The notes beneath the pieces are model-generated. The model had not been told where the DNA came from and did not search any database. It worked only from the letters and a program-made list of their open reading frames with translations. From NCBI GenBank assembly GCA_963846575.1, contig CAWJWJ010000001.1, positions 1,152,001-1,216,000 on the forward strand: a stretch of DNA of 64,000 nucleotides, in the 5' to 3' direction. Each line of letters starts with the position of its first letter. The first letter of the stretch is position 1. The position numbers and the translations under genes are program-made. Below, piece by piece: positions 1 through 64,000 of this stretch. Source of the DNA: an uncultured Nitrospiraceae bacterium (GTDB taxonomy: Bacteria; Nitrospirota; Nitrospiria; Nitrospirales; Nitrospiraceae).

Positions 1-2
1 GG

Positions 3-713
3 AAGGCCCAGGTCCGCCGCCTCGTTGACCAATAGACTCAGATAGTCAGCCAGGTGCTCTGCGGTATAGCTGTTGGTATCGTGAAAGGTCACAATCACCG
101 GGATGCTGCGATTCACCACGGGTAGCGCCCCGCGCAGGAATTGGCCCCGCAACCCTGCCAGCTGTGAGCGAAAACTCCATCGCCTGAGCAGATGGATGCC
201 CCAGTTCACTCCGTCGAAGGCCTTCACATCCGACAACAGCATGTGGAGTCGATGGCGGCTGTACCGGTACAGGGTAGACGAATTGAATAACCAGTAGGGC
301 GGTCTCACCAGCAGAGTGGGGCGGCCCGTGATACGACCGATGTCGTCCTTTCCGTCCAGCAGAGAACGATCCAGATCCGTCACGCCCATGCCGGTATGGC
401 TGACATGTCCGCGAGGGGTCCCGGTGTGCAGACCCAAGAGATGTCCTTCCGCATGTTCAATGGCCAACATGGCCCGGCCTTCGGTCGAGCCACCACCCTG
501 CGGGTGCCTGGTCTGGACGAAAAAAATGGCTTTCACATCCTGCTGCAGGGGATTGCGCGCCAGTTGCCGCAACACCTTGCCGGTATTGGCGTGCGGCCCG
601 TCATCGAACGAGAGCAGGAAGCGCAGGGCGAGCCGCGAGTCGCTCGAACCGGTCGCGACGTCGGTCACCGCTCCGGTTTTGTCCGTCCCCATGAGGGCCG
701 CATCTGTGTGCAT
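3..713 (-). CDS. Polysaccharide deacetylase (NodB/CE4 family), partial; runs off the window start
   Basis: Not in the ORF track (no stop in window). Manual minus-strand translation from ATG at 713 (preceded by AAGGAAG) gives MHTDAALMG...LLSFDDGPHANTGKVL...KAIFFVQ...EGHLLGLHTG, containing the FDDGP and H-x-x-G-x-H CE4 motifs. Confidence 0.8.
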   Translation of the reverse strand, partial: MHTDAALMGTDKTGAVTDVATGSSDSRLALRFLLSFDDGPHANTGKVLRQLARNPLQQDVKAIFFVQTRHPQGGGSTEGRAMLAIEHAEGHLLGLHTGTPRGHVSHTGMGVTDLDRSLLDGKDDIGRITGRPTLLVRPPYWLFNSSTLYRYSRHRLHMLLSDVKAFDGVNWGIHLLRRWSFRSQLAGLRGQFLRGALPVVNRSIPVIVTFHDTNSYTAEHLADYLSLLVNEAADLGL

Positions 714-735
714 GGCGCCGTTTCTTCCTTGATCC

Positions 736-1011
736 TTATGACCTGCTAGAGACCACTTTGCCCGTGCACATATACGTGTTGGTGTAGATCCAGGCGATCG
801 GTCCGGAACTGGGCTGCTGCTGCATATCCGTGAGACGCACGTTGACGTTCAAATTTTTCGCGTCTTCTTTCAAATTCTCAATGCAGCCTTGCGGGGAACG
901 GCCGCTGGAAATGACCTTTTCGATCTCATTCGACTCGAAGTTGGGGATGGTGTAGTGCGGACCGCAGCCCGCGATCAACAGGATGGCTCCAAATGCCCAC
1001 AGACTCTTCAT
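736..1011 (-). CDS. Small lipoprotein, unknown function
   Basis: 91 aa; signal peptide with lipobox LLIAG-C; SD AAGGGAG upstream. Confidence 0.7.
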   Translation of the reverse strand: MKSLWAFGAILLIAGCGPHYTIPNFESNEIEKVISSGRSPQGCIENLKEDAKNLNVNVRLTDMQQQPSSGPIAWIYTNTYMCTGKVVSSRS

Positions 1012-1159
1012 GACGGCTCTCCCTTGGTTGACGGTAAAAACTAACGCGTACCTCTTAGCCCGAATGTATGAAAGTGAGCCAAGTTTCCATACTGGGAGGA
1101 CCCCTAGTCAGACATTCGGGAACCCCGAGTTCCCCTAGGGCCGTTCAAAAGTGCACCGC

Positions 1160-1188
1160 TTGCGGACCTCCGGCGCAGACCATACAAT
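1160..1188 (+). promoter_or_regulatory. Putative sigma70 promoter of the HerA-like ATPase gene
   Basis: TTGCGG (1160-1165), 17-nt spacer, TACAAT (1183-1188); SD GGAGGAG before ATG 1237. Confidence 0.5.
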
Positions 1189-1236
1189 GCCCGGCCTATC
1201 CCATCCCGACCTTCATCATCTTGCAGGGAGGAGTCT

Positions 1237-3741
1237 ATGCCCACCAGGAAAAGCCCGTCGCCCGATCCGTCCGTCGGTTCCAGCCGGGGATCAGCGGCGG
1301 AAGATTTTGAGAAGTTGGGCGTCTTTTACCTTGGACGGCCTTATGACCTCGCCGGTAAACGGTCCAAGCCGGGCCTGCTGCTGTATGACTCCAAGGATCT
1401 GGTGACCCATGCAGTCTGTGTCGGCATGACCGGGAGCGGGAAGACCGGGCTCTGCGTCGGTCTCCTGGAAGAAGCCGCGATTGACGGCATCCCGGCCATC
1501 GTCATCGACCCGAAGGGCGATCTGGGCAACCTCCTGCTCACCTTCCCTCAACTGCGCGGAGAGGACTTCGCGCCCTGGATCAATGAGCACGACGCGAGGA
1601 AGAAGGGCCTCTCGCCGGCCGACTATGCGGCCCAGCAGGCTGCACTGTGGCAGAAGGGGTTGGGTGAATGGGGCCAGAGCGGCGAGCGGATTCAAAAATT
1701 GCGCGAGGCGGCAGAGTGTGTCGTGTATACGCCGGGCAGCAACGCGGGCCTGCCGGTGTCGATTTTGAAATCCTTTGCCGCTCCACCGCAGGAAATGAGG
1801 GACGATGAAGAACTCCTGCGCGAGCGTATCAGCACCACGGTGACCAGCGTGCTCGGTCTCGTCGGTGTCCAGGCCGACCCGATCAAGAGTCGTGAGCACA
1901 TTCTCCTCGCGTCGATTCTGGACAGCGCCTGGCGAAGGGGCCTGGACCTCGACTTACCGATGCTGATTCAGCAGATTCAAACCCCTCCGATGACGAAGGT
2001 CGGCGTCCTCGATGTGGACTCTTTTTTCCCCGCGAACGAGCGATTCGCCCTGGCCATGCTGTTGAACAACCTGCTCGCCGCGCCGGGCTTCGGGGCCTGG
2101 ATGGAAGGCGAGGCCCTGGATATCGGACGCCTGCTGTACGGCCCCTCCGGAAAGCCGCGCATCGCAATTTTTTCGATCGCCCATTTGAGCGACGCCGAAC
2201 GGATGTTTTTTGTGGCGCTCCTGTTGAACCAGATGTTGGGATGGGTCCGGGCGCAATCCGGCACGACCAGCCTGCGAGCGCTCCTCTACATGGACGAAAT
2301 TTTCGGTTACTTCCCTCCGGTCGCAAACCCGCCGTCCAAGGCTCCGCTGTTGACGCTGCTCAAACAGGCGCGCGCCTTTGGGGTCGGCATCGTCCTGGCG
2401 ACTCAAAATCCAGTCGACCTCGACTATAAGGGACTGGCTAATACCGGCACCTGGTTCATCGGGCGCCTGCAAACCGAACGCGACAAGGCGCGGGTAATTG
2501 AGGGCCTGGAAGGGGCTGCGGCCGGCAGCGGGACCAGGTTCGATCGCCAACGCATGGAACAGATTCTCGCCGGGCTGGGGAATCGCGTCTTCCTGTTAAA
2601 TAACGTCCATGAAGACGCCCCGGAGGTGTTCCAGACCCGCTGGACCCTCTCGTACTTGCGTGGCCCGCTGACGCGCACCCAGATCAAACGGTTGATGGAA
2701 CCACTCAAGGCTGCAGGGCCGGGTGGTGAATCCACGGGGACGGTAGGGAACGGGGATGCCGGGGTCGACCTAGTGACTGGGAGCAGCGTCTCACGCCCGA
2801 TGCTGCCGCCGGACGTGGGCCAATATTTTATTCCGGTGCGTGGGGCGCCACAGGGCGGCGAGGGAGTGGTCTATCGGCCGATGGTGCTGGGCGCCGCGCA
2901 GGTGCGGTTCGTGGATGGCAAGATGGGTGTGGATACCAATGAGGCCGTGACGTGGGTGGCTCCGATCCGGCAGGGAGCGGTTCCGGTCGAGTGGGACCAG
3001 GCGGCCCCCCTCTCACTGTCCCCGGCGGATCTGGAGCCTGATCCGTTCGGTTCTGCGCGATTCGCCCCGCTACCCGGCCCGGCGAGCAAGGCCAAACAGT
3101 ATGAGACCTGGAAAAGTGAGTTGTCGGGATGGCTCTACCGCACGCAGCATCTCGATCTCTTCCGCAGCCCGAGCACGAAGGAGCTGTCGAGGCCTGGTGA
3201 GTCCGAGCGTGATTTTCGCCTGCGTCTTCAACTGGCTGGCCGGGAACACCGTGACCTTCAGAGCGATGGCCTGCGAAAAAAATACGCACCGAAGATTGCG
3301 ACGCTTCAAGATCGCATCCGCCGGGCCGGGCAGATGGTCGAACGGCAGCAGACGGAATCGCGCAGCAGCCAGGTCCAGGCCGTCATTTCGATCGGTGCGA
3401 CTATTCTGGGAGCGTTCCTGGGACGCAAGGCTATCAGTGCGACCAATATTGGCAAGGCTTCGACCGCAATCCGCGGCGCCGGCCGGGTGATCAAAGAATC
3501 GAAAGACGTGAGTCATGCCGAGGACAATTTGGCGGCGCTTCAGGAGCAATTGGATGGATTGGAGTTCCAGTTCAAGGCTGAAATGAACAGGCTGGCAGTC
3601 GAGACCGACCCGCTAACGGAAAAGCTCGAGCGGCTGTCGTTGAAACCCACCAAGTCCAATATCGTCGTCTCGCTCGTGGCCCTGGCCTGGGCCCCGCATT
3701 GGCAGGACGGCAACGGGATGCTGGTGCCCGCCTGGGAATGA
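1237..3741 (+). CDS. HerA/FtsK-superfamily P-loop ATPase (DUF87/DUF853-like) with C-terminal coiled coil
   Basis: Walker A GMTGSGKT, IDPKGD, Walker B LLYMDE, ARAFGVGIVLATQNP motif. Confidence 0.8.
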   Translation: MPTRKSPSPDPSVGSSRGSAAEDFEKLGVFYLGRPYDLAGKRSKPGLLLYDSKDLVTHAVCVGMTGSGKTGLCVGLLEEAAIDGIPAIVIDPKGDLGNLLLTFPQLRGEDFAPWINEHDARKKGLSPADYAAQQAALWQKGLGEWGQSGERIQKLREAAECVVYTPGSNAGLPVSILKSFAAPPQEMRDDEELLRERISTTVTSVLGLVGVQADPIKSREHILLASILDSAWRRGLDLDLPMLIQQIQTPPMTKVGVLDVDSFFPANERFALAMLLNNLLAAPGFGAWMEGEALDIGRLLYGPSGKPRIAIFSIAHLSDAERMFFVALLLNQMLGWVRAQSGTTSLRALLYMDEIFGYFPPVANPPSKAPLLTLLKQARAFGVGIVLATQNPVDLDYKGLANTGTWFIGRLQTERDKARVIEGLEGAAAGSGTRFDRQRMEQILAGLGNRVFLLNNVHEDAPEVFQTRWTLSYLRGPLTRTQIKRLMEPLKAAGPGGESTGTVGNGDAGVDLVTGSSVSRPMLPPDVGQYFIPVRGAPQGGEGVVYRPMVLGAAQVRFVDGKMGVDTNEAVTWVAPIRQGAVPVEWDQAAPLSLSPADLEPDPFGSARFAPLPGPASKAKQYETWKSELSGWLYRTQHLDLFRSPSTKELSRPGESERDFRLRLQLAGREHRDLQSDGLRKKYAPKIATLQDRIRRAGQMVERQQTESRSSQVQAVISIGATILGAFLGRKAISATNIGKASTAIRGAGRVIKESKDVSHAEDNLAALQEQLDGLEFQFKAEMNRLAVETDPLTEKLERLSLKPTKSNIVVSLVALAWAPHWQDGNGMLVPAWE

Positions 3742-3841
3742 GCGCCAGGGAGCCACGGTGAACCGGTGCGACGCGCCGCTCGTCAAACACTCCTGCGGGA
3801 ATCACGAGGGACTTCCAAACCGGGACATGTCGACGGGGAGG

Positions 3842-4402
3842 TTAATGCGGCTTGCGGTCTCGTAACATCAGCTTGTCGGTATAGGCCAACAGGATGGCGG
3901 ATCCCAGGAAGGTCATGTGAATGAAGATCTTCCATTTCACGTGCTCGGGATCTTCGTTCGCGATATCGACGAACGACTTGAGGAGATGGATGCTGGAGAT
4001 TCCGACCAGGGACGCAGCCAATTTGATCTTGATGGTGCCCGGGTCCACATGCGTGAGCCATTCAGGGCGATCGGGGTGAGTGTCCAGATCGAGCTTGCTC
4101 ACGAACGTGGCGTATCCGCCGATGATGACCATCGCCAGCAGATTGGCCACCATCGTCACATCGATCAGTCCGAGCACACCCAACATCAATTTGGTCTCTT
4201 CCAGCTGCCTGAAATGGATGGCCATCTCCCAGAGTTCAAGCAGGAACTTGAGGGCATACATCAGTTCGGCAATGATGAGGCCGCCATACAGCGGCGCCTG
4301 AATCCACCGGCTGCCAAAGACCAGGAATTCGAATGCCTGCTCAACGCGGCTGAGGACTGTGGTGGGTGATGGTGCGGGACCGGACGGGGACGGATGACTC
4401 AC
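3842..4402 (-). CDS. UPF0114/YqhA family membrane protein
   Basis: SRWIQAPLYGGL, LIDVTMVANLL, KIKLAASLVGISSIHLLKSF motifs typical of YqhA. Confidence 0.85.
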   Translation of the reverse strand: MSHPSPSGPAPSPTTVLSRVEQAFEFLVFGSRWIQAPLYGGLIIAELMYALKFLLELWEMAIHFRQLEETKLMLGVLGLIDVTMVANLLAMVIIGGYATFVSKLDLDTHPDRPEWLTHVDPGTIKIKLAASLVGISSIHLLKSFVDIANEDPEHVKWKIFIHMTFLGSAILLAYTDKLMLRDRKPH

Positions 4403-4526
4403 GCGTACACTCGCTCTCCTTCGTAAGCGCGTATCCTAGTGCGCGCGCCCTGTTCTGTCAATTGTCGGATGAGTTACGCGCATTCAGAAAGATTGGGGGC
4501 GCAGATCGCGAGATCGGCAGACCCCG

Positions 4527-7500
4527 TTAAGCCGCCGTCTGGTTGCGCTTGGGGAGCCAGGCGTCGAGGATGGTCTGGAGGTCCTTGGGCCGGATCGGTT
4601 TGGCCACATAGTCGTCCATCCCCGCGGCGAGACATTTCTCGCGATCACCCTTCATGGCATTTGCGGTCATGGCGATGATCGGCGTGTGGGCTGAAGCGCC
4701 TTCGATCTTTCTGATCAGGGCCGTGGCTTCGAAGCCGTCCATCTCCGGCATCTGACAGTCCATGAAGATCAATGGATAGGGGGTGCGTTCGTGGGCGGCG
4801 ACGGCTTCCCGTCCGGTGCCCACAATGTCGACCCGACAGCCCAATTTCTCCAGCATCCTGCAGGCGACCTTCTGGTTCACCGGGTTGTCCTCCGCCACCA
4901 GCGCCCGTGTAAGGACCAGTGTCTTGGCTTCGACCGGCGCGCGCTGCGTGACCGGCGGCGGCGCGAGGGTTTGTGCCGATTCACCGATCGGGGCGCCGAC
5001 CAACAGGCAGAGGCAGTCGAGCAGTGGCTTCTGTCGCAGGGGTTTCGTCAGCGAGGCATCAAGACCCGGAAGCTGCCCGGTGCTGGCTTCTCCGCGTCGC
5101 GCGATCGTCGTCAGAGCGACCGTTCGCGTCCTTGCGGTCGCAGGTTCGTTCTTCAGACCGGTGGCTGTGTCGCAGCCCTCCATTCCCGGAAGGCGCAATT
5201 CGATCAACGCGACGTCGTACGGTTGCTGGTTGGCTGCGGCGGTGCGCGCCAGCTCGAGAGCTTCGGTTCCGGTTTCCGCTTCCGTACAGTCCATTCCGTA
5301 GTCAACGAGAAGCTGCCGGACGGCTTGCCTGGTGGTGGCATGGCGGTCCATCACCAGAATGCGGCGTCCACGAAGCTGTGGCCGTGAAATCGCGGCTGAC
5401 GGAAGGGGGAGCGACGCCTCAGGAAGTGTGGCGGTAAACCAGAAGGTGCTGCCCTGGCCTGGCTGGCTCTCGATTCCGATCCGGCCCTGCATTTGGTGAA
5501 CGAGCCGCTGGCAGATGGTCAGGCCGAGGCCCGTCCCGCCGAACCGGCGGGTGGTCGAACTGTCGGCCTGAGTAAACGGTTGGAACAGTCTCGCCTGCAT
5601 GGCCTCGGGGATGCCGATCCCGGTGTCCATCACGGCAAACCTGAACGAGTCCGGTTGCCCACGGGGTTCGGGGGTTACGCGCAGGAATACCTCCCCCTTG
5701 GCGGTGAACTTGATCGCATTGGCGACCAGGTTGACCAGGATTTGACGCAATCGTCCGGGGTCGCCGAGCACGCCGGCGGGAACTGCGGCATCGACCAGTG
5801 AAATCAGCTCAAGGCCTTTGATCTGGGCCTGTTCGGCGAGCAGATCCAGGGTATCTTCTATGGTCGTCCGGAGGTCGAAGGCCAGGGTTTCGAAATGCAG
5901 TTTGCCGGCTTCGATTTTCGAGAAATCGAGGATATCGTTGACCAGGGTCAGGAGGGCGTCGCTGGATCGGCGGACCGTGTCGGCAAACTCACGTTGGTCG
6001 TCGGTGAGCGTGGTATCGAGCAGGAGTCCCGTCATTCCGATGATGGCGTTCATCGGGGTTCTGATTTCGTGGCTCATGGTCGCCAGGAAGTCGGCCTTGA
6101 GCTGAACGGCCTGAAGCGCCTCGTCTCTCGCCTTGGCCAGTTCGATGTTCTTCTGCCCCATGTCGCGCGCCGCTTGCAGCAGAGCCGCTTCAGTCTCCTT
6201 GCGTTCCGTGACATCTTTGCCCAACAGGAGAAATCCGGTGATGATGTCGCCTTCGTTGCGAAGGGCCGTGATGGTCACGAGCACGGTCAAGCGGGTCCCG
6301 TCTTTCCTGACGTAGGTCCATTCCCGTTCGTCATAGGCGTCCCGACGTGCTGGTTCGACGAGGACGTCGAACCCCCCGACAGGGCGTCCACACAAGGTAC
6401 TCAGCTCACGGCCCCGCTGTTCCATTTCGGTGGGAAGGTGCAGCAGGCCGGGTGAATGGTTGCCCACCATCTCCTCGGCCGAATATCCCAGCATCAGTTC
6501 CGCCCCCGTATTGAATGTCGTGATCAGGCCCGTCGTGTCGGTCGCAATGATGGCTACTCGCCTGGCGGCGGACAGGATGCCCATGAGTTGGGAATTGGTC
6601 GACAGGAGGGCCTGTTCCAGATGTTTACGCTCAGTCACATCGGTCGCGATGATCAAAAAAGCATTCTTCCCCTCGAATGGGACCGGCGACGCGGTCACTT
6701 CAACCGTGATCGAGCTTCCGTCGAGCCGGTAGAAATTCTCCTCGATTCTGGGCACAGCCCGCCCCGTCGCGCTCATGGCGGCCAGGCGTGCCTGCACCAG
6801 CGCACGCGAGTCCGGATGAATGAAGTCGAAGACCTGCCGTCCCGTCAGTTCGGCGGGGGTTCGCGCTCCCAGCAGATTCGCGCAGGCTTGATTGGCAAAT
6901 GCCATTCGACCGTCGCAGTTCACGAAGACCGCGGTGGGGGACAACTCCACGAGCGAGCGATACCGCGTCTCGCTGACGCGAACGGCGGTTTCCAACTGTT
7001 TGGCGGCGGTGATGTCGACGGCGATCCCCGCCAGGCGATACACCCTCCCCTCCTGATCCTTGATGGGGAACCCCCGGTCGCGAATCCACCGTACGTGTCC
7101 GTGGGGAGTCAGAATCCGGTACTCCTCGTCATAGGGAAGATAGGATTGACAGGCGGCTGCGAGCGCCACCCGTTCACGGTCTTCCGGGTGCACGCACTCG
7201 AGCCACAGCTGGGGATCTGCATGCAAGGCCTGGAGAGATCGGCCCCAGATCGTTTCGAACGCGCGGTTGATGTAGAGCAGTTGATGCTTGTCGACCGATC
7301 TGAGCCAGAATACGGCATCGATATGCTCAGCGAGCTGCCGGAAGCGTTCCTCGCTTTCTCCCATGGACGCTGGAATGCACGCTCGTCCGGACAGGTCGCG
7401 GAGGATACCGGCATATTTTCGTGAGGAGCCAACCTGCAACTCGGTTATGGATACGTCCAGATCAACCGTGGTGCCGTCCTTCCGTAACGCCGGCACTGCT

Positions 7501-8702
7501 CCGGATGAACAGGGAATCGTTCGTTGCCCGGTTCCGGGATCCGGTGAGAGCAGAAGGTCGTACTGCTTGCGATGGGAGGAAGGCACCAGCAGCGTGAGGT
7601 TCCGGCCCACGAGTTCATGGCCTGCATAGCCGAGGAGTCTGCCGACAGCGGGATTGATGCGTTCGATCCGGCCATGCTCGTCAACGACGATGATGCCGTC
7701 GCTCGTCTGTTCAAAGACCGACCCCATCGTCTCCTCATGGCCCTGCCATGGGGAACCGTTGCCATGGGAATCGGTGCCGTCCGGAACCGTCCCGGCCATG
7801 CAGGAGTCCGACTCCCGGCCGTCGTTGAGTGGATACCGCCCCTCAATAAGGGTCACGGTTCGTTCCTGGAGGTCAAGAAGCCGTTCGAATTGATCGATCC
7901 GTGCTTGGAGCTGGGTGACGGTCGCGTGCTGCGGTGCATGAGCGTCGTGGGCCACGGAGAGGGATGCCGCCGGACCCTGTAGCCACGGGGTCGTTTCGAC
8001 ATACGGGCTTAGGGCGATCTGCGCGCTAATCGCCAGGGGTTTGAACATCTGTGCTGTACGCTCGGGGATGAGATCCCGGCTGAATAGGACGATGGAAAAC
8101 CATTCCTCATCGGGGAGTGGTGCCCCGAATGCCAGCGCGGAACGGATGTCATAGGCGCCGATCCAATCCTCCCGCGCGGGACTGCTGGGGTTTCCCCCGT
8201 CCTGGAGCACATGCACGATGCTGAACGTGTGTGTGTGCGAACCGGATGGCCTTTCAGAGGAAGGGGCGGTGGAATGCGCAATCGCTCCGGCTATGTCATC
8301 GAAGAGTGCGCCGTATGGCGAGGAGTGCTCGAGTGTCTCGCGGCTGCCGACCGGGATGACGCAGCAGGCGCTGTAGCCGGTCGGGTCAGTCCAGCCCGGA
8401 ACGTCGCCGGCCGAAGCCAGGAGGGTCATGCACCTCAGGGAAGGATCGTCAGGAACCTTTCCTAGCCTGGAGGCGGCGGCGCGTCGAAGCTCCGGTGCGA
8501 GACGATGGTACTGTACCGTCTTATATAGTCGAACCAGGGGGCAACGCGGCTCTTCGGACTGACTCAGGTTCAACGACCCGTGCAGGGATCGAACGAGGCG
8601 TTCGGCGACCCTGCCCAGGTCAGTCGCGCCCGTCCCGAGCCTCAGGAGGTCGGTCGCGCAGGCCATCATGTCCCTGAGATGGAACGATCGCAGATGAAAC
8701 AT
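4527..8702 (-). CDS. Cytoplasmic hybrid sensor histidine kinase (N-terminal GAF-like domain, 4 PAS, HisKA, HATPase, 2 REC)
   Basis: H-box FLATMSHEIRTPMN, N-box NLVANAIKFT, G-boxes DTGIG and GGTGLGL, terminal REC IFMDCQMPEMDG; repeated PAS/PAC ends (DITAAK, DVTERK). Confidence 0.9.
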   Translation of the reverse strand: MFHLRSFHLRDMMACATDLLRLGTGATDLGRVAERLVRSLHGSLNLSQSEEPRCPLVRLYKTVQYHRLAPELRRAAASRLGKVPDDPSLRCMTLLASAGDVPGWTDPTGYSACCVIPVGSRETLEHSSPYGALFDDIAGAIAHSTAPSSERPSGSHTHTFSIVHVLQDGGNPSSPAREDWIGAYDIRSALAFGAPLPDEEWFSIVLFSRDLIPERTAQMFKPLAISAQIALSPYVETTPWLQGPAASLSVAHDAHAPQHATVTQLQARIDQFERLLDLQERTVTLIEGRYPLNDGRESDSCMAGTVPDGTDSHGNGSPWQGHEETMGSVFEQTSDGIIVVDEHGRIERINPAVGRLLGYAGHELVGRNLTLLVPSSHRKQYDLLLSPDPGTGQRTIPCSSGAVPALRKDGTTVDLDVSITELQVGSSRKYAGILRDLSGRACIPASMGESEERFRQLAEHIDAVFWLRSVDKHQLLYINRAFETIWGRSLQALHADPQLWLECVHPEDRERVALAAACQSYLPYDEEYRILTPHGHVRWIRDRGFPIKDQEGRVYRLAGIAVDITAAKQLETAVRVSETRYRSLVELSPTAVFVNCDGRMAFANQACANLLGARTPAELTGRQVFDFIHPDSRALVQARLAAMSATGRAVPRIEENFYRLDGSSITVEVTASPVPFEGKNAFLIIATDVTERKHLEQALLSTNSQLMGILSAARRVAIIATDTTGLITTFNTGAELMLGYSAEEMVGNHSPGLLHLPTEMEQRGRELSTLCGRPVGGFDVLVEPARRDAYDEREWTYVRKDGTRLTVLVTITALRNEGDIITGFLLLGKDVTERKETEAALLQAARDMGQKNIELAKARDEALQAVQLKADFLATMSHEIRTPMNAIIGMTGLLLDTTLTDDQREFADTVRRSSDALLTLVNDILDFSKIEAGKLHFETLAFDLRTTIEDTLDLLAEQAQIKGLELISLVDAAVPAGVLGDPGRLRQILVNLVANAIKFTAKGEVFLRVTPEPRGQPDSFRFAVMDTGIGIPEAMQARLFQPFTQADSSTTRRFGGTGLGLTICQRLVHQMQGRIGIESQPGQGSTFWFTATLPEASLPLPSAAISRPQLRGRRILVMDRHATTRQAVRQLLVDYGMDCTEAETGTEALELARTAAANQQPYDVALIELRLPGMEGCDTATGLKNEPATARTRTVALTTIARRGEASTGQLPGLDASLTKPLRQKPLLDCLCLLVGAPIGESAQTLAPPPVTQRAPVEAKTLVLTRALVAEDNPVNQKVACRMLEKLGCRVDIVGTGREAVAAHERTPYPLIFMDCQMPEMDGFEATALIRKIEGASAHTPIIAMTANAMKGDREKCLAAGMDDYVAKPIRPKDLQTILDAWLPKRNQTAA

Positions 8703-8810
8703 CTGCCGAATAAACCCCCGGACCCAGAAAGAGTTTGCCGGATACTCTCTCGGTGCGCCGGAGGAGGAACTTGAGGCCGCGCTCCCGACGATGACGACGC
8801 CTGGCCGCGA

Positions 8811-9632
8811 TCAGGACAAATGGGTCAGATAGAACGCGGCAGCCTGTGATCTCCTGGTGAGGTGCAGTTTCGTATACACATTGGCCAAATAGTTTTTTAC
8901 GGTTTTGTCGCTGAGGCCGAGTTCCGCGGCGATCTCCTTATTGGTTTTTCCCTGCGCAATAAGCGGGAGCAGGCGTTGCTCCTGAGGGGAGAGCAGATTC
9001 CGGCCACGCTCCGGTTCGCGATCTGCCAGCTTGCGAAGATAGGCGAACGTGTGCCGGGTCATCCCCGGGTCGAGATACGATTGCCCCTTGGTCACCGTTC
9101 TCAACGCATGCAGGAGGGTGTCGGTACCGGCATCCTGCAGAACATACCCGTGCGCTCCGGTGGCCACGGCCGACAGGAGGATGGTGTCGTCCAGCGTATC
9201 GGCCAGGAAGAGGATGCGCGTCGACGGGAGTCGTGAGAGCAGGTCCTTGGCCGTGTCGATCCCTTTCCCGTCCTGCACCCGCAAGTCGAGCATCACGATA
9301 TCAGGTTTCAACTGGAGAATGAGCGGCAGCGCATCCTGGCGCGACCCGGCCTCCCCGACCACGGTAAAGTCAGTGACGGATTCGAGGAGGGTCCGGATCC
9401 CCACTCGGACGAGCTCTTGCGGATTGACGATGAACACGTGGGCTGCTTTACCCTGTAGCTGATTCATAGATGTATTCCAAGTTGATGTAGGCGGTGTCTT
9501 GTGAGTACTCACTAGCCGGAGAAGTGATTCAGATTCCTTTTCCAACGCCGCCTGGGGATCGTTGGGCAGCATGGGACCGGCCGGCATGGAACCGATCGAT
9601 CGAGCGGGCTTTTGGTCGCGATGTGTTTCCAT
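8811..9632 (-). CDS. NarL/LuxR-family response regulator with degenerate receiver domain
   Basis: REC-like domain plus LuxR HTH (LSPQE...GKTNKEIAAELGLSDKTVKNY). Start chosen at 9632 (SD GGAGGGGAG); 9467 is an alternative. Confidence 0.85.
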   Translation of the reverse strand: METHRDQKPARSIGSMPAGPMLPNDPQAALEKESESLLRLVSTHKTPPTSTWNTSMNQLQGKAAHVFIVNPQELVRVGIRTLLESVTDFTVVGEAGSRQDALPLILQLKPDIVMLDLRVQDGKGIDTAKDLLSRLPSTRILFLADTLDDTILLSAVATGAHGYVLQDAGTDTLLHALRTVTKGQSYLDPGMTRHTFAYLRKLADREPERGRNLLSPQEQRLLPLIAQGKTNKEIAAELGLSDKTVKNYLANVYTKLHLTRRSQAAAFYLTHLS

Positions 9633-9738
9633 GACTCCCCTCCGTGTTTGCAGCCGATGAAGTTCTCTCTTGTGGTCATGCGGCCCCGTCAGGACGAGGC
9701 CGCGCCATTCTGTGGCCTTCGTGAAAAGGGCGCTTCCG

Positions 9739-11052
9739 TCAAGAAACCTCCGCCAGATGATTGAACTTGAGCTGTTCCATGACCGGGAGCGGACCGTGGG
9801 CTCGCACACCGACATCCACCCGTGAGAGGGCCAGCACCACATTCTTACCGCCGAACCCGAAGCTGTTGATCAGGGCCTTGCCGATCCGGGAGGGGCGTCC
9901 TTGCAGCGCGACATAATCCAGATCGCACGAAGGATCCGGGTTGGTCAGATGCAACGTAGGCGGAATAAACTGGTGCTCCATGGCCAGCGCCGTGCCGATG
10001 ACCTGGAACGCGCCGCTGGCGGCGAAGGCGTGTCCCAGGGCGGACTTAAAGGAGCTGACAGGCACGCGGTAGGCGTGGGATCCCAGCGATTCTTTGATGG
10101 CCGTCGTCTCGATACTGTCGAGCTCCATGGTCCCCAAACCGCAGGCGTTCACATACTCGACTTCCTCCGGGAACCAACTGGCAGTGACCAGGGCCCGGTC
10201 GATGGCGCGTTTTTGTTCCTTGCCCGATGCCAGGGGGCGCGCCATGGAATAGGCGTCACAGGTGAAGCCCCATCCTTCCAGCTCCGCATACATCGGCGCT
10301 CCGCGCAAACGCGCGTGATCGTAATCTTCAAGAATGAGACAGCCGGCGCCTTCTCCGAGCACCATGCCGCACCGCGTGCGATCGAAGGGCCGTGGCAGGT
10401 TGCGAATCGTGCCGCCTTGATCCGGCGCGAGGACTCGTCCCGCCTCCATTGCCGAAAAAATCGTCGGATGCAGCGGGGCTTCGGTACCGCCCGCGAGGAT
10501 GATGTCGGAATGGCCCGCGCGAATCATTTCGAACGCGCGGCCGATGGCGTTGGCGGTGGAGGAGCATCCGATGGAGTAGGTTTCGCATTCCCCGTTGATG
10601 CCGAGTGCGATGGCGATTTCCCCCGACACGGCGTTGGGGAAGGTGGAGGCCATCGTGAAGGGGCTGAGGTGTTGATGCCGCAGCATGCTGTCATGCGCGG
10701 CAAAGGCTTCCCGGAGGCCGGCGACGGAGGTGCCGAGGCAGATGGCCATCTCCGAACGGTTTTCATGCTCAATGTCCAGCCTCGCATCCCGCACGGCCAT
10801 GAGGGCCGCTGCGACGGCGAAATGGCTGACGCGGCCCATGCGGCGAACCTGTTTGCGGGGAATAAAATCCTCGGCATCGAAGTCTTTGACTTCACCGGCC
10901 AGGCAGGAGGAAAAGGGGGTGGTGTCGAAGGATGAAAGCGGTGCAATTCCGCTCTGGCCTGTGCTGAGCAAGTGCCAAAACGTCTCGAGATTATTCCCTA
11001 GCGGGGACACGATTCCAAGCCCGGTGATGACCACTCTACGCATCTGTCTCAT
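9739..11052 (-). CDS. FabF-like beta-ketoacyl synthase (atypical active site)
   Basis: RRVVITGLG, catalytic Cys in SIGCSS, RPFD...GEGAG, KSALGH, NSFGFGG. The first catalytic His motif reads NACG instead of NAHG. Start 11052 has SD GGAGG. Confidence 0.85.
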   Translation of the reverse strand: MRQMRRVVITGLGIVSPLGNNLETFWHLLSTGQSGIAPLSSFDTTPFSSCLAGEVKDFDAEDFIPRKQVRRMGRVSHFAVAAALMAVRDARLDIEHENRSEMAICLGTSVAGLREAFAAHDSMLRHQHLSPFTMASTFPNAVSGEIAIALGINGECETYSIGCSSTANAIGRAFEMIRAGHSDIILAGGTEAPLHPTIFSAMEAGRVLAPDQGGTIRNLPRPFDRTRCGMVLGEGAGCLILEDYDHARLRGAPMYAELEGWGFTCDAYSMARPLASGKEQKRAIDRALVTASWFPEEVEYVNACGLGTMELDSIETTAIKESLGSHAYRVPVSSFKSALGHAFAASGAFQVIGTALAMEHQFIPPTLHLTNPDPSCDLDYVALQGRPSRIGKALINSFGFGGKNVVLALSRVDVGVRAHGPLPVMEQLKFNHLAEVS

Positions 11053-11068
11053 GGGTTCAACCTCCCTG

Positions 11069-12367
11069 TTACGATCGTTGACTGTCTCGACATTCTTCAC
11101 CCTCATGCCACGCCATAAGGTGTTCAAGATGGTTCTGTGATACGGCGGACCGCGGGTAGTATGTGTCGTAGAAATTCAGATCCAGATGATGCGCCTGGCA
11201 GGCCACGATGGATTTGAATGCGTCGACGTGGGCGGGAAATCGTCCATAGGTGCGAACGACGTACTCGCAGAAGGCGACGGTGGCGGCGATGCTCTGCTCC
11301 GAGTGTCGCGGGATTTGCGGTTTGATGGCGGGATTGCTCCAGGGCTGGGAGTCCGGTGTGACGTAGAGACCGGAGGCGCCGAACTTGGAATCGATCAGGC
11401 TCAGCACCGCGGCCTCCATGCTTCCGACCATGGGTGGCGTGGGCGCTTCCCAGATCCCGGGAAGTCCGATGGGATTCGGCCGGCGAGGCCCGGTCGTGGG
11501 CATGTGGAATTGAAAACCGAGTCCCGGGACGAGGTGTGGCTCGATGCCCAGAAGGTGACGTCCGCTGCCGACGCTGTGAATCCCACCTCCCAATCCAATG
11601 GCCTGTTCCATGAGAAAAATGTGTTCGGCGACGATCCCCTGCTCCTGGACGGCGGTATCGCTGATGGCGCTGTCGAGATCGCGCAACGTCATCGTGCGGC
11701 GTTTCACCGGATCGTCATGGAGGTGGCCGCCGCGGCTTTTTCTGAACCGGTCAAGTCCGCAGGCCTCGTTGGCATTGTCGGTATCCACGATGAAATAGCC
11801 GTATTCGTCGCTGAGCAGGACGAGGAGGAGGTTGAGATACACGCTCGCGATTTCAGTGACCGGAATGAAGTAGGTGCTGCCCGGCCGGTTGGCGTACCAC
11901 TGATTGAAACTGAGCATGAACGGAAGCTGCCGGGGAATGTCCAACCGCTGCGCGGAGAGTTCCCTCACCTTCGTCATAGCCGGATCTTCCGGAACGGCGG
12001 ACTCGGTGACGAAGTAGGTGCCTGTGTCGTTGGTGAAAAAGAGACGGGTCGTCTGGGCCGCACAGGCGCTGGGCACCGTACGTCCCTGAAGATTCATGAT
12101 CGCCATCCCCTGGCCGTCCTCGGCCTGAGGCCGCGCCGAAAACTGCATGTCCGCCGTGTGAGGGCCGGTCTTTCCCACTCCTGCGAAGATGAGGTGCCGC
12201 TCTTCTTCCGCGCTCAAGGGTAGGGGGGGCAAAGAACTTTTATACTGCAGCGGGCCGGCGGGCAGTTCCATCCCACGGCCGAATCGCCGGGTTTTTCGTT
12301 GCTCCAGCAAGTCAAGCAATGTTCGGACGGATGCGGATCGGGAAACGTGGCACGTTGAATTCTCCAT
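11069..12367 (-). CDS. Conserved hypothetical protein, nitroreductase/SagB-like fold suspected
   Basis: N-terminal R-K-T-R-R-F, 'PLSAEEE' and 'RTVPSA' resemble FMN-binding motifs (RRSxRxF, RxxPSA) of nitroreductase-like proteins; strong SD AAGGAGGAGG. Confidence 0.55.
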   Translation of the reverse strand: MENSTCHVSRSASVRTLLDLLEQRKTRRFGRGMELPAGPLQYKSSLPPLPLSAEEERHLIFAGVGKTGPHTADMQFSARPQAEDGQGMAIMNLQGRTVPSACAAQTTRLFFTNDTGTYFVTESAVPEDPAMTKVRELSAQRLDIPRQLPFMLSFNQWYANRPGSTYFIPVTEIASVYLNLLLVLLSDEYGYFIVDTDNANEACGLDRFRKSRGGHLHDDPVKRRTMTLRDLDSAISDTAVQEQGIVAEHIFLMEQAIGLGGGIHSVGSGRHLLGIEPHLVPGLGFQFHMPTTGPRRPNPIGLPGIWEAPTPPMVGSMEAAVLSLIDSKFGASGLYVTPDSQPWSNPAIKPQIPRHSEQSIAATVAFCEYVVRTYGRFPAHVDAFKSIVACQAHHLDLNFYDTYYPRSAVSQNHLEHLMAWHEGEECRDSQRS

Positions 12368-12462
12368 GTCCTCCTCCTTCTATCGACCGCTGGTTCGTGG
12401 GGCCCGGAAGCCGCTCGTTCGCCGGATGATGGGCCACCCTACTGGAAACATTTGAACAAGGA

Positions 12463-12482
12463 ACCTACCCGGGCGGGTAGGT
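12463..12482. promoter_or_regulatory. lux-box-like 20-bp palindrome in a divergent promoter
   Basis: ACCTACCCG-GG-CGGGTAGGT: perfect 9-bp arms with the ACCT-N12-AGGT frame of canonical lux boxes; -10-like hexamers 21 nt away on each side. Confidence 0.75.
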
Positions 12483-12619
12483 GTCAAAGATTGGCCGCAG
12501 GCCTATGGTGCGATGGCGACGAGGTGAGCTTCGAGGCGGACTACGTAAAGAGCGACAACGCGCATACTTTTTCCTGTCTCCCCGCAGTCGCAGGGAGGCG
12601 CCAACAAGGAGGCATGCAC

Positions 12620-14176
12620 ATGGCAGAGTCAACTCCTACCGGATGCCCGTACCATTCATCGGCCGGCATGAATTCGAGCGCGACGCGAGTCTCTGCACCA
12701 TCCGGACGCACCCTGGCCGACCTACCCGGCCCTAAAGGACTTCCGATCCTGGGGAATCTCCTGCAACTCGACTTGAAGCATCTGCATAGCGTGCTCGAGC
12801 AATGGGCGCAGGAATATGGCGCGATGTATCAATTCCGGATCGCTCACAAGGCCGTCGTGGCGGTGACTGACAGTGACTTGATCAACGAAGTGTTGCGCAA
12901 GCGGCCGGATGCCTATCGACGTCTCAACGCCATCGAGCCGGTGCTCAAGGAAATGGGCATCAACGGGGTGTTTTCCGCCGAGGGAGATCATTGGTACCGA
13001 CAACGACGGATTGCCATGCAGGCGCTCAACAACGCCCACCTGCGTCAGTTTTTTGAGACCCTCGTGAAAGTGACGGGACGATTAAAGTCCAGGTGGGATC
13101 GGGCCGTCGCGAAGGGCGGCCACGTGGAGGCGCAGAAGGATCTCACCCGCTACACCATCGATGTGACCGCCAATCTGGCGTTCGGGTACGACGTGAATAC
13201 GTTGGAGACGGACGGCGACGATCTCCAAGGCCATCTTGAGCGGATCTTTCCCATGGTCAACCGCCGGATCAATGCGCCGTTTCCCTATTGGCACTTTGTG
13301 AAGCTGCCGGCCGACCGCGCATTGGAAGAGTCCCTGGCCTTCGTGCATAAGGCGATTCGCGGCTACATCGCTCACAGCCGGGCGCGATTGGCGACCGATC
13401 CTGAACTGCTGGCGCATCCCACCAACTTCCTGGAGGCCATGCTGGCCACCCAAGAGGGGGAAGGTTCGGAATTCACCGACGAAGAAATTTCCGGTAACGT
13501 CCTCACGATGCTATTGGGAGGGGAAGACTCCACGGCCGCGACCATGGCCTGGATATTCCATTTCCTTATGGACCATCCCGACATTCAGGCGCGTGTCCAG
13601 ACGGAAGTCGACGAGGTCCTGGGCGGGAGCGAAATGCTCACGAACTATCGCGATCATGAGCGATTGCCCTATGTGGAAGCCGTCGCTTTCGAGACCATGC
13701 GGTTGAAGTCGGTCTTCCCCGTGCTGTTTTTAGGGACCAATCAGGATGTAGAGCTGGGTGGCGTGCGGATTCCGGCAGGCACGGCCATTTTCCTGCTGAC
13801 CCGGCAATGCGGCATGCAGGAGGAATCCTTCGCGTCGCCGCACCAGTTTTTGCCCGAACGGTGGTTGACCCCTCGCACAGGAGTTCAGGAGGGACACAAT
13901 CCGAAAGCGTTCGTGCCCTTCGGGGCCGGTCCGCGTTTTTGTCCGGGAAGAAACCTGGCGCTGCTGGAGATCAAAGCCATCTTGGCGATGCTCTGCCGGA
14001 ATTTTTCGATTTCGAAACCGGTCGATGCCCCACCGGTCGGAGAGCAGTTCGGGTTCCTGATGGCCCCCGCGAATCTGTCCGTGGACATGCACAGACGGCA
14101 CGACGCGCCTGCCTCCAACGGCGAGGAGATTCCGCATGCCGGTCTGGAGCATCCGTTTGCAACCACTGTGTCGTGA
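12620..14176 (+). CDS. Cytochrome P450
   Basis: LPGPKGLPILGN, I-helix GGEDST, ExxR (ETMR), PERW, heme motif FGAGPRFCPG; SD AAGGAGG before ATG 12620. Confidence 0.95.
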   Translation: MAESTPTGCPYHSSAGMNSSATRVSAPSGRTLADLPGPKGLPILGNLLQLDLKHLHSVLEQWAQEYGAMYQFRIAHKAVVAVTDSDLINEVLRKRPDAYRRLNAIEPVLKEMGINGVFSAEGDHWYRQRRIAMQALNNAHLRQFFETLVKVTGRLKSRWDRAVAKGGHVEAQKDLTRYTIDVTANLAFGYDVNTLETDGDDLQGHLERIFPMVNRRINAPFPYWHFVKLPADRALEESLAFVHKAIRGYIAHSRARLATDPELLAHPTNFLEAMLATQEGEGSEFTDEEISGNVLTMLLGGEDSTAATMAWIFHFLMDHPDIQARVQTEVDEVLGGSEMLTNYRDHERLPYVEAVAFETMRLKSVFPVLFLGTNQDVELGGVRIPAGTAIFLLTRQCGMQEESFASPHQFLPERWLTPRTGVQEGHNPKAFVPFGAGPRFCPGRNLALLEIKAILAMLCRNFSISKPVDAPPVGEQFGFLMAPANLSVDMHRRHDAPASNGEEIPHAGLEHPFATTVS

Positions 14177-14216
14177 GGCCGGGCGAGGGAAATGGCCGTG
14201 CGCGGAGAGACGGACG

Positions 14217-15071
14217 TTACCGTCCGAGCGATGAGGGGCGGAGCCCGTCGCTGCCGCGCGGAGGCATGTCGATGGATGGAGACGATGCGGGTTGCTGCCG
14301 GGGGGAGGGTGGAACGATCAGGCCGGCGGTACTATTCTGCCACTGGGCGACCGCCGCCCAGCGATTCTCCACGCCGCCCAGCTTTTGATACACATTCTTG
14401 AGGTGGAACTTCACCGTGTTGAGGCTGACGTGCAGAATGATCGAGATTTCCCAGTTCGTTTTGCCTTCGGCCACCCATCGCATGATCTCTTCTTCGCGCG
14501 CCGTCAGCACCGCCTGGTGAGCCGGCTGCTGGTCCTCGCCCGGACGGCTCGTCGCGCGGAGATAGGCCAGATGAAAATGTGGCGCGAGGATCTGCATCAT
14601 GGTGCGCAACCGGAGCAAGAGTTTCTGGTCGAAGTTGCTGAAGGCATAATAGGTGCAGAATCCGAGCACCCCGCGCACCCCTACCGTGAGGCAGGTCTTG
14701 ATACCGGCGTCCAGTTTGAGGTTGATGACTTCACGGGGAATCGGCATGTCCAGACAGTCTTCGCTGGATACCGTCCCGATATGGGTTTGTTGAAGAAGCT
14801 GAATCGCGGGATCGGTGACATACCCCTGGGTGGCATACAGATGGGTATGCTCCTCCCCATAGGTCGAATGTCCGATCTGTAATTGTTTTTTCTGAAGATG
14901 GAATGAGCCATTGGCGGAGAATCGATGGGGGACGAGAGAGCCGACAGCCTCCGCGAGGTCGGGAAGCTGGTCCCGATCCTGAATTTTTCGCACCCGCTCC
15001 ATGATTTCTCCCATGTGCTGAAATTCCTTGCGGGAGAGATACTGAAGACTTTCAGGTCCGCGAAAGATCAT
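14217..15071 (-). CDS. LuxR-family (QS-type) regulator with autoinducer-binding-like domain; no luxI in window (LuxR solo)
   Basis: Y..GYVTDP in the N-domain; C-terminal HTH LTAREEEIMRWVAEGKTNWEISIILHVSLNTVKFHLKNVYQKLG. Confidence 0.85.
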   Translation of the reverse strand: MIFRGPESLQYLSRKEFQHMGEIMERVRKIQDRDQLPDLAEAVGSLVPHRFSANGSFHLQKKQLQIGHSTYGEEHTHLYATQGYVTDPAIQLLQQTHIGTVSSEDCLDMPIPREVINLKLDAGIKTCLTVGVRGVLGFCTYYAFSNFDQKLLLRLRTMMQILAPHFHLAYLRATSRPGEDQQPAHQAVLTAREEEIMRWVAEGKTNWEISIILHVSLNTVKFHLKNVYQKLGGVENRWAAVAQWQNSTAGLIVPPSPRQQPASSPSIDMPPRGSDGLRPSSLGR

Positions 15072-15364
15072 GGTACGACCTCACTCCCGTGAATCCTGGG
15101 GCCCGGACATCACGTCAAGACGCGTTGCGGATTGGCCGGCCAAATCCTGATTTGAAGACCCTGTCTCACACCACACCATTCGAGCAGGCTGAAACTTATC
15201 TACACGAACATCTGACTGAGGCATAGCGTCCTTCCAATGCGGTGAATTCGTGCACGGAAGTAGAAGCGATGGGAACACGCGGGTTGAAATTGAGAACCTG
15301 GTCCGGCCTCATGCGGTAGTACCCTGGTGGAGCATGCCGATTGTACCCCTCAGCCAGGACATAG

Positions 15365-15412
15365 CTAGGGTCGTTCGAACCTAGTATAGAGTGCCGGCGA
15401 GCCCAACCGCAA
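15365..15412 (-). promoter_or_regulatory. Putative luxR promoter overlapped by an imperfect 20-bp palindrome
   Basis: Minus strand TTGCGG (15412-15407), 18-nt spacer, TATACT (15388-15383); palindrome CTAGGGTCGTTCGAACCTAG at 15365-15384 (16/20 symmetric). Confidence 0.4.
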
Positions 15413-15467
15413 TCCAGAAAAGCTCGCGCAGAAAGTCGTGGCTGCACGCCGGATATGCTGACCGTCG

Positions 15468-16451
15468 TCAACGCTGGACCTTCAGCGTGGGGCCGAGGGC
15501 GAGCCACTTTGTCGGGCCGATCGCGGCCATGTGAGGGAGATGGGCGACATACCAGAACACGAGGTCCTGCTCCTGCACGCCTTGATTGTCTTCATCATAG
15601 CCGAGCTGCCCGCGGGCTCCGAATACCCAGGGGATGTCTTCGTCGGGATTGGCCCGGCGGATCGCCACATCGTGGTCGGCGAAATTATCGCGTTCTCCGT
15701 CGTCCTTGAGTGGTGCGTAGCCCTCGCCCGGCAGGATCCAAATGCCATGTCCGGTCGGCTGATCACGGACGAACCAGATTCGATGGGTGCTGAGGTTTTT
15801 GACGTCGTTGCGTTCGTTCACGTATTTTTTCCAGCCCGGTCCCCAGCCCTGATCGGATCCTCCGTCATCGTGGAGGAAGACCTGGTCCATGCCGTTGCCG
15901 TTAATGTCAAAATCAAACCGCCAGTAGGGATGGTGTACGTGGTCGGTGTTACAGGAAAGGCCGCGACTGTGAACAACGGGCCGTAACTCGCCATCGTCTG
16001 AGAGGTGCCAGGATTGATAGATATGGTATTCGCCGATCCTGGCGTAGATGCCGAGTTCCAGCCACTTCACCCCCCCTACGCTGGAGCTCTCGACACAGAC
16101 CTTGTGGTTACCGCAGTTCACAATCGGGACCAGATCCTGCCAGCGCAACCGGTCTTGAAAGGGGCCGCAGCGGCCGCTGTCGGCGCGGGAACCGAACCAG
16201 GTGAAGGGATTCCACCACCGGCGTTCTTTGACGTATTTCACCCGCACGACCGGCATGCTGGCTTTGGCCAGAACCGGTTCACCGCCGTAGACAAGATGTC
16301 GAAGCGCGAGGCCGGTGCTGTCTTTGACTTCGTAGTCGAAACTCCAGCGCCCCCAATCGAGATGTTCCGACAGCTGCTCCGCCGAACCGGGCAGCGGCAG
16401 GGCCAAGGCCAGGGTCCAGAACAGCACGGCAAGCAGTGCAATGCGTGTCAT
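15468..16451 (-). CDS. Secreted protein resembling the catalytic domain of copper amine oxidases
   Basis: Signal peptide (MTRIALL...GSA-E); GRWSF...GLAL...VLAKASM, IGEYHIYQSWHLSDDGEL, HVHHPYWRFDFDI, DLVFWYVAHLPH align by eye with CAO motifs. Confidence 0.6.
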   Translation of the reverse strand: MTRIALLAVLFWTLALALPLPGSAEQLSEHLDWGRWSFDYEVKDSTGLALRHLVYGGEPVLAKASMPVVRVKYVKERRWWNPFTWFGSRADSGRCGPFQDRLRWQDLVPIVNCGNHKVCVESSSVGGVKWLELGIYARIGEYHIYQSWHLSDDGELRPVVHSRGLSCNTDHVHHPYWRFDFDINGNGMDQVFLHDDGGSDQGWGPGWKKYVNERNDVKNLSTHRIWFVRDQPTGHGIWILPGEGYAPLKDDGERDNFADHDVAIRRANPDEDIPWVFGARGQLGYDEDNQGVQEQDLVFWYVAHLPHMAAIGPTKWLALGPTLKVQR

Positions 16452-16470
16452 GCGGTATCCTTTCGCTTGT

Positions 16471-17268
16471 CTATCGGGGCGGTTCATCCCCAGCGTCCAG
16501 CACACGATCATCGGTCAGATCCACCTGCGCCCAATACCTGGGGTCGCCATCCTGTCCCTGGGAGAAGGTAATCCAGATGACCCGGTGTTGATAGCCGGGA
16601 TCGTGCTTGAAGAATCCGCGATCCGGCTGCATGAGGAGCCCGTGTCCCTGCAGAGACCCCACCTTTCCGGCGAGCCGTGCATCGGCGCGGGCTAACTCGA
16701 TCCCCCGCTGAACATCCTGCGGTCCTTCGGGGGGCAGATAGCCTTCCTGTCGCGAGGCCTGCAGCACGGACCGGTCCTTCATGCGCACGAAGATGGCGAC
16801 GTTGTTACTGTAGCTGAAGTAGGTCAATCTGGTGAATCGCGCCTCATTTCGGCAGCAACCGTAGGAGACTTTGCCTTCCGGCGGCAGACGATCCGCATCA
16901 ATAAACGTCCAGCGGGTACCCAGGAGGGCAGTCACCTTGGGATCGCCTTCGGCCGCTTTTCGCATCGCGGTCATCTCCGAGTCCGACAGGACGGCTGCGT
17001 CATTGGGCGACCGCATGACGGCCGCCTCGATGACCGTTCCCGCCATCTTGGGTTTGATGTGCCCGACGGATTCGTCGGCCGTAAATCCCAGGGTGTGTCT
17101 GGTTGGTATGTGAGCCGGAAGCGGCGTTTTGGGAATGGCGGTTTCTGGATCTTCCGGCCCGAACGGCCCACGAGAACCGGCATCGAGGCTGCAGCCGATC
17201 TGGATGATGCAGGGCAGCGAGACGAGGCAGAACGAGATGGCTAGTCGGCGGTTCACGCGGGGCCTCAC
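16471..17268 (-). CDS. Lipoprotein, possibly equivalent to the N-terminal (N2/N3) domains of copper amine oxidases
   Basis: Lipobox-like IQIG-C; two alpha/beta repeats, ending YWAQVDLTDDRVL; GTGA overlap with the upstream gene. Confidence 0.5.
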   Translation of the reverse strand: MRPRVNRRLAISFCLVSLPCIIQIGCSLDAGSRGPFGPEDPETAIPKTPLPAHIPTRHTLGFTADESVGHIKPKMAGTVIEAAVMRSPNDAAVLSDSEMTAMRKAAEGDPKVTALLGTRWTFIDADRLPPEGKVSYGCCRNEARFTRLTYFSYSNNVAIFVRMKDRSVLQASRQEGYLPPEGPQDVQRGIELARADARLAGKVGSLQGHGLLMQPDRGFFKHDPGYQHRVIWITFSQGQDGDPRYWAQVDLTDDRVLDAGDEPPR

Positions 17269-17786
17269 ACGACCGCCAGTTTGCCGGCGACGCCGAGCGC
17301 CAATCTGGACAACTGGGCCGCGGCCTTGATGACGGCGGCCCGTTTCTTCCGGGAAGCCCCATCGAGCACGGCCCTGCTCAAGAGATCTTTACACACGGTG
17401 ATGTCGTCGGCTTCAAAGGGAACGATGCGGGCTATCGTGTCGTTGTTGAAGGTATTGGCCAGTTGTACATAGAGATTGGAGATTTCTGCTGCGTAGATCC
17501 CTCGCCGCAGAGGGTCGTTCTTATAGGTTTCAAACTTCTTCCGCAGAGCGGCTACGGCATCCAGCAATGCCGTTTGACGAACTTTGGTCTCATCCTGACG
17601 GCAGACCGCGAATTCTACGGTCCCTAACTGATCGACCAGGCTTTGTGCTTCGTCCCGCGCATGGTCCACACGCGTAGCCAGTTGTTCGATATCAGTGGCG
17701 GCGCTTTCGGCTGTCTCCATCAGTTGCTTGATCAAACTGTCATTGTTTTGGAGATAGGTGACCACTCCCTCGATGCTGCGGTTCAT
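17265..17786 (-). CDS. Hypothetical alpha-helical/coiled-coil protein
   Basis: 173 aa; SD GGAGG; heptad-like helices; tightly packed in the operon. Confidence 0.7.
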   Translation of the reverse strand: MNRSIEGVVTYLQNNDSLIKQLMETAESAATDIEQLATRVDHARDEAQSLVDQLGTVEFAVCRQDETKVRQTALLDAVAALRKKFETYKNDPLRRGIYAAEISNLYVQLANTFNNDTIARIVPFEADDITVCKDLLSRAVLDGASRKKRAAVIKAAAQLSRLALGVAGKLAVV

Positions 17787-17797
17787 AGAGGCCTCCC

Positions 17798-18505
17798 TTA
17801 CTGCCCCTCGTCCTTCTTCAGGCGGTCGAGGAGTTCCACCAGGTCGGCGGTGAAGTTCTGTGCCCGCGCCAATCCGCCGACCCGCAGGATACGCGCGCCG
17901 ACGATTTCCTCCAGCGCGTCATTCACCGTGCGTGAGCGATTCAAGACTCCCATGATCTGCTCGGATCGGCCGGGAGCGTGATCCAGGATTGCGCCGACGA
18001 ATTCAGGATCGACGGATGCCAGAGCCGACTGTCTCGCGAAGCGCGTGAGTTGAGCATGGAGGGTCGCCGTCTGCTTCCATGAGTCGTTGAGGGCATTGGC
18101 CGTATCCCGGAGACCGCAGAAATCCTCTTCAAATTGGTCCCAGACTGCCTTCTCCAGTCCCTGTGCATCGGCCATATACATGAGGCTCACGAGATAGGCC
18201 GCGGCATAGGCGGACTCGCCCTTTTTGTTGGTCACGTTCCGGAACGACTCCATAACAAAGCGGTGTTTGGTTTCGAGGGTCTGAAGCGATTTGAAGCTCT
18301 CATGCAGGGAACTGCGGGCATCCTCCAGGAATTTGATTCGGGCTTCTGTCTCTTTCTGGAACAGATCGATGTTGGTCTGCGCGGCATCGATCTTTATGCC
18401 CTCCAACTGGATGAGATCCCGCACGGAGCTGCTGTGGATGGAATGGCAGCCGGTTGCAGCGAGGAGTACCAGAACCATGAATATCGGCGTACGGAGCCGA
18501 ATCAT
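17798..18505 (-). CDS. Hypothetical helical lipoprotein
   Basis: MIRLRTPIFMVLVLLAATG-C lipobox; SD AAGGAG before 18505 (alternative start 18541). Confidence 0.7.
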   Translation of the reverse strand: MIRLRTPIFMVLVLLAATGCHSIHSSSVRDLIQLEGIKIDAAQTNIDLFQKETEARIKFLEDARSSLHESFKSLQTLETKHRFVMESFRNVTNKKGESAYAAAYLVSLMYMADAQGLEKAVWDQFEEDFCGLRDTANALNDSWKQTATLHAQLTRFARQSALASVDPEFVGAILDHAPGRSEQIMGVLNRSRTVNDALEEIVGARILRVGGLARAQNFTADLVELLDRLKKDEGQ

Positions 18506-18537
18506 GGCCCGCTCCTTCTTCCCGCCGTCCGGCCCGG

Positions 18538-19170
18538 TCATCGGCGCACCTGACGTACCGCATCGGCCAGCGCCTGGGTTTCGGACCGACTGACCGTGAC
18601 ATCAATGTCCAGGTATTGCTTGATGATGGCATTAATCCGGCGAAGGGCTTCGACATTCGTCCGGTACTGATCGAACGCGGTGAGGTCCAGGGTGGAAGTC
18701 GCCTGCGAGTCCGCCGCGACGCGCTGTTCGACGCGTGCAATAAGCTCGGGGAGCTGCTGCACTAGATTGCTCATGTCACCCGAGCCGGCCGAAAAGACCG
18801 GTTGCCCGTTCGGCCCCTTGCGCTCCGGAAGGGAATTCAGACGGATCTGATTCACCACTGCAATGATCTCCGGGCCCAGAAGTGCGGCATCGTCTTCAGT
18901 GATGGCCCCATCCGGAACGCCCGTCAACGTGGGATTGGTCGTCGCCCACTGCAGCGCGAGATTGAGCTTGAGGCGGGTTTGAATGAAGCGATACCACTGG
19001 ACATGTCGGGTGGTGATGTTGCTCACGAGTTCACGGTACTGCTGCATGAGCCTCTGGTGTTCGACATATGCCTGGTCCTTCGCGGCGAGCGCCTGTTTTA
19101 TTTCAGGCGGCGTCGTGCAGGCAGCAAGTAGGGCACACATCACCCAGCTACATAGGCGCGACATTCTCAT
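18538..19170 (-). CDS. Hypothetical helical lipoprotein
   Basis: MRMSRLCSWVMCALLAA-C lipobox; SD GGAGG. Confidence 0.7.
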   Translation of the reverse strand: MRMSRLCSWVMCALLAACTTPPEIKQALAAKDQAYVEHQRLMQQYRELVSNITTRHVQWYRFIQTRLKLNLALQWATTNPTLTGVPDGAITEDDAALLGPEIIAVVNQIRLNSLPERKGPNGQPVFSAGSGDMSNLVQQLPELIARVEQRVAADSQATSTLDLTAFDQYRTNVEALRRINAIIKQYLDIDVTVSRSETQALADAVRQVRR

Positions 19171-19416
19171 CGGGACGCCTCCCCGTACAAAATCCCGGCG
19201 CAAGACCGCAGTTGGAATAGGCAAACTACATACCTCACCGGGATGAATGAATTGTTGGCCGGAGTATGCGTGGATTGCCTGAGCTACAAGGGAAAATCCG
19301 AACATGTCGCAGATTGCTACATTTTAGGACTTTCGAAATTCTGTACTCATTCAGATACGGCTGTATCGAAGCCAATACAGTGGGGAATACCGGGCTGGAG
19401 ATTGCCTGTAGTTGCC

Positions 19417-21225
19417 CTAGGAAGCCGTGAGGGCTTTGCGGAGGGCGGCGACGGTGGACAGATCGATGCCGGCTGATCGCAACTGCTCGTCGGTGGCCTC
19501 CGCAATTCGTTCGAGGCTGCCGAATTCTCTGAGGAGCCGTTTCCGGCGGATCTCGCCAATGCCTGCGATGAGATCCAGTTCTGACGCGAGCAAGGCCTTG
19601 CCTCTCAGCTTCCGATGGTACGTCACCGCAAATCGATGGGCTTCATCCCGAATGCGTTGGACGAGATGAGTCGCGGGCGAGGTGGGTCTGAGGACGATCG
19701 GATTTTTCCGTCCCGGCAGAAAAATACGCTCCTCCTTTTCGCCGCGGGCCTTGGCCAGGCCGATGATCGGAATCTGTTCCTGTCCGACCTGCTTGAGGCC
19801 TTCGAGCGCGGCGCTCAGCTGTCCCAATCCTCCGTCGATGAGAATCAAATCCGGACGAGCGAGGTCCTCAGTCATGCCGTAGCGGCGCATGACGGCCTCC
19901 TGCATGCTCGCAAAATCATTGGCGCCTTCGACTGTCTTGATGCGGAACTTCCGGTAGTCGGATTTCTTGGCCTGACCATCTTCCCACACGACCAGTGAGG
20001 CGACCGATTGGTTGCCCATGATATTCGAGATGTCGAATCCTTCGATGCGATGCGGCGGCTTGTCGAGCCGTAACAGGCGTTTCAATTCCGCCGTGGCCTG
20101 CCGGTCCAATGCTTCATTTCGAAGGTGGTCGGCAATCGCGGCCCCGGCGTTTTCTTCCGCCAGCCGCACCAGCTGATGTTTGGCGCCACGCTCGGGTGAC
20201 ATCAGTCGAACGGTCTCGCCCCGCTTGTCGCTCAGCCACTGCTCGATCAACGGGGCGTCGTCGAGTTCGGTCGGTACCAGGAGTTCCTTCGGTGGCTGTC
20301 CTTCCTTGTTGTAGAACTGTTCGATGGCGGAGCGGACCAGCTCCTCGTCGCTGGCCTCGCCGGATTGGGCCCAGAAGAAATCCTTTCGTCCGATCAGCAG
20401 GCCTCCGCGCACGAACAGCAGTTGGATGTCGGCTGCGGTTCCCTGCCTGGCCAGCCCCACGACATCCTGATCGCAAGCGCTGATCTGGGTGATCCGTTGT
20501 TTCTCCAACGTGCGCTCCACGTTGAACAGCCGGTCCCGGAGCCGGGCTGCCTCTTCGAACTGCTCCAGTTCGGCCGCCCGCTCCATTTCATCCCGCAGGC
20601 TGTCCAGGAGTTCCCGGTCCCGTCCTTCGAGAAACTGGCGGACCTGTTTGACGATGAGATGATAGTCTTCCCGGGACTGATTACCGATGCAGGGCGCCAT
20701 GCATCGTTTGATCTCGAATTCGATGCAGGCGCGGTCTGCCTTGCCGTTGATGTCGATTTCGCACGTGGCCAGCGGAAACACCTTCCGGATGACCTTCAGC
20801 GTTTCGCGCAACGCGCCTGCCGGAGTATAGGGACCGTAATAGAGCGCACCGTCCTTCTGGACGCGCCGCACGATTGAAAGCCGCGGAAAGTCCTCTTTGA
20901 CGGGCAGGCGCAGGTAGGGATACTGCTTGTCGTCCCGGAGGACGATATTGAATCGGGGGCGATGCCGCTTGATGAGGTTGCTTTCGAGGATCAGCGCTTC
21001 CAGCACGGAGCGGGTGACGATGGTTTCCAGGTCGGTAATCTCGCTGACGAGCAGGGAGGTTTTGGGGGATGGATCGCTGCCCTTTTGAAAATAGGAACGC
21101 ACCCGGTCCGCCAGGACGGCGGCCTTTCCGACGTACAGGATCTCTTTCTTCCCGTTCTTAAAGAGATAACAGCCGGGTTGTTCGGGCAGGTGCGCGAGTT
21201 TGGACTGCAGGAGCTCGGTTGTCAT
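19417..21225 (-). CDS. uvrC: Excinuclease ABC subunit C
   Basis: GIY-YIG (PGCYLF...YVGKA), UVR domain, IEGFDIS, LIDGG.GQ, RDEAHRFA, HhH. Confidence 0.97.
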   Translation of the reverse strand: MTTELLQSKLAHLPEQPGCYLFKNGKKEILYVGKAAVLADRVRSYFQKGSDPSPKTSLLVSEITDLETIVTRSVLEALILESNLIKRHRPRFNIVLRDDKQYPYLRLPVKEDFPRLSIVRRVQKDGALYYGPYTPAGALRETLKVIRKVFPLATCEIDINGKADRACIEFEIKRCMAPCIGNQSREDYHLIVKQVRQFLEGRDRELLDSLRDEMERAAELEQFEEAARLRDRLFNVERTLEKQRITQISACDQDVVGLARQGTAADIQLLFVRGGLLIGRKDFFWAQSGEASDEELVRSAIEQFYNKEGQPPKELLVPTELDDAPLIEQWLSDKRGETVRLMSPERGAKHQLVRLAEENAGAAIADHLRNEALDRQATAELKRLLRLDKPPHRIEGFDISNIMGNQSVASLVVWEDGQAKKSDYRKFRIKTVEGANDFASMQEAVMRRYGMTEDLARPDLILIDGGLGQLSAALEGLKQVGQEQIPIIGLAKARGEKEERIFLPGRKNPIVLRPTSPATHLVQRIRDEAHRFAVTYHRKLRGKALLASELDLIAGIGEIRRKRLLREFGSLERIAEATDEQLRSAGIDLSTVAALRKALTAS

Positions 21226-21395
21226 AGGTGAACCATCCTCCCGCAGAATACCAAGAAACCGGCATGCTGAAACAGTCTGTCAGGGTGGCTGCTGCCCTGC
21301 CGAAATCCGGCTCTGCCTCTGGAGCAGGGTCCGCGCCCTGCGGTCGTCCGTGACACCGCTGTGTTCAGCGGCGCGATCGATGGCGGCGGGCCTGC

Positions 21396-22265
21396 TTAAC
21401 GCAGCGTGCGCACAAAGGAGGGGCTGAGGGCGCCTCGGGCAACTTCCGCCACTGGTCCTTTCATGGTCAGGTGGAAATCCCCGGCGACGTCGATGTTGAG
21501 CGTTCCGCCCGGCATCCTGACCGTGACGGGGCTCTTGACCAGGCCTAACCGGACCGCGGCGCTGGCCGCGGCGCAGGAGGAGGAACCGGAGGCTTGCGTT
21601 TCTCCGGCCCCCCGCTCCCAGATGAGAATACAGATCTCCTTGGGGCCGGTCGGCACCGCGAGCTGGACATTGGTGCGTTTTGGAAATGCCGGGTGGTTCT
21701 CCAGCACAGGGCCGAGCGCCAGAAGGTCCTCCCTGGTCCAGGCATCTCCGGCCTTCTTGAAGACCACGCAATGGGGATTGCCGACGCTGACCCCGGTGAA
21801 TTCGAGCGGTCTCCCTGCCGCCTCGATGGGGACTTGGATCAATTCGTTGCCGGAAATGGTGCAGGGAAGGGCTGCGGGGACGAACGACGCCTGACCCATT
21901 TCGACGGTGGCGGCGGCGGCGTCACCGTGACGGTCGAGATGGAGGGTGATGGAGACCTGGCCGCCCTTCGTTTCGACGGTAAACTGTGTTCTCTTGGTCT
22001 TCCCCGTTGCATGCAGGTAACGGGAGAAAATCCGCAATCCATTGCCGGACTTTTCGGCCTCACTCCCATCGGGGTTGAAGATCCGCAGGCCGAAGTCGGC
22101 TTTCTTCGAGGGGACGAGTGCCAGGATGCCGTCACTGCCCAGACCCCAGTGACGATCGCAAATGCCACGAATTTTTCCGGGGGTGAGCTTAAAGGTCAGC
22201 TCTGCGGGGTCCATGACAAGGTAGTCATTGCCGAGTCCGTGGCCGCGAAAAAACCCGTTCTTCAT
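21396..22265 (-). CDS. dapF: Diaminopimelate epimerase-family protein (both catalytic Cys replaced by Ser)
   Basis: HGLGNDY, GLGSDG, NPDGSEAEKSGNG, VGNPHCV, FPKRTNV, WERGAGETQASGS. Confidence 0.8.
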   Translation of the reverse strand: MKNGFFRGHGLGNDYLVMDPAELTFKLTPGKIRGICDRHWGLGSDGILALVPSKKADFGLRIFNPDGSEAEKSGNGLRIFSRYLHATGKTKRTQFTVETKGGQVSITLHLDRHGDAAAATVEMGQASFVPAALPCTISGNELIQVPIEAAGRPLEFTGVSVGNPHCVVFKKAGDAWTREDLLALGPVLENHPAFPKRTNVQLAVPTGPKEICILIWERGAGETQASGSSSCAAASAAVRLGLVKSPVTVRMPGGTLNIDVAGDFHLTMKGPVAEVARGALSPSFVRTLR

Positions 22266-22375
22266 GCCTGGTCTCCTTGAGCGAATCGTGAAAGGTTGTT
22301 GGCCGTGCGTGCGAAGCAGCACAAGGTACAGCGGCGCTTCCTGTATCGTCAATGGGGAGCGGGAGGGGACAGGGC

Positions 22376-22774
22376 TTAGACGAGCGCTGTGCCGGGCGGG
22401 CGTTCGATGAGCTCCACCTCATAGCCGTCCGGTGCGTCGATGAAGATGAAGCGGCTGCCCGATGACGACCGCGTGGGGCCGTCGGTGATGGGGACACCTT
22501 TGGCCTTGAGGGCGTCGACCGTGTGGTCCAGGTTCTCGACCTCGAAGGCAAGATGCACCAGATCTTCCTGTACGGTGACCGGTCCACTGGCGGGAAAACT
22601 GCACAGTTCGATCAGTTCTTCGCTGTTGGGTACCTTGAGGAATGCCAGATGCGAACCGCGTGGTGACACTTTCCGCTCCATGACTTCCAGCCCCAATACA
22701 TCCTGATAGAACCGGATGGTCTGCTCCATATCGCTGACCCGCATGCGGGTGTGGAGGAGTTTGCGAACTTTCAT
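22376..22774 (-). CDS. gloA: Lactoylglutathione lyase / VOC family protein
   Basis: LLHTRMRV, FYQDVLG, IEL, HLAF, DAPDGYEVELIE. Confidence 0.8.
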   Translation of the reverse strand: MKVRKLLHTRMRVSDMEQTIRFYQDVLGLEVMERKVSPRGSHLAFLKVPNSEELIELCSFPASGPVTVQEDLVHLAFEVENLDHTVDALKAKGVPITDGPTRSSSGSRFIFIDAPDGYEVELIERPPGTALV

Positions 22775-22967
22775 GGTCGTTCCCCTTGTCGGATGCTGAG
22801 AATATCGTAGGCTGCGTGCTCAGTCGATCGAACCCCTCAAGGTCACTGCCCGGCACGTTGGGGGTATCCGCCGCTTGTTTCCCCGATCGGGAATGGCGTG
22901 AGCACTCTGTATACTGGTTCGTAGGTCGCCATCCCAGTCAACGGGTGCAGGCGTTCGATCAATTCAC

Positions 22968-23456
22968 TCACTCTTTTGCCGGCCCGGCCGTCTTACGGAG
23001 CAGAATCTCGGCATACCCCGGAATCAGAAAATTCGGCATGGGACCGATTTCCTTGTAGCCCTGCTTGCGGTAGAAGGCGCGTGCGCCGTCGTTGAAGTCC
23101 GAGACGCAGGCGAACAGGTTTTTAGCCTCTGCAAAGGTGAGCGATTCGATATAGGCGAGCAGCCGTTTCCCGTGCCCCTGGCCCGTGACAGCAGGGGCGA
23201 TCCCGAGTAATTCCAGATAGTCGCCGAACAGGAACTTTTTTCGCACGATCGCGATTCCTGCCGCCGCTCCCTCGACCTCCAGGACGAACGTGTCCCTCCC
23301 TTGCGGCATCGGTGCGAAAATCCTGTCCCAATCGCTGGCAGTGAACCCGAGCCGTTTCCAGGGGTCGGAGTCGGCCAGGATCCGGATCACGGCATCCCGA
23401 TCCTCCGGCCGCATGGGGCGGATTATGGCGTGACCGGGGCTGTGGTTTGGTTGCAT
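22968..23456 (-). CDS. GNAT acetyltransferase
   Basis: GQGHGKRLL acetyl-CoA motif; N..ARAFYRKQGY. Confidence 0.85.
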   Translation of the reverse strand: MQPNHSPGHAIIRPMRPEDRDAVIRILADSDPWKRLGFTASDWDRIFAPMPQGRDTFVLEVEGAAAGIAIVRKKFLFGDYLELLGIAPAVTGQGHGKRLLAYIESLTFAEAKNLFACVSDFNDGARAFYRKQGYKEIGPMPNFLIPGYAEILLRKTAGPAKE

Positions 23457-24145
23457 CGCAAGAGGTCCGACACGGTCATGGGGGTCAGGCCCTTTCCGGG
23501 GAGAAGGGATGAGGTCAGGGCCTCGGTCACTTCCCGAGTGTATTTCCCTTTGCCGTTGGCGTGCAAGACGATCACACTCCCCGGCTTCATTCGCTTTTGT
23601 ACACGGGTGAGGATCGCTTCGGCGCTGATTGCCGGGTCGGGATCTCCGGATTCAATATTCCACAAGATGAACCGCAGGCCCAGGTCCTTCACCGCTTCCA
23701 CCGTCTCGTCATTATATTCGCCATAGGGCGGCCGGAACAGGGTCGTCGAGCGGCCGTATGTCGCCTTGAGGGCTCGTACCGGTCCCATGATTTCCCGCCG
23801 TTGTTCTTCCATCTCGTGCATCGGCAGATGGGCATGGACCTCACCATGGGTCCCCACCTCGAAAAAGGGAACCGCCAGCAATGCTTTCACGTCGGCGTCA
23901 TGTTTGGCCATCCACCGGCCGGACATGAAAAATGTGGCCGGAATCTTATGCTCCACGAGGAAATCGATCAGTTCGCGGTCGAATCCGGAGGCCGTGCGCA
24001 CGGGACAGAGATCGTAGGTCAACGCCACCGCCGGACAGGAGGATGGACCGGCCTTGATCACCTGTCCCTCCGCAGGGTGGCCGGACGCCATCAGCGCTAA
24101 TGCGCAGATCGCCGACAGACCAACTCGCCGCTCTCGTTTTCTCAT
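23423..24145 (-). CDS. Exported polysaccharide deacetylase (CE4)
   Basis: Signal peptide; VALTYD, ATFFM, GTHGEVH, FRPPYG, IVLH. Confidence 0.85.
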   Translation of the reverse strand: MRKRERRVGLSAICALALMASGHPAEGQVIKAGPSSCPAVALTYDLCPVRTASGFDRELIDFLVEHKIPATFFMSGRWMAKHDADVKALLAVPFFEVGTHGEVHAHLPMHEMEEQRREIMGPVRALKATYGRSTTLFRPPYGEYNDETVEAVKDLGLRFILWNIESGDPDPAISAEAILTRVQKRMKPGSVIVLHANGKGKYTREVTEALTSSLLPGKGLTPMTVSDLLRCNQTTAPVTP

Positions 24146-24218
24146 GGACAGGAGTATACCCGATGACAGGAAGCGGCGATAGTTGACGGTTTGTCGGGGT
24201 GGCTGCTACGGTAAAACC

Positions 24219-25391
24219 ATGCAGGGACCAGAGTGGAAAATCGGCCGAGTGTTCGGCATCCCGATTCATATTCACGCCTCGTGGCTCTTCGTGTTTTTCT
24301 TCGTCACCTGGTCGCTCGCCACGGGCTACCTGCCTGACATGCTGCCGGGGCTTTCGCAGCCGCGGTATTGGGGAATGGGCGGTGTGGCGGCGCTGCTCCT
24401 GTTCACCTCGGTGCTGCTGCACGAGCTGGGCCATTCCCTGGTCGCCCTTCGGTATCGTATTCCCATCGCTCAGATCACCCTCTTCATCTTCGGCGGTGTG
24501 GCACAGATGCGGAAGGAGCCGCCGCATCCGCGGGCGGAGTTCTTGATTGCCATTGCGGGCCCGATCGTCAGTTTCCTGCTGGCGGCGTTGTGTATCGGCC
24601 TGGTGGCGCTGCTCGAGTGGATGCCAGCGGGATCTTCCATGCAAGGCCTGATGACCCTCGGGGCGCTGCTCGGATTGGTCAATACGCAGTTGGGCCTCTT
24701 CAACCTGCTGCCGGGGTTTCCGCTGGATGGCGGCCGGGCCCTGCGGGCCGGTCTTTGGGCATGGAACAAGGACTTCTATCGCGCCACAAGCCAGGCAGCC
24801 TTGGTCGGATTGATGTTTGGAATCGGATTCGGTCTGTTCGGCGCCTTCCTGCTGGCCGGTTCACTCACCGGCGTCCTGTCGAGCGCCTTGGCAGGGAGCG
24901 GCGGCTGGATTATCCTGTTGGGCGCGTTTCTCTATTCGGCTGCGCGGGGAAGTCGAAAGCAGGCGGTCATCCGCGCGTCGTTGGCAGCGGTGCCTGTCCG
25001 TGAACTCATGGTCAAGAATGTCGTGGCCCTGTCCCCGGACATCACGCTGGCGGAGGCCGTCAATCAGTATTTCCTTCCCTACGGGTATGGAGGCTTCCCG
25101 GTCGTCGAGGGCGGCAGGCTTCTGGGAATTGTGGCCGTTCGCGACGTGCAGGCCGTGAACAATTCACTCTGGCCGTTTCGCCGCGTGGCCGATGTCATGC
25201 AGACTTCGCAGGATGAGATGGTCGTGTCCCCGGACGTGTCTGCCATAGAGGCGTTGGAAAGAATGATGTCCAGTGGAGCGGAACGGTTGATTGTGGTTCA
25301 AGGAGGGGAATTGCTCGGACTGCTGACGAGAGCCTCGATTGGCAATTTCATCGAGCAGCGTCATCCCTCAGGTATGCAGCGTGGCTCGTGA
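24219..25391 (+). CDS. Site-2 protease (M50) with C-terminal CBS pair
   Basis: HELGH, AGP, FNLLPGFPLDGG; two CBS domains. Confidence 0.92.
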   Translation: MQGPEWKIGRVFGIPIHIHASWLFVFFFVTWSLATGYLPDMLPGLSQPRYWGMGGVAALLLFTSVLLHELGHSLVALRYRIPIAQITLFIFGGVAQMRKEPPHPRAEFLIAIAGPIVSFLLAALCIGLVALLEWMPAGSSMQGLMTLGALLGLVNTQLGLFNLLPGFPLDGGRALRAGLWAWNKDFYRATSQAALVGLMFGIGFGLFGAFLLAGSLTGVLSSALAGSGGWIILLGAFLYSAARGSRKQAVIRASLAAVPVRELMVKNVVALSPDITLAEAVNQYFLPYGYGGFPVVEGGRLLGIVAVRDVQAVNNSLWPFRRVADVMQTSQDEMVVSPDVSAIEALERMMSSGAERLIVVQGGELLGLLTRASIGNFIEQRHPSGMQRGS

Positions 25392-25473
25392 GATCCAGGG
25401 GACGTTCATCGGATCGGACCGGCCGGGTGTACCGACATAAGGCGTCAGTGGAACAGGCCCTGGAGGGAGAGGC

Positions 25474-26325
25474 CTAGTCTCGTCGAACTTCTTCCGTGGA
25501 TGGCGAGGAAGGACCTCTGCCCTGACATTCGTGGGTCACGACCGCGCCCAGGAGGACGAGCGCCGAAGAATAATAGACCCAGAGCAGTAACATCACGACC
25601 TCCAGCAGGGATCCATACAGCTGGGTATACACCGCAGCGTCCTCCAGATACGTCACGAACAGAGCTTTCGCGGACACCCACAACAGACTGAACGTCAAGC
25701 CCCCGATGGTGGCCTCCTTCCAGGTGGGGCGCTGGTGCGGAAGGTATCGGTAGAGACAAGTGACGGATGCAAAGGCGAGGAGGAAGGGGAGGGAATAGGA
25801 CAGGAGGAAATCATGGGCGGTAATTGCGACGAGATCCCGTCCCCACAGGCGCGGCGCATAGGCCGTGAGGAGTTCGATGGCCTGGGTGGCGACGAATGAG
25901 ATGAGCGTCAAAAAGCCTAACATCCAGATCAGTGTGACGGCCACGAGCGTCGAAATGAGCGGGTGCCGCTTGGCCGCAGTGCCGAACACGGTGTTCATGG
26001 CATAGTCCAATTCATAGAACACCAGCGTGCTGAACCAGCCGAACGCGAGAAACACCGCCCACCGGACCTCATCCTGCTCCGCGACCCGTCGAATATCCCG
26101 GGCTAACCGTTCTCCCATGCTGGGAAGGAAGCCCTTCAAGAATCCCAACAGAAACTGATAACCGATTACGTCCTGGCTGACGACGAAGCTGATGCCGTAG
26201 AGCAGGAGGAACACCATGGGAAAAAGGGAGAGCAGGGAGTAGAAGGCCAGTGAGGCGGCCAGACTGGGGCAACCCCGTCGGCGAAAGGTGTTGAGGACGT
26301 TCGAGAGGAAAGTCAATCCGATCAT
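25474..26325 (-). CDS. YihY/virulence factor BrkB family membrane protein
   Basis: AASLAFYSLLSLFP; LYRYLP; YGSL...LLWVYYS. Confidence 0.88.
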   Translation of the reverse strand: MIGLTFLSNVLNTFRRRGCPSLAASLAFYSLLSLFPMVFLLLYGISFVVSQDVIGYQFLLGFLKGFLPSMGERLARDIRRVAEQDEVRWAVFLAFGWFSTLVFYELDYAMNTVFGTAAKRHPLISTLVAVTLIWMLGFLTLISFVATQAIELLTAYAPRLWGRDLVAITAHDFLLSYSLPFLLAFASVTCLYRYLPHQRPTWKEATIGGLTFSLLWVSAKALFVTYLEDAAVYTQLYGSLLEVVMLLLWVYYSSALVLLGAVVTHECQGRGPSSPSTEEVRRD

Positions 26326-26460
26326 GCACGGCCTCTGGTGATCAATGCCGACGGTGCGACGACTGTGGCCGAGTGTGGCCGGCCGCCAGATCCGGATTGT
26401 CGATGTGCCTCAGTCGCATGGGTGAGGTAGGCTGTATGGATCCTGCCCGACGCGCAGCCG

Positions 26461-27936
26461 TTATTTCAGCAACGGCGCCGCATGGGTGGCCAGGGACCAC
26501 AGGCCATTGGGGAACAGTCCCAGGAGTACCACGCCGGCGAGGGCGCAGGCGAGGACGAATGACAATGCCGGCGATGTCTCCAGCCGCGAATGGGTCGCAG
26601 GTAGACCTTCCGGCTCCCGCATGTACATGACCATCACAATCCGCAGGTAATAGAAGGCGGATATGGCGGCGAAGATGACGGCGACCACGGCCAACCAGGC
26701 CATCCCGCCGTTCACGGCGGCCATGAAGATATAGAACTTGCCGATGAAGCCGGCCGTCGGAGGGATACCGGCCAGGGACACCAGAAACACGAGCAGCAAA
26801 AACGCCGCCAGGGGCTCGCGTTTTGCCAACCCTGCGTAATCTTCAATATTGTCGCTCTCCTGCCCTTCCTTGCGCAGCAGGCCCACGAGCGCAAATGCAC
26901 CCAGCGTCATGAAGGAATAGACGGCGAGATAGAGCAGCACACTTGCGAGACCGGTCGACCCGGCCCCGCCGCCCTGACGACCCGCCACGACCACTCCGAT
27001 GAGGGCGTATCCGGCATGGGCGATGCTGGAGTAAGCCAACATGCGTTTAATGTTGGTCTGCACGATTGCGACGAGGTTGCCCAGTGCGAGCGTCACCAGG
27101 CAGATGATCGTAAATAACACCGACCAGTCGGCACTTAGTCCTCCCAGACCTTCCACGAACACCCGCAGGAAGGCGCCGAAACTGGCCGCCTTGGACGCGA
27201 CGGCCATGAACGCCGTGACCGAAGTCGGCGCGCCCTGATAGACGTCCGGGGTCCACATATGAAACGGCACGACGGCCAACTTGAAGCCGAATCCGACCGC
27301 CAGAAGTACGAGGGCCAGGGAGAGGATGGGATTGCCCGCCCCCTGGGTGGCGATGGCCTCGGCGATCACGGTCAGGCGTGTACTGCCGGCCAGGCCGAAT
27401 AGCAGCGAAATGCCGTACAGCAGGATCCCGGAGGAGAAGGCCCCGAGCACGAAATACTTGGCCGAAGCTTCCAGCGAGCGCGCCTCGGTCCGTTTCAGTC
27501 CCGCCATGACGTACAGGGAGAGAGACATCAATTCGGTGCCGAGGTAGATGGTCAGCAGGTCGGCGCCGGAGACCATGACCATCATGCCGGCCAAGGTCAG
27601 CAGGATGAAGCCGTAGTATTCCCCGATATTGAGTCGCTCGGCTTTAAGGTAGGCGAGAGAGAGCAGGACCGTGAGTCCGGTCACGATGTACAGCAGCAGT
27701 TTCCAAAACGCCCCATAGGCATCGATGATGACCATGCCGCTGAAGGCAAATTGACGGTCCGTCATGTGAGACGAAGTCAGGCCCAGGCAAACGGCCAGGG
27801 CTCCCAAGGTCAGCCAGGCGAGGATGTCCTTCTTCGAAGCGGCAAGGACGGGCTCTAAGGCCAGGATGAGGCAGGCTGTGAAGATGACCACGAGTTCCGG
27901 AAGAATGGCGAGGAGATCTTGTAAGGGAATCGTCAT
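26461..27936 (-). CDS. nuoN: NADH-quinone oxidoreductase subunit N
   Basis: EASAKYF, FKLAVVPFHMWTPDVYQGAP, KRMLAYSSIAH. Confidence 0.97.
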   Translation of the reverse strand: MTIPLQDLLAILPELVVIFTACLILALEPVLAASKKDILAWLTLGALAVCLGLTSSHMTDRQFAFSGMVIIDAYGAFWKLLLYIVTGLTVLLSLAYLKAERLNIGEYYGFILLTLAGMMVMVSGADLLTIYLGTELMSLSLYVMAGLKRTEARSLEASAKYFVLGAFSSGILLYGISLLFGLAGSTRLTVIAEAIATQGAGNPILSLALVLLAVGFGFKLAVVPFHMWTPDVYQGAPTSVTAFMAVASKAASFGAFLRVFVEGLGGLSADWSVLFTIICLVTLALGNLVAIVQTNIKRMLAYSSIAHAGYALIGVVVAGRQGGGAGSTGLASVLLYLAVYSFMTLGAFALVGLLRKEGQESDNIEDYAGLAKREPLAAFLLLVFLVSLAGIPPTAGFIGKFYIFMAAVNGGMAWLAVVAVIFAAISAFYYLRIVMVMYMREPEGLPATHSRLETSPALSFVLACALAGVVLLGLFPNGLWSLATHAAPLLK

Positions 27937-29504
27937 CGGGCTGCTGCCTGTTTAGAAACGGAGTTGGACAATGTCGATCCAATCGGGCCGGTCTGGCCCT
28001 GGTCCTTCAGCGGCAAGGCCGGGGAGTCCACCGCCACGACCGGAGTTTTTGGCGTGGCGAGGAGATGCGTCACACTCACGTGCATGCGGGACAGGAGGGG
28101 GTTCGGGAAAATCCCGATCACGAAGACCAGCACGATCAACGGGACGAGCGTGACAATCTCCCTGCCATTGAGGTCCAGCAGACGCGCACGAAAGTGCGGC
28201 GAGGGCACGCCGAAGATCATGCGTTGCGCCAGCCAGAGCATGTAGGCGGCTGCCAGGATGATCCCCAGGGCGGCCAGGGCTGTCGCGCCTTTGCTCCAGA
28301 GAAACGTGCCGGCCAGGACCAGGAACTCACCGACGAAGCTATTGGTGCCCGGGAGCCCTAGGGAGGACAGGGTGAAAATCATGAAAAAGAGCGCATAGCG
28401 GGGCATCGGCCCTACCAATCCGGCATTGTCGAGGATCTGCCGGCTGTGGGTCCGTTCGTACAGGATTCCCACGCAGAGAAAGAGTCCGCCGGTTGTGATC
28501 CCGTGATTGACCATTTGCATGACCGCTCCTTCGATCCCCTGAATATTGAGGACGAAGATGCCCAGCGTGACGAACCCCATATGGCTGACGCTGGAGTAGG
28601 CGATGAGTTTCTTGAGGTCGGTCTGCGCCAGCGCCATGTAGGCCCCGTAGATGATGGCCACGATCGACAACGCGATCATTGCGGGGGTGAACGTGGCGGT
28701 GGCGTCCGGGAGCATCGGCAAGGTGAAGCGGAGGAAGCCGTAGGTGCCCATCTTCAGCAGTACGCTCGCCAGAATGACGCTGCCTGCCGTCGGAGCTTCG
28801 ACGTGCGCGTCCGGAAGCCAGGTATGGAAGGGGAACATCGGGACCTTCACCGCGAACGCGGCGAAAAATGCGAGAAACAACAACGTTTGCAGCGATGCGC
28901 CGTAAGTCCCGCGGCTCAGCGCGATGATGTCAAAGGTTTGTCCGCCGTGAAAGTAGAGGGCCAGAATCGCGACCAGGAGCAACAGGCTGCCGGCCAGGGT
29001 ATAGAGAAAAAATTTGATCGCGGCGTACAGTCGGTTAGGTCCTCCCCAGACGCCGATGAGCAGATACATCGGGATCAGCATGGCTTCCCAGAATACGTAA
29101 AACAGCACAAAGTCCAGCGCGACAAACACGCCCAGCATCGCCGTTTCCATGACCAGCAACATGGCCATGAATTGCTGGACGCGTGCCTCGATCGAGGTCC
29201 AGGAAACCAGCACGCAAAATGGCATGAGCAAGGTGGTCAGCAACAGGAGCGGGAAACTGATGCCGTCAAGGCCGAGGCTGTACTGGATCGGGGGGGAGGT
29301 AATCCACGTGGCCCGCTCCACGAACTGCATCTCCGCCGTGGACGGATCGAAGAGCCACCAGAGCGGGAGCGAGCAGAGGAAATCAGCCACGGTCACGCCG
29401 AGCGCCAGCCAGCGGGCCGATTCAGACTTGATCAGCAGGCAGAGCACGGCCCCGATCAGCGGCAGAAAAACGATCAGGGTGAGCCAGGGGAATGAATGAG
29501 TCAT
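27933..29504 (-). CDS. nuoM: NADH-quinone oxidoreductase subunit M
   Basis: FYVFWE, KVPMFPFHTWLPDAHVEAP, KKLIAYSSVSHMG. Confidence 0.97.
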   Translation of the reverse strand: MTHSFPWLTLIVFLPLIGAVLCLLIKSESARWLALGVTVADFLCSLPLWWLFDPSTAEMQFVERATWITSPPIQYSLGLDGISFPLLLLTTLLMPFCVLVSWTSIEARVQQFMAMLLVMETAMLGVFVALDFVLFYVFWEAMLIPMYLLIGVWGGPNRLYAAIKFFLYTLAGSLLLLVAILALYFHGGQTFDIIALSRGTYGASLQTLLFLAFFAAFAVKVPMFPFHTWLPDAHVEAPTAGSVILASVLLKMGTYGFLRFTLPMLPDATATFTPAMIALSIVAIIYGAYMALAQTDLKKLIAYSSVSHMGFVTLGIFVLNIQGIEGAVMQMVNHGITTGGLFLCVGILYERTHSRQILDNAGLVGPMPRYALFFMIFTLSSLGLPGTNSFVGEFLVLAGTFLWSKGATALAALGIILAAAYMLWLAQRMIFGVPSPHFRARLLDLNGREIVTLVPLIVLVFVIGIFPNPLLSRMHVSVTHLLATPKTPVVAVDSPALPLKDQGQTGPIGSTLSNSVSKQAAAR

Positions 29505-29598
29505 GAATGTGTACACAAGAGCCGATGGCGACGGACGCAGGAGATGGAGGCTATTCCTGATGACCGAGGACCACAGACCATTGATACCCTTTCCCCAT

Positions 29599-31497
29599 CT
29601 AGAAGAGCAGATACACCGTGAGAATGACGACAGCCCCCAGCGTCATGCCGAGTGCGTAATGTTGCGTTTGCCCGCTTTGCGTCAGACGAACGAGCCAGCC
29701 TCCCCAGGCAATGGCGCGTGCCACTCCGTTGACGGCGCCGTCGATGACCGAGACATCGACATGTTTCCACAGACCGTTCGCCGCCGAGATGGTCGGACGG
29801 ACAAATGAGCGGTCATAGGCTTCATCGACATACCACTTGTTGAGCGACAGCTCATAGGCCGTGCGCCACTGCCGCGCGAGCCGGTCCGGCAAGCCGGGAT
29901 TCAGGACATACAGATAGTAGGCTGCGCCGATTCCTGTGAATCCCATCAAGGTCGCGACTGCCATAATCGCAGAGGCTGCCGGGCTCTCATGCGGCGCGGA
30001 TCCTGTCCCGCCGTGGAAGACCGGCTCCAGAAACGCGGGGATGCCCAGATATCCGGCGACAATGCTGAGGACCGCCAGGATCATGAGCGGAACGGTCATC
30101 GTCGTGGAGGGTTCGTGGACGTGCCCGGCATGATGGGGATCGACATGGGACGGACCCCAGAAGGTCACGAACACCAGCCGGAAACTGTAGAAGGCCGTGA
30201 GTCCTGCCGTCAGCAGTCCGCACACCGTCAGGACCTCTCCTAACGGACCGGCCGACCAGGAGGAGATCAGGAGATCGTCCTTGCTGAAAAAGCCCGCCGT
30301 AAGGGGGAAACCTGCCAGCGCGAGGGACCCGACGAGAAACGTCCAGTAGGTGATCGGAAGTTTGTCCTTCAGGCCGCCCATGTGACGCATATCCTGCTCA
30401 TGGTGCAACGCGATGATGACGGATCCGCATCCCAGGAACAGTAGCGCCTTGAATGCGCCATGCGTCAGCAGGTGGTACATGCCGGCGCCGTACGCTCCCA
30501 GCCCGCAGGCCATCACCATGTAGCCCAGTTGGCTCATGGTCGAATAGGCCACGACGCGTTTGATATCGGTTTGGGTCAGGGCGATGGTCGCGCCGAGTAA
30601 CATGGTGAGGCCGCCCACCAGGGCGACCACGGTCATGGCCGCCGGCGACAGGTTATAGAGCGGCGCGAATCGCGCGACCATGAAGACGCCGGCCGTGACC
30701 ATCGTGGCGGCATGGATCAACGCGGAGATCGGCGTGGGTCCCTCCATGGCGTCGGGAAGCCAGACATGGAGGGGTACCTGCGCCGATTTGCCGATCGCGC
30801 CGATGAAGAGCAGGAGGCAGATCAGGGTCATCACTGAGACATCCCAGGTTCCACCGAACGGCGCCAGCATGTTCAGCGATTGCTGGGCCAGATCCGGAGC
30901 CTTCGCGAAGATGGGTGCGTAGTCGAGCGTGCCGAAGGAGTACCAGACGAGGAACAGGCCGAGGATGAAGCCGAAGTCTCCGACGCGATTGACCAGGAAG
31001 GCTTTCGTTGCCGCGGCGCAGGCGCTGGGCCGCTCATACCAATGCCCGATCAGCAGATACGAACACAGTCCCACCGCTTCCCAGAATACGAACAGTTGCA
31101 GCAGGTTGTCGGCCATCACCAACATCAACATGGAGAAGGTAAAGAGGGCGATGTAGGCGAAGAAACGGGCGTACCCCGGTTCTCCCCGCATGTAGCCGAT
31201 GGTGTAGATATGCACCAGCGTACTGACCGTGGTGACGAGTACCAGCATGACGGCGGTGAGGCGATCGATGGAGATCGCGATGTGAATATCCAGGTTGCCC
31301 GAGGTCAACCAGGTATAGAGGGGCACGTTGATCAGATGACCGGTGGCCACGTCATAGAGCGCGAGGAGCGACAGTACGAAGGAGCCGACCATGGCCGGGA
31401 CCGCCACCAGGTGGGCACGGTCCTTGATCCATTGTCCGCCGATGCCGACGATGAGGAAGGCGAACAAGGGGAGAAATGGAATCAGCGCGTAGAGCAT
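29599..31497 (-). CDS. nuoL: NADH-quinone oxidoreductase subunit L
   Basis: GKSAQVPLHVWLPDAMEGPTPISALIHAATMV, THGAFKALLFL. Confidence 0.97.
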   Translation of the reverse strand: MLYALIPFLPLFAFLIVGIGGQWIKDRAHLVAVPAMVGSFVLSLLALYDVATGHLINVPLYTWLTSGNLDIHIAISIDRLTAVMLVLVTTVSTLVHIYTIGYMRGEPGYARFFAYIALFTFSMLMLVMADNLLQLFVFWEAVGLCSYLLIGHWYERPSACAAATKAFLVNRVGDFGFILGLFLVWYSFGTLDYAPIFAKAPDLAQQSLNMLAPFGGTWDVSVMTLICLLLFIGAIGKSAQVPLHVWLPDAMEGPTPISALIHAATMVTAGVFMVARFAPLYNLSPAAMTVVALVGGLTMLLGATIALTQTDIKRVVAYSTMSQLGYMVMACGLGAYGAGMYHLLTHGAFKALLFLGCGSVIIALHHEQDMRHMGGLKDKLPITYWTFLVGSLALAGFPLTAGFFSKDDLLISSWSAGPLGEVLTVCGLLTAGLTAFYSFRLVFVTFWGPSHVDPHHAGHVHEPSTTMTVPLMILAVLSIVAGYLGIPAFLEPVFHGGTGSAPHESPAASAIMAVATLMGFTGIGAAYYLYVLNPGLPDRLARQWRTAYELSLNKWYVDEAYDRSFVRPTISAANGLWKHVDVSVIDGAVNGVARAIAWGGWLVRLTQSGQTQHYALGMTLGAVVILTVYLLF

Positions 31498-31512
31498 TTC
31501 AATACAGTCCGG

Positions 31513-31818
31513 CTATCGTTTCAGCAGGTTCAGGTCGTCGACATAAATGGACGAATTCGCGCGGTGAAGGGCGATGATGATCGCCAGACCGACCGCGACC
31601 TCAGCGGCTGCCACGGTCAGGGCAAAAAAGACAAACACCTGTCCCGCGACCTGGTGAAAGTGTTCAGAGAATGCCACAAAGTTGATATTCGTGGCATTCA
31701 ACATCAGTTCGACCGACAGCAGAATCGCGATGATGTTGCGTCGGATCAAGACCCCCACCACGCCGGTGAGAAAGACGAATCCGCTCAAGATCAAATAGTA
31801 GGATAGGGGGACAGCCAT
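31513..31818 (-). CDS. nuoK: NADH-quinone oxidoreductase subunit K
   Basis: ELMLNA, GQVF, AAAEVAVGLA. Confidence 0.97.
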   Translation of the reverse strand: MAVPLSYYLILSGFVFLTGVVGVLIRRNIIAILLSVELMLNATNINFVAFSEHFHQVAGQVFVFFALTVAAAEVAVGLAIIIALHRANSSIYVDDLNLLKR

Positions 31819-31829
31819 GGCGTTACCGA

Positions 31830-32345
31830 TTACTCCGGGGCCCCTTCATTGAGGTCTTTTTTTGCCAGAATGATCGCCCCGATCATGGCCACCAGTAGAA
31901 TCAGGGATGCGACCTCGAATGGAAACAAATAGGTGGAATAGAGAGCCTCGCCTATGGTTTCGGTATTGCCGGCGTCCGCTACCGCCGCTGCGGGGAGGGC
32001 GGGTGAAGCGGTCGCGGTTCGAGAGCGAATGAGGAGCAGAATCACTTCGGTGCACAACATAACCCCGAGCAGACCGGCCAGTGGAAGTTGGTTGTGATAC
32101 CGTTCTTCGGCTTTCACATTCAGCAGCATGACCACGAACAAATAGAGGACCAGGATGGCGCCGGCGTAGACGACGATCTGGACCGCCGCCAAAAACTCCG
32201 CATGCAGCGTGACATAGAGTCCCGCCACATGAAAAAACATGATCAAGAGAGCCAGCACGCTGTACACGGGATTGCGCAGGGCCACCACCAGGAGGGAGGT
32301 CACTGCAATCACGCCGGCGAAATAAAAGAAAAAGATCTGGTCCAT
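31830..32345 (-). CDS. nuoJ: NADH-quinone oxidoreductase subunit J
   Basis: AEFLAAVQIVVYAGAILVLYLFVVM, PFEVAS. Confidence 0.97.
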   Translation of the reverse strand: MDQIFFFYFAGVIAVTSLLVVALRNPVYSVLALLIMFFHVAGLYVTLHAEFLAAVQIVVYAGAILVLYLFVVMLLNVKAEERYHNQLPLAGLLGVMLCTEVILLLIRSRTATASPALPAAAVADAGNTETIGEALYSTYLFPFEVASLILLVAMIGAIILAKKDLNEGAPE

Positions 32346-32474
32346 GCTTGCGTCGAGTCTTCCGAATCAGGTCGAACCTTCGTGTACCGTACTGTCCCGC
32401 CCGCTGTCTGACGACAGACTGCGCCGCCTCGCTCGTCCCGGTGTGGAGGCCATCACGGAGACGAGGCGGGCAAT

Positions 32475-33050
32475 TTAGGTCTCCTTTGGCGGGAGATTCT
32501 TAAATGCGACGTTGAAAAACGCTACGTTCGGATGCTGCAGCTCAAGGCGTTTTTCCCGAACGGGGTAGGAACGATCCCCGATGGCGAGCAACTGTTGCTT
32601 GTTGAGATGGAGCTGACGCTTGTCGTACACGGCCCATTCAAACTCGCGTGTCATTCCCAGGGCATCCACGGGACAGGCATCGACGCAGAGTCCGCAAAAC
32701 AGACAGCGCGTCATGTCCATATAATATTCTTTGGAATACCGTTTGGTCGGTTCTCCCGGCACCTCATCGCTGACAACCCGGATCACGCGCGAGGGACAGG
32801 CCGCTTCGCAGAGATCGCAGCCGACGCATTTCTCCGTCCCATCGTCATATCGCAGCAGCGCCAGCATGCCCCGGTAGTTATCCGGAAGGATGCGTTTTTC
32901 GTGCGGATACTGGATGGTGATCGGTTTGTAGTTGAGCAGGTGGGTGAGGGTGGCCTTCATGCCCACGAGCAGTTCATAAAAGGTCAGAGTCTTCACCCAG
33001 TCGCTGAGTGAGGATTTTCGTTTGGGCTGTGCTGAAATGCCGACGCTCAT
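32475..33050 (-). CDS. nuoI: NADH-quinone oxidoreductase subunit I
   Basis: Two CxxCxxCxxxCP ferredoxin motifs; operon position. Confidence 0.97.
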   Translation of the reverse strand: MSVGISAQPKRKSSLSDWVKTLTFYELLVGMKATLTHLLNYKPITIQYPHEKRILPDNYRGMLALLRYDDGTEKCVGCDLCEAACPSRVIRVVSDEVPGEPTKRYSKEYYMDMTRCLFCGLCVDACPVDALGMTREFEWAVYDKRQLHLNKQQLLAIGDRSYPVREKRLELQHPNVAFFNVAFKNLPPKET

Positions 33051-33059
33051 GCCACTCCG

Positions 33060-34127
33060 TTACCGCGGGAATAAATAGGCGGCGATCCCGGTGAGAACGA
33101 TGTTGCCCAAGGCGATGGGGAGCATCACTTTCCATCCGAACCGCATCAGCTGGTCATACCGCAAGCGGGGCAGCGTGGCCCGTAACCAGAAGAACAGAAA
33201 CAGGAAGCAATACACTTTAACGGCAAACCAGACGACATTTTCCATCCAGGCGATGTTCTCCAGGCCGATGTACTGGAGGATGGTGCCGGGGTACGGTGCG
33301 TTCCATCCGCCGAGGAACAATGCGGCCGCGACACAGGACACCAGGATCATGTTGGCGTATTCCGCGATGAAGAAGAACGCGAAACGCATGCCGCTATATT
33401 CCGTAAAGAAACCCGCCACGAGTTCGCTTTCCGCTTCGGGCAGGTCGAACGGAACGCGGTTGGTTTCGGCCACCGCTGAGATCACGTAGACCACGAAGGC
33501 GAAAATCTGAGGAAACGGCATGGCGAGAATGAACCAGTTCCAAAACCCCCCGGCTTGGGCCTCCGTGATCTTCACCAGGCTGAGCGAACCGGAGAGCAGA
33601 ATCACACCCACGATGGCGAGTCCGACGTTCAACTCGTAGCTGATGACCTGCGCGGCGGAGCGGAGTCCGCCGAGGAGGGAGTATTTGCTGTTGGATGCCC
33701 AGCCGCCCAGGATGATCCCATAGGCGCCGATCGAAGCGAAGGCCAGGATGTAGAGGATACCGATGTTGATGTCGCTGATCACGAACGGCTTGATCTGCAT
33801 GCCGAATAGTTCAATGGTCATGCTTGGGCCGAAGGGAATCACCGCAAAGCCGATCATCGCGGGCACCAGCGCCAGGATCGGTGCGAGGGTGAAGAGGAAC
33901 CGGTTGGCTCCCGCCGGGATGATGTCCTCTTTGAAGAACAGTTTCAGACCGTCGGCGATCGGTTGCAGGACACCGTAGGGACCGACTTCCATCGGGCCCA
34001 TGCGATCCTGCATCCAGCCCAGGACCTTCCGCTCGGCGAGGGTCAGGACCATCACGGTCAGCATGACGACTCCCATCACCGCCGCGATTTGAGCCAATGA
34101 CACCGCCAGTCGCAATCCGATTTCCAT
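33060..34127 (-). CDS. nuoH: NADH-quinone oxidoreductase subunit H
   Basis: ERKVLGWMQDRMGP, AETNRVPFDLPEAESEL, PRLRYDQLM. Confidence 0.97.
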   Translation of the reverse strand: MEIGLRLAVSLAQIAAVMGVVMLTVMVLTLAERKVLGWMQDRMGPMEVGPYGVLQPIADGLKLFFKEDIIPAGANRFLFTLAPILALVPAMIGFAVIPFGPSMTIELFGMQIKPFVISDINIGILYILAFASIGAYGIILGGWASNSKYSLLGGLRSAAQVISYELNVGLAIVGVILLSGSLSLVKITEAQAGGFWNWFILAMPFPQIFAFVVYVISAVAETNRVPFDLPEAESELVAGFFTEYSGMRFAFFFIAEYANMILVSCVAAALFLGGWNAPYPGTILQYIGLENIAWMENVVWFAVKVYCFLFLFFWLRATLPRLRYDQLMRFGWKVMLPIALGNIVLTGIAAYLFPR

Positions 34128-34150
34128 AACGACAATACTCCTCGTTCCGT

Positions 34151-36820
34151 CTACGAGACCTTCGCGAGAGACACGCGCGCGAGCTTAAAATAGGGGATTT
34201 GAGTCTGTGGATCAATCATCCAGTCGGCGAGCTGTTTCGCCTCGCCGTCAAAATGCTCGGGAAACCAGACCAGGCCCACCGGAACACGTTCACGGAGCTT
34301 CACCTTCGTCGTCACGGCGGCGCGGGCGTTTGATATCTTCACCTGCTCCCCGTCAGTCAGCCCGAGCCTGGTGGCATCCTCCGGATTGATGGAGAGCAAT
34401 CCCTCATCCTGCAGTTGGATGAGGCCCTTGGAGCGGGTGGAATATTTCCCCGAGTGAAACAGCGTTTGAACGAACATCAGGGTGAATTGGTCATCCGCTG
34501 CCGGACTTGCTGTCGCGACGGCATATCGAGCCGGGAGATCGGCAGCGAAGCCCTCGGTCAGATAGCCTGTTAATACCGCGGAGTCCACCTTGGGTGTGGT
34601 CGGCGTGGGCCCCAGGAGACCATAACCGGGGATGACGCTCCGGATCTCCTTCAGGATCTCCCGGGCATCTCCATATTCGATTGGCGACCCCATGAGCACT
34701 GACAGGGCCGAAAACATTTCCCAATCAGGCCGGCTGTCGCCCACCGGATCAATTGCCTGGCGTACGGCCTGCACGTGGCCTTCCGAATTCGTGAAGGTGC
34801 CGTTTTTTTCCATGTAGGAACAAGCCGGCAGCACCACATGGGCCATCGCCGCGGTTTCCGTGAGAAATAATTCCTGGCAGACCAACAGGTCCAGCTTCGC
34901 CAGAGCTTCCGGGGCTTGAGCCTGGGGCGGTAAAGTGCCGACCGGGTTTTCTCCGACGACGAACAATGCCTTCAGGGTGCCTGTATGGGCTGCGGCCAGC
35001 ATGTCGATCAGCGAAGCGCCGGGGCTGCGAGGCAATTCTTCCCGCCAGACCGCTGAAATGCGGTCGCGGCCAGCCTGATCATTCAGCGGGGCGGGACCGG
35101 GAAAAAATTCGGCCACGGCGCCCATTTCGACCGCGCCTTGATCGTTGTTCTCTTCGGCGAGCGGCCCGAGCCCGCAACCGGCCTGGTCGAGTTTGCCGAG
35201 CAGGATCAGGAGGTCCAGGAGATTCATCACCGTGGCCTGTGCCCCAGGCTGGCGCAGCACCCCGTTGCCCACCAGGATGACCACGCGTTTTGCGGCGGCC
35301 AGGGTCTTCGCGGTCTCGTTCCATTGAGCACGCGTATGGCCGGTGGCCGTTTCCAGGGATTCCCATGAAGTCCCCTGCATTGTAGCGGTGAGGCGCTGAA
35401 GGAATGCCGGTGCCTGCTGAGTCAGGGTGTCGTCGACCAGATTCTGTTCGATGACAGCCTTCGTGAGTCCGATGACCGTGTTTCCGAATTGCAGGGGATA
35501 GGTCGGGAAGTGCTGTGAAGCCAGGTTGGCGATGTTACTCAGGTTGTCCACGGCCGGCTGCAGCGTTTCCATGGTCACGAGCGTCGCCTGCCGTTTCTTG
35601 ACCGCTTCCTTGACCTTGAGCCCGGTGACCGGACTGGTCTCGGTGATGTTGGTGCCGACCAGTAGCAGGGCGTCCGCGGCGATGATGTCTTCGAATGCGA
35701 TGGTCCAGCGATGGGTCCCCTGAACCCGGCGCAAGGCCTGCACCGCGCTCACGTGCCCGTACCGTGCGCTGCTGTCGATCCGGTTCGTTCCGATCACCTG
35801 GCGCAGGAACTTTTGAAACACGTACAGGTCTTCGTTGGTGCAATGAGCGGTGATCAATCCGGCAAACGCGTCCGCACCGTGATTCAGTTTCAGCCTCGTG
35901 GCCTGCTCGGCCACATATTCCAGCGCATCTTCCCACGTGGCCTCGACCAGGGCTCCGTCACGGCGGAGCAAGGGGTGCGTGATGCGCGCGGCATGAGTGG
36001 AGGCGTGGAAGCCGAAGAACCCGCGGGCGCAGAGGTCGCCGTTGTTCCGGCCGGCCCCGTGCGCGGAATTGACCTCGATGAGCTGGTTTTCCTTGGTTTG
36101 GACGGTGATCCGGCAGCCGTCCCCGCAAAAGGTGCAGATGGTGTCCGCCCGCTTGAGCATCCAGGGGCGGTACTCGTACATGGACAGCCGGCTCACGATG
36201 GCACCGACGGGGCAGATCTGCACGCAGCCGCCGCAAAATTCGCAGTCGAGTTGATGGGCGGCGAAGTGTTTGATCTCGGTCATGGTGCCGCGTCCTGACG
36301 GAGCCAGCGCCTTGACGTCCATCACTTCGTCGCAGTAACGCACGCAGCGCAAACACTGCACGCAGCGGTTCATCTGCGTTTCAATGACCGGGCTGAAATA
36401 TTCTTTCTGGAAGATGCGTTTGGTTTCGATGAAGCGGCTGGTCGTCGGCGTGTATTGATGCGAGAAGTCCTGAAGGTCGCATTTCCCGCCCTGATCGCAC
36501 ACCGGACAATCCAGGGGATGGTTGGCCAGAATGAATTCCAGTACCGACTTGTGCGCATCGTCCACGACGGTCGTGGCGGTCCGCACCGACATGCCTTCAG
36601 CGACCGGAGTGCTGCAGGAGGTCTGCAGCTTCGGCATTTTCTCGATTTCGACGAGACACATCCGGCAGTTGGCGTCGGGCTTCAGCTTGGGGTGGTAGCA
36701 GAAGTGCGGAATCATCACGCCGACGCGCCTGGCCGCCTCGATGACGAGAGTGCCCTTGGGGACCGCGACGGTCGTGCCGTCGATGGTCAGGCGAACTGTT
36801 TCTTTTGTGGGATCAGGCAT
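34151..36820 (-). CDS. nuoG: NADH-quinone oxidoreductase subunit G (long, molybdopterin-oxidoreductase-like C-terminus)
   Basis: FCYHP...CRMC, NHPLDCPVCDQGGKC, CVQCLRC, CTFCGDGC. Confidence 0.95.
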   Translation of the reverse strand: MPDPTKETVRLTIDGTTVAVPKGTLVIEAARRVGVMIPHFCYHPKLKPDANCRMCLVEIEKMPKLQTSCSTPVAEGMSVRTATTVVDDAHKSVLEFILANHPLDCPVCDQGGKCDLQDFSHQYTPTTSRFIETKRIFQKEYFSPVIETQMNRCVQCLRCVRYCDEVMDVKALAPSGRGTMTEIKHFAAHQLDCEFCGGCVQICPVGAIVSRLSMYEYRPWMLKRADTICTFCGDGCRITVQTKENQLIEVNSAHGAGRNNGDLCARGFFGFHASTHAARITHPLLRRDGALVEATWEDALEYVAEQATRLKLNHGADAFAGLITAHCTNEDLYVFQKFLRQVIGTNRIDSSARYGHVSAVQALRRVQGTHRWTIAFEDIIAADALLLVGTNITETSPVTGLKVKEAVKKRQATLVTMETLQPAVDNLSNIANLASQHFPTYPLQFGNTVIGLTKAVIEQNLVDDTLTQQAPAFLQRLTATMQGTSWESLETATGHTRAQWNETAKTLAAAKRVVILVGNGVLRQPGAQATVMNLLDLLILLGKLDQAGCGLGPLAEENNDQGAVEMGAVAEFFPGPAPLNDQAGRDRISAVWREELPRSPGASLIDMLAAAHTGTLKALFVVGENPVGTLPPQAQAPEALAKLDLLVCQELFLTETAAMAHVVLPACSYMEKNGTFTNSEGHVQAVRQAIDPVGDSRPDWEMFSALSVLMGSPIEYGDAREILKEIRSVIPGYGLLGPTPTTPKVDSAVLTGYLTEGFAADLPARYAVATASPAADDQFTLMFVQTLFHSGKYSTRSKGLIQLQDEGLLSINPEDATRLGLTDGEQVKISNARAAVTTKVKLRERVPVGLVWFPEHFDGEAKQLADWMIDPQTQIPYFKLARVSLAKVS

Positions 36821-36928
36821 TCGTATCCGTCACACCTGGTTCGTGGAACGCGAGTTCTCCGGACGGGTTGAGGTTCAATTGAATGGCAATCGTCGCGCAG
36901 GGCCCTTCCGTGAAACACACCGGCGGCA

Positions 36929-38233
36929 TCAATGTCGTCCCGCCGGTTCCGGCCGTATCAGGTTCGCGGCCTCCGCGGCATGGATCAACGTGACATATTC
37001 GCGCCGCCAGTGTTTGAGGGTGCTCATGATCGGCGCGACCTCGGCGTCTCCGAATGCGCAGACTGTCCGGCCGGCGATGTTCTTACATAAGTCGGTCAGG
37101 GTTTCAAGGTCCGACATCTGCCCCCGTTTATTGACGATCCGGCGCATGGTCTGTACCAGCCAGGAACTGCCTTCCCGGCAGGGACTGCACTTGCCGCAGG
37201 ACTCGTGATAGAAAAATTCCATCAGGCGCAAGGCCGCCCAGACCATATCGGTGCCTTCCTCCATCACCGTCACACCGCCGGATCCGAGCATGGAGCCGGC
37301 CTGCGCCACCGATTCAAAGTCCAGTTTGACGTCCAAGTGATCGGGGGTCAAAAATGGTGCGGAGGCTCCGCCCGGAATGAACGCCTTGAGCGGCTTGTCC
37401 GATCGCATGCCGCCGGCCTGTTCGTAGATCAACTCTCGAAAGGTGATGCCCATCGGGACTTCGTAATTGCCGGGCCTGGCCACATGGCCGCTCACGCAGA
37501 AGACCCGGGTGCCGGTACTCTTCGGCGGCGAGCCGATCGAAGCGAACCATTCGGCGCCGCGGGTCATGATGTGCGGCAGATTGGCCAGGGTTTCGACGTT
37601 GTTGACCACGGTGGGCTTGTTGTAGAGCCCATGCGTGGCGGGAAACGGCGGCTTGGTGCGCGGAAGCCCCCGCTTGCCTTCGAGCGACTCCAGGAGGGCC
37701 GTTTCCTCGCCGCAGATATAGGCGCCGGCTCCCCGGTGCACCCAGACGTCGATGGTCCGGTCGCTTCCAAACATATTCTTGCCGATATAGCCGGCCGTCC
37801 GGGCTTCCGCAATCGCCTGTTCAAGAATCTTGGCCCCGAGCACAAATTCGCCGCGAATGTAAATGTAAGCACTGGCAGCGCCGATCGCGTAGCAGGCGAT
37901 CAGGATGCCTTCGAGCAACTGGTGCGGATCACGCTCGATCAGCTGGCGGTCCTTGAAGGTGCCCGGCTCACTTTCGTCGGCATTGCAGCAGAGATAACGC
38001 GGCCCTTGATAATCTTTGGGCAGAAAGCCCCACTTCACCCCGGTTGGAAACCCGGCGCCACCGCGTCCGCGCAATCCTGACTTCATCACCATGGCGGTCA
38101 CGTCCGCGGCGCTCACGCCCCCCAGGATCTTCCGTAAGGCCTGGTAGCCGCCTGCGCGTTCATAATCCGCCAGAGACCCGGTATAACCGGGCTGGAGCAT
38201 ATTCTTTAATAGAATGGGTTCGTAGGTCCGCAT
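36929..38233 (-). CDS. nuoF: NADH-quinone oxidoreductase subunit F
   Basis: GLRGRGGAGFPTG, NADESEPGTFKDR, GAGAYICGEE, ESCGKCSPCREG. Confidence 0.97.
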   Translation of the reverse strand: MRTYEPILLKNMLQPGYTGSLADYERAGGYQALRKILGGVSAADVTAMVMKSGLRGRGGAGFPTGVKWGFLPKDYQGPRYLCCNADESEPGTFKDRQLIERDPHQLLEGILIACYAIGAASAYIYIRGEFVLGAKILEQAIAEARTAGYIGKNMFGSDRTIDVWVHRGAGAYICGEETALLESLEGKRGLPRTKPPFPATHGLYNKPTVVNNVETLANLPHIMTRGAEWFASIGSPPKSTGTRVFCVSGHVARPGNYEVPMGITFRELIYEQAGGMRSDKPLKAFIPGGASAPFLTPDHLDVKLDFESVAQAGSMLGSGGVTVMEEGTDMVWAALRLMEFFYHESCGKCSPCREGSSWLVQTMRRIVNKRGQMSDLETLTDLCKNIAGRTVCAFGDAEVAPIMSTLKHWRREYVTLIHAAEAANLIRPEPAGRH

Positions 38234-38265
38234 GGTTCGTCAAGAAAACAGCATCCGGATGCCGC

Positions 38266-38802
38266 TTAACTTTTGGTTTGCGCTCCCGCCGGTTCAGGCC
38301 ACATAAAGGGGCCGGTTTTCAGGGATGACACGCCGGTCTGTCGCAAGTCCGCCAGGATGCGGTCGAGCCGGGCTTCCGTCAGCCGTTCATAATAGTCGTC
38401 GTTGATCTGCATCATCGGCGCGGTCCCGCAGGCAGCCAGGCACTCCACGGCGCTCAGCGTGAACAGTTTATCCCCGGTGGTCTCACCGGGTTTGATCCCG
38501 AGTTTCTGACCGATCCAGCCGATGAGGGTGTCCGAGCCGACGAGAGCGCACATCAGCGATTTGCAGACCTGAATGTGAAACTTTCCCACCGGTTTCAGAT
38601 TCAGCATCGTGTAAAACGTCGCTGTCTCATACACCTGCGGAGGGGTCAGCTTCAAGATGCCGGCAATTTCCTGCATGGCCGATTCCGTCACATAGCCCTG
38701 CTCCCGTTGCGCCAGATACAGCAAGGGCAAGAGCGCCGACCGCTTGACCGGATAGCGGCTCAATATTTCGTCAATCTCAGCCTTGTGTAGGTCCTTTAAC
38801 AT
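38266..38802 (-). CDS. nuoE: NADH-quinone oxidoreductase subunit E
   Basis: ATFYTM, CxxxxC...CLAACGTAP 2Fe-2S motif. Confidence 0.97.
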   Translation of the reverse strand: MLKDLHKAEIDEILSRYPVKRSALLPLLYLAQREQGYVTESAMQEIAGILKLTPPQVYETATFYTMLNLKPVGKFHIQVCKSLMCALVGSDTLIGWIGQKLGIKPGETTGDKLFTLSAVECLAACGTAPMMQINDDYYERLTEARLDRILADLRQTGVSSLKTGPFMWPEPAGAQTKS

Positions 38803-38921
38803 TTAACGCTTCCTTGTGCCGTCACCAGGATCAGGCGAAGCAGCCTGTCCACCCTGTGCGCGTCCGCCATGGCTTTCGAGCCGCGCGTTGTACGCGCCCA
38901 GCGAACACGCTCCCGTGCCCC

Positions 38922-40673
38922 TCATCTATCACATTCTCCCATGACGATGTCGTAGGTTCCGAAGATCGTGATGATATCCGAGATCAGGTACCCCCGTGCC
39001 ATGTGGTCGAAGGCCCCCATATGAATGAAGGAAGGTGAACGGATTTTCAGTCGATAGGGCCGCGCGCTTCCGTCGCTGACGATAAAGAAGCCCAACTCAC
39101 CCTTGGGCACTTCCGTGCCGCAGTAGGTTTCACCCTTGGGTGGCTTAAACCCCTGCGTGAAGATAATAAAGTGGTGAATCAGGCTCTCCATGTCGCGCAT
39201 GACCTTGACCTTGGGGGGAGGGATCACCTGCGGCACGTCCGCCATGACCGCGCCTTCCGGCATCTGGTCAAGACATTGGGCGATGATGCGGGAGCTTTGC
39301 CGCATTTCCTCCATGCGGACCCAGTAGCGGTCGTAGGTATCGCCGTTTTTCCCGAGAGGCACTTCCCACTCGACCCTGTTATAGGCCCCGTAGGGTTCGT
39401 ACTTGCGTACGTCGTAATCGACACCCGACCCTCGAAGCGTCGGACCGGTGAGACCGAAGTTGATCGCGTCTTCCGCTGAGATCACGGCCACATTTCTCGT
39501 CCGTCCCACCCAGATTCGATTGGACATGAGCAACTGGTTGTACTCGTCGACTTTGTCGGGAAACGTCTTCAGAAAGGCCTTCAGGCGAGCGACCAGGTCC
39601 GGCGTGAAATCGCTGTCCACCCCGCCGATGCGGTAGTAGTTCAAGGTCAGACGCGCGCCGCAGAGTTTTTCGAACATGTCCAGCAGTGTTTCCCGTTCGC
39701 GAAACGTCCAGAAAAACACGGTCATGGCCCCGATGTCGAGCGCCTGCGTCCCCAGCCAGAAGAGGTGCCCCACGATCCGTTGCATCTCCGCGACGATGGT
39801 GCGGACGTATTCGGCCCGTTCAGGCACGGTGATGTCGAGCAATTTTTCGACGGCGCGCACATAGGCGTAGTTATTCGTCATGGCACACACATAGTCGAGT
39901 CGGTCGGTGTGCGGAATGATCTGCATGTAATGGAGGCCTTCCGCCAGTTTCTCGACTCCGCGGTGCAGATATCCCAGGTCCGGCGTGGCCTTGACGATAC
40001 GCTCGCCGTCCAATTCCAACACTACCCGGAGCACGCCGTGCGTACTGGGATGCTGCGGCCCCATGTTCAGCAGCAATTCTTCCCGCCGGTGGGTGCTTTC
40101 GACAGGGGCGGCGGCCAGGAATGCCTGTTTTTCTTTCTCGGGTACCTCCCCGCTCGACTGCATCTCGGGGGTTTCGTCCAGTCGCGGAATGAAGGGAAAG
40201 GAGCTACGCCACCCGCGTCCTTCGGTGGGGAAATCTTTGCGCAGCGGATGCCCCTCTTCATAGTCTTCGGGCAGGAGAATACGTCGAAGGTCGGGGTGGC
40301 CGACGAAGGTGATGCCCATGAGATCGTAGACCTCGCGTTCCATGAACTCGGCGCCTTTCCAGATACCGGTGATGGAGGCGATCTCAGCGAGATCTTCGGT
40401 CACGCGCGCCTTCAGCCTGATGCGGCGGCGATGCGGCAGAGAGAGCAGTTGATAGACGATCTCAAAGCGTTCCGGGTCATCGGGATAGTCCACCGCGCAG
40501 ATGTCGGTAATGTGGTCGAACGAAGCCTCCGGCGTATCATGCAGCCAGCGGGCAATGTCCACGATCCGGGCGGCGGTGACGCGTGCGGACACCTCGTTTC
40601 GTGCGGTGTCCACCTCGACGGCGCGGATCGCGTCGGGGAAGGCGGTCATGAGTCGTTCAAGCAGCGGTTGCAT
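38922..40673 (-). CDS. nuoCD: NADH-quinone oxidoreductase fused subunit C/D
   Basis: EREVYDLMG, GHPLRKDFP (C); NMGPQHPSTHGVLR, GYLHRGVEK, GECDR (D). Confidence 0.96.
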   Translation of the reverse strand: MQPLLERLMTAFPDAIRAVEVDTARNEVSARVTAARIVDIARWLHDTPEASFDHITDICAVDYPDDPERFEIVYQLLSLPHRRRIRLKARVTEDLAEIASITGIWKGAEFMEREVYDLMGITFVGHPDLRRILLPEDYEEGHPLRKDFPTEGRGWRSSFPFIPRLDETPEMQSSGEVPEKEKQAFLAAAPVESTHRREELLLNMGPQHPSTHGVLRVVLELDGERIVKATPDLGYLHRGVEKLAEGLHYMQIIPHTDRLDYVCAMTNNYAYVRAVEKLLDITVPERAEYVRTIVAEMQRIVGHLFWLGTQALDIGAMTVFFWTFRERETLLDMFEKLCGARLTLNYYRIGGVDSDFTPDLVARLKAFLKTFPDKVDEYNQLLMSNRIWVGRTRNVAVISAEDAINFGLTGPTLRGSGVDYDVRKYEPYGAYNRVEWEVPLGKNGDTYDRYWVRMEEMRQSSRIIAQCLDQMPEGAVMADVPQVIPPPKVKVMRDMESLIHHFIIFTQGFKPPKGETYCGTEVPKGELGFFIVSDGSARPYRLKIRSPSFIHMGAFDHMARGYLISDIITIFGTYDIVMGECDR

Positions 40674-40683
40674 CGTTCCCGGT

Positions 40684-41163
40684 TTATTTCACGAAGACTC
40701 GTTCACGCTGGATCTTCTGTTGGAGTTTCAACAGGCCGTCCAGCAACGCTTCCGGACGAGGCGGGCAGCCCGCAATATACACGTCGACCGGCACGATCTG
40801 GTCCACTCCCTGAACGACCGCGTAGCTGTTGTAGTGATTGCCGGAGGTCGCGCAGGATCCCATGGAGATGACATAACGCGGTTCCGGCATCTGATCGTAA
40901 ATCCGTCGGATGACCGGGGCCATCTTTCGACAGACCGTTCCGGCGACGATCATCAAATCCGACTGTCGCGGCGAGGCACGGAAGACGCCGGCGCCGAACC
41001 GGTCGATGTCATACCGCGACGAGACGCTGGCGATCATTTCGATGGCGCAACAGGCCAGCCCGAACGTCATGGGCCAGAGGGAAGACTTACGCGCCCAACA
41101 GACAAGGGCATCGAGATTCGTCGTCATGATATTGGCATCAAGCTGGCGCTCTAGAAAGCTCAT
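40684..41163 (-). CDS. nuoB: NADH-quinone oxidoreductase subunit B
   Basis: [28 protein letters not shown]. Confidence 0.97.
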
Positions 41164-41266
41164 CGTCCTCTCACTTTCCCATCCGCTTGAGCAAGAAGGA
41201 GGAGCGGGCTGGTCGCCTCCGGCCGCGCGCAACGGAGGCGGCTAGGTCGCTCATGATATCCGTTAT

Positions 41267-41638
41267 TCAGTCCCATTCGAGCGCCCCTTTTTTCCAGGCG
41301 TACCAGAACCCGACGATCAAAATGGCGATGAACAGCCCCATCTCCACCAAGCCTACCAGCCCCAGTTTCCTGAATGCGACGGCCCAGGGGAACATGAATA
41401 CGATTTCGATGTCGAAAATCACGAACAGCATTGCAATGATGTAATAGCGAATCGGAAACTGCACTCGGGCGTCCGAGAACAAAGGGCTGCCGCTCTCGTA
41501 GGGCGCGAGTTTGGCGCGATACGGCCGGCTCGGCCGCACGATACGTCCCACCAGCAACTGGATCGCGCCAAAGGCGGCCGCAATGACCATAAAGATCAGA
41601 ATGGGAATGTAATTCAGCGGCGCGGCTTCGCTACCCAT
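41267..41638 (-). CDS. nuoA: NADH-quinone oxidoreductase subunit A
   Basis: YESG, FVIFDIEIVFMFPWA, KGALEW. Confidence 0.97.
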   Translation of the reverse strand: MGSEAAPLNYIPILIFMVIAAAFGAIQLLVGRIVRPSRPYRAKLAPYESGSPLFSDARVQFPIRYYIIAMLFVIFDIEIVFMFPWAVAFRKLGLVGLVEMGLFIAILIVGFWYAWKKGALEWD

Positions 41639-41715
41639 GGTGTACCCGTGATCTGTGACAGGTGAAGCATACAGCGCTGGTGTGTGCGATCGCCATCATT
41701 ACCTGCCGGGTGCCG

Positions 41716-42891
41716 TTAGGCGGCCGAATGTGTTGCTAAGATGGATCCGAAGAACGGCTGGAACTTCAGTCCATCCAATTCCGGTTTGGCCATGTTCTTG
41801 TGCTGCACCAGGACTTTGAAGGTCCGTCCCATGCCGTCAGGTCGCAGGAGGTGAATGGCGGCAAAAAATTCAGGGGATTCAGGCTGAAGCGACTCCAGCA
41901 GCTGCTCGGCGCCGAGGCCGATCAGAAAACTCATTTGATTCGTAAATCCGGTGACATCCAATCCAGCTGACTGGCCCGCCCTCGCCAACGCGGTGAAGTC
42001 GACGTGCGCTGTCATATCCTGCTCACCCACTCGATCAAACGCATCTTCCGTCGTGGTCTGGTTGTAATAACACAGAAAGGTGCCGGTTCTGCGTTCCGGT
42101 CCGTAGAGATCATCGGAGGTATGGCCGTAGTCAATGGTCATGACCAGGCCGCGATCCATGACGTGCCCCACCTGCTTCATCCACCGAATCGCCTCAAGGT
42201 TGATTTCTGTCCGGTAACCTTCCGGCAGGGTGAGCGCGCTCTCCCGTATATAGGCCGCCAGGTCGTCGGACAGCGGCCGGAACACCTCAGTGAAGCGGTC
42301 CTCCTGCCAATCGACATACATTTCCTGCGGCGTCCCGTCGAGCACCGCGATGCGATGCACCGGGAACGCGTCCACCAGCTCATTGGAAAAGAAGAGGCCC
42401 GTGACGCTCTCCGTCGGAAGCTCTTCCAGGCGATCGATCCAGACGACCCGACCGTTGTGCGCGAGCCAGGGGGCGAGTGCGTGCTGTTGCAGCATGCGCA
42501 TTGCAGCGCTGCGCTCAATCAAAATGTAGCGGAGACGTTCACCGAGGTTCGCCGGAGCACTCTGACAGGTGGTCAGAAAATCCCGCGCGAGCAGCCCCTT
42601 GCCCGGTCCCATCTCCACCACGGTGAAAGGATCAGGGTGTCCGAGTAGTGCATCGAGCTGCTGTGCCTGTTTGGCCAGCGCCTGTCCCAGGATCGGATGC
42701 ACATCGGCGCTGGTGTAGAAGTCGCCTGACCACCCGATACGTTCCATGGTGGGGTCGTCGACCGGGCGTACGTAGTAGCCGAACCGTGGATGATAGAGCG
42801 CCAGGTCCATGAAGCGGGCGAATGAAACGGGACCCGTGGCCGCAATCTCGGCTCTGATCTCCTCCAACAATTGTGGATGCCCCGTGCTCAA
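41716..42891 (-). CDS. SAM-dependent methyltransferase, MidA/NDUFAF7 (DUF185) family
   Basis: FARFMDLALYHP.FGYY, GDFYTS, EMGPGKG, SNELVDAFPV, IDYG, GEQDMTAHVDF; TTG start. Confidence 0.9.
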   Translation of the reverse strand: MSTGHPQLLEEIRAEIAATGPVSFARFMDLALYHPRFGYYVRPVDDPTMERIGWSGDFYTSADVHPILGQALAKQAQQLDALLGHPDPFTVVEMGPGKGLLARDFLTTCQSAPANLGERLRYILIERSAAMRMLQQHALAPWLAHNGRVVWIDRLEELPTESVTGLFFSNELVDAFPVHRIAVLDGTPQEMYVDWQEDRFTEVFRPLSDDLAAYIRESALTLPEGYRTEINLEAIRWMKQVGHVMDRGLVMTIDYGHTSDDLYGPERRTGTFLCYYNQTTTEDAFDRVGEQDMTAHVDFTALARAGQSAGLDVTGFTNQMSFLIGLGAEQLLESLQPESPEFFAAIHLLRPDGMGRTFKVLVQHKNMAKPELDGLKFQPFFGSILATHSAA

Positions 42892-43203
42892 AGTGACACC
42901 ACCATAACCGGCAGCCGTCTGTCATTTCGCGCGCCACCCCACGAAATGGCTTACCTGCCTGATTTCCTAGTGAAAAGAGGGGGTTAGATTAGCCGCTGGC
43001 CTTGCGGCAAGTCAAGGCGAAAAGACCCTCTGTGACCGGAGAATGTCGCACGGGAGGCGAGAAGGGCTGCGGACTTCAACTCCCGTCGCGCCGGTCGTTG
43101 CGCAGTTCCGCGGAGACGAATGCCGTGAGTCGGACAGGTGAACGGCGGAGGCGACGTTTGACCGGAGCAAGCGGCGAAACAGGGGGTCAACTCAGTCCCG
43201 TCC

Positions 43204-45907
43204 TCACGTGCCGTGGCACTTCTTGTATTTTTTCCCGCTGCCGCAGGGACAGGGGTCGTTACGACCGACTTTGTCCGGTTGGCGCTGGGCGCTTTGCGGA
43301 GCTGGTTCGTCGCTGCGATTGAGCACCATGCGCGGCGGCGGGGTGGGTTCTGGTACCGGCGGCGGCTGCTCGCCCCTGACGGCCTGCACCCGGAACAGTC
43401 GCTCCAGCACGTCCGACTTGATCCGGTCCATCATGGACGAGAACATGTCGAAGCCTTCGCGCTTATATTCGATCAGCGGGTCCTTTTGCCCGTAGCCCCG
43501 GAGGCCGATCCCGTCGCGCAGATGGTCCATGCCCAGCAGATGATCTTTCCAATGGTGATCGATCACCTGGAGGAGAAGCATCTTTTCGAGGTACCGCATC
43601 AGCTCGGTGCCGAGTTCCTGCTCCTTACGGTCATAGGACTGGCGCACCTGCTGGTGGATTTCTTCGATGAGGGCATCGCGACCGACATCCTTGAAGTGTT
43701 CGGCCACGCTGTCGTGGCCCTGCGTGAGGTCCAGAGCGAATTGCCCTTCCAGCGCCTCTCCGAGCCCGTTGTAGTCCCATTCTTCCTGATACTGCTCGGC
43801 CGGGCAGTAGGTGTCGACGAAGGCCTGCACAACATCCTTCATCATGTCGTGGATGTCCTGCTGAATATGTTCGCCGGCGAGCACTGCGTGACGGTGCTGG
43901 TAAATGACTTCGCGCTGCTTGTTCATGACGTCGTCATACTCAAGCAGCTGCTTGCGGATTTCAAAGTTATGCGCCTCGACCTTCTTCTGCGCATTGGCGA
44001 TGGCGCGGGTCACCATGCCATGTTCGATCGGCACGCCCTCTTCCATGCCCAGCTTCAGCATCAGCTGGGACACGCGCTCGGAGGCGAAAATACGCATCAG
44101 GTCGTCTTCGAGCGACAGGTAGAATCGCGAGGACCCCGGATCGCCTTGACGGCCCGCGCGTCCGCGGAGCTGGTTGTCGATACGGCGGCTCTCGTGCCGC
44201 TCCGTGCCGAGGATATGCAGACCCCCCGCGGCGATCACGGCCTGCTTGTCCTTTTCGCACTCGGCCTTGATCCCTTCAAAAATCTCCAGCTTGCGCTCCT
44301 CCGGCAGGGTTTCGTCCTGATACAGGATACGCTTGAAGAGAAAGTCAGGATTGCCGCCTAACAGGATGTCCGTGCCGCGTCCCGCCATGTTGGTGGCGAT
44401 GGTTACCGCCCCCTTCTGCCCGGCTTGCGCGATGATTTCCGCTTCTTTCTCATGGAATTTGGCATTGAGGACATTGTGCTTAATGCCGTTCCGGCTCAGG
44501 TATCCGGCGAGGCGCTCGGATTTTTCAATGGAGATCGTGCCGACCAGGACCGGCTGGCCGCGCTCATGGCAGTCCTTGATCTCCTCGACGATGGCTGTGA
44601 ACTTCTCCTTTTCGGTGCGGAACACCACGTCGGCGTAGTCCTTGCGTATCATGGACCGGTTGGTCGGGACGACGTTGACGTCCAGATTGTAGATCTTGGC
44701 GAATTCGCCCGCTTCCGTGTCGGCCGTGCCGGTCATGCCTGCAAGCTTCTTGTACATGCGGAAGTAGTTCTGGAAGGTCACCGAAGCCAGGGTCTGATTT
44801 TCATTGGCGATTTTCACGCCTTCCTTGGCTTCCACAGCCTGGTGCAGTCCGTCGCTCCAGCGCCGCCCCGGCATCAGCCGGCCGGTGAATTCGTCGACGA
44901 TCATGACCTCACCGTCCTTGACCACGTAGTCCACATCGCGCTTGTAGAGGGCATAGGCCTGCAGGGCCTTCACGACGTGGTGCACGAGATCCATGTGCTG
45001 CAGGTCGTAGAGGTTGTCCACCCCCAGCAGCTTTTCCACGCGGACGTTTCCGTCTTCGGTGAGCGAGGCGGTCTTGGTCTTTTCTTCGATCGTGTAGTCC
45101 TGCTCCGGCTTGAGCTGCGGGATGATCGCGTTGATCCGATAGTAGAGATCGGTGGTTTGATCGGTCGGGCCCGGAAATGATCAACGGGGTTCGCGCTTCG
45201 TCGATGAGAATGCTGTCGACTTCGTCCACGATCGCGAAGTTCAGCGGCCGCTGGACGCATTGGCTCAGGTCGCTCACGATCAGGTTGTCGCGAAGATAAT
45301 CGAAGCCGTACTCGTTGTTGGTGCCGTACGTGATCTCGGCGCGATAGGCTTCGTGCCGGCTGCAGGGCCGCAGGTGCTGCAGGCGCTTGTCCGCGGCTTC
45401 ATAGGTCGGATCATAGATGAATGAGGCGTCATGCTGGATGATGCCGACCGACAGGCCGAGCGCATGGTAAAGCTGAGCCATCCATTGCGCGTCGCGTTTG
45501 GCCAGATAGTCGTTGACGGTGACGAGATGGGCGCCTTTGCCCTCGAGCGCGTTCAGATAGAGGGGAAGCGTGGCGACCAGTGTTTTTCCTTCACCGGTTT
45601 TCATTTCAGCGATGCGACCCTTATTCAGGATCATGCCGCCGATCAGCTGGACGTCGAAGTGCCGCATGTTCAACCTGCGGCGCGACATCTCCCGGCAGAC
45701 GGCGAAGGCCTCGGGCAAAATGTCATCGAGCGTTTCCCCCGCCTCGAGGCGCTTCTTGAAATCCTGGGTCTTATCGGCCAACCCTTGATCGGACAGCGGC
45801 GTCAGGGTCGACTCGAGGCCGTTGATGCGCTCGACGACCGGCCGCAACGTCTTGATCTCGCGATCATTCTTGCTTCCGAAGACAATATTTAATACTTGTG
45901 TCAGCAT
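43204..45907 (-). CDS. secA: Preprotein translocase SecA, split by a 1-bp frameshift near 45168 (probably a sequencing error)
   Basis: ORF 44909-45907 has MKTGEGKT and [24 protein letters not shown] 43204-45039 has [23 protein letters not shown] and [17 protein letters not shown]. Removing one base restores [16 protein letters not shown]. Confidence 0.95.
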
Positions 45908-46146
45908 GCAGGCGCACCTTTATTCTCACGAGCGAGGCTCGAATGGGGAGCATCGGCTCGGCGGCGGAGTATACAGCAATCCATAGGGGAATCCTACCGA
46001 AACAGCGGCCATGGTCTCAACTCCTTCGCAGTCACGGGAGAGGCAGGCCCCGTCGTTGCTTTCGGATGCCCTGCCGTCTATAGTGGGAGCGTCAGCTCAT
46101 CGACCTGTACCGCGAATATCACCCACGAACTCTTCTGTGGATTTCG

Positions 46147-47220
46147 ATGCGGCTAGTAGCCAGTGCTTCTCGTAGTCTTCTCCTCACCCTTTCTATTTTT
46201 TGCCTGTCCGGTCTTGTTGCCGCCCCCGAGGCGTCCGCGGGTCCGGCCTCAGAATCGGCCCGGCGGAACTATGAGCGCGGGGTCACGCTGTTCCGTGAAG
46301 GCGATGCCGATGGTGCAATCGAGGCGCTGAAGAAGGCGATTGCGCAAAACCCCCGGCTGGCGGAAGCCTATCATGTCATGGGTCTGGTGTATTTCCAGAA
46401 CAAGCGGAACCCCGATGAAGCGATTCAGTCCTATAAACAATCTTTAAAGCTCACCTCGCCTTCCGCCGAGATCCTCAATGATCTCGCTGACGTCTATCTG
46501 GCGCAGGGACGAGGGAACGAAGCGGAAGCCACGCTGCGGCAGGTGCTGGATATCGCGCCGGGCAATGAAGAGGCCCACCTGGACCTGGCGCGGCTGTATG
46601 AAGAACGCCGCGATGCCAGAAACGCGGTGAAGATGTATCAATCTCTGCTGCGCGTGCGGCCGGACCATGCCGATGCGCTGTTCCATCTCGCAAATCTGTA
46701 TGACAGCCAAGGGGATACGAGGCTGGCTCGGGAACAGTTGTCCCGTCTGACGCAGTCGAATCCCCGCCACGCCGACGCCTGGTATTTGCTCGGGCGTCTC
46801 GCTGAGCGAGGAAACGACTTACATGCGGCGGCCGCCGCGTTCAAGGAGGCCATTGCGGTCAGGCCCGACCTCGTCGATGCCCATTACAACCTGGGCTTTG
46901 TCTTCCGGAGTCAGGGACTGCTGCTCGAAGCCGAGCGGGAATTTCTCGAGGTGATTCGATATCGCCCGGAATATGCAGAGGCCCATTTGAATCTGGGCAT
47001 GGTGTACACCAACCTGAATCGATTGGATGAAGCGGAAAAGGAGCACGAGCAGGCGGTCGCCCTCAAACCCAATTCCGCGGAGGCCCATTATAATCTCGGG
47101 GTTTTTTACGAGTTGCACCGTAAGGATATGGTCAGGGCCCTGGCGCAATACCGGCGGTACCGTGATTTAGGGGGAAGAGATGAACGGGTCGAGCGCATCG
47201 TCGGGGTGGGCGGACCCTGA
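46147..47220 (+). CDS. Exported TPR-repeat protein
   Basis: Signal peptide; repeated P..AEAHYNLG-type TPR units. Confidence 0.88.
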   Translation: MRLVASASRSLLLTLSIFCLSGLVAAPEASAGPASESARRNYERGVTLFREGDADGAIEALKKAIAQNPRLAEAYHVMGLVYFQNKRNPDEAIQSYKQSLKLTSPSAEILNDLADVYLAQGRGNEAEATLRQVLDIAPGNEEAHLDLARLYEERRDARNAVKMYQSLLRVRPDHADALFHLANLYDSQGDTRLAREQLSRLTQSNPRHADAWYLLGRLAERGNDLHAAAAAFKEAIAVRPDLVDAHYNLGFVFRSQGLLLEAEREFLEVIRYRPEYAEAHLNLGMVYTNLNRLDEAEKEHEQAVALKPNSAEAHYNLGVFYELHRKDMVRALAQYRRYRDLGGRDERVERIVGVGGP

Positions 47221-47241
47221 CCGGGGCAGGTGAATCCCGCG

Positions 47242-47271
47242 TTGACGGTTCCCCAATCACTTTGTTAACCT
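47242..47271 (+). promoter_or_regulatory. Putative sigma70 promoter for the RAPP-leader/TonB locus
   Basis: TTGACG (47242-47247), 18-nt spacer, extended -10 TGnTAACCT (47263-47271), 27 nt before leader ATG 47299. Confidence 0.5.
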
Positions 47272-47298
47272 GCCACCAGACCATCCGGTTCATTTTCT

Positions 47299-47604
47299 AT
47301 GCGACACACGAGCTTCAGAAGCTTCATCTGGATCCTGGCCTGCGTGGTCATTGTCCTGCTGGCCATGACGACCGGCAGTGCGGTGGCGCATGAACTCCAA
47401 CATGCCGCGCATCACAACGCTGCGATGCATGGAACGGGCATTTGCGCCTGGATGTGTGCCACTGCCGGAACGCACGTCGCGACTCCTGTAGACGGGACGC
47501 ATGTCTTCGGAGCGGTCAGTCATTTCCCGATTGACGTGTTCCAGGCGTCTGTCATTCAACCATTGGCTCTCGTCCAACCCCGCGCTCCCCCTGTCTGCTC
47601 CTAA
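47299..47604 (+). CDS. DUF2946/CruR/CutF-like leader protein 1 (His-rich, CAWMC, C-terminal RAPP)
   Basis: N-terminal hydrophobic segment, HELQHAAHH, ICAWMC, QPRAPPVCS*. Confidence 0.8.
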   Translation: MRHTSFRSFIWILACVVIVLLAMTTGSAVAHELQHAAHHNAAMHGTGICAWMCATAGTHVATPVDGTHVFGAVSHFPIDVFQASVIQPLALVQPRAPPVCS

Positions 47605-47732
47605 ACCCAGGCCGCCTGGGACCGTTTCGCTCTACGACGCAACACTGAGAGATCGTCAAAAGTCTGTGGCGTGGGAACTTGCGTGCCGGTGCGTAGTCCC
47701 TGTTCCGAACCGCCGACTTACGGAGACAATCC

Positions 47733-49004
47733 ATGTTTTTGGTCCGTGACTTCCGCACTGCCGTGACTGTTGTGGTGGGACTGCTCGCGCTGGGCGGTTC
47801 GGCCAGCCTCGCCTCCGCCGACGGTGAGCACCAGGCCGCCATCATACTGGAGAAACCATTCGCGCTGGTCCAGTCGACCGCCGCGTTGTCTCCCCCCAGT
47901 CTCCGGTTCACCCGCGCCGGGCTGTTGCATGCGGCCTGGGTGGAGAAAGGTGGCCTGCAGGGAGAGGTCAAGACTGCCGAGGTGGTAAACGGAAAGCCGG
48001 TAGCTTCCCCGGTTCAGGCGAGTCAGGCCGGGAGGGGGCCGGAAACCGTGCATCAATCTCCGGGATTTGCCATCGGTTCGGACGGCGCCCGGTTCGTCAC
48101 CTGGTCCGCCGGCAACAACACTCCCGGGGCGCTGTTCGCGTCGGATCTTCAGCTTGCCCGCGCGACGGACGCGCAGGCGTTTGCGCCTCCGATACAGGTG
48201 AATGACGACAACTTGGCCATTTCGCATACGTTTGAAAGCCTGTCCGTAGGGAAGGGCGGCGAAATTTACATGGCCTGGCTGGACGGACGGAATAAGGATC
48301 GAAGCGGCGCCAGCGCGATGTTCGCCTGCTCTCAGGACGGCGGGCTTACGGTCGGCAAGAACGTGGTGATCGACGGGATGGCCTGCCCCTGTTGCCGCCC
48401 GATGGTAGCCCAGGCGCCGGACGGATCGCTGTGGGTGGCCTGGCGCAAAACCTTTGAAGGGAATGTGCGGGACATCGTCGTGGCCCGCTCGACCGATCAG
48501 GGACACACGTTTACTCCGCCCAGCATTGTACGCCGGGACGGATGGGTGTTCGACGCCTGTCCGCATCGCGGCCCCTCCATCGGCTTCGACCGGACGGGAC
48601 GGATGTATATCGGATGGTACACGGAGGGCAAGGACGAACAGCCTCGGCTCTACATGGCCACCTCGGATGATCGGGGCGCGACGTTTTCAACGCCGGTGGC
48701 CCTGCATTCCGCGGTGACCTCGCTGCCGGACAACCTGCATCTGGCGGTCCACCCCGATGGCCAGGTCGCGGCGGTGTGGGAAGAAGTCACCGGAGTTCGG
48801 AAACGCGTCGTCATGCGCTTGTCCACGGATCGTGGACAGACTTTCGGGCCGATGCTCACGTTGAGCGCCGGGCCCAAGGCCGAACATCCCACGGTCGTCA
48901 TCCATGACAGCGGGAAGGTTGCGATCGGGTGGACGGAACATGCGTTTCCGCACAACAAGCTCATCGTGCAACAGGGGCAAGTGAATCCAGTGGCAGGGCG
49001 GTAG
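47733..49004 (+). CDS. Exported BNR/Asp-box (sialidase-like) beta-propeller protein with CPCC and CPHRGP motifs
   Basis: Signal peptide; S-x-D-x-G-x-T-F Asp-boxes (STDQGHTF, SDDRGATF, STDRGQTF). Confidence 0.85.
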   Translation: MFLVRDFRTAVTVVVGLLALGGSASLASADGEHQAAIILEKPFALVQSTAALSPPSLRFTRAGLLHAAWVEKGGLQGEVKTAEVVNGKPVASPVQASQAGRGPETVHQSPGFAIGSDGARFVTWSAGNNTPGALFASDLQLARATDAQAFAPPIQVNDDNLAISHTFESLSVGKGGEIYMAWLDGRNKDRSGASAMFACSQDGGLTVGKNVVIDGMACPCCRPMVAQAPDGSLWVAWRKTFEGNVRDIVVARSTDQGHTFTPPSIVRRDGWVFDACPHRGPSIGFDRTGRMYIGWYTEGKDEQPRLYMATSDDRGATFSTPVALHSAVTSLPDNLHLAVHPDGQVAAVWEEVTGVRKRVVMRLSTDRGQTFGPMLTLSAGPKAEHPTVVIHDSGKVAIGWTEHAFPHNKLIVQQGQVNPVAGR

Positions 49005-49051
49005 GGCGAACAAGCAGAACCATCCCTTTTGGAAGAGCAAGTGGAGGAGTC

Positions 49052-49510
49052 ATGAAGGCGCAGGCGAATCATTCGGCAGGGTGGGGCGCGGTCTGTGGAA
49101 CGGTGTTGCTGGCCTGGTGGTTAGGGGTCCCCGTCGTTTCGGCAGCCGACACGAAGGGCGAGAAGACGTTTCAGATCGTCGTGACCGACCAGCAGGGCAT
49201 CGAGACCGAACTCAAGAACGGTGTTTTTTATTGGGAAGAAAAATTGAGTGAAACCTCGTTTGTGCCCCATGAGTTGAAGCATCTGCCGGCGAAACGGGGT
49301 ACGGCCACGGTGAATATCAAGTTTGACCAGATCAAGCAGATCGACATCAAGCCCGGGGCCGACAAGACGTCGCCGACCATGACCGTGACCCTGGCCAACG
49401 GCAAGAACGGGGATTTTGCGCCTGCGGTGAACGGGAGCTTCAAGGGCGAATCAGATTTCGGACAAGTCGAAGTGCCTGTCGATTCGATTGCCAAGGCCGT
49501 TTTTAAGTAG
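49052..49510 (+). CDS. Exported hypothetical beta-rich protein
   Basis: SD GGAGGAG; signal peptide ending VSA-AD. Confidence 0.7.
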   Translation: MKAQANHSAGWGAVCGTVLLAWWLGVPVVSAADTKGEKTFQIVVTDQQGIETELKNGVFYWEEKLSETSFVPHELKHLPAKRGTATVNIKFDQIKQIDIKPGADKTSPTMTVTLANGKNGDFAPAVNGSFKGESDFGQVEVPVDSIAKAVFK

Positions 49511-49547
49511 TCGTGGCAGCGACGCATCGTTCGAAAGGATGCAACTG

Positions 49548-50731
49548 ATGGAGAATGTGCTCGGGGCGAGATCGTGGCAGTCGAAGCAGTCCGTAACGGG
49601 GTGGGGGGCATCGCTCGTCCTGCATGTCTGCCTTGCGCTGGCCGCGTTGGTTCTCCTGCCGAAAATGGCTGTGGTAGTGGAGCAGCAGCCCTTCACCTGG
49701 GACGTGGCTTTGGTTGAAGCTCCGCACGAAGTGGTGCGCCCGGCGGAACCGGCTCCGGCGCCGGTGGTTCAGCCACCCGCCCCGAAACAGGCCAAGCGTC
49801 AGCCGGTCCGGGCGGTCGAGCCGCCGCCCCAGCCCGTCACGCGGCCGGTGCAAACCCGGGTCGCACCGCAGCCGGTGCAGCGGGAGGTGCAGGCGGTCGT
49901 CGAGACGCCCCGGCCCGTAGATGAGATTCAGTCGCCGCAGGAAGTCGTTCGCGTGCAGCCCAAGCAGCTCTCCGCGCAGGAGATTCAGAAAACCGAACCG
50001 CTGATGCAGGCGGAGACGCCAGCAGAGGTCAAGCGAGAGGTTGCGGCGGCGGTCGAGCAGGCGGTGGTGGAGTCGGCGCCTGTGGCGGCTCAGACCTATG
50101 AGACGCAACCGGTCGTCAGCGCTCAGAAGATTGTCGAGATGAGTTCCCAGCCGGGTAATGAATCCACTGTGTCCGCGATGGTGGAGACGACTCCCCAGCC
50201 GGTTGTCACTGAGAGAGCGCCGGTCGAACGAGCCGCACCGGTCGACGTGCCGGTGGTTGAACCGGTTCAGGCAAGTCCCCCCCGACCGTTGCCCGGTCGG
50301 TAGAGGCAGGCCCGACAGCCGCCCCTGAGCCGGTGCCGGCACCGCCTGCACCGACGGCCGAGCCGACCACGCAACCGGATCCGGCCACACAGCAGGAACA
50401 TCAGGTCGTGGCCAGCGTGGCACCGAAAGGCGGGCCCAAGGCGGATTACAAATGGCTGGCCGAATCGTTGCACCGACGCATCATTGAATTGCGGCATTAT
50501 CCCAGCACGGCACGCCTGAATGGCTGGGAGGGAAAAGTCGTGTTGAAGGTCTCGATCCGTCACGACGGGCAGCTCAAGGATGTTGAAGTGGTGAAAAGTT
50601 CAGGGCATGACTCGCTGGATCAAGCGGCGATGGAAGCCGTGCGGCGGGCCTGTCCCCTTCATATGAAACACGAATTGACGGCTCCGATGGTGGTGCTGCA
50701 CCTGCCGGTCAGTTATAGCTTGAATCGGTAG
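49548..50731 (+). CDS. tonB: TonB energy transducer, frameshifted in a C7 run at 50277-50283
   Basis: TM with SxxxH (ASLVLHV), Pro/Glu/Val-rich linker; second frame carries TonB_C (YPSTARLNGWEGKVVL...VVKSSGHDSLDQAAMEAV). One extra C joins the two frames. Confidence 0.85.
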
Positions 50732-50780
50732 TCCACCATGATCGGATAGGATCTCCTGAGTCCGTCACAGGGAGAGCGGT

Positions 50781-52061
50781 ATGCGGATGAAACATGCTGC
50801 GAGAGCTGCCTGTGGGATCCTGGCGCTGTGCCTGGTTGTGGCGAGCCCCTTCGAAAGGACGCAGGCCGAACCGGGGCTGCCGTACGAACTCGGCCAGAAG
50901 TTCGTCACCGACCACAAGGTAAAAAGCCTGGTGGGACCGTCGGTGAAGATCGACGAGCAAGGGTTTGTCTCATTGGCCTGGATGGAAGAAGAGAAGGACG
51001 TGCGATCGGTGCTGTACGCCCGCAGCACTTCGCCAGGCGGACCAATGGGATCGCCGGTTCCCATCAATCGCCCTGACGACGTGCCCTATTGGAGACAGGA
51101 AGCGCCGGCCTTGGCTCTGGAGGGGGATGAGATCTATGTGACGTGGGGATTGACGCATCCCAAGCTGACCCCGCAGCAGCCGCTTGCAACCGAGTTGCGC
51201 CTGAGCCGATCGACCGACGGCGGACGTTCGTTTCAGCCGTCGGTGCTCGTGAACGATGATCCGGGCGTCATTCAACATACCTTCGATGCCGTGCATCGCG
51301 ACCGCGAAGGGCGGTTGCACCTCTCCTGGATCGATGGACGCGACGGGAAGAAGGAGCCGGGGACCTATGTGGCCCGATCGCTGGATCGGGGGCGGACCGT
51401 CACGAAGAATCTCAAGGTGGATGAGGGCACCTGCGTCTGTTGCCGGACGGCGGTCACCAGCGGTCCTGACGGCATGGTCTATGTGGCATGGCGAAAAATT
51501 TACGACGGGAATGTCCGTGAAACCGTCGTGGCGCGTTCCACCGATCACGGCGAGACGTTCGAGGCGCCCGTCATCGTCGGACAGGATCACTGGGTTTTTC
51601 CGGCCTGCCCGCATCGACCGGCCTCCATGGGAGTGGATCGAGAGGGGCGGTTGTATGTGGTCTGGTACACCGAAGGCACCGATGAAATTCCCGCCGTTTA
51701 CATGGCCTTTTCCGACGATCGCGGGCGCACCTTTTCGACCAAGCGAAAACTGAACCGTGCCGCCAACACCTTTCCCGACCATCCGCAGATTGCGGTCGAC
51801 CCGCAGGGACGGCTGGTCGTGGTCTGGGAGGAGCAGGCGCCGGTCAAGCGAGATGTGGTGATGAGTGTCTCAATCGATCGGGGAGCCACGTTTACCGCGC
51901 CGCAGAAAGTAAACGAGAAAAAAAGTCAGACCCCTGTGGTCGCGGTCAATGCCGAGGGGCTCTTCGCACTGGCCTGGATGGAACATGGCATGCCCGGTCA
52001 CAAGATCGTGACGCAGACGCTGAGGATGCCGTTTGCCGACCTGGCGACGGGATCGAAATAG
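50781..52061 (+). CDS. Second exported BNR/Asp-box beta-propeller protein with CVCC and CPHRP motifs
   Basis: Signal peptide; Asp-boxes STDGGRSF, STDHGETF, SDDRGRTF; clear paralog of 47733-49004. Confidence 0.85.
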   Translation: MRMKHAARAACGILALCLVVASPFERTQAEPGLPYELGQKFVTDHKVKSLVGPSVKIDEQGFVSLAWMEEEKDVRSVLYARSTSPGGPMGSPVPINRPDDVPYWRQEAPALALEGDEIYVTWGLTHPKLTPQQPLATELRLSRSTDGGRSFQPSVLVNDDPGVIQHTFDAVHRDREGRLHLSWIDGRDGKKEPGTYVARSLDRGRTVTKNLKVDEGTCVCCRTAVTSGPDGMVYVAWRKIYDGNVRETVVARSTDHGETFEAPVIVGQDHWVFPACPHRPASMGVDREGRLYVVWYTEGTDEIPAVYMAFSDDRGRTFSTKRKLNRAANTFPDHPQIAVDPQGRLVVVWEEQAPVKRDVVMSVSIDRGATFTAPQKVNEKKSQTPVVAVNAEGLFALAWMEHGMPGHKIVTQTLRMPFADLATGSK

Positions 52062-52080
52062 CGGGCTCGATAGGGGACTC

Positions 52081-52611
52081 ATGACGTTCACCCTCAAAAG
52101 CGGACTTGTCCTGTCGGCTGCGCTCTGGCTGGCGGCAAGCGTCGCCTGGGCAGACGATCGACTGGCGGCGATGAAAATGTCGCGGGTGCCACAGGGGACC
52201 GTCGCCGTTCCGTTCGAGTTGAGGAGTCTGGACGGGCAGTCCATCCAACTCGCGGATCTGAAGGGGAAGGTCGTCCTGGTAAATTTCTGGGCCACCTGGT
52301 GCGGGCCCTGCAAGGAAGAAATGCCGGCTTTCGAACGGCTTCGGCAGAAGCTGGATCCCGAGCGGTTTGCCCTGCTCACGATCACGACCGATCTGCAGCA
52401 GGATGGCATCAGACATTTTCTGGCGAATCTGCAGGTGCAGCTTCCGGTCCTGTTCGACGAACAGCAGGACGTGTCACAGGCCTATCTAGTGCGTGCATTA
52501 CCGACCACGGTGCTCATAGATCGACAGGGGGTGCTGGTGGGCCGAGCAGTCGGACCGCGTGAGTGGGACGCTCCGCAGGCCGTTCAGTTGCTGCAGGGTT
52601 TCATGCAATGA
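52081..52611 (+). CDS. Exported TlpA/ResA-family thiol-disulfide oxidoreductase
   Basis: LVNFWATWCGPCKEEMP, LPTTVLIDRQG; signal peptide. Confidence 0.92.
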   Translation: MTFTLKSGLVLSAALWLAASVAWADDRLAAMKMSRVPQGTVAVPFELRSLDGQSIQLADLKGKVVLVNFWATWCGPCKEEMPAFERLRQKLDPERFALLTITTDLQQDGIRHFLANLQVQLPVLFDEQQDVSQAYLVRALPTTVLIDRQGVLVGRAVGPREWDAPQAVQLLQGFMQ

Positions 52612-52928
52612 GTGACGGAAGAAAACCCTTCATCGGTCTGGCGGCCTTGCTGGCCGGGTCCTATCTGATCCTGTCCGTGTTGTCGTTGGCCTGCTCGGTC
52701 GAACATCTCCAATCGCAGACATCAGCTCATCACCATGGTGGGACCCTGTCCCATTCCGGTTTCTGTGCCTGGGCCTGTCAGGTCAATCCTACGTCTGATG
52801 CCGGGCCTTCCGCCCTGGTGCTCCACCCGCTGTCGATGGTCGCGCTCTTCGTCGAGACCAGCCACACGATTTTGACAGGCGGCACAGGATATCGTGCTGC
52901 CTCACGTGCGCCCCCCGTTCAGTCCTAA
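52608..52928 (+). CDS. DUF2946/CruR/CutF-like leader protein 2 (His-rich, CAWAC, C-terminal RAPP)
   Basis: ATGA overlap with the tlpA-like stop; hydrophobic segment, SAHHHGGTLSH, FCAWAC, SRAPPVQS*. Confidence 0.8.
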   Translation: MSDGRKPFIGLAALLAGSYLILSVLSLACSVEHLQSQTSAHHHGGTLSHSGFCAWACQVNPTSDAGPSALVLHPLSMVALFVETSHTILTGGTGYRAASRAPPVQS

Positions 52929-53036
52929 TTCCATTCCATATTGCTAGGCGGGCCGGCTCCTTTTCTTGCCTTGGGCACAGGGACGAGAAGGGCCGGTTCT
53001 TGTGGTCGTGTGTCCGGTTTTGCCAGGAGGATGTGT

Positions 53037-55364
53037 ATGCGGCTTCGTCATGATCTTTTTCCAATTCAAAAAATGGTGTGTTGCTGGGCGATCGTAATGG
53101 GGCTGACCAGCGCCGGGTCCCTCGCGCGTGCGCAAGAGGAGTCTCCCGCCGGTTCGGTCGTGGAACAAGGCGGGCGGGAGCGTGAATTGCGGGACCAGTT
53201 GCAAAGGATCCTGCGGGAACTGGATGAGTTGCATCAGCCGCAGCCGGGAGGTGCCGCGGTCGTGTCTCCTCAACCGGAAGTCGTACAGGAGACGCCGGAG
53301 GGGCAGGCTCCGGTGCCCGTCCCGCATTACGAACTGTCGGACGTCAGCATCGTCAGTGAACGGATCCAGCGGCGTCCCGAAGGGATCACCCTGTCCGCCA
53401 CGGACCCGTCCGAAACCGAGTCCCAGCCAACCAGGACGCTCAAGGAATCCATGGAGTCGTTGCCCGGCGTCGTGCTCAGGCAGGCCAATGGCCCGCGAGA
53501 CTTCAGTATCTCCATTCGCGGGTCGGGGGTGAAAACGACATTCGCCGTGCGGGATATCAAGATGTACGAGGACGGGTTCATTCAGACCCAGTCCGACGGC
53601 TTGTCGCGGCTGGACATCCATGATCCCTGGTTCATGCGCACGGTGGAGGTCCTTCGAGGCGCATCATCCTCGCTCTACGACAACTACGCCCTCGGGGGCA
53701 TGGTCCATTTTCGCACCCGCCGCGGCAGTGACATCAACGGCTTCGAGTCGTTCTTCAACGGCGGATCGTACGGTTATCAGAAATATGCCTTTGCCGTAGG
53801 CCGGCAGTACAGCAACGTCGATGTGTCGCTCTTCGGGAGCCACGTTGTGGAGGACGGATTCATCCGCAATAGCAACTACAGCACGCAAACGATGAATTTT
53901 AACTTCCGGGTCAAGGTGGACGACAAGCAGAACCTCTATTTCAAGGCGATCACCAACTGGCTCGATAGCCGCGTGCCGACGCGTCTGACCATCAATCAAT
54001 TCAATTCCGATCCCCGGCAGGCCGGCGGCATCAGCAACGCGACGAATGCCGTCTTGCTGGCGCAGCGCCGACTGGACCGGCGCAACATCATCGGCGGAAT
54101 GTACGAGCGCCAGATCGATGCCAATACCGTCCTCACGATGGAAGCCGACTACGACGTGAAGGACATCAACCAGACCTTCACGCAGATCACCGACAACGTC
54201 AATCCGAACTACAAACATTACACCGATTTACGGCACGACGGGCGGCTGTTCGACATGCCGTTACGGAGTTATGTCGGCTTCTTCGTCAACCAGATGGAGC
54301 AGGAAGGGAACACCTTCAATAATCTGCAGGACTTCTTCGGCACGCGCGGGACCCTGGCGCAGAACAACCGTGGGACGATCAGAAACATCGGCGGGCGCTT
54401 CAGGGAGGAATTGGAATTCGTGCCCAAGTGGACCCTCGCCGCGGGCCTTGGTTTTGAGCAATCGCAACTGAGCGTGCAGACGATCAGCTACTCGGCCGGG
54501 GCCGTCAACGGCAGGGCGAATGCCGACCGGAGCTTCTCCAACTGGGCGCCGGAAGTGTCCATCACCTGGAAGCCGGCCGAAGGCTATCGGTATTGGACCC
54601 GCGCGTCAACCGGCTATGCAATCCCCGGGTTCAGCAACCTGCTGACCAATCCCTTTACCGGGCTGGCCGGCACGAACTTCGACCTGAAACCGCAAAAGAA
54701 CCTGAACGTGGAACTTGGTACGGAATCGCGCCTGCATAAGACGCTGACGGTCCAATTAGTGGGATTCGTCACCTTCGTGAAGGATGAAATCATCAGCCAA
54801 GTGGTCTCGAACACCGGTGGCACCGCCGCCATCAATGCCGATTCCTCGCAATACCGCGGAGTCGAGCTGTTTTATGACTGGCGGCCCCTGGACGGGCTGC
54901 GCCTGTCCGGCGCCTACACCCACATCGACGCCCGCTACATCAATTTCAGCGACAAGTTTCTGTCGGGGGGCGTGCCGACGGCCTTCGTGCGGGACGGCAA
55001 GATGGTGCCGAACGTGCCGACCGACGTGCTCAATTTCAAGGAAGCCTACGACCATGCCGGGAGCGGCTGGGGCGGGTGGGTGGAAACCAATTATATGAAC
55101 AGCTACTTCCTCAACAACAACAACACCGTGGGCATCCCCGCCTATTGGATCGTCAACGTCAATGTGCACAAGAACGTGGAGTTCCCGAACAACCGGTGGA
55201 TCCGGTTTGCCAAGTTCTTCGCCGAGTTGGACAACATCGCCGACAAGAAGTACGCGGCGTCGGGCAACGTGGTTGCGGACAGCACCGCCGATGCGAACAA
55301 GACCCTGTTCTTTGCCGGTTACGGGCGCGCCTTCTATGCCGGTGTGACATTGGGACTGTTTTAA
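53037..55364 (+). CDS. TonB-dependent receptor 1
   Basis: Plug (LPGV...ISIRGSG, VEVLRGASSSLY), beta-barrel, DNIADKKY, C-terminal Phe; SD AGGAGG before ATG 53037. Confidence 0.93.
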   Translation: MRLRHDLFPIQKMVCCWAIVMGLTSAGSLARAQEESPAGSVVEQGGRERELRDQLQRILRELDELHQPQPGGAAVVSPQPEVVQETPEGQAPVPVPHYELSDVSIVSERIQRRPEGITLSATDPSETESQPTRTLKESMESLPGVVLRQANGPRDFSISIRGSGVKTTFAVRDIKMYEDGFIQTQSDGLSRLDIHDPWFMRTVEVLRGASSSLYDNYALGGMVHFRTRRGSDINGFESFFNGGSYGYQKYAFAVGRQYSNVDVSLFGSHVVEDGFIRNSNYSTQTMNFNFRVKVDDKQNLYFKAITNWLDSRVPTRLTINQFNSDPRQAGGISNATNAVLLAQRRLDRRNIIGGMYERQIDANTVLTMEADYDVKDINQTFTQITDNVNPNYKHYTDLRHDGRLFDMPLRSYVGFFVNQMEQEGNTFNNLQDFFGTRGTLAQNNRGTIRNIGGRFREELEFVPKWTLAAGLGFEQSQLSVQTISYSAGAVNGRANADRSFSNWAPEVSITWKPAEGYRYWTRASTGYAIPGFSNLLTNPFTGLAGTNFDLKPQKNLNVELGTESRLHKTLTVQLVGFVTFVKDEIISQVVSNTGGTAAINADSSQYRGVELFYDWRPLDGLRLSGAYTHIDARYINFSDKFLSGGVPTAFVRDGKMVPNVPTDVLNFKEAYDHAGSGWGGWVETNYMNSYFLNNNNTVGIPAYWIVNVNVHKNVEFPNNRWIRFAKFFAELDNIADKKYAASGNVVADSTADANKTLFFAGYGRAFYAGVTLGLF

Positions 55365-55429
55365 CCTCAGTGCGCGCGCGGCACTCCATCTGCGAGCCGG
55401 GCGCACATGTACTCAAGGAGGAGATGGCC

Positions 55430-55624
55430 ATGAACAAACAGCTCTTGCGGGTGGGAGAAGCGGCGGATGTGTTGGCCGTGAGCCGGTGGACGATCTATCG
55501 ATGGGTTGAAGAAGGACGGCTGGAAGGAACCAAGATCGGGCGCGGCAGCTTGCGGGTGTTCCGGGCCTCGCTGGAGAAATTGGTGCAGAACAACAGAACT
55601 CAGGAATTGAAACTCACGACGTGA
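55430..55624 (+). CDS. Small excisionase-like helix-turn-helix (HTH_17/MerR-type) DNA-binding protein
   Basis: LLRVGEAADVLAVSRWTIYRWVEEGRLEGTKIG; SD AAGGAGGAG. Confidence 0.85.
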   Translation: MNKQLLRVGEAADVLAVSRWTIYRWVEEGRLEGTKIGRGSLRVFRASLEKLVQNNRTQELKLTT

Positions 55625-57045
55625 CCGTGGTGCGGCAAAGGGAAATGATGAGACTCGTCGTAATTCTATGGGCCCTGGTTTTGTCCGGTTGTGCCGGCAG
55701 CCAGGGTGCCGGTCTGCATGGTGCGGAGCCGGACTCGCGCGCTGCGCAGCACGCGTTCGTCAACGGGCGTTGGTTTGACGGCAATGAGTTTCAAGCCGCC
55801 ACCTGGTATGCGGTTCAGGGGCGTCTGACCCGCCAGCGGCCCGATGGCCCGGTGGGAACGGTTGACCTCTCCGGTCGATTTATCGTGCCCCCGTTCGGCG
55901 AGGCCCACAATCACAATGTCGAGGGCACGTGGAATGTGGACACCGTCGCGGAACGATATCTCCACGACGGAGTCTTCTACGTGAAAAATCCGAACAACGT
56001 ACGGGAATTCGCCCTGCAGGTCCGGGGTCGCGTCAATGTGCCGGGAGGCATTGACGCGACCTTCGCCCATGCCGGCCTCACAGGGAAGGACGGGCATCCC
56101 ATCGCGTTGTACGAAGATGTTCTGCGGGTGAGCCGCTATAGAGACGTCATCGGGCCGGGGTCCCGGGGATGGTTTGAAAATCGGGCCTATATCATCGTCG
56201 AGACCGACGCCGACGTGGACGAGAAATGGGCGTTGATCACAAGCGGTCAGCCGGACTTTCTCAAGGTGTACCTGGTTCGTTCCGAGGACGACGAAGCACA
56301 TCGGCTCCCTGAGGGGTCGCCCGCCCGCAGGGGTCTGCATCCGCGCCTCGTGCCGCACATTGTCGGCAAAGCCCATGCGGCCGGTTTGCAGGTCACAGCG
56401 CATGTCGAAACGGCTGCCGACTTCCGCTCCGCGGTTCAGTCCGGCGTCGATGAAATTGCCCATGTGCCCGGATGGCTGGTGAAGAGCGCGGGTGATGTGG
56501 CACGCGCCCGTTTGACCGAAGCCGATGCCAGGTCGGCTCGCGAACGGAACGTCCGGGTGGTGACCACGACCGTGGCGGGACATGCGATGCCGACCGCCGA
56601 TGCCCGACATTCCGATTCGCAGCATGAGGCGCCTGCGCCGCAGCATTCCGGACATGCTGAGCCGGCGCTGGACGAGTCGGCTGGAACAGTGCTGAAGGAC
56701 AATCTTTCGCTGTTGCACCGAAGTGGGGTGCGGTTGGCGGTCGGGAGTGACCATGCGGACACGTCGCTGGCCGAGGCCCTGCACCTGCATTCGTTCGGGA
56801 TTTTCGACAACCGCACGTTGCTGAAGATGTGGTGCGAGAGCACCCCCGCCGCCATTTTTCCAGGGCGAAAGATCGGGCGGTTCGAGGAAGGGTACGAAGC
56901 CAGTTTTCTGGCGCTTGCCGGTAATCCCCTCGATGATTTTAGCCAGGTGCGGAGCATCACGCATCGCGTGAAGCAGGGTCGGGTGCTGGACGGGCATTTC
57001 GCTTCTGCCGGAGACGCTGTTACACCCGCACCGCACGCGCACTAA
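55621..57045 (+). CDS. Amidohydrolase-superfamily lipoprotein
   Basis: Lipobox VLSG-C (start may be 55645); PPFGEAHNH, LKVY, VTAH, EIAH, GSD, GRFEEGYEASFLAL.GNPL. Confidence 0.85.
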   Translation: MTVVRQREMMRLVVILWALVLSGCAGSQGAGLHGAEPDSRAAQHAFVNGRWFDGNEFQAATWYAVQGRLTRQRPDGPVGTVDLSGRFIVPPFGEAHNHNVEGTWNVDTVAERYLHDGVFYVKNPNNVREFALQVRGRVNVPGGIDATFAHAGLTGKDGHPIALYEDVLRVSRYRDVIGPGSRGWFENRAYIIVETDADVDEKWALITSGQPDFLKVYLVRSEDDEAHRLPEGSPARRGLHPRLVPHIVGKAHAAGLQVTAHVETAADFRSAVQSGVDEIAHVPGWLVKSAGDVARARLTEADARSARERNVRVVTTTVAGHAMPTADARHSDSQHEAPAPQHSGHAEPALDESAGTVLKDNLSLLHRSGVRLAVGSDHADTSLAEALHLHSFGIFDNRTLLKMWCESTPAAIFPGRKIGRFEEGYEASFLALAGNPLDDFSQVRSITHRVKQGRVLDGHFASAGDAVTPAPHAH

Positions 57046-57104
57046 TACGGAATGTATCTCACGATCCTTTTTGACACCATGCATGTGGGCTCAAGGAGAA
57101 CACG

Positions 57105-59366
57105 ATGAAACGTTTACAGCATTGGGGAAGTATCTCGGTCTGCTGGGGGCTGATGTTGGTATGTGCGATGGACCTCTCTGCCTCCGTGGTCTTCGCGGTG
57201 GAGGAACCGTTAGAGCAGGACTCTCCCGTCGTCCTTGTGGAGCCGGTCGAGGTGCAGGGAAAACGGATCGAAAACATCGGGGACGTGAAAAAGGAACTGG
57301 CAAGGCGGCCGGGCAGCAACATCCTGATCGAAGAGAAACAAATTGCCGAGACGACAACCGTGAACCTTCAAGAAGTCTTGCAGTTCGCGCCCGGCGTGCG
57401 GTTCCAGTCCCGGTTCGGCGCGGATGAAGGCCAATTCCAGATCCGCGGCACCTCGTTACGCAATAATTTCCATCATCGCGGCATCAACATTCTGATCAAC
57501 GGGATCTTCTTCGGCGATGCCGACGGGTTTTCCGATTTCGAATCGATCGACCTCATGGCCTACGAACGTATCGAAATCTACAAGGGGGCGAACGCGTTGC
57601 GTTATGGCGCGAACAGCATCGGCGGGGCAATCAATTTCGTGCCGCGGACCGGCTATAGTGCCTCGACCCTGCAGATGCGGATGCTCGGCGGGAGCTTCGG
57701 CCTGGTCAGCGGCCAGGTCTCCAGCGGAAAAGTCCTGGAACCGTTCAAGGTCGGCAGCATGAGCGCGACGATGGACTACTACATCAGCGTGTCCGGCAAC
57801 CGGCAGGACGGGTATCAAGATAATAGCCAACAGGCTCGCGAGCGCGTCAACGCCAATATCGGCATTCAACTCGGTAACCATCAGGAGATCAGGGCCTATT
57901 TCCTTCAGGCGAACGTCGCCGAACGGATCCCCGGTTCCTTGACCAACGCGCAGCTGTTTCAGAACCCGCAGCAGGTAGGGGGACAAAGCCCTCCCGGCAC
58001 CCCTCCGTTCTTTGCCTGCAACCTGAACAACCAAGTCTGTAAATACGGACGCTACTATAACCTGCAGCGGATCGGCATCGCCTACCACAACGAGTTCGCG
58101 CCCAACCAATACTTCGAGATCATTCCCTACTTCTCGAATCAGTATGTGGACCATCCGATTTTTCAGACCATCAGGCAGGAGAACAACAATGTCGGCGGCG
58201 AGTTCCGGTATGTGAATTCCAATACCCTGTTCGGAAAGAACAACTCCTTCGTAATGGGATTTCAGCCACGCTACGGCCATCAACGTCAGCAGCGGTTCGT
58301 GAACAACAACGGAAACATCGGGGCCCTGACGCAAAACTACACGGCCAAGACGACGTATTTCGGGGCCTACGCCGAAGACGCGTTCGATGCCACGAAGGAT
58401 TTCACCATCGTGCTCGGCGGCCGCTGGGACTATACGGGACGCCAGGCGACGGTGGACAATTTCGGACCGGCCGGCAGTCCGTTCAATCCCACCACGCCGT
58501 CGACGCTGACCGGCACGAACCGGCCGCTGCAACATTTCGATGCGATCAATCCGAAAATCGGCTTTGTGTATCGCACCACCACGACCTCGCAGTTGTACTT
58601 TAATGCCAGCCGGGCCTATGAAGCGCCGCTTAATCTGGAGCTGCTCTCGTCGGTGAATGCGAACGGCACGCCGAACACAGGGTTCCTGAATCTGGACGCC
58701 CAGCGGGCCTGGCAGTTGGAGTTGGGCCACCGGGGGACCTCGGCCGACCGGCGCTACAACTGGGACGTCACGGTTTACAACCTCGAGATGCAGAAAGAGA
58801 TCCTGGCGTCGATCATCAACAACCAGGGCACATTCCAAAATGCCAATGGGACGCGCCATACCGGGGTCGAGGCCGGCGGCGGCATGGTTGTGAAGAAGGG
58901 CCTGTTCGCGCAGGGCGGGGCAGGACGGGAAGACAGCCTGCAAACGCGCGTGGCCTATACCTGGTCGCGTTTCAAGTTCACCGATGATGTGCGGGCCGGC
59001 GGAGTTGCGGGGCCGAATGTGCTGATTGCCAAAGATGGCAATACCGTCGCCGGTGCGCCGGAGCATAGTCTGAACATGGAAGTTCGATACGATCACCCGG
59101 GCGGGTGGTGGGTCGCGCCGAATATTGAGTGGTCGCCGTCCGGATTTTATACGAACTATCAGAACACGGTCAAAAATCCGTCCTATGCGCTCGTCAATTT
59201 GCGGTCGGGATGGTACATCGACGAGCATTGGACGCTCTTTGCCGAGGGACGCAATTTGACGAACAAGACCTATGCAGGCGCGGTGGTGGTCAACGATCAA
59301 TTCAATCGTTTTGCCAACCCGGGATTGGGCATCAGCGCCTTCGGCGGCGTGGAGTACAAGTTCTAA
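57105..59366 (+). CDS. TonB-dependent receptor 2
   Basis: TonB-box-like EPVEVQG, APGV, IRG, IEIYKGANALRYG..SIGGAINF, RNLTNKTY, C-terminal EYKF. Confidence 0.95.
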   Translation: MKRLQHWGSISVCWGLMLVCAMDLSASVVFAVEEPLEQDSPVVLVEPVEVQGKRIENIGDVKKELARRPGSNILIEEKQIAETTTVNLQEVLQFAPGVRFQSRFGADEGQFQIRGTSLRNNFHHRGINILINGIFFGDADGFSDFESIDLMAYERIEIYKGANALRYGANSIGGAINFVPRTGYSASTLQMRMLGGSFGLVSGQVSSGKVLEPFKVGSMSATMDYYISVSGNRQDGYQDNSQQARERVNANIGIQLGNHQEIRAYFLQANVAERIPGSLTNAQLFQNPQQVGGQSPPGTPPFFACNLNNQVCKYGRYYNLQRIGIAYHNEFAPNQYFEIIPYFSNQYVDHPIFQTIRQENNNVGGEFRYVNSNTLFGKNNSFVMGFQPRYGHQRQQRFVNNNGNIGALTQNYTAKTTYFGAYAEDAFDATKDFTIVLGGRWDYTGRQATVDNFGPAGSPFNPTTPSTLTGTNRPLQHFDAINPKIGFVYRTTTTSQLYFNASRAYEAPLNLELLSSVNANGTPNTGFLNLDAQRAWQLELGHRGTSADRRYNWDVTVYNLEMQKEILASIINNQGTFQNANGTRHTGVEAGGGMVVKKGLFAQGGAGREDSLQTRVAYTWSRFKFTDDVRAGGVAGPNVLIAKDGNTVAGAPEHSLNMEVRYDHPGGWWVAPNIEWSPSGFYTNYQNTVKNPSYALVNLRSGWYIDEHWTLFAEGRNLTNKTYAGAVVVNDQFNRFANPGLGISAFGGVEYKF

Positions 59367-59559
59367 CCGTCGGCTACGATTTCTATTGAGGACTCCCTCT
59401 GGGTCGGGCGCGTCCGATGGGCCGGGCCCGGGCTGCGCCTTGATTGGCGAGCCGGCTCGAGAGTGGGCGATCGCCGATTCAACATGTGATAAGTTATTTG
59501 GGTGCGGCAGCCTTCGATGGGGCCGCCCCGGTCACTTCGGGAACCAACCGCATCGGCTC

Positions 59560-61524
59560 ATGAACGGATTGTTGACCATCCTACTGTTGCTGTGGAGCCT
59601 TGCACCGGCCCATGCGGAGTCAGGCACGCTGCCGCTCCCTGGCGAGGCCTTTGTCGCGCTTCCCCGTATCTCCTCCATTGAACTGTCCCCCTCCGGCAAA
59701 CATCTCGCAGCAGTCAGGAACCGTGGCGGCAACACGGAACTCCTGACACAAACCGTAACAGGTGAGGATGCGCACGTCGCCGTCATCACCGACAATCGGG
59801 AATTTGTCATCACCTGGTTCCGGTGGGTGAATGACGAACGTCTGCTGGTCGGTACCAGATTTACGGACCCGGGGGCCGGGCTCGACTCGCAAGAAACACG
59901 GCTGTTATCGGTTAACCGGGACGGAACACAACAGAACCCCAATCTGTTCAAGCAGACTACCTTGTCCTCTATTTTTGGAAAGAAACATCTTCCTCAACTC
60001 CAGGATCGTCTCGTGGAAATTCTGCCGGGTGATCCCCGGCAGGTGCTGATCGCGCTCGACATGGAGCATCCCCTGTCGCCGGATGTGTACGCGGTGGATG
60101 TGTACTCCGGTGAGCGGCAACTGATACAGGCGAATCCGGGGGCAGAGCCAGGCCCCCGCACGGTGCTGCAGTGGATTGCCGATCGTACGGGACAGGTGCG
60201 GGTTGGAGTCGGCCAATTTCACACCACGGTTCGGGTCGTCTACCGGGCTCCGGACTCCATCATCTGGCGGGACCTGGCCGAATATGATCTCGCCAAGGAA
60301 ACCGGCCTGATTCCCCTGGCCTTCGACGCCGACCCTGCCTGGCTCTATGTCCGGGATCAACACCGTGGCCGGGCCGCGATCTTTAAGATGAACCTCGCCG
60401 ATCGGAGCGTTGACCGCATACTCGTGGCCTCGGATCCGAAGTTCGATCTCGCGGGAGAATTGGTCTACGCGCCTTGGAAGCGAAAGGTCGTCGGCGTGAG
60501 GTACGGCGAAGAAGACGCCCGGGTGTTGTTTTGGGACTTCGACGCGCAACGCCTCCAGGCCCGTATCGACCGGGCGATTCCGGGACGCGTCAACGTGATT
60601 CACAGCAGCAGTCACGACGGGCGCTTCCATATTGTGAAGTCGGGTGGTCCGGCCCAATCCCCGGACCATTACATCTTCGACGAGCGTGACGGTCGCATGA
60701 CATTGCTCGGTAGATCCTACCCCGATCTTGATGAGGACGAGCTGCGGGTTCCGAAAGCGGTTACGATCGTGGCGCGCGACGGGAAAGAGTTGCATGCCTC
60801 GTTGACCGTTCCCAGGAATCGAAATCCCGAAAAGCTATCCCTCATCGTGTTTCCCCATGGAGGGCCGGCATCGCACGAGCGGGATGCGTTTAATTACTGG
60901 ACCCAGTGGTTTGTGAGTCGGGGCTGGGCGGTGTTGCAGGTCGACTTCCGGGGATCCGAGGGGTACGGCGATGATTTTTTGCGGATCGGATTCCAGCGCT
61001 GGGGGCTGGAGATGCAGGACGATTTGACTGACAGTGCAGAGTGGGCGATTCATGCCGGCCACGCGAGCGCAGACCGGATGTGCGTGGTCGGGGCAGATTA
61101 TGGCGGCTATGCGGCCCTCATGGGAGCGGCCCAAACACCGGAGTTGTACCGCTGTGTCGTGAGTGTCGGCGGGGTCACCGACCTGCTGCAGATTGTGGGC
61201 GACCAGCGCTGGTATCTGAACCAGAAGCTCCTGGTCGAGTCGAAGATTACCTCCTGGTGGAACGATCGCGAGCGATTGCGGGACACTTCACCCGTGTTTC
61301 AAGCGAAGGACATACGGACACCGCTTCTCCTGATCCATGGGGCCATGGACCGCATCGTGCCGGTCTCCCACGGACGCGCCATGGCCGAAGCGCTGAGGGA
61401 CGCAAAGGTCACGACCTACCGCTATGTCGAACTTCCCCTGGCTGACCATGTCCTCAGTCGTGAGCAGGACCGCTTTCAGCTGTTTTCCGACCTGGAACAG
61501 TTCCTGAGTCAATACCTGAACTAA
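59560..61524 (+). CDS. Exported S9 (prolyl oligopeptidase/acylaminoacyl peptidase)-like hydrolase with Asp in the nucleophile position
   Basis: Signal peptide (AHA-E), propeller, PHGGP, DFRGSEGYG, GADYGGY, HGAMDRIV, ADH. Confidence 0.85.
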   Translation: MNGLLTILLLLWSLAPAHAESGTLPLPGEAFVALPRISSIELSPSGKHLAAVRNRGGNTELLTQTVTGEDAHVAVITDNREFVITWFRWVNDERLLVGTRFTDPGAGLDSQETRLLSVNRDGTQQNPNLFKQTTLSSIFGKKHLPQLQDRLVEILPGDPRQVLIALDMEHPLSPDVYAVDVYSGERQLIQANPGAEPGPRTVLQWIADRTGQVRVGVGQFHTTVRVVYRAPDSIIWRDLAEYDLAKETGLIPLAFDADPAWLYVRDQHRGRAAIFKMNLADRSVDRILVASDPKFDLAGELVYAPWKRKVVGVRYGEEDARVLFWDFDAQRLQARIDRAIPGRVNVIHSSSHDGRFHIVKSGGPAQSPDHYIFDERDGRMTLLGRSYPDLDEDELRVPKAVTIVARDGKELHASLTVPRNRNPEKLSLIVFPHGGPASHERDAFNYWTQWFVSRGWAVLQVDFRGSEGYGDDFLRIGFQRWGLEMQDDLTDSAEWAIHAGHASADRMCVVGADYGGYAALMGAAQTPELYRCVVSVGGVTDLLQIVGDQRWYLNQKLLVESKITSWWNDRERLRDTSPVFQAKDIRTPLLLIHGAMDRIVPVSHGRAMAEALRDAKVTTYRYVELPLADHVLSREQDRFQLFSDLEQFLSQYLN

Positions 61525-61624
61525 ATCGCAGTTTCGAGCGCTTCTGTAGCATCCATGAGCAGGCGTCGGTAGACAGGTATTCTGAAACGGAGTATTGAGT
61601 AGGGAGTTTGAACGGTAGCCTCTC

Positions 61625-61960
61625 ATGATTCAGCCATCACTCAAACAAACCTTGTCTCGCATCGCACTCGCCATGGCGGGGGTCTACTTCGTCCTGGCCA
61701 TGACCACGGCCGGCTGCCTCCTGGCCCACGCTGTGGCATCGTCGGGCGGTCACCACCAGCACTCCGGCACTGAGTCCCATTCGCTGCTGTGTTCCTGGGC
61801 CTGCCAGGCGACGTCGGATGCCGGGCCGATCAGTTATGGACCTGCCTCGGTCATGCGGGTCGATCAATTCAATGAGACTTCACCGCCTGACTCCATCATC
61901 AGCAGTGGAATCTCCTCATCCCTCCATGCTCGTGCTCCGCCGGTCCTCGCGAGGGGATAG
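61625..61960 (+). CDS. DUF2946/CruR/CutF-like leader protein 3 (His-rich, CSWAC, C-terminal RAPP)
   Basis: Hydrophobic segment, GGHHQHSGTESH, LCSWAC, HARAPPVLARG*. Confidence 0.8.
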   Translation: MIQPSLKQTLSRIALAMAGVYFVLAMTTAGCLLAHAVASSGGHHQHSGTESHSLLCSWACQATSDAGPISYGPASVMRVDQFNETSPPDSIISSGISSSLHARAPPVLARG

Positions 61961-62343
61961 TTCGGGCGGAGCGCACGTCGCTAACAATTCGCGGGGACAC
62001 TGAACACTGTCCCGTCACGGCAAATCTCCGGGCGGGAAGATGATCCGTCCCCTGATCCGCCACCTCCGGGCGTTCGGCCCGAGCTATCGACTTGAGACTG
62101 TGACCTGGTCGTCCGGGAGGACGCTGTCCTTCCTGTATCAGGGTGGAGCGGGTTGCTGTCAGAGAAGCACGCAATGATTGATGGGTCTATGAAACGATGA
62201 GACGATCACGACGGATCCTGGAGTTGTGCACCCTTCTCCAGGATCTGCCCTCCGGGGCGAGAGGGGCGGCCTCCCCCCTCACCCCGGCCCTTCGGGGAGA
62301 GGCGGCGCGATTCTGTCCATCGAGAGGTCACACAGGAAACCAT

Positions 62344-63546
62344 ATGATGCAACCTGGAAACAGCATGCGGAAGGAATCAGCTGGTCGGCCGGGTCGGAAG
62401 AGTGCGTTTGCAACGGTCTGTCTCTGTCTGGCGTTGTGCGTGGAATTCGAATGGCAGGGCACCGGCCGGGAGCTCTGGGCGGCGGAACAGGGCGGATGGT
62501 CGCTTCTGCTGGCCAACGGGACGCAGGCACGGGAGGAAGCGCGTTACGCCGAGGCCGAGCATCTGTTGGCACAGGCGCTGCGTGAAGCTGAGCAAGACGG
62601 GTCCGATTCCGGTCGGATCGCGACGGCTGCCAATAATCTGGGGCTGCTCTACCACGATCAAGGACGGCTCGCCGAGGCGCAGACCCTGTATGCGCGGGCC
62701 CTCGGCACCTGGGAAGCGCTCTATGGACCGGAGCATGAACAGGTCGCCGCAGCATTGAACAATCTGGCGGAAATCGCCCAGGCCGAGGGAGACTGGGTCA
62801 AGGCGGAGCCGTTGTATGAGCGGGTACTGGCAATCGAGCGTAACGTGTTGGGCGCGGCGCATCCCGACGTGGCGATCAGTCTCAACAACCTGGCCGAACT
62901 CTATCGGAAGCAAGGCCGTGATGCCGCGGCAGAATCCCTGTATCGCCTGGCGCTCACCCTCCTGGAGGAAGCCTACGGTGCCGAGCACCAGGAATTGGGA
63001 GCCGTGCTCAACAACCTGGCCGTTCTTTATAAAAGCCGGGGGTTATATGTGTGGGCGGAACCGCTGTATTTGCGGGCATTGGCGATACGCCGTGCTCGAT
63101 TCGGTGACGAGCATCCTGTGGTTGTCACGAGCTTGAACAATCTTGGCTGCCTGTATCACGCGGAAGGTCTCTATGCTTCCGCCCAACGGTCGTTCGATCA
63201 GGCCCTGGCCGTTTCAGAACGGGTGTCCGGTCCTCAGACCTCCTTGACGGGGACGATTGTCGGCAATATGGGGCTGCTCGCGGATGAACAGGGTCTGTTT
63301 ACCGAAGCCCAGCTCCTTTATCAGCGCGCGCTCGTGATCCAGCAACGGCAACTGGGACTCCACCATCCGCTGGTCGGGCTCTTGTTCGAGCGGTATGCGA
63401 GGGTGCTCGAGCGGGTGGGGCAACCGGTCGAGGCCGGGTTGTATGCCGCCCGGGCGGCATCGATTCGTGCCGGGTCGGGGGCACAGGCTTCGAGGAAGCA
63501 AGCCGCCGTCAACGAGGATCCGTCCGCGGGAGCATTTTCGCGATAA
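62344..63546 (+). CDS. TPR protein (kinesin-light-chain-like 42-aa repeats), probably exported; start uncertain
   Basis: Repeats of HP.VA.SLNNLA.LY..QG....AE.LY.RAL.I; hydrophobic N-terminal segment. Confidence 0.85.
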   Translation: MMQPGNSMRKESAGRPGRKSAFATVCLCLALCVEFEWQGTGRELWAAEQGGWSLLLANGTQAREEARYAEAEHLLAQALREAEQDGSDSGRIATAANNLGLLYHDQGRLAEAQTLYARALGTWEALYGPEHEQVAAALNNLAEIAQAEGDWVKAEPLYERVLAIERNVLGAAHPDVAISLNNLAELYRKQGRDAAAESLYRLALTLLEEAYGAEHQELGAVLNNLAVLYKSRGLYVWAEPLYLRALAIRRARFGDEHPVVVTSLNNLGCLYHAEGLYASAQRSFDQALAVSERVSGPQTSLTGTIVGNMGLLADEQGLFTEAQLLYQRALVIQQRQLGLHHPLVGLLFERYARVLERVGQPVEAGLYAARAASIRAGSGAQASRKQAAVNEDPSAGAFSR

Positions 63547-63722
63547 CGCGTCCGGTAGCGCGGGTGGGAGGTGCCTGCGCCATGTACCTCCGATCGGCCT
63601 CCGGTGACGGCAGCTGCCGCGGGTTGCGGACTCTGCCCTTCCTCCGGACGACGGTATCGTACCAGTGATCGGTGGACGGAGCTCGATGGTTGGACTGCGC
63701 TGACCACGCAGTGAGCTCCGAC

Positions 63723-63752
63723 GAGGGAAGCGTACACCCATGCGCTTCCCTC
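63723..63752. other. Strong GC-rich hairpin in a multi-hairpin intergenic region
   Basis: GAGGGAAGCG ... CGCTTCCCTC 10-bp perfect stem; no U-tract on either side. Confidence 0.45.
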
Positions 63753-64000
63753 TCCCACCTTCCTTGGTTTCCTCGAATCAGCCTGGGTTCGTGAACACCG
63801 TGCCTGAAGCGTCACCGTAGAGCCGCGCCGGTCTCTGTCGCGGATTGATGCGATTCTGTAGCAAACATCGGCATCCGTGAGTGTCCGTCTGTAGACGGCG
63901 AAAGGTAACGCGGGTTATAAGTCCGGTTCCGAAAGGGGGCAGTCATGGGCGGGTTTGTTCTCGTTATGGTCTAAGTTCTGATATTGGCCGGCTGGTCGCC

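Follow-up and report, generated by a model that had tools for sequence, protein, structure and literature searches.

LuxR of Vibrio fischeri acts at the lux box, a 20-bp inverted repeat centred near -42.5 (PMC3376562). In Nitrospira, the box of the NspR1/NspI system is a 20-bp ACCT-N12-AGGT dyad between two divergent genes (Tan et al. 2021, PMC8553950). The NspR box is bidirectional by reporter assay and EMSA, a precedent for two-way geometry, and NspR, which keeps the pocket residues W-Y-D-P-W-G, answers C8-HSL (PMC8553950). The non-AHL Photorhabdus solos of the PluR/PpyS and PauR/DarABC systems keep the pocket Y and D but not W, W and G (PMC4414361), and their signal pathways use a ketosynthase-type enzyme. 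Solos have also been listed in Nitrospira, namely N. defluvii D8PAV3/NIDE0589 (PMC4338825) and UR5/UR44 (PMC8553950); the accessible portions of these two sources list them with no box, targets or ligand. According to a 2025 survey, many lineage I genomes have LuxR but no LuxI, and the role of this LuxR is unclear (PMC12342949).

Here we describe a locus in a window of 64,000 nucleotides (the whole stretch of DNA analysed) from an uncultured Nitrospiraceae bacterium, the named relatives of whose genome are Nitrospira. The locus shares with NspR1/NspI the 20-bp ACCT-N12-AGGT dyad between two divergent genes, and in the luxI loci examined the NspR box occupies the same chromosomal slot. However, the inner bases are GGCG in the NspR box and ACCC here, the recognition helices differ, and the pocket of the present solo departs from that of NspR. 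On the luxI side of the NspR box, TA-N3-T was found at 20–23 nt in 0 of 27 loci, unlike at the present box. The CT-N12-AG frame and the protein fold are common to V. fischeri LuxR and the present system, whereas the inner bases differ; here the genome has no luxI match and the predicted targets are enzyme genes on both strands. PluR/PauR carry the pocket motifs TYDQCS / TYDQYI, compared with (H/L/F)-Y-D-P-S-C here (PMC4414361). The candidate signal enzyme is FabF-like with Cys-Cys-His and has a nitroreductase-fold partner, unlike in the Photorhabdus systems, and the box lies directly on the enzyme genes, whereas the PluR/PauR circuits are described as lacking autoinduction (PMC10134790). NIDE0589 and UR5/UR44 read F-Y-D-P-(gap/S)-C, like our F-type members, and the neighbours of NIDE0589 (a copper amine oxidase and a hypothetical protein) also match those members; the window's allele is H-type, with a P450 gene inserted.

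Results

A dyad with two flanking hexamers

The box lies inside the gap 12368-12619, between the P450 gene on the plus strand and the 432-aa gene on the minus strand. Strong ribosome-binding sites precede both divergent genes (Table 1). Since the P450 gene converges on luxR, it needs a promoter within this intergenic region.

Table 1. Features of the locus, in window coordinates
Feature	Position	Strand	Basis or remark
NarL-type response regulator	8811-9632	-	just downstream of ketosynthase; start uncertain, 9632 or 9467
FabF-like ketosynthase	9739-11052	-	first catalytic His replaced by Cys; begins just past 432-aa gene
432-aa protein, nitroreductase (FMN) fold with large insertions	11069-12367	-	predicted model
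Ribosome-binding site AAGGAGGAGG, 432-aa gene	12370-12379	-	sequence
-10-like hexamer TAGGGT, candidate flavoenzyme-ketosynthase promoter	12441-12436	-	21 nt from box; predicted start 12429
20-bp dyad, putative operator, ACCTACCCGGGCGGGTAGGT	12463-12482		9-bp arms around GG; CT-N12-AG frame
-10-like hexamer TATGGT, candidate P450 promoter	12504-12509	+	21 nt from box; predicted start 12516
Ribosome-binding site AAGGAGG, P450 gene	12606-12612	+	sequence
Cytochrome P450, 518 aa, heme Cys motif	12620-14176	+	Pfam p450, 321 bits
LuxR solo, 284 aa	14217-15071	-	LuxR ligand-domain fold and GerE HTH; helix VSLNTVKFH

An earlier sequence-only reading of this DNA had proposed a bidirectional lux-box promoter of symmetric geometry. 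The dyad with perfect 9-bp arms in an ACCT-N12-AGGT frame is present, and TATGGT on the plus strand and TAGGGT on the minus strand, each 21 nt beyond the box, were both confirmed in the sequence. The box had been placed near -43; when the hexamers are set at -12 to -7, its centre computes to -43.5 and the starts to those in Table 1. The claimed likeness to the V. fischeri lux box holds for the outer frame, but the inner bases are ACCC here and GTAG there (PMC8553950).

The 4.2 Mb genome contains 39 palindromes of the 9-2-9 form, so that a palindrome by itself is not rare, and 48 ACCT-N12-AGGT sites. TA-N3-T at 21 nt on both sides was found at 106 of 4,202,284 genome positions. This two-sided arrangement occurs in 1 of the 39 palindromes, 1 of the 48 ACCT-N12-AGGT sites and 1 of 12,088 CT-N12-AG sites, and it is always this dyad. 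The hexamers match TATAAT at 4 of 6 (TATGGT) and 3 of 6 bases (TAGGGT), and a plain sigma-70 consensus scan gave 0 promoters within 12200-12800. A perfect TTGACA on the minus strand (12487-12482) overlaps the dyad end. It was rejected as a -35 element because no -10 lies at 16–18 nt and because close relatives do not conserve it.

The genome scan that the earlier reading had suggested gave no further boxes: none lies within one or two mismatches of the 16 specified positions, and the dyad is the sole site. With three mismatches there are 15 sites, one of them with a single -10, and these were treated as background. In 201 genomes, one-mismatch matches were no commoner than those of a reversed-pattern control, among the matches listed. 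The 14-base box core was found in at least 121 metagenome stretches; among the matches listed, 3 have the module, and in 108 both the module and a -10 at 21–22 nt are missing. Seven listed matches (L146, L177, L187, L201, L209, L220, L224) lie near other LuxR/NarL-type HTH genes, on unrelated contigs that lack the module and some of which carry neighbouring half-sites.

Between the ketosynthase and the response regulator there is a strong hairpin without a U tail (9660-9700, minus strand), and no U-tailed terminator was flagged in this interval. Transcription running on into the downstream response regulator and kinase genes could provide an output of the module, the response regulator itself being a possible one. 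No ACP gene was seen in the module. On the other side, between uvrC and the solo, five co-oriented little-known genes (15468-19305, minus strand) are syntenic in congeners and have no box upstream; one of them has a weak copper amine oxidase domain.

The second -10 follows the divergent P450

We collected 71 loci with orthologs of the 432-aa gene in Nitrospiraceae, which gave 56 distinct box contexts, the window's own counted. The orthologs of these contexts share 57–100% protein identity with the window gene. All 56 have the box upstream of the 432-aa gene. In 53 contexts it is within one mismatch of ACCTACCC-N4-GGGTAGGT and in 3 it is a related variant; the family consensus is (A/G)CCTACCC-N4-GGGTAGGT. 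Across the 53, the arms are near-invariant and the 4-bp centre is free, with no compensatory change.

Toward the 432-aa gene, TA-N3-T stands at 21–22 nt in 56 of 56 contexts. The second -10, at the same spacing on the other side, is present in 19 of 19 contexts with the divergent P450 versus 6 of 34 without it, compared with a background of 0.2–0.4% at other offsets; in these 34 comparison contexts luxR lies directly upstream of the box and there is no divergent gene. In the 19 P450-type contexts both hexamers keep their T, A and T without exception (100%), and the spacer columns are variable (commonest base 36–94%). The comparative data thus support the proposed bidirectional promoter, that is, a candidate activator site for two divergent promoters. 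Because the 19 two-sided contexts form one receptor clade, they represent one origin under long selection and not 19 events.

Without a divergent gene, the second -10 was found in 4 of 15 L-type and 2 of 16 F-type contexts. In the sister (L-type) clade it is full in 4 contexts, reduced to TA in 7 and missing in 4 (n=15), and it looks decayed there on comparison of these sequences. Six loci (L009, L011, L014, L020, L055, L071) have a second -10 aimed into the luxR 3' end with no divergent gene. We read such an element as what is left from a lost P450 or as a promoter for antisense transcription.

In N. moscoviensis, transcripts come from both arms, in line with two divergent promoters. RNA-seq of a reactor culture on mineral nitrite medium gave RPKM values of 759 for the 432-aa ortholog (rank 203), 463 for the ketosynthase (rank 433) and 429 for the P450 (rank 486) (PMC6606698). 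The luxR solo, with RPKM 224, was below the enzyme genes, and the module transcripts showed no significant change across three time points (PMC6606698).

We also considered whether the dyad is an RNA hairpin, a terminator or a product of chance, and give this almost no credence. A terminator scan does flag the dyad on the minus strand, and the substitutions seen most often in it (A1 to G, C7 to T) would leave G-U wobble pairs on one strand. However, the 53 contexts contain no compensatory change, most relatives lack a U-rich tail, and both -10 elements are downstream of the box. The genome counts of the two-sided geometry given above argue against chance.

The adjacent LuxR solo is the likeliest binder

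Co-occurrence, a box type of its own and one co-variation of box and helix make the adjacent solo the likeliest protein to bind the box. The solo was found in 55 of 201 family genomes and a close ortholog of the 432-aa gene in 54; the two sets differ by a single genome, in which luxR ends a contig. Distant paralogs of the 432-aa gene (33–42%) occupy eleven loci, all of them devoid of luxR, ketosynthase and box, and the solo was not found in 211 genomes from other families of the phylum. The variant recognition helix KTH (for KFH) is present in both distinct variant-box contexts with a sequenced luxR, which count as one event. In each of the 27 luxI loci examined the box is a different one, ACCTGGC-N6-(G/A)CCAGGT, and the recognition helix of NspR differs from that of the solo.

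A box of the present type, Nspbox68 (printed as ACCTACCCCGGTGGG), appeared in the motif scan of Tan et al. (PMC8553950). NspR1 with C8-HSL gave only 1.06-fold on Nspbox68, which is no induction, compared with 197 and 14 on its own box (PMC8553950). Nspbox68 is likely the promoter of this 432-aa gene family, judging from its primer, of which 13 nt ahead of the start codon match locus L091, with 5 mismatches overall.

It is very unlikely that the dyad is bound by another protein, such as the downstream NarL-type regulator or NspR, or that the solo represses through it. A NarL-type regulator does lie just downstream in the window, and the seven listed metagenome matches near other LuxR-type HTH genes, where the module is absent, would suit another binder. 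Yet luxI genomes have NspR and a NarL-type regulator in the same slot and lack a box of the present type, and NspR1 failed to induce this type in the assay described above. Repression would be in keeping with the overlap of the box with the -35 zone and with the TTGACA at its end, but that hexamer is not kept in close relatives and lacks a -10 at 16–18 nt, and a fixed spacing of 21–22 nt without a -35 fits activation.

The model of the solo has a pLDDT of 89, and its best Foldseek matches are CviR, RhlR, SdiA and QscR; the alignment behind it has 68 rows, 16 of them NspR. E178 and G188 are present in 51 of 51 solos, and position 182 is L, M or I. The solo scores 20.9 bits against Pfam Autoind_bind, under the cut-off of 23, and a PF03472 profile search of the genome did not recover it. 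EpsA (TIGR03020) is the nearest named family, at 94 bits, below the cut-off of 170. A search for PEP-CTERM, prompted by this likeness, gave no match, and the controls had no match either; work on stieleriacine (PMC7293339) had no bearing on the matter.

Numbered on the NspR rows, the AHL-type pocket is W57-Y61-D70-P71-W85-G113, compared with H-Y-D-P-S-C in the window solo. Y61, D70 and P71 are retained in 51 of 51 solos, whereas W57, W85 and G113 are replaced in all 51 and retained in 21 of 21 NspR. Judged by these residues, the receptor is unlikely to use an AHL and its ligand is probably not a standard one. No luxI was found in the 99.9% complete genome, either as a PF00765 match, in a search that was positive in 74 of 201 relatives, or by tblastn with five Nitrospira LuxI ORFs.

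With the same operator and activator, the solo could sense an outside molecule, be it another acyl compound or the AHL of a neighbour, which the enzymes would then modify, degrade or salvage, as in eavesdropping or quenching. We find this rather unlikely. The retained Y61, D70 and P71 suit it, and Kop et al. suggest AHL eavesdropping for lineage I LuxR (PMC12342949), but the replaced W57, W85 and G113 speak against it.

The enzymes encoded by the module

The label "nitroreductase-like", given to the 432-aa protein in the sequence-only reading, holds by fold in the predicted model (pLDDT 79). The protein had no match in Pfam, NCBIfam or PDB sequence searches. Its best VIA match is 8cqs (Z 12.5, rmsd 2.9, 165 aligned), and the azole oxidases BmdC, ThcOx and McbC gave Z values of 10.0, 9.8 and 9.0. 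The best 50 VIA matches listed are all nitroreductase-fold or flavin oxidoreductase entries. Foldseek with the model found nothing at E < 0.001. Among distant homologs, 11 of 69 weakly match PF00881, one above the cut-off. The invariant R24, R27, R28, R96 and S100 fit what we take to be FMN motifs. The shared fold, as modelled, does not reveal the reaction of the protein. Its unnamed wide family (P0141, P0207 and L072-L082 among it) has 1,434 representatives at E < 0.001, and two members are fused to an MpaB/rubber-oxygenase-like or acetoacetate-decarboxylase-like domain.

The ketosynthase call of the same reading was right as to a FabF-like protein, with Cys and the second His kept, but the first catalytic His is missing. 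The change is His303 to Cys (NAH to NAC, codon at 10143). NAC was found in 54 of 54 distinct orthologs, and NAH or NLH in the three aligned paralogs of the genome. All 54 orthologs thus have Cys-Cys-His in place of the Cys-His-His triad of an elongating FabF, and the fabF score of 421 is below the cut-off of 494. The two His of the triad Cys-His-His drive decarboxylative condensation (PMC9006962). With the first of them replaced by Cys, we infer that the enzyme loads acyl groups without normal elongation. NonJ and NonK, too, are reportedly without the first His. By description, the enzyme resembles NonJ/NonK, CerJ and BomK, which have the ketosynthase fold and form C-O or C-N bonds, not C-C bonds (PMC10006239); by this analogy, an acyl-transfer role would have a precedent. 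The P450 is without a close solved or characterised relative (best solved E 4e-43).

P450s and flavin oxidoreductases are able to act on acyl chains, which would suit modification of an outside molecule. So would 4qlx, a fatty-acid enone reductase of the nitroreductase fold found among the VIA matches (Z 8.2). An acyl-loading ketosynthase, however, would suit synthesis more than breakdown.

Receptor and P450 type travel together

The module lies between uvrC and the NarL-type regulator. The same slot carries nspR and nspI in luxI genomes, and some loci carry both the module and nspR/nspI there. Module and luxI occur together in 6 genomes versus about 20 if they were independent, although kin are not independent in this count. 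In genus g19, luxI persists in 4 of the 5 module genomes; in g10, it is present in 0 of 3 module genomes versus 25 of 27 others.

In 11 module loci, nspR has most of its ligand domain deleted and luxI is missing from the locus; three of these genomes (G105, G118, G190) have no luxI match whatsoever. The truncated genes (L043:8672-9287, L047:7777-8329, L049:4555-5100, L054:8744-9289, L056-L059, L061, L063 and L066) are intact ORFs of 180–205 aa with a conserved HTH, and their products are possibly ligand-independent activators. At these loci the NspR box is often retained upstream of the kinase-regulator pair despite the loss of luxI. In N. moscoviensis, luxI shares the NspR box with a divergent histidine kinase-response regulator pair (L064:10687-12146, NITMOv2_0515/0514), and the kinase gene has expression rank 16.

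In one clade without the divergent P450, the ketosynthase is directly followed by an unrelated P450 of 401 aa (27% identity across 206 columns). This type was seen at L057:8742-9944, L058:8749-9954 and in 11 more rows, never alongside the divergent P450 in the loci examined. A third P450 type (L122:4282-5496, minus strand) lies in the uvrC-solo interval of a variant-box locus and is 33% identical to the downstream type.

The W57-equivalent (pocket position 75) follows the P450 type. Counting rows that include duplicates, all 19 with the divergent P450 have H there and all 13 with the downstream P450 have L or M; of the 32 others, 26 have F, 5 have L (these on short contigs) and 1 has a gap. 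For 26 selected loci with all four genes, the receptor tree needs 2 type changes, compared with 6 for UvrC, 4 for the flavoenzyme and 6 for the ketosynthase. The receptor of the window clusters with distant P450-type loci (support 97), and the window's UvrC with F-type congeners (99). AU tests rejected both crossings of the receptor and UvrC trees (p 3e-45 and 1e-5), with quick trees and groups picked after a first look at them. From the tree conflict and the pocket/P450 match we conclude that receptor and P450 move together in place, partly apart from the core enzymes. Such co-movement, which amounts to about two pocket changes, would be expected if the P450 sets a specificity that the receptor must match.

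Alternatively, the module could make a metabolite or lipid that is not the ligand of the receptor, with the solo tying its synthesis to another internal or external cue. Regulators adjoining biosynthetic genes often do not sense the product, and the synthases of the two known non-AHL LuxR circuits are outside receptor control (PMC10134790). This explanation leaves unexplained both the match between pocket residue and tailoring enzyme and the place of the module in the luxI/luxR slot, between uvrC and the NarL-type regulator, and it seems improbable to us.

Discussion

The element is a real, conserved regulatory element of an uncharacterised module. From the sequence, conservation, spacing, linkage, folds and residue changes that we observed, we infer binding, activation and the start sites. 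The dyad is very probably the operator of the adjacent LuxR solo, activating both promoters. In the mechanism that we propose, ligand-bound dimers of the solo would sit at about -43 of two back-to-back sigma-70-type promoters. Neither promoter would have a -35 of its own, and the solo would switch on the two of them in the manner of LuxR at luxI, so that the P450 gene and the flavoenzyme-ketosynthase operon would be induced together. Judged by its sequences, the enzyme set looks like a small pathway: a ketosynthase that loads acyl groups and probably does not elongate them, an FMN oxidoreductase and, as an option, a P450 would together yield one acyl-derived molecule.

If the dyad is this operator, the enzymes quite possibly make the receptor's own ligand, so that the circuit autoinduces. 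We judge autoinduction somewhat more likely than enzymes acting on an outside compound. One target locus per genome would suit an inducible catabolic unit. In contrast, the module was well transcribed in the N. moscoviensis reactor culture on mineral nitrite medium, and pocket and P450 type co-travel between lineages. The main difficulty for a quorum function is that the box has no other targets in the genome: with a single box, a quorum circuit would show no regulon beyond the module.

More tentatively, the locus may belong to a second, LuxI-independent quorum system of Nitrospira, in which the solo autoinduces a signal pathway and which replaced AHL signalling in many lineages, with exchangeable dialects. 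The dialects, if they exist, might differ in whether no P450, a divergent P450 or a downstream P450 tailors the signal, with pocket F, H or L to match. The two-way box could, under the same speculative scheme, serve to keep the tailoring enzyme of the H dialect in the loop.

Two-way lux boxes have been described before, in Nitrospira as well, and the two-way geometry has no novelty by itself; our open-literature search found no box with this exact geometry. The box type and the receptor have each been listed earlier, and we found no link between them in the open literature. Because the PluR/PauR circuits are described as lacking autoinduction (PMC10134790), a box directly on candidate synthases would be new.

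In soils and waters, as well as in treatment plants, Nitrospira drive the oxidation of nitrite. For the LuxR receptors that they carry without LuxI, the locus supplies the operator that these probably use, the only targets of that operator and a candidate pathway for the signal. The question can be tested in E. coli with genes of a cultured strain, N. moscoviensis NITMOv2_0518-0521. If the enzymes do make the ligand, this would be an autoinducing non-AHL LuxR circuit with new enzyme chemistry, unlike PluR/PauR.

Follow-up and report, generated by a model that had tools for sequence, protein, structure and literature searches.

The genes described here lie on the minus strand of a 64,000-nt stretch of contig CAWJWJ010000001.1 from an uncultured Nitrospiraceae bacterium (assembly GCA_963846575.1), referred to below as the window, and all coordinates are positions within it. 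The catalytic-subunit gene (15468 to 16451) encodes a secreted protein of 327 amino acids (aa), here called the D4 protein, which was recognized from its open reading frame (ORF), a match to Pfam PF01179, a family profile, and a predicted structure. Its start is most likely the ATG at 16451, with an RBS-like AAAGGA site 8 nt to the 5′ side, and orthologues of the protein start at the same position. The neighboring gene (16471 to 17268), assigned by ORF, lipobox, and predicted structure, encodes a lipoprotein of 265 aa, or possibly 261 aa if translation starts from the GTG at 17256; its TAG stop (16471 to 16473) and the start of the catalytic gene are 19 nt apart, and the RBS-like site lies between them. 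The D4 protein carries a Sec-type signal peptide, with cleavage judged by eye to fall after GSA24, and the lipoprotein has the lipobox IQIGC, whose lipid-attachment residue Cys26 (codon 17191 to 17193, from codon check and alignment) is invariant in 27 sequences. Upstream of the pair, ORFs on the same strand (17265 to 19305) define three co-directional genes for a 255-aa lipoprotein, a 247-aa lipoprotein, and a 173-aa coiled-coil-like protein. A first-pass annotation of this DNA had described the pair as carrying copper amine oxidase (CAO) motifs; both minus-strand ORFs are as described, and profile alignments place the motifs opposite the canonical elements.

The D4 protein is clearly, though remotely, homologous to the CAO catalytic domain, and the match is far beyond chance. 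A single-sequence phmmer search of the PDB with this protein returned no CAO and two chance matches, the NCBIfam model for primary-amine oxidase gave 16.5 bits, below its cut-off of 651, and PF01179 matched with 30.3 bits (cut-off 27), covering residues 49 to 105 only. When the family profile was searched against the PDB, the Arthrobacter globiformis phenylethylamine oxidase (AGAO) was matched with an E value of 3.9e-11, profile positions 19 to 307 aligning with AGAO 228 to 597 over nearly the whole length, and hhalign against an ECAO alignment gave probabilities of 90% (A1-based) and 95.3% (short-loop relatives). An AF2 model of the protein (pLDDT 84.6, pTM 0.82) was matched by Foldseek with an E value of 3.7e-14 and a probability of 1.00, with 171 matches at E ≤ 1e-3, all of them CAOs among the matches listed; VIA-align superposed residues 27 to 326 of the model on AGAO 235 to 616 with a Z score of 29.1 and an rmsd of 2.5 Å over 275 aligned residues of 20% identity. 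By these comparisons (AF2, Foldseek, and VIA), the antiparallel β-sandwich catalytic fold of CAOs is predicted to be present. The first residues of the mature protein align with the beginning of canonical D4, and the domain is approximately 100 residues short of the aligned AGAO range (275 aligned of 382); the missing segments may include the β-hairpin arms. LTQ-type lysyl oxidase, considered as an alternative copper-quinone family, gave no Pfam match, and the sole "lysyl oxidase" rows were those of PPLO, itself a CAO.

We then compared the active-site positions by profile alignments and codon checks, counting residues in 153 family representatives of at most 50% mutual identity, with denominators that vary by position. 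Y142 (codon 16026 to 16028), which had been proposed as the topaquinone (TPQ) precursor, does align with that residue: the segment IGEY142HIY pairs with IGNYDY (GNYDY in AGAO, Y496 of the ECAO precursor), and the position is Tyr in 146 of 150 representatives. The pair H171-V-H173 (codons 15933 to 15941), within DH171VH173H, aligns with HQH of the CAO H-x-H copper ligands (H554/H556 of the ECAO precursor), with His found at the two positions in 148/150 and 145/150 representatives, respectively. The third copper ligand aligns with H307 (codon 15531 to 15533), where WYVAHLPH307 pairs with W-x6-H; this residue corresponds to AGAO H592, which the title of PDB 1ui8 mentions, and to H719 of the ECAO precursor, and it is His in 136/137. 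The earlier proposal that the copper-ligand histidines are kept was thus right for H171 and H173 and in need of correction for the third ligand, which is H307 and not H304. Y73 (codon 16233 to 16235; Tyr in 137/141) aligns, within VKY73, with VVPY of AGAO, Y369 of ECAO (precursor Y399), and Y305 of HPAO. Hydrogen bonding to TPQ O4 is the role that the review PMC3382800 gives to this conserved Tyr (Y305 in HPAO-1).

Conservation and short-loop alignment also identified a family-wide [F/Y]-x-D motif, F98-Q-D100 in the D4 protein (codons 16152 to 16160), with Asp in 137/146 and Tyr or Phe in 134/143 representatives. The Y-x-D of short-loop relatives pairs with Y411-L-D413 of the ECAO precursor (hhalign probability 95.3%), whereas in the A1-based alignments the partner of the ECAO/AGAO base is D91, which is not conserved, or a neighboring loop residue. 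We favor F98-Q-D100 as the equivalent of the gate Tyr and the catalytic base Asp, with D100 the candidate base by conservation and the short-loop alignment. Beyond these positions, the residue at H174 is His in 90 and Tyr in 43 of 150 representatives, that at H304 is His in 79 and Tyr in 39 of 138, and W36, E213, E271, and D296 are near-invariant and specific to the family.

The consensus T-x-x-N-Y-D/E around the cofactor Tyr is not kept, and the D4 protein reads R-I-G-E-Y-H, so that Y142 is flanked by E141 and H143; the E-Y-H called in the first pass in place of N-Y-D/E is borne out by the alignment. Both flanks vary family-wide (150 representatives each), the position before the Tyr being A in 42, S in 27, N in 23, E in 15, K in 13, and D in 10, and the position after it D in 37, H in 28, R in 25, V in 17, K in 11, and I in 10. 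According to the review PMC3382800, the N404A mutant of yeast HPAO-1 retained 5-10% TPQ, and biogenesis in E406Q was approximately 10 times slower. Because the N-Y-D/E flanks are lost and the HPAO-1 flank mutants are impaired, TPQ formation is not assured here; since the flanks vary across the family, a different quinone cofactor or substrate, as first suggested, is possible.

The lipoprotein sequence itself had no Pfam, NCBIfam, or PDB match (none in single-sequence phmmer), and its profile found one irrelevant PDB match, with an E value of 0.22. Its layout comprises Cys26, a conserved extended linker of approximately 60 residues (27 to 95), and two α/β modules (96 to 174 and 183 to 261) that the AF2 model (pLDDT 75.3) suggests are equivalent to CAO D2 and D3. 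Foldseek with this model returned 44 matches at E ≤ 1e-3, all CAOs among the matches listed, and VIA superposed residues 88 to 265 on AGAO 9 to 195, ECAO 85 to 284, and HPAO 22 to 212 with Z scores of 8-10.4 over 166-175 aligned residues, the mutual arrangement of the two modules in the model being canonical. CAOs were the top Foldseek and VIA matches for both chains. The C-terminal AQVDLTDDRVL of the lipoprotein, which had been likened to CAO D3, resembles the end of ECAO D3 (VAVVDLEQKKII in consensus), within the region that superposes on D2+D3. Rather than preceding D4 on the same chain, as in canonical CAOs, D2/D3 is thus carried by a separate lipoprotein.

The two genes are consistently found together. 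Among 80 Nitrospira loci, 78 have the lipoprotein gene directly upstream of the D4 gene, and the remaining two contain no upstream DNA; among 80 metagenome loci the count is 74, with less than 270 nt of upstream DNA present at the remaining six. This adjacency holds in metagenome lineages with only 41-50% D4 identity. Of the 266 family proteins, 7 carry a lipoprotein-like region fused to D4 (E 1.9e-27 for P0250). The split is ancient and conserved, and both chains carry export signals of their own. Complex prediction for the lipoprotein and D4 gave an ipSAE of 0.82, compared with 0.00 for the best of three controls. In benchmarks, 116 of 157 solved complexes attain this mark, against 2 of 215 mismatched pairs; the score may nevertheless owe something to solved single-chain CAOs that the predictor has learned. 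The runs agreed in at least 77% of contacts, with partner pLDDT of at least 78. The heterodimer anticipated from the sequence is also what the prediction returns, in the form of a predicted 1:1 interface formed by D4 with D3 and with the conserved N-terminal linker of the lipoprotein, both of which pack on D4. Altogether, the profiles, the two structure predictions, the adjacency, the fused relatives, and the complex prediction agree with the original description of a two-subunit, membrane-tethered minimal CAO relative.

The family comprises 1181 clusters at 50% identity (E ≤ 1e-3), with 550 loci in reference genomes and 583 in metagenomes. In the window's genus, all 10 genomes sampled have the enzyme, as do 15 of 26 genomes from a sister genus. 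The genome of the window holds one copy of the pair and no canonical CAO. The three upstream genes are tightly spaced or overlapping and are present in 69, 70, and 71 of the 80 Nitrospira loci; in L060, L061, L064, and L068, they are inverted and sit on the other side of the pair, and they were not detected beside the pair in more distant lineages. We regard them as an associated, not a proven, part of the system. No significant Pfam or NCBIfam family was assigned to any of the three, with sub-threshold coiled-coil noise only; the 247-aa lipoprotein fell in ESM Atlas clusters annotated solely as "hypothetical protein," mostly from Nitrospirota, and paralogy between it and the 255-aa lipoprotein was not detectable (BLASTP E 0.19). 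A scan for promoters and terminators gave no minus-strand hits, with counts not above those of shuffles, and a look-up of RNA evidence for 15300 to 19400 listed none. ORF and Pfam inspection of the cluster found no gene for amine uptake or transport and no aldehyde-dehydrogenase gene, and across 12 distant metagenome loci no functional partner recurred next to the pair. Neighbors in those 12 loci included PilZ/receiver, class IV aminotransferase, transposase, and HrpB helicase genes, as well as TIR, MFS, MbtH, and HMGL-like genes.

The reading we prefer, with a probability of roughly 0.6, is that the locus encodes a split CAO relative whose two exported chains assemble in the periplasm, likely as a copper/TPQ primary-amine oxidase. 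According to this model, the D2+D3 lipoprotein and the 327-residue D4 protein would come together in the periplasm, and the lipid anchor of the lipoprotein would tether the enzyme to a membrane. Y142 would be self-processed to TPQ, copper would be held by H171, H173, and H307, and D100 would serve as the catalytic base. The copper/topaquinone site would then likely oxidize a primary amine to an aldehyde with release of ammonia and hydrogen peroxide.

We considered whether the two ORFs could instead be a canonical CAO gene broken by a recent stop or frameshift, i.e., a pseudogene or an assembly artefact. They are indeed adjacent and collinear with the D2-D3-D4 order, but each chain has an export signal of its own (the invariant lipobox Cys and the hydrophobic signal peptide on D4), the split recurs in independent loci (78/80 and 74/80) down to 41% D4 identity, and the segment connecting D3 to D4 is absent rather than interrupted; on these three grounds we rejected this explanation, the chance of which is negligible. 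It is also quite unlikely that the pair is a non-catalytic periplasmic copper-binding or structural assembly with a retained CAO fold, a role that would suit its co-operonic setting in Nitrospira with three lipoprotein/coiled-coil genes of possibly structural role but would leave the near-invariant Y142, Y73, and D100, needed only for catalysis or cofactor handling, hard to explain.

An alternative that we doubt but give appreciable weight is that the same split CAO-fold copper protein performs other chemistry, with the Tyr remaining a copper-ligating or radical residue or becoming another cross-linked quinone, and with a substrate other than a free primary amine. Such chemistry would be in line with the lack of conservation of the flanking N and D/E, which modulate how TPQ is formed, with the His or Tyr found family-wide at the H174 and H304 positions, and with the near-invariance of W36, E213, E271, and D296. 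However, the Tyr, the three His residues, the TPQ-holding Tyr, and the [F/Y]-x-D motif are kept together, for which a TPQ signature is the simplest account, and the flank mutations in HPAO-1, as described in PMC3382800, slowed or lowered TPQ formation and did not abolish it.

Returning to the copper/TPQ oxidase, the absence of aldehyde-catabolic neighbors, together with the fused lectin, CBM, and Ig modules carried by some relatives, hints at a polymer-bound or envelope amine as the substrate rather than a catabolic small amine. A bolder version, which we consider improbable, is a heteromeric copper/quinone oxidase built on a CAO scaffold with relaxed cofactor-motif rules, in which the conserved N-terminal strap of the lipoprotein would replace the dimer arms and which would carry out a bacterial, lysyl-oxidase-like cross-linking or remodeling of polymer amines (for example, peptidyl lysine or an amino sugar) in the envelope or matrix, its targets in Nitrospira possibly being the three co-operonic gene products. 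The initial suggestion that amine oxidation supplies ammonia to a nitrifier is speculation.

In the literature searched, which did not extend to subscription-only papers, we found no description of a bacterial CAO that is split, made of two chains, or reduced to D4. The sequence search of "The tree of life of copper-containing amine oxidases" (PMC12058724) is described there as covering animals and plants. A 2024 metagenome paper names an "amine oxidase" in Nitrospira MAGs without description, and a metatranscriptome paper counts an "amine oxidase" among ammonium-producing functions without examining it. The "amine oxidase" NOB01_19_62 of PMC11327836 and locus L060 have the contig name alone in common.

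Unexpectedly, the family shrinks D4 by approximately one-quarter, places D2-D3 on a separate exported chain (at least in Nitrospira and in several lineages further removed), and lets the supposedly essential residues flanking the Tyr vary while every other catalytic residue is kept. If the family is active, the minimal needs for self-processing TPQ formation and for CAO assembly would have to be redefined, and a 34-kDa catalytic module could serve biocatalysis. For Nitrospira, the pair would add a periplasmic oxidase releasing H2O2 and NH3.

A canonical TPQ-type CAO (Pfam PF01179 with PF02727/PF02728; EC 1.4.3.21/22) is a homodimer of 70- to 80-kDa subunits held by two β-hairpin arms. As stated in the review PMC3382800, every CAO of known structure is a homodimer of single chains in which the N-Y-D/E cofactor motif is strictly conserved, and each arm of the canonical dimer lines the rear of the active site in the partner subunit. 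The best profile and structural match for D4 is AGAO (e.g., PDB 1avk, 1av4, and 3wa2), with which the TPQ Tyr, the H-x-H pair, the third His, and the O4-bonding Tyr align and on whose D2+D3 the lipoprotein superposes. AGAO is, however, a single chain of approximately 620-640 residues that forms a homodimer, has N-Y-D and a D4 approximately 100 residues longer, and is not a lipoprotein, whereas the Nitrospira pair exports D2-D3 and D4 separately, has E-Y-H, and carries a conserved linker before D2. ECAO, the primary-amine oxidase TynA of Escherichia coli (PDB 1oac and 1dyu), is likewise periplasmic and superposes with Z scores of 26.8 for D4 and 10.4 for D2+D3, but unlike the Nitrospira pair it consists of a single 757-aa chain that has a D1 stalk in addition. 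Its gene belongs to a catabolic locus, next to the aldehyde dehydrogenase gene feaB and the regulator gene feaR, and the Nitrospira pair is without such neighbors.

The Pichia pastoris lysyl oxidase PPLO is a TPQ enzyme acting on peptidyl lysine. With its CAO fold (PDB 1n9e, 1w7c, and 1rky; Z of approximately 25 against D4), it may offer, by analogy, an example of a CAO whose amine substrate is attached to a polymer, although it differs from the Nitrospira pair in being a eukaryotic glycoprotein that consists of one chain and has the canonical motif. The fused mini-CAO members P0250 (631 aa), P0344 (765 aa), P0347, P0357, and P0113 have the same short D4 and the conserved residues, and the N-terminal regions of these five are homologous to the Nitrospira lipoprotein, with E values from 1.9e-27 to 2.5e-12. 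They join D2/D3 and D4 on one chain, and some of them add CARDB, CBM_4_9, or DUF642.

Five closely packed, co-directional open reading frames (ORFs) are present on the minus strand, encoding a 255-aa lipoprotein (18538-19305), a 247-aa lipoprotein (17798-18541; 4-nt overlap with the former gene), a 173-aa protein with no signal peptide and only weak, coiled-coil-like matches (17265-17786), a 265-aa lipoprotein (16471-17268; 4-nt overlap with the 173-aa gene), and a 327-aa secreted protein (15468-16451). For the last of these genes, ATG 16451 is the most likely start codon: an AAAGGA site lies 8 nt before it, and the orthologues begin there too. This ATG is spaced 19 nt from the TAG stop of the 265-aa lipoprotein gene, while an alternative 347-aa frame from 16511 falls within that gene. 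Codon coordinates were verified with a script, and residues are in full-length numbering; numbering in A1, a 26-sequence alignment of the 327-aa protein family, omits Met and is one lower.

The 327-aa protein scored 30.3 bits with the copper amine oxidase (CAO) family PF01179 in Pfam (cut-off, 27), over just residues 49-105 of the 347-aa frame, and its single sequence found no CAO match in the PDB. When the A1 family profile was searched against the PDB, it matched the Arthrobacter globiformis enzyme AGAO with an E value of 3.9e-11 (profile positions 19-307 on AGAO 228-597) and the Escherichia coli enzyme ECAO with an E value of 1.9e-5. With an AlphaFold model (pLDDT 84.6, pTM 0.82) used as a Foldseek query, all matches listed were CAOs, with a probability of 1.00 and a best E value of 3.7e-14, and 171 matches had E ≤ 1e-3. 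Superposition of model residues 27-326 on AGAO 235-616 by VIA-align gave a Z score of 29.1 and an rmsd of 2.5 Å over 275 aligned residues; compared to the canonical catalytic domain (D4), approximately 100 residues have no counterpart here. The secreted CAO-like enzyme proposed in the first-pass annotation is thus borne out by the structure search, and profile and model support that this chain is a genuine minimal D4 domain.

Sequence searches of Pfam, NCBIfam, and the PDB, the last with both the single sequence and a profile, gave no match for the 265-aa lipoprotein. A model built from A2, an alignment of 27 lipoprotein sequences, reached a pLDDT of 75.3, with 95 low-confidence N-terminal residues followed by helix-plus-four-strand modules at 96-174 and 183-261. 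Foldseek matches listed at E ≤ 1e-3 were all CAOs (44 matches counted), and lipoprotein residues 88-265 superposed by VIA on AGAO 9-195, ECAO 85-284, and yeast HPAO 22-212 with Z scores of 8-10.4 over 166-175 aligned residues. The CAO stretches matched are exactly both small N-terminal domains, D2 and D3, in their usual mutual arrangement. The likeness to the CAO N3 domain noted at first pass thus extends, in the model, to D2 and D3 together. The lipobox residue Cys26 (codon 17191-17193, minus strand) is invariant in the 27 sequences. The linker between lipid anchor and D2 (residues 27-95; 16984-17190) contains a conserved motif, RGPFGPEDPET..K..LP...P..H.L.F ... KP; because the match of distant metagenome partners to the A2 model begins at position ~42, this linker appears to be more than a tether. 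At least 90% of the 27 orthologues also conserve a vicinal Cys pair, C138-C139 (GCC motif; 16852-16857), located between strands of the D2-like module.

Of the 80 reference-genome loci searched by tblastn, 78 have the lipoprotein gene directly upstream of the D4 gene, whereas L064 and L074 begin at the D4 gene with no upstream DNA. Locus L014 (CAADGJ010000334.1) is the only one of the 80 whose record title, 'uncultured Nitrosospira sp. isolate NOB2', does not refer to Nitrospira or a higher rank within Nitrospirota; it carries a Nitrospira-type pair (81% and 75% identity) and is probably a mislabelled Nitrospira bin. Among 80 metagenome loci seeded with short-loop D4 relatives, which include lineages whose D4 is merely 41-50% identical to the window's, 74 have an A2-matching ORF directly upstream on the same strand, and the remaining six have less than 270 nt of upstream DNA. 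A lipoprotein-like region is fused ahead of D4 in 7/266 D4-family proteins, among them P0250 (E 1.9e-27), P0113 (E 2.9e-23), and P0344 (E 1.2e-20). Complex prediction for the two chains scored 0.82, compared to 0.00 for the best control, a score that may in part reflect memorization by the predictor, because solved single-chain CAOs exist. Of 157 solved complexes, 116 attained the score mark, compared to 2 of 215 mismatched pairs. Contact agreement between runs was at least 77%, with a partner pLDDT of at least 78. To the predicted interface, the lipoprotein contributes D3 residues 176-183, 209-218, and 232-248 as well as residues 39-93 of the conserved linker, and the lowest-error contacts are those of K72/P73 packing against D4 strands. 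Altogether, gene order and modeling support that both genes are partners, in line with the two-subunit minimal CAO relative initially suggested.

We considered residue pairings common to three profile alignments (A1 against the PDB, and two hhalign comparisons with ECAO using A1 and A4, the latter comprising 19 short-loop relatives). Y142 (16026-16028, the Tyr codon correctly located in the first-pass annotation) pairs with the topaquinone (TPQ) tyrosine, H171-x-H173 (15933-15941) with the CAO H-x-H, H307 (15531-15533) with the third copper ligand (AGAO H592, named in the 1ui8 title), and Y73 (16233-16235) with the Tyr holding TPQ O4 (ECAO Y369; see the title of PDB entry 1jrq), all codons being on the minus strand. 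Conservation was assessed in 153 representatives aligned to the A1 model (146 clusters at ≤50% identity and 7 further relatives): Tyr at 142 in 146/150, His at 171 in 148/150, at 173 in 145/150, and at 307 in 136/137, and Tyr at 73 in 137/141. H304, which the motif DIV.WY...H given earlier might instead suggest as a copper ligand, is His in just 79/138.

For the catalytic base, the A1 alignments pair the canonical residue with D91, which lies in a Nitrospira-specific, low-confidence loop and varies even among close relatives. With A4, whose members lack this loop, hhalign placed Y-x-D on ECAO precursor Y411-L-D413 (probability 95.3%, E 2.1e-8), which we take to be gate Tyr381 and base Asp383 in mature numbering. 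Because of this pairing, D100 (16152-16154, minus strand) is the favored candidate base; it is Asp in 137/146 representatives, and position 98 is Y or F in 134/143. Also conserved are C95 (116/137) and C167 (123/150), and a disulfide between them could tie the base and His loops together.

At the cofactor site, the review PMC3382800 gives T-x-x-N-Y-D/E as the conserved CAO consensus, and reports only 5-10% TPQ in HPAO-1 N404A and approximately tenfold slowing in E406Q. The window's D4 reads R-I-G-E-Y-H here, and positions -1 and +1 of the cofactor Tyr are free to vary across the 153 representatives; the E-Y-H flagged earlier is real, and departure from the consensus flanks is a family trait.

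The D4 profile retrieved 1181 clusters at E ≤ 1e-3, 669 at ≤1e-10, and 200 at ≤1e-30. Many relatives are long, with a mini-D4 followed by He_PIG, Big (Big_7/9), PKD, CBM_4_9, ricin-lectin, or PPC modules (P0242-P0337), which suggests surface or polymer targeting; P0110 and P0111 have a C-terminal extension of ~150 residues. The D4 gene occurs in 26 of 301 sampled Nitrospirota genomes, the window's own included, covering 10/10 other genomes of its genus and 15/26 of one sister genus, and was not found in the remaining genera of this sample. The window's genome has a single D4 copy and no canonical CAO. Two congeneric genomes contain a second, distant mini-D4 paralogue (G018:C68:3132-4028, E 2e-42, inside a 581-aa frame; G263:C12:543000-543842, E 6e-32, inside a 540-aa frame). 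In the sister genus, the D4 match at G036:C1:441323-442388 is split into model positions 5-200 and 203-325, ~100 nt apart, and this copy may be frameshifted or interrupted.

The three upstream genes (17265-19305, minus strand) accompany the pair in 69-71 of the 80 Nitrospira loci, forming an apparent operon with it, and are inverted on its other side in L060, L061, L064, and L068. In distant metagenome lineages, none of the three was detected adjacent to the pair. They have no recognizable family in Pfam or NCBIfam, nor, for the 247-aa lipoprotein, in the ESM Atlas. Downstream of the pair is a gene for a regulator of the LuxR/GerE type that has a weak autoinducer-binding domain (14217-15071, minus strand; best NCBIfam match EpsA-like, 94 bits, below cut-off), and this gene adjoins the pair in just 30/80 Nitrospira loci.

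The homology to CAOs, the split, and the residue conservation are observations; mechanistically, we infer that both chains would be exported, the lipoprotein via its lipobox and D4 via a Sec signal peptide, and that the lipoprotein would tether D4 to a membrane, the two chains being predicted to assemble. Cu(II) would be bound by H171, H173, and H307, and Y142 self-oxidized to TPQ, with Y73 holding it; a primary amine would then form a Schiff base, deprotonated by D100, with aldehyde, NH3, and H2O2 released. Literature searches returned no account of a CAO that is split or consists of D4 alone. PMC11327836 lists an 'amine oxidase' encoded and transcribed in Nitrospira MAGs (tags NOB01_19_62 and NOB02_03_198), and the L060 gene may be NOB01_19_62, since this locus sits on contig NOB01_19.

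Whereas E. coli tynA adjoins feaB and feaR, the Nitrospira pair is without catabolic neighbors; this, together with the binding modules in relatives, points weakly to polymer-bound amines as substrate. Canonical CAOs have no segment like linker 39-93, whose interface role here is a prediction. Compared to classical CAOs, this family lacks one defining feature, the N-Y-D/E flanks, while keeping the remaining ones, and is set apart from them for this reason.

Follow-up and report, generated by a model that had tools for sequence, protein, structure and literature searches.

The locus raises the question of what three short open reading frames, each with an RAPP motif just before its stop codon, are doing in one TonB-dependent uptake cluster, and whether each tunes its own segment or all act together. 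By analogy with CruR of Bordetella pertussis, these leaders most likely stall their own ribosome and thereby keep the following genes on until metal, probably copper, arrives. Genes, conservation, spacing, base composition, promoter distribution and hairpin covariation were computed here; the window is the whole 64,000-nucleotide stretch analysed, within which the features are:

47242..47271, + strand: sigma-70-like promoter TTGACG-18-TAACCT with extended -10 TG, directly before leader 1 (from sequence)
47299..47604, + strand: leader 1, class A; RAPP at 47581-47592 (from translation, family alignment and orthologs)
47605..47732, + strand: 128-nt intergenic region after leader 1, with weakly conserved hairpins
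47733..49004, + strand: BNR-repeat protein 1, with CxCC and CPH motifs
49052..49510, + strand: conserved exported hypothetical protein without a Pfam or NCBIfam match, start approximate
49488..50731, + strand: TonB, split by a frameshift at a C-run near 50270-50276
50781..52061, + strand: BNR-repeat protein 2, 41% identical to BNR-repeat protein 1 and 27% to the BNR protein of a Ralstonia DUF2946 operon
52033..52611, + strand: TlpA/ResA-like thiol reductase, its stop overlapping the leader 2 start (ATGA)
52608..52928, + strand: leader 2, class B; RAPP at 52905-52916
52929..53036, + strand: 108-nt intergenic region with a pyrimidine run, covarying hairpins and AGGAGG at 53025-53030
53037..55364, + strand: TonB-dependent receptor 1; nearest named model PqqU/YncD, far below cut-off
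55418..55624, + strand: small HTH_17 protein
55621..57045, + strand: exported amidohydrolase-family protein
57105..59366, + strand: TonB-dependent receptor 2, 23% identical to receptor 1
59272..61524, + strand: S9 prolyl-oligopeptidase-family protein (ORF limits, true start probably later)
61625..61960, + strand: leader 3, class B; RAPP at 61931-61942
61961..62300, + strand: region after leader 3; first ~130 nt conserved, then the deletion of an HTH gene, then a structured element
62197..63546, + strand: TPR_12 protein, probable start 62344

The neighbouring genes listed in the preliminary description were confirmed; it had not named the S9 peptidase gene, which stands between receptor 2 and leader 3, and tonB proved to be frameshift-split, an extra C being present at 50276 in a related contig. 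Behind the cluster come DsbA-like and DegP genes; farther downstream are NikR, which is outside the leader-gated segments, and another receptor.

All three leaders translate as that description had stated, with a common design of hydrophobic N-terminus, His cluster, C-x-W-x-C and RAPP: leader 1 has 101 residues with CAWMC and ends in RAPPVCS, leader 2 has 106 with CAWAC and ends in RAPPVQS, and leader 3 has 111 with CSWAC and ends in RAPPVLARG. The RAPP Arg is residue 95, 100 and 103, respectively, with its codon at 47581, 52905 and 61931 as originally placed. An export signal is predicted from hydrophobicity (best 19-residue Kyte-Doolittle means of 2.4, 2.2 and 1.9 in leaders 1, 2 and 3), a structure model shows a helix at 9-37, and leader 1 has what looks by eye like a signal-peptidase site (AVA-H). 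The design is rare: of this genome's 20,725 stop-to-stop frames with 85 aa or more, 27 end in RAPP or RGPP and 16 carry CxWxC 40-70 residues from the end, and three have both features, versus 0.02 expected if these were independent. Leaders 1 and 2 are coding, since differences from same-genus orthologs concentrate at codon position 3 (238/176/359 at positions 1/2/3 against seven orthologs of leader 1, and 177/120/313 against six of leader 2).

Several leaders in one locus turned out to be usual in the family, and not the special triple arrangement first supposed. A leader profile matched all 42 family genomes searched (2-9 matches per genome) and loci carry one to six leaders, counts that overstate the number of events because the loci are kin. 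Cys-Cys-Arg-Pro-Pro is invariant in 125 aligned leaders with a mean column identity of 21%, and in 122 of 126 leaders the second Cys lies 41 (66 leaders) or 42 (56 leaders) residues from the Arg and the first 45-46, although paralogs are only ~20% identical; the linker keeps its length, not its sequence, and is almost free of Cys. Within the 173 locus leaders the Cys pair stands four apart (CxWxC) at the 42/43 positions in 168 and a His stands at Arg-51 in 140; the His cluster has a median of 4-5 His, and a hydrophobic 19-mer of at least 1.6 is found in 95% of 172. The C-terminal motif is RAPP in 63, RGPP in 60 and RSPP in 3 of the 126 leaders, whose selection itself required an RAPP-type motif; R, P and P are also invariant in 50 leader-2 homologs found by sequence search. 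Leader 1 (class A) carries a His at Arg-51 and its Cys pair at Arg-46 and Arg-42; in class B (leaders 2 and 3) the pair lies at Arg-47 and Arg-43, the His again at Arg-51, and there is an additional Cys at Arg-71. A paralog without Cys lies elsewhere in the genome, by eye near CDF-like and COG0523-like genes.

Judged by sequence, the leaders are a Nitrospirales-specific branch of the CruR/CutF (DUF2946-like) arrest leaders that falls under the Pfam cut-off. The suggested comparison with DUF2946 (PF11162) upheld the relation but not at cut-off level: it is the most frequent Pfam match (21 of 125 family members at E<=0.05, best 1.3e-4), leader 2 scores 16.1 bits against a gathering cut-off of 23.7, leaders 1 and 3 have no match to it, and the genome search gave none over the cut-off. 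CruR (Bp2923) is the leader of cruR-crtA(bfrG)-crpH, with a CXXC-RAPP spacing of 45 that matters for regulation (available text of PMC9426467), and in its arrest the RAPP prolines occupy the P and A sites (PMC12992588, in the part available). Common to both are a small exported ORF, a Cys pair, RAPP near the stop at fixed spacing from Cys, a C>G-rich 3' end, a long intergenic region, and a TonB-dependent receptor and AhpC/TSA-type genes downstream. CruR has CXXC, whereas the leaders here have C-x-W-x-C and a His cluster, as though the first Cys had been replaced and a new one placed four residues later (a register set by one Ralstonia DUF2946 protein and CruR's published positions); moreover, cruR homologs are described in first position in the text available, while many leaders here are operon-internal and coupled to the previous gene. 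Table S1 of the CruR paper (PMC9426467), as available, does not list Nitrospira. That Ralstonia protein has His at Arg-51, the position common with our leaders, and Cys at Arg-50 and Arg-47, and only its RAPP end aligns with the leader profile (probability 18%). Its operon in Ralstonia wenshanensis (CP076412.1; DUF2946-TBDR-BNR-redoxin) contains the same four gene kinds, its BNR protein (27% identical) having the CxCC and CPH motifs too, but it has one leader, in first position, a permuted gene order and a remotely related receptor (24% identity to receptor 1 over 211 aa only).

CxWxC, which had been taken for a new variant, has the CxxxC spacing, for which CutF of Rhodobacter capsulatus and 5,334 CutF-like proteins are precedents (10.1101/2022.11.11.516240 / PMC9973294; 10.1101/2025.02.05.636593; accessible portions). 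CutF likewise has a Sec-type N-terminus, Pro-Pro near the C-terminus, fewer than 150 residues and a same-strand neighbour within 1 kb, and leaders 1-3 fit the CutF-like rules (<150 aa, PP in the last 15 aa, same-strand neighbour <1000 nt, signal by hydrophobicity). CutF, however, ends in PPP, and there copper reportedly induces the stall, unmasking the cutO ribosome-binding site for detoxification; the leaders here end in RAPP/RGPP, precede importer-like targets and lack specific SD-masking covariation. ApdA, ApdP, ApcA and SecM (RAPP/RAGP; PMC10987492 and PMC12992588, as far as available) share the arrest motif and an N-terminal localisation signal but head sec/yidC genes, whereas our leaders have a putative His/Cys sensor site and other targets. 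A Sec-monitoring role was considered and rejected, the targets being BNR, TBDR, barrel, TlpA and HTH genes; secA, which gene calling places upstream and divergent in 19 of the 40 loci fetched, cannot be the target because it is on the opposite strand.

The explanation that we favour, serial metal-released arrest-leader attenuation with Rho termination, has as a whole a probability of roughly 0.5, and its stalling, metal binding, polarity and Rho termination are proposed on the precedent of CruR. That the leaders act in cis as arrest leaders is, on that precedent, highly probable. A single promoter ahead of leader 1 would start a long transcript, and the ribosome translating a leader would stall at its RAPP with the His/Cys site, 42-51 residues upstream of the Arg, just out of the exit tunnel, a distance that the linker of fixed length and free sequence would hold. 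Without metal the stalled ribosome would cover the C-rich, G-poor leader 3' end, a putative Rho loading site and possibly also a pairing partner of the next gene's ribosome-binding site, so that transcription and translation would continue into the uptake genes; by the same analogy, the stall is likely to be the on state. Metal, most likely Cu(I), would bind the His/Cys site, folding would pull the chain free, and the ribosome would finish and leave, whereupon Rho would end the transcript in the structured intergenic region. Leader 2 would be translated by coupling to TlpA, behind leader 1 on the same transcript, and the receptors would thus need both leaders stalled (an AND-like serial attenuator). 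The earlier idea of CruR/CutF-like RAPP leaders gating an envelope metal-uptake cluster, several per locus, is thus the part of the first interpretation that finds support, and it agrees with the ruler spacing, the rut-like composition, the structured intergenic regions and the matching Ralstonia module.

To our knowledge, copper uptake and rationing in nitrite oxidisers and comammox Nitrospira are poorly known, and the leaders mark candidate uptake genes and give a direct test. Sensing of metal is, from the analogous systems, probable, and if a metal is sensed it is rather likely to be copper. BNR homologs occur in copper clusters of Sulfitobacter and Phaeobacter, related loci carry HMA, a small metal-binding protein and a YHS/HMBD heavy-metal P-type ATPase, and in single-leader genomes the leader stands before a Met/His-rich barrel without an adjoining TlpA. 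Counting against a copper-released, CruR-like switch are NikR, the ESM clusters near leader 1 auto-named cobalt transporter CbtB, and the receptors, which are not OprC-like and have a PQQ transporter as their nearest model. It is rather unlikely that the metal is Ni, Co or Zn, or that classes A and B differ in metal: the His-rich site, NikR with its further receptor, the CbtB names, the neighbourhood of the Cys-lacking paralog and the His-only CutF-like clusters adjoining Ni/Co genes (10.1101/2022.11.11.516240, part available) all point that way, but both Cys are invariant, Cys-rich CutF-like proteins mostly precede copper genes (same portion of that source), the BNR homologs lie in copper clusters, and NikR is outside the gated segments.

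Rho-dependent attenuation as favoured here is consistent with base composition and hairpin covariation. The last 78 nt of the leaders have a median C/G of 1.81 (>1 in 98% of 121), versus 0.86 in 382 neighbouring genes, with C/G counts of 31/15, 27/20 and 30/19 in leaders 1, 2 and 3; these G-poor ends match the C>G bubble/rut of cruR and are followed by a long structured intergenic region, and the genome has a rho gene. The hairpins after leader 2 (main stem about 52953-52996) covary: 12 pairs are changed on both sides, a value that none of 500 shuffles reached. In the last 20 linker codons the fourfold sites have a C/G of 1.53 versus 0.79 expected, with 398 T observed versus 184 expected and 607 C versus 543, a G-depletion, mostly T gain, that could be obtained from relaxed codon bias in a weakly translated gene. 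Purely translational control of the SecM/CutF type, in which Pro-Pro codons (CCUCC) would mask the next ribosome-binding site until a stalled ribosome frees it, metal possibly inducing the stall and so switching the genes on, is unlikely. The consensus fold of 12 leader-2 orthologs does pair the Pro-Pro codons with GGAGG, but covariation analysis found no compensatory change in this helix; in 41 of 69 free folds the ribosome-binding site is paired to the leader, but a simulated stall raises SD accessibility by >0.3 in 14 of the 69 only. T is the last base of the first Pro codon in 74 of 122 leaders versus 104 of 351 Pro-Pro pairs in neighbouring genes, yet pairing between a leader and its own SD is no more stable than pairing across loci for the same target class (-13.9 versus -13.7 kcal/mol; 6 of 73 in the top tenth), leader and next gene are separated by about 90-160 nt, and the targets resemble importers.

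The arrangement of the leaders bears on whether they act separately. By our own weighting, which scores a sigma-70-like element only, in 34 of 35 loci the first leader has such a promoter ahead of it, whereas none of the 42 leaders after TlpA and none of the 13 after a barrel gene does (0/55 together); the leader 1 promoter is absent from a stock promoter scan, which requires 9 of 12 matches. TlpA directly precedes 42 of 126 leaders, all of which start -25 to +19 nt from its stop (ATGA overlap in 19), and leader 1 is first in its operon whereas leader 2 is not. Internal leaders without a sigma-70-like promoter of their own argue for cumulative control along one transcript, and against the separate tuning of sub-operons in the preliminary description; leaders 1 and 2 are quite probably serial on one mRNA. 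Surprise is limited, as leaders of this class are common and have been described, and the switch type occurs in other bacteria; what is new is the serial arrangement, several arrest leaders in a row behind one promoter seem undescribed before, and among the papers listed by our literature search none treats this Nitrospira locus. If true, it would extend the one-leader-per-operon picture of CruR and CutF, and the family is a natural data set for a tunnel-length ruler, 41-42 residues being kept at about 20% identity. A fuller claim, a multi-tier attenuator built in Nitrospira from paralogous arrest peptides, is doubtful taken as a whole: one constitutive promoter would be followed by up to six leaders of two classes (41- versus 42-residue ruler, different His/Cys sets), the classes having stayed with their own targets through the history of the family and each tier tripping at a different metal, concentration or compartment, so that the transcript would be cut at different lengths and porin, TonB, reductase and receptors graded without a transcription factor. 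Were it true, the PqqU-like receptors and unannotated outer-membrane barrels of nitrite oxidisers would be assigned a metal cargo.

The TlpA genes also suggest that the leaders might sense periplasmic thiol-redox or export state, a CxWxC disulfide (with the extra Cys in class B) pulling the stall free and the coupled TlpA setting the redox state. This is quite unlikely in place of metal, although the two readings are not exclusive: besides the TlpA-preceded leaders, it could draw on invariant Cys pairs in the targets (BNR, barrel, beta-propeller), the DsbA-like and DegP genes, the divergent secA, a disulfide-release model proposed for CutF (10.1101/2025.02.05.636593, part available) and RAPP uORFs reported before DsbA/thioredoxin genes (PMC12992588, likewise), but a disulfide needs neither the His cluster nor the fixed His at Arg-51, the linker has hardly any Cys, and the barrel of single-leader genomes has no TlpA beside it. 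Very improbably, the leaders are ordinary secreted His/Cys metallochaperones with an incidental RAPP, as the export segment, the His/Cys cluster and a low-confidence model (pLDDT 58) that puts a conserved helix around CxWxC might suggest, for the 41-42-residue linker is conserved in length only, RAPP and RGPP rank with the tetrapeptides that Nitrospirota avoid most (source data of PMC12992588, as available), and a long intergenic region follows each copy.

Leader 3 had been counted as heading a third segment of the TonB operon, which its orthologs contradict: they precede an HTH_17 gene and a module of cytochrome P460-like, TPR and small-metal-binding-protein genes. From sequence comparison, leader 3 heads this different module, whose first gene (HTH) is deleted in this genome, and under the favoured attenuation it would act on the remainder as leaders 1 and 2 do on theirs. 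The last four codons of the HTH gene seem to remain at 62189-62200, and the ~90-nt structured element after the deletion is also present in the orthologous loci.

Translation of the three leader ORFs placed them where the preliminary description had them and agreed with its reading of each:

47299-47604 (+), leader 1, class A
52608-52928 (+), leader 2, class B
61625-61960 (+), leader 3, class B

Each carries a hydrophobic N-terminal segment, several His residues, C-[AS]-W-[MA]-C, and RAPPV 3–5 residues from the stop. A terminal RAPP or RGPP together with CxWxC 40–70 residues from the end occurs in 3 of 20,725 long frames of the 4.2-Mb genome (0.02 expected), and the three window leaders all satisfy this rule. 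Differences from same-genus orthologs fall chiefly at third codon positions, and where leader 2 has named homologs they are Nitrospira proteins annotated as hypothetical. Pfam and NCBIfam returned nothing over cut-off for the three leaders, a match of leader 3 to GbpA was noise (21 bits vs. 481), and an AlphaFold model of leader 2 (50 homologs) had a mean pLDDT of 58, with confidence confined to the N-terminal helix. Elsewhere in the window, secA (43204-45907, -) is broken by a frameshift near 45167-45171 where relatives have a single intact frame of ~905 aa, and tonB shifts frame within a C run (50270-50276), a 94%-identical contig from sequencing run X2 having an extra C at 50276; the two together suggest indel errors of long-read assembly rather than pseudogenes.

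We scanned 41 loci (40 fetched from relatives, plus the window) for a RAPP-like end, a Cys pair and two His, leaving the distance free, and obtained 126 leaders. The second Cys lies 41 residues from the RAPP Arg in 66 of these and 42 in 56, the four exceptions having 40, 44, 54 and 77 residues. Counting back from this Arg, the class A Cys residues are at Arg-46 and Arg-42; those of class B are at Arg-47 and Arg-43, usually with a third Cys (73/77). In an alignment-free comparison anchored on the Arg, a His occupied Arg-51 in 140 of 173 leaders and in 138 of 146 library representatives, the latter a figure that is partly circular because these were retrieved with the same profile. A protein of Ralstonia wenshanensis annotated as DUF2946 has His at Arg-51 and Cys at Arg-50 and Arg-47, and in Bordetella CruR the CXXC is reported at residues 90–93 and the Arg at 139 (PMC9426467). 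With these two comparators, the simplest reading would be that the leaders descend from DUF2946 through loss of the first Cys and gain of a new one four residues on. A profile comparison between the leaders and the Ralstonia protein gave an alignment limited to the RAPP end.

Leader 1 had a match in 140 of 151 genomes of its family. A profile built from 125 leaders matched all 42 other genomes of the family (2–9 matches apiece), all 18 in a second family of the order (1–5 apiece) and 7 of the 140 remaining genomes, for a total of 68 of 201 including its own genome; against 1.84 billion cluster representatives it found 566 unnamed proteins at E≤0.001. In the cultured Nitrospira defluvii (FP929003.1) it had 7 matches genome-wide and 3 within 21 kb at locus L092. 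The commonest Pfam match of the leader family was DUF2946 (21 of 125 at E≤0.05). In the HMM comparison with DUF2946 (PF11162) proposed earlier, the window leaders score under the Pfam cut-off, and by either the Pfam or the CXXC test the leader family is not in DUF2946. We conclude that the leaders are real and conserved, their best interpretation being a CruR/CutF-type arrest leader in a Nitrospirales variant that, by inference, would operate as CruR does.

The genome holds two further ORFs of this kind. A fourth family member (G000:C2:2249056-2249379, -) combines the His cluster and RAPP with a C-x-W that lacks the second Cys, and precedes a TonB-dependent receptor; its neighbours, judged by eye, include CDF-like and COG0523-like genes, and it is perhaps a zinc version. 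A fifth, distinct leader-like ORF (G000:C1:1008517-1008915, +) has a CxxC close to the N-terminus and the ending GRGPPVLAS; it precedes a receptor-like gene and has a homolog in a relative (L075, 18460-18891).

Among the 41 loci, which were picked around leader matches and in several cases for having more than one leader, three leaders were the commonest number (18 loci), followed by two (9), four or five (5 each), one (3) and six (1). In a leader-blind selection of loci centred on BNR2 homologs (≥20 kb), 20 of 22 had at least two leaders. The genes behind them encode TonB-dependent receptors, a Cys-bearing barrel, TlpA, BNR and HMA proteins, a beta-propeller lipoprotein, HTH_17 and a cytochrome P460-like protein. 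A quick tree (110 columns, 61 of 120 inner branches open, three divergent or truncated rows excluded), suited to broad grouping only, clustered the leaders broadly by class and target, with many forks weakly supported. No PDB relative of BNR2 was found.

Scored with our own weights (threshold 16, shuffle mean about 12), a sigma-70-like element preceded first leaders almost without exception (34/35). None stood upstream of the leaders behind TlpA (0/42) or behind the barrel (0/13), and among the other leaders a single one had it (1/30). The element of the window is absent from the list of a stock promoter/terminator scan:

47242-47271, sigma-70-like promoter TTGACG-18-TAACCT, upstream of leader 1

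That stock scan gave 3 promoter-like and 9 terminator-like sites, below the number in shuffles and none of them behind leaders. All 42 TlpA-preceded leaders begin between -25 and +19 nt from the TlpA stop, with an ATGA overlap in 19 (starts chosen by script). Because of this promoter distribution and overlap, we place leader 2 as an internal, coupled leader on a transcript begun before leader 1. The tiered arrangement first proposed stands as several leaders in one TonB locus, but leader 2 would not tune a separate unit. Leader 3 does precede the TPR gene in the window, as described earlier, but its orthologs (in relatives' loci L073, L076 and L018) precede HTH_17 instead, and in L073 also a run of P460-like, TPR and small-metal-binding-protein genes. 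This HTH_17 is absent behind leader 3 in the window, where the leader may still control the TPR gene across the intervening stretch, or may be a relic.

Small excisionase-like HTH_17 genes recur in leader clusters, often directly behind a receptor or leader (e.g., window 55418-55624 and L073:5152-5445). A structured element of ~90 nt, single-copy in this genome (window about 62211-62300), is repeated in orthologous loci, around their HTH and cytochrome P460-like genes (L073:5457-5543 and 6263-6348; also L018, L013, L023, L028, L050, L069, L070, L076 and L129); it has no Rfam match and is possibly an RNA element or an HTH_17 binding site. The barrels that are frequent targets in relatives are of two kinds (L015:5219-6334 and L057:9100-10272), one with an invariant N-terminal CGxVSC and an ESM cluster with PF13557 in 24–32% of members, the other Met/His-rich with PF13557 over cut-off and the only target in small-genome relatives. 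Both kinds are candidate TonB-independent metal channels.

A CruR-type mechanism is the most likely one for the leaders by analogy. Without metal, the ribosome would stall on the leader and cover a Rho site, keeping the uptake genes on; metal bound by the leader would release the stall and permit Rho termination. Given the general length of the ribosomal tunnel, a site that lies 44–53 residues away from the peptidyl-transferase centre would only just have left it. With one promoter and leaders in series, effects would multiply along the transcript. On whether the sensor site reaches the periplasm, CruR and CutF disagree in the account of 10.1101/2025.02.05.636593.

The last 78 nt of the leaders have a median C/G of 1.81 (>1 in 98% of 121), compared with 0.86 in neighbouring genes (n=382). 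This agrees with cruR, for which a C>G bubble and rut site are reported as mapped (PMC9426467), although here G loss outweighs C gain: in the last 20 linker codons, the fourfold-degenerate sites hold 398 G against 686 expected, 607 C against 543 and 398 T against 184. A Pfam model found the Rho gene in the genome, so the lack of matches there to simple motifs of Rho, AmoA and UreC is not evidence; an AMO family search matched nothing anywhere, its controls being blank as well.

Masking of the ribosome-binding site by the leader is a lead only. The intergenic region after leader 2 folds into three hairpins that covary across 12 orthologs (the structure being derived from these same, related sequences), and in a fourth helix the GGAGG ahead of the receptor gene is paired to the Pro-Pro codons. 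Of 122 leaders, 74 have a first Pro codon with T at its third position, compared with 104 of 351 control Pro-Pro pairs. The fourth helix has zero compensatory changes, however, and specific leader-SD pairing is unsupported, since true pairs do not surpass cross-locus ones. As a class the intergenic regions have ordinary stability (median z -0.8; <-2 in 10 of 69), and the consensus fold after leader 1 is weak. Rfam had no match in 45800-64000 to E 0.5, and therefore no known riboswitch lies there. Intrinsic termination is unsupported, the stock scan showing no terminator-like site after leaders.

The leader class is already known, since RAPP uORFs ahead of TonB receptors have been reported to be a universal feature of Gram-negative bacteria (PMC12992588; the present genes may be on its uORF list). 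In the literature searched, with subscription papers mostly outside its scope, we found neither this family nor serial leaders described, and no paper on RAPP stalling with metal in Nitrospira. Nitrospira was not found in Table S1 of PMC9426467 or in three small supplements of PMC9973294 (the full CutF-like list not being among them), and "nitrospir" is absent from the text of 10.1101/2022.11.11.516240, which reports 5,334 CutF-like proteins. What seems new is an unnamed His/CxWxC subfamily and its serial use as promoter-less internal leaders. Table S1 of PMC9426467 lists, in the portion available, two Bradyrhizobium strains with two DUF2946 entries each under near-consecutive accession numbers, a hint of two-leader loci outside Nitrospira.

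As to the signal, the apparent relation to DUF2946 would count for copper. Also on this side are an R. wenshanensis operon of DUF2946, receptor, BNR and redoxin; BNR homologs within copper clusters of two Roseobacteraceae plasmids (a Spirosoma region is less clear); HMA, SMBP and heavy-metal ATPase genes inside or adjoining leader clusters; and the small genomes with the Met/His-rich barrel as only leader target. Against or beside copper are NikR downstream of the cluster, automatic CbtB-like names, receptors closest to PqqU/YncD, and the tight coupling of a leader to a thiol reductase. Past the window, G000:C1:1216307-1225753 encodes a conserved exported protein, a DsbA-like protein, a YHS/HMBD heavy-metal P-type ATPase, DegP, NikR and another TonB-dependent receptor, in an order kept in many relatives.
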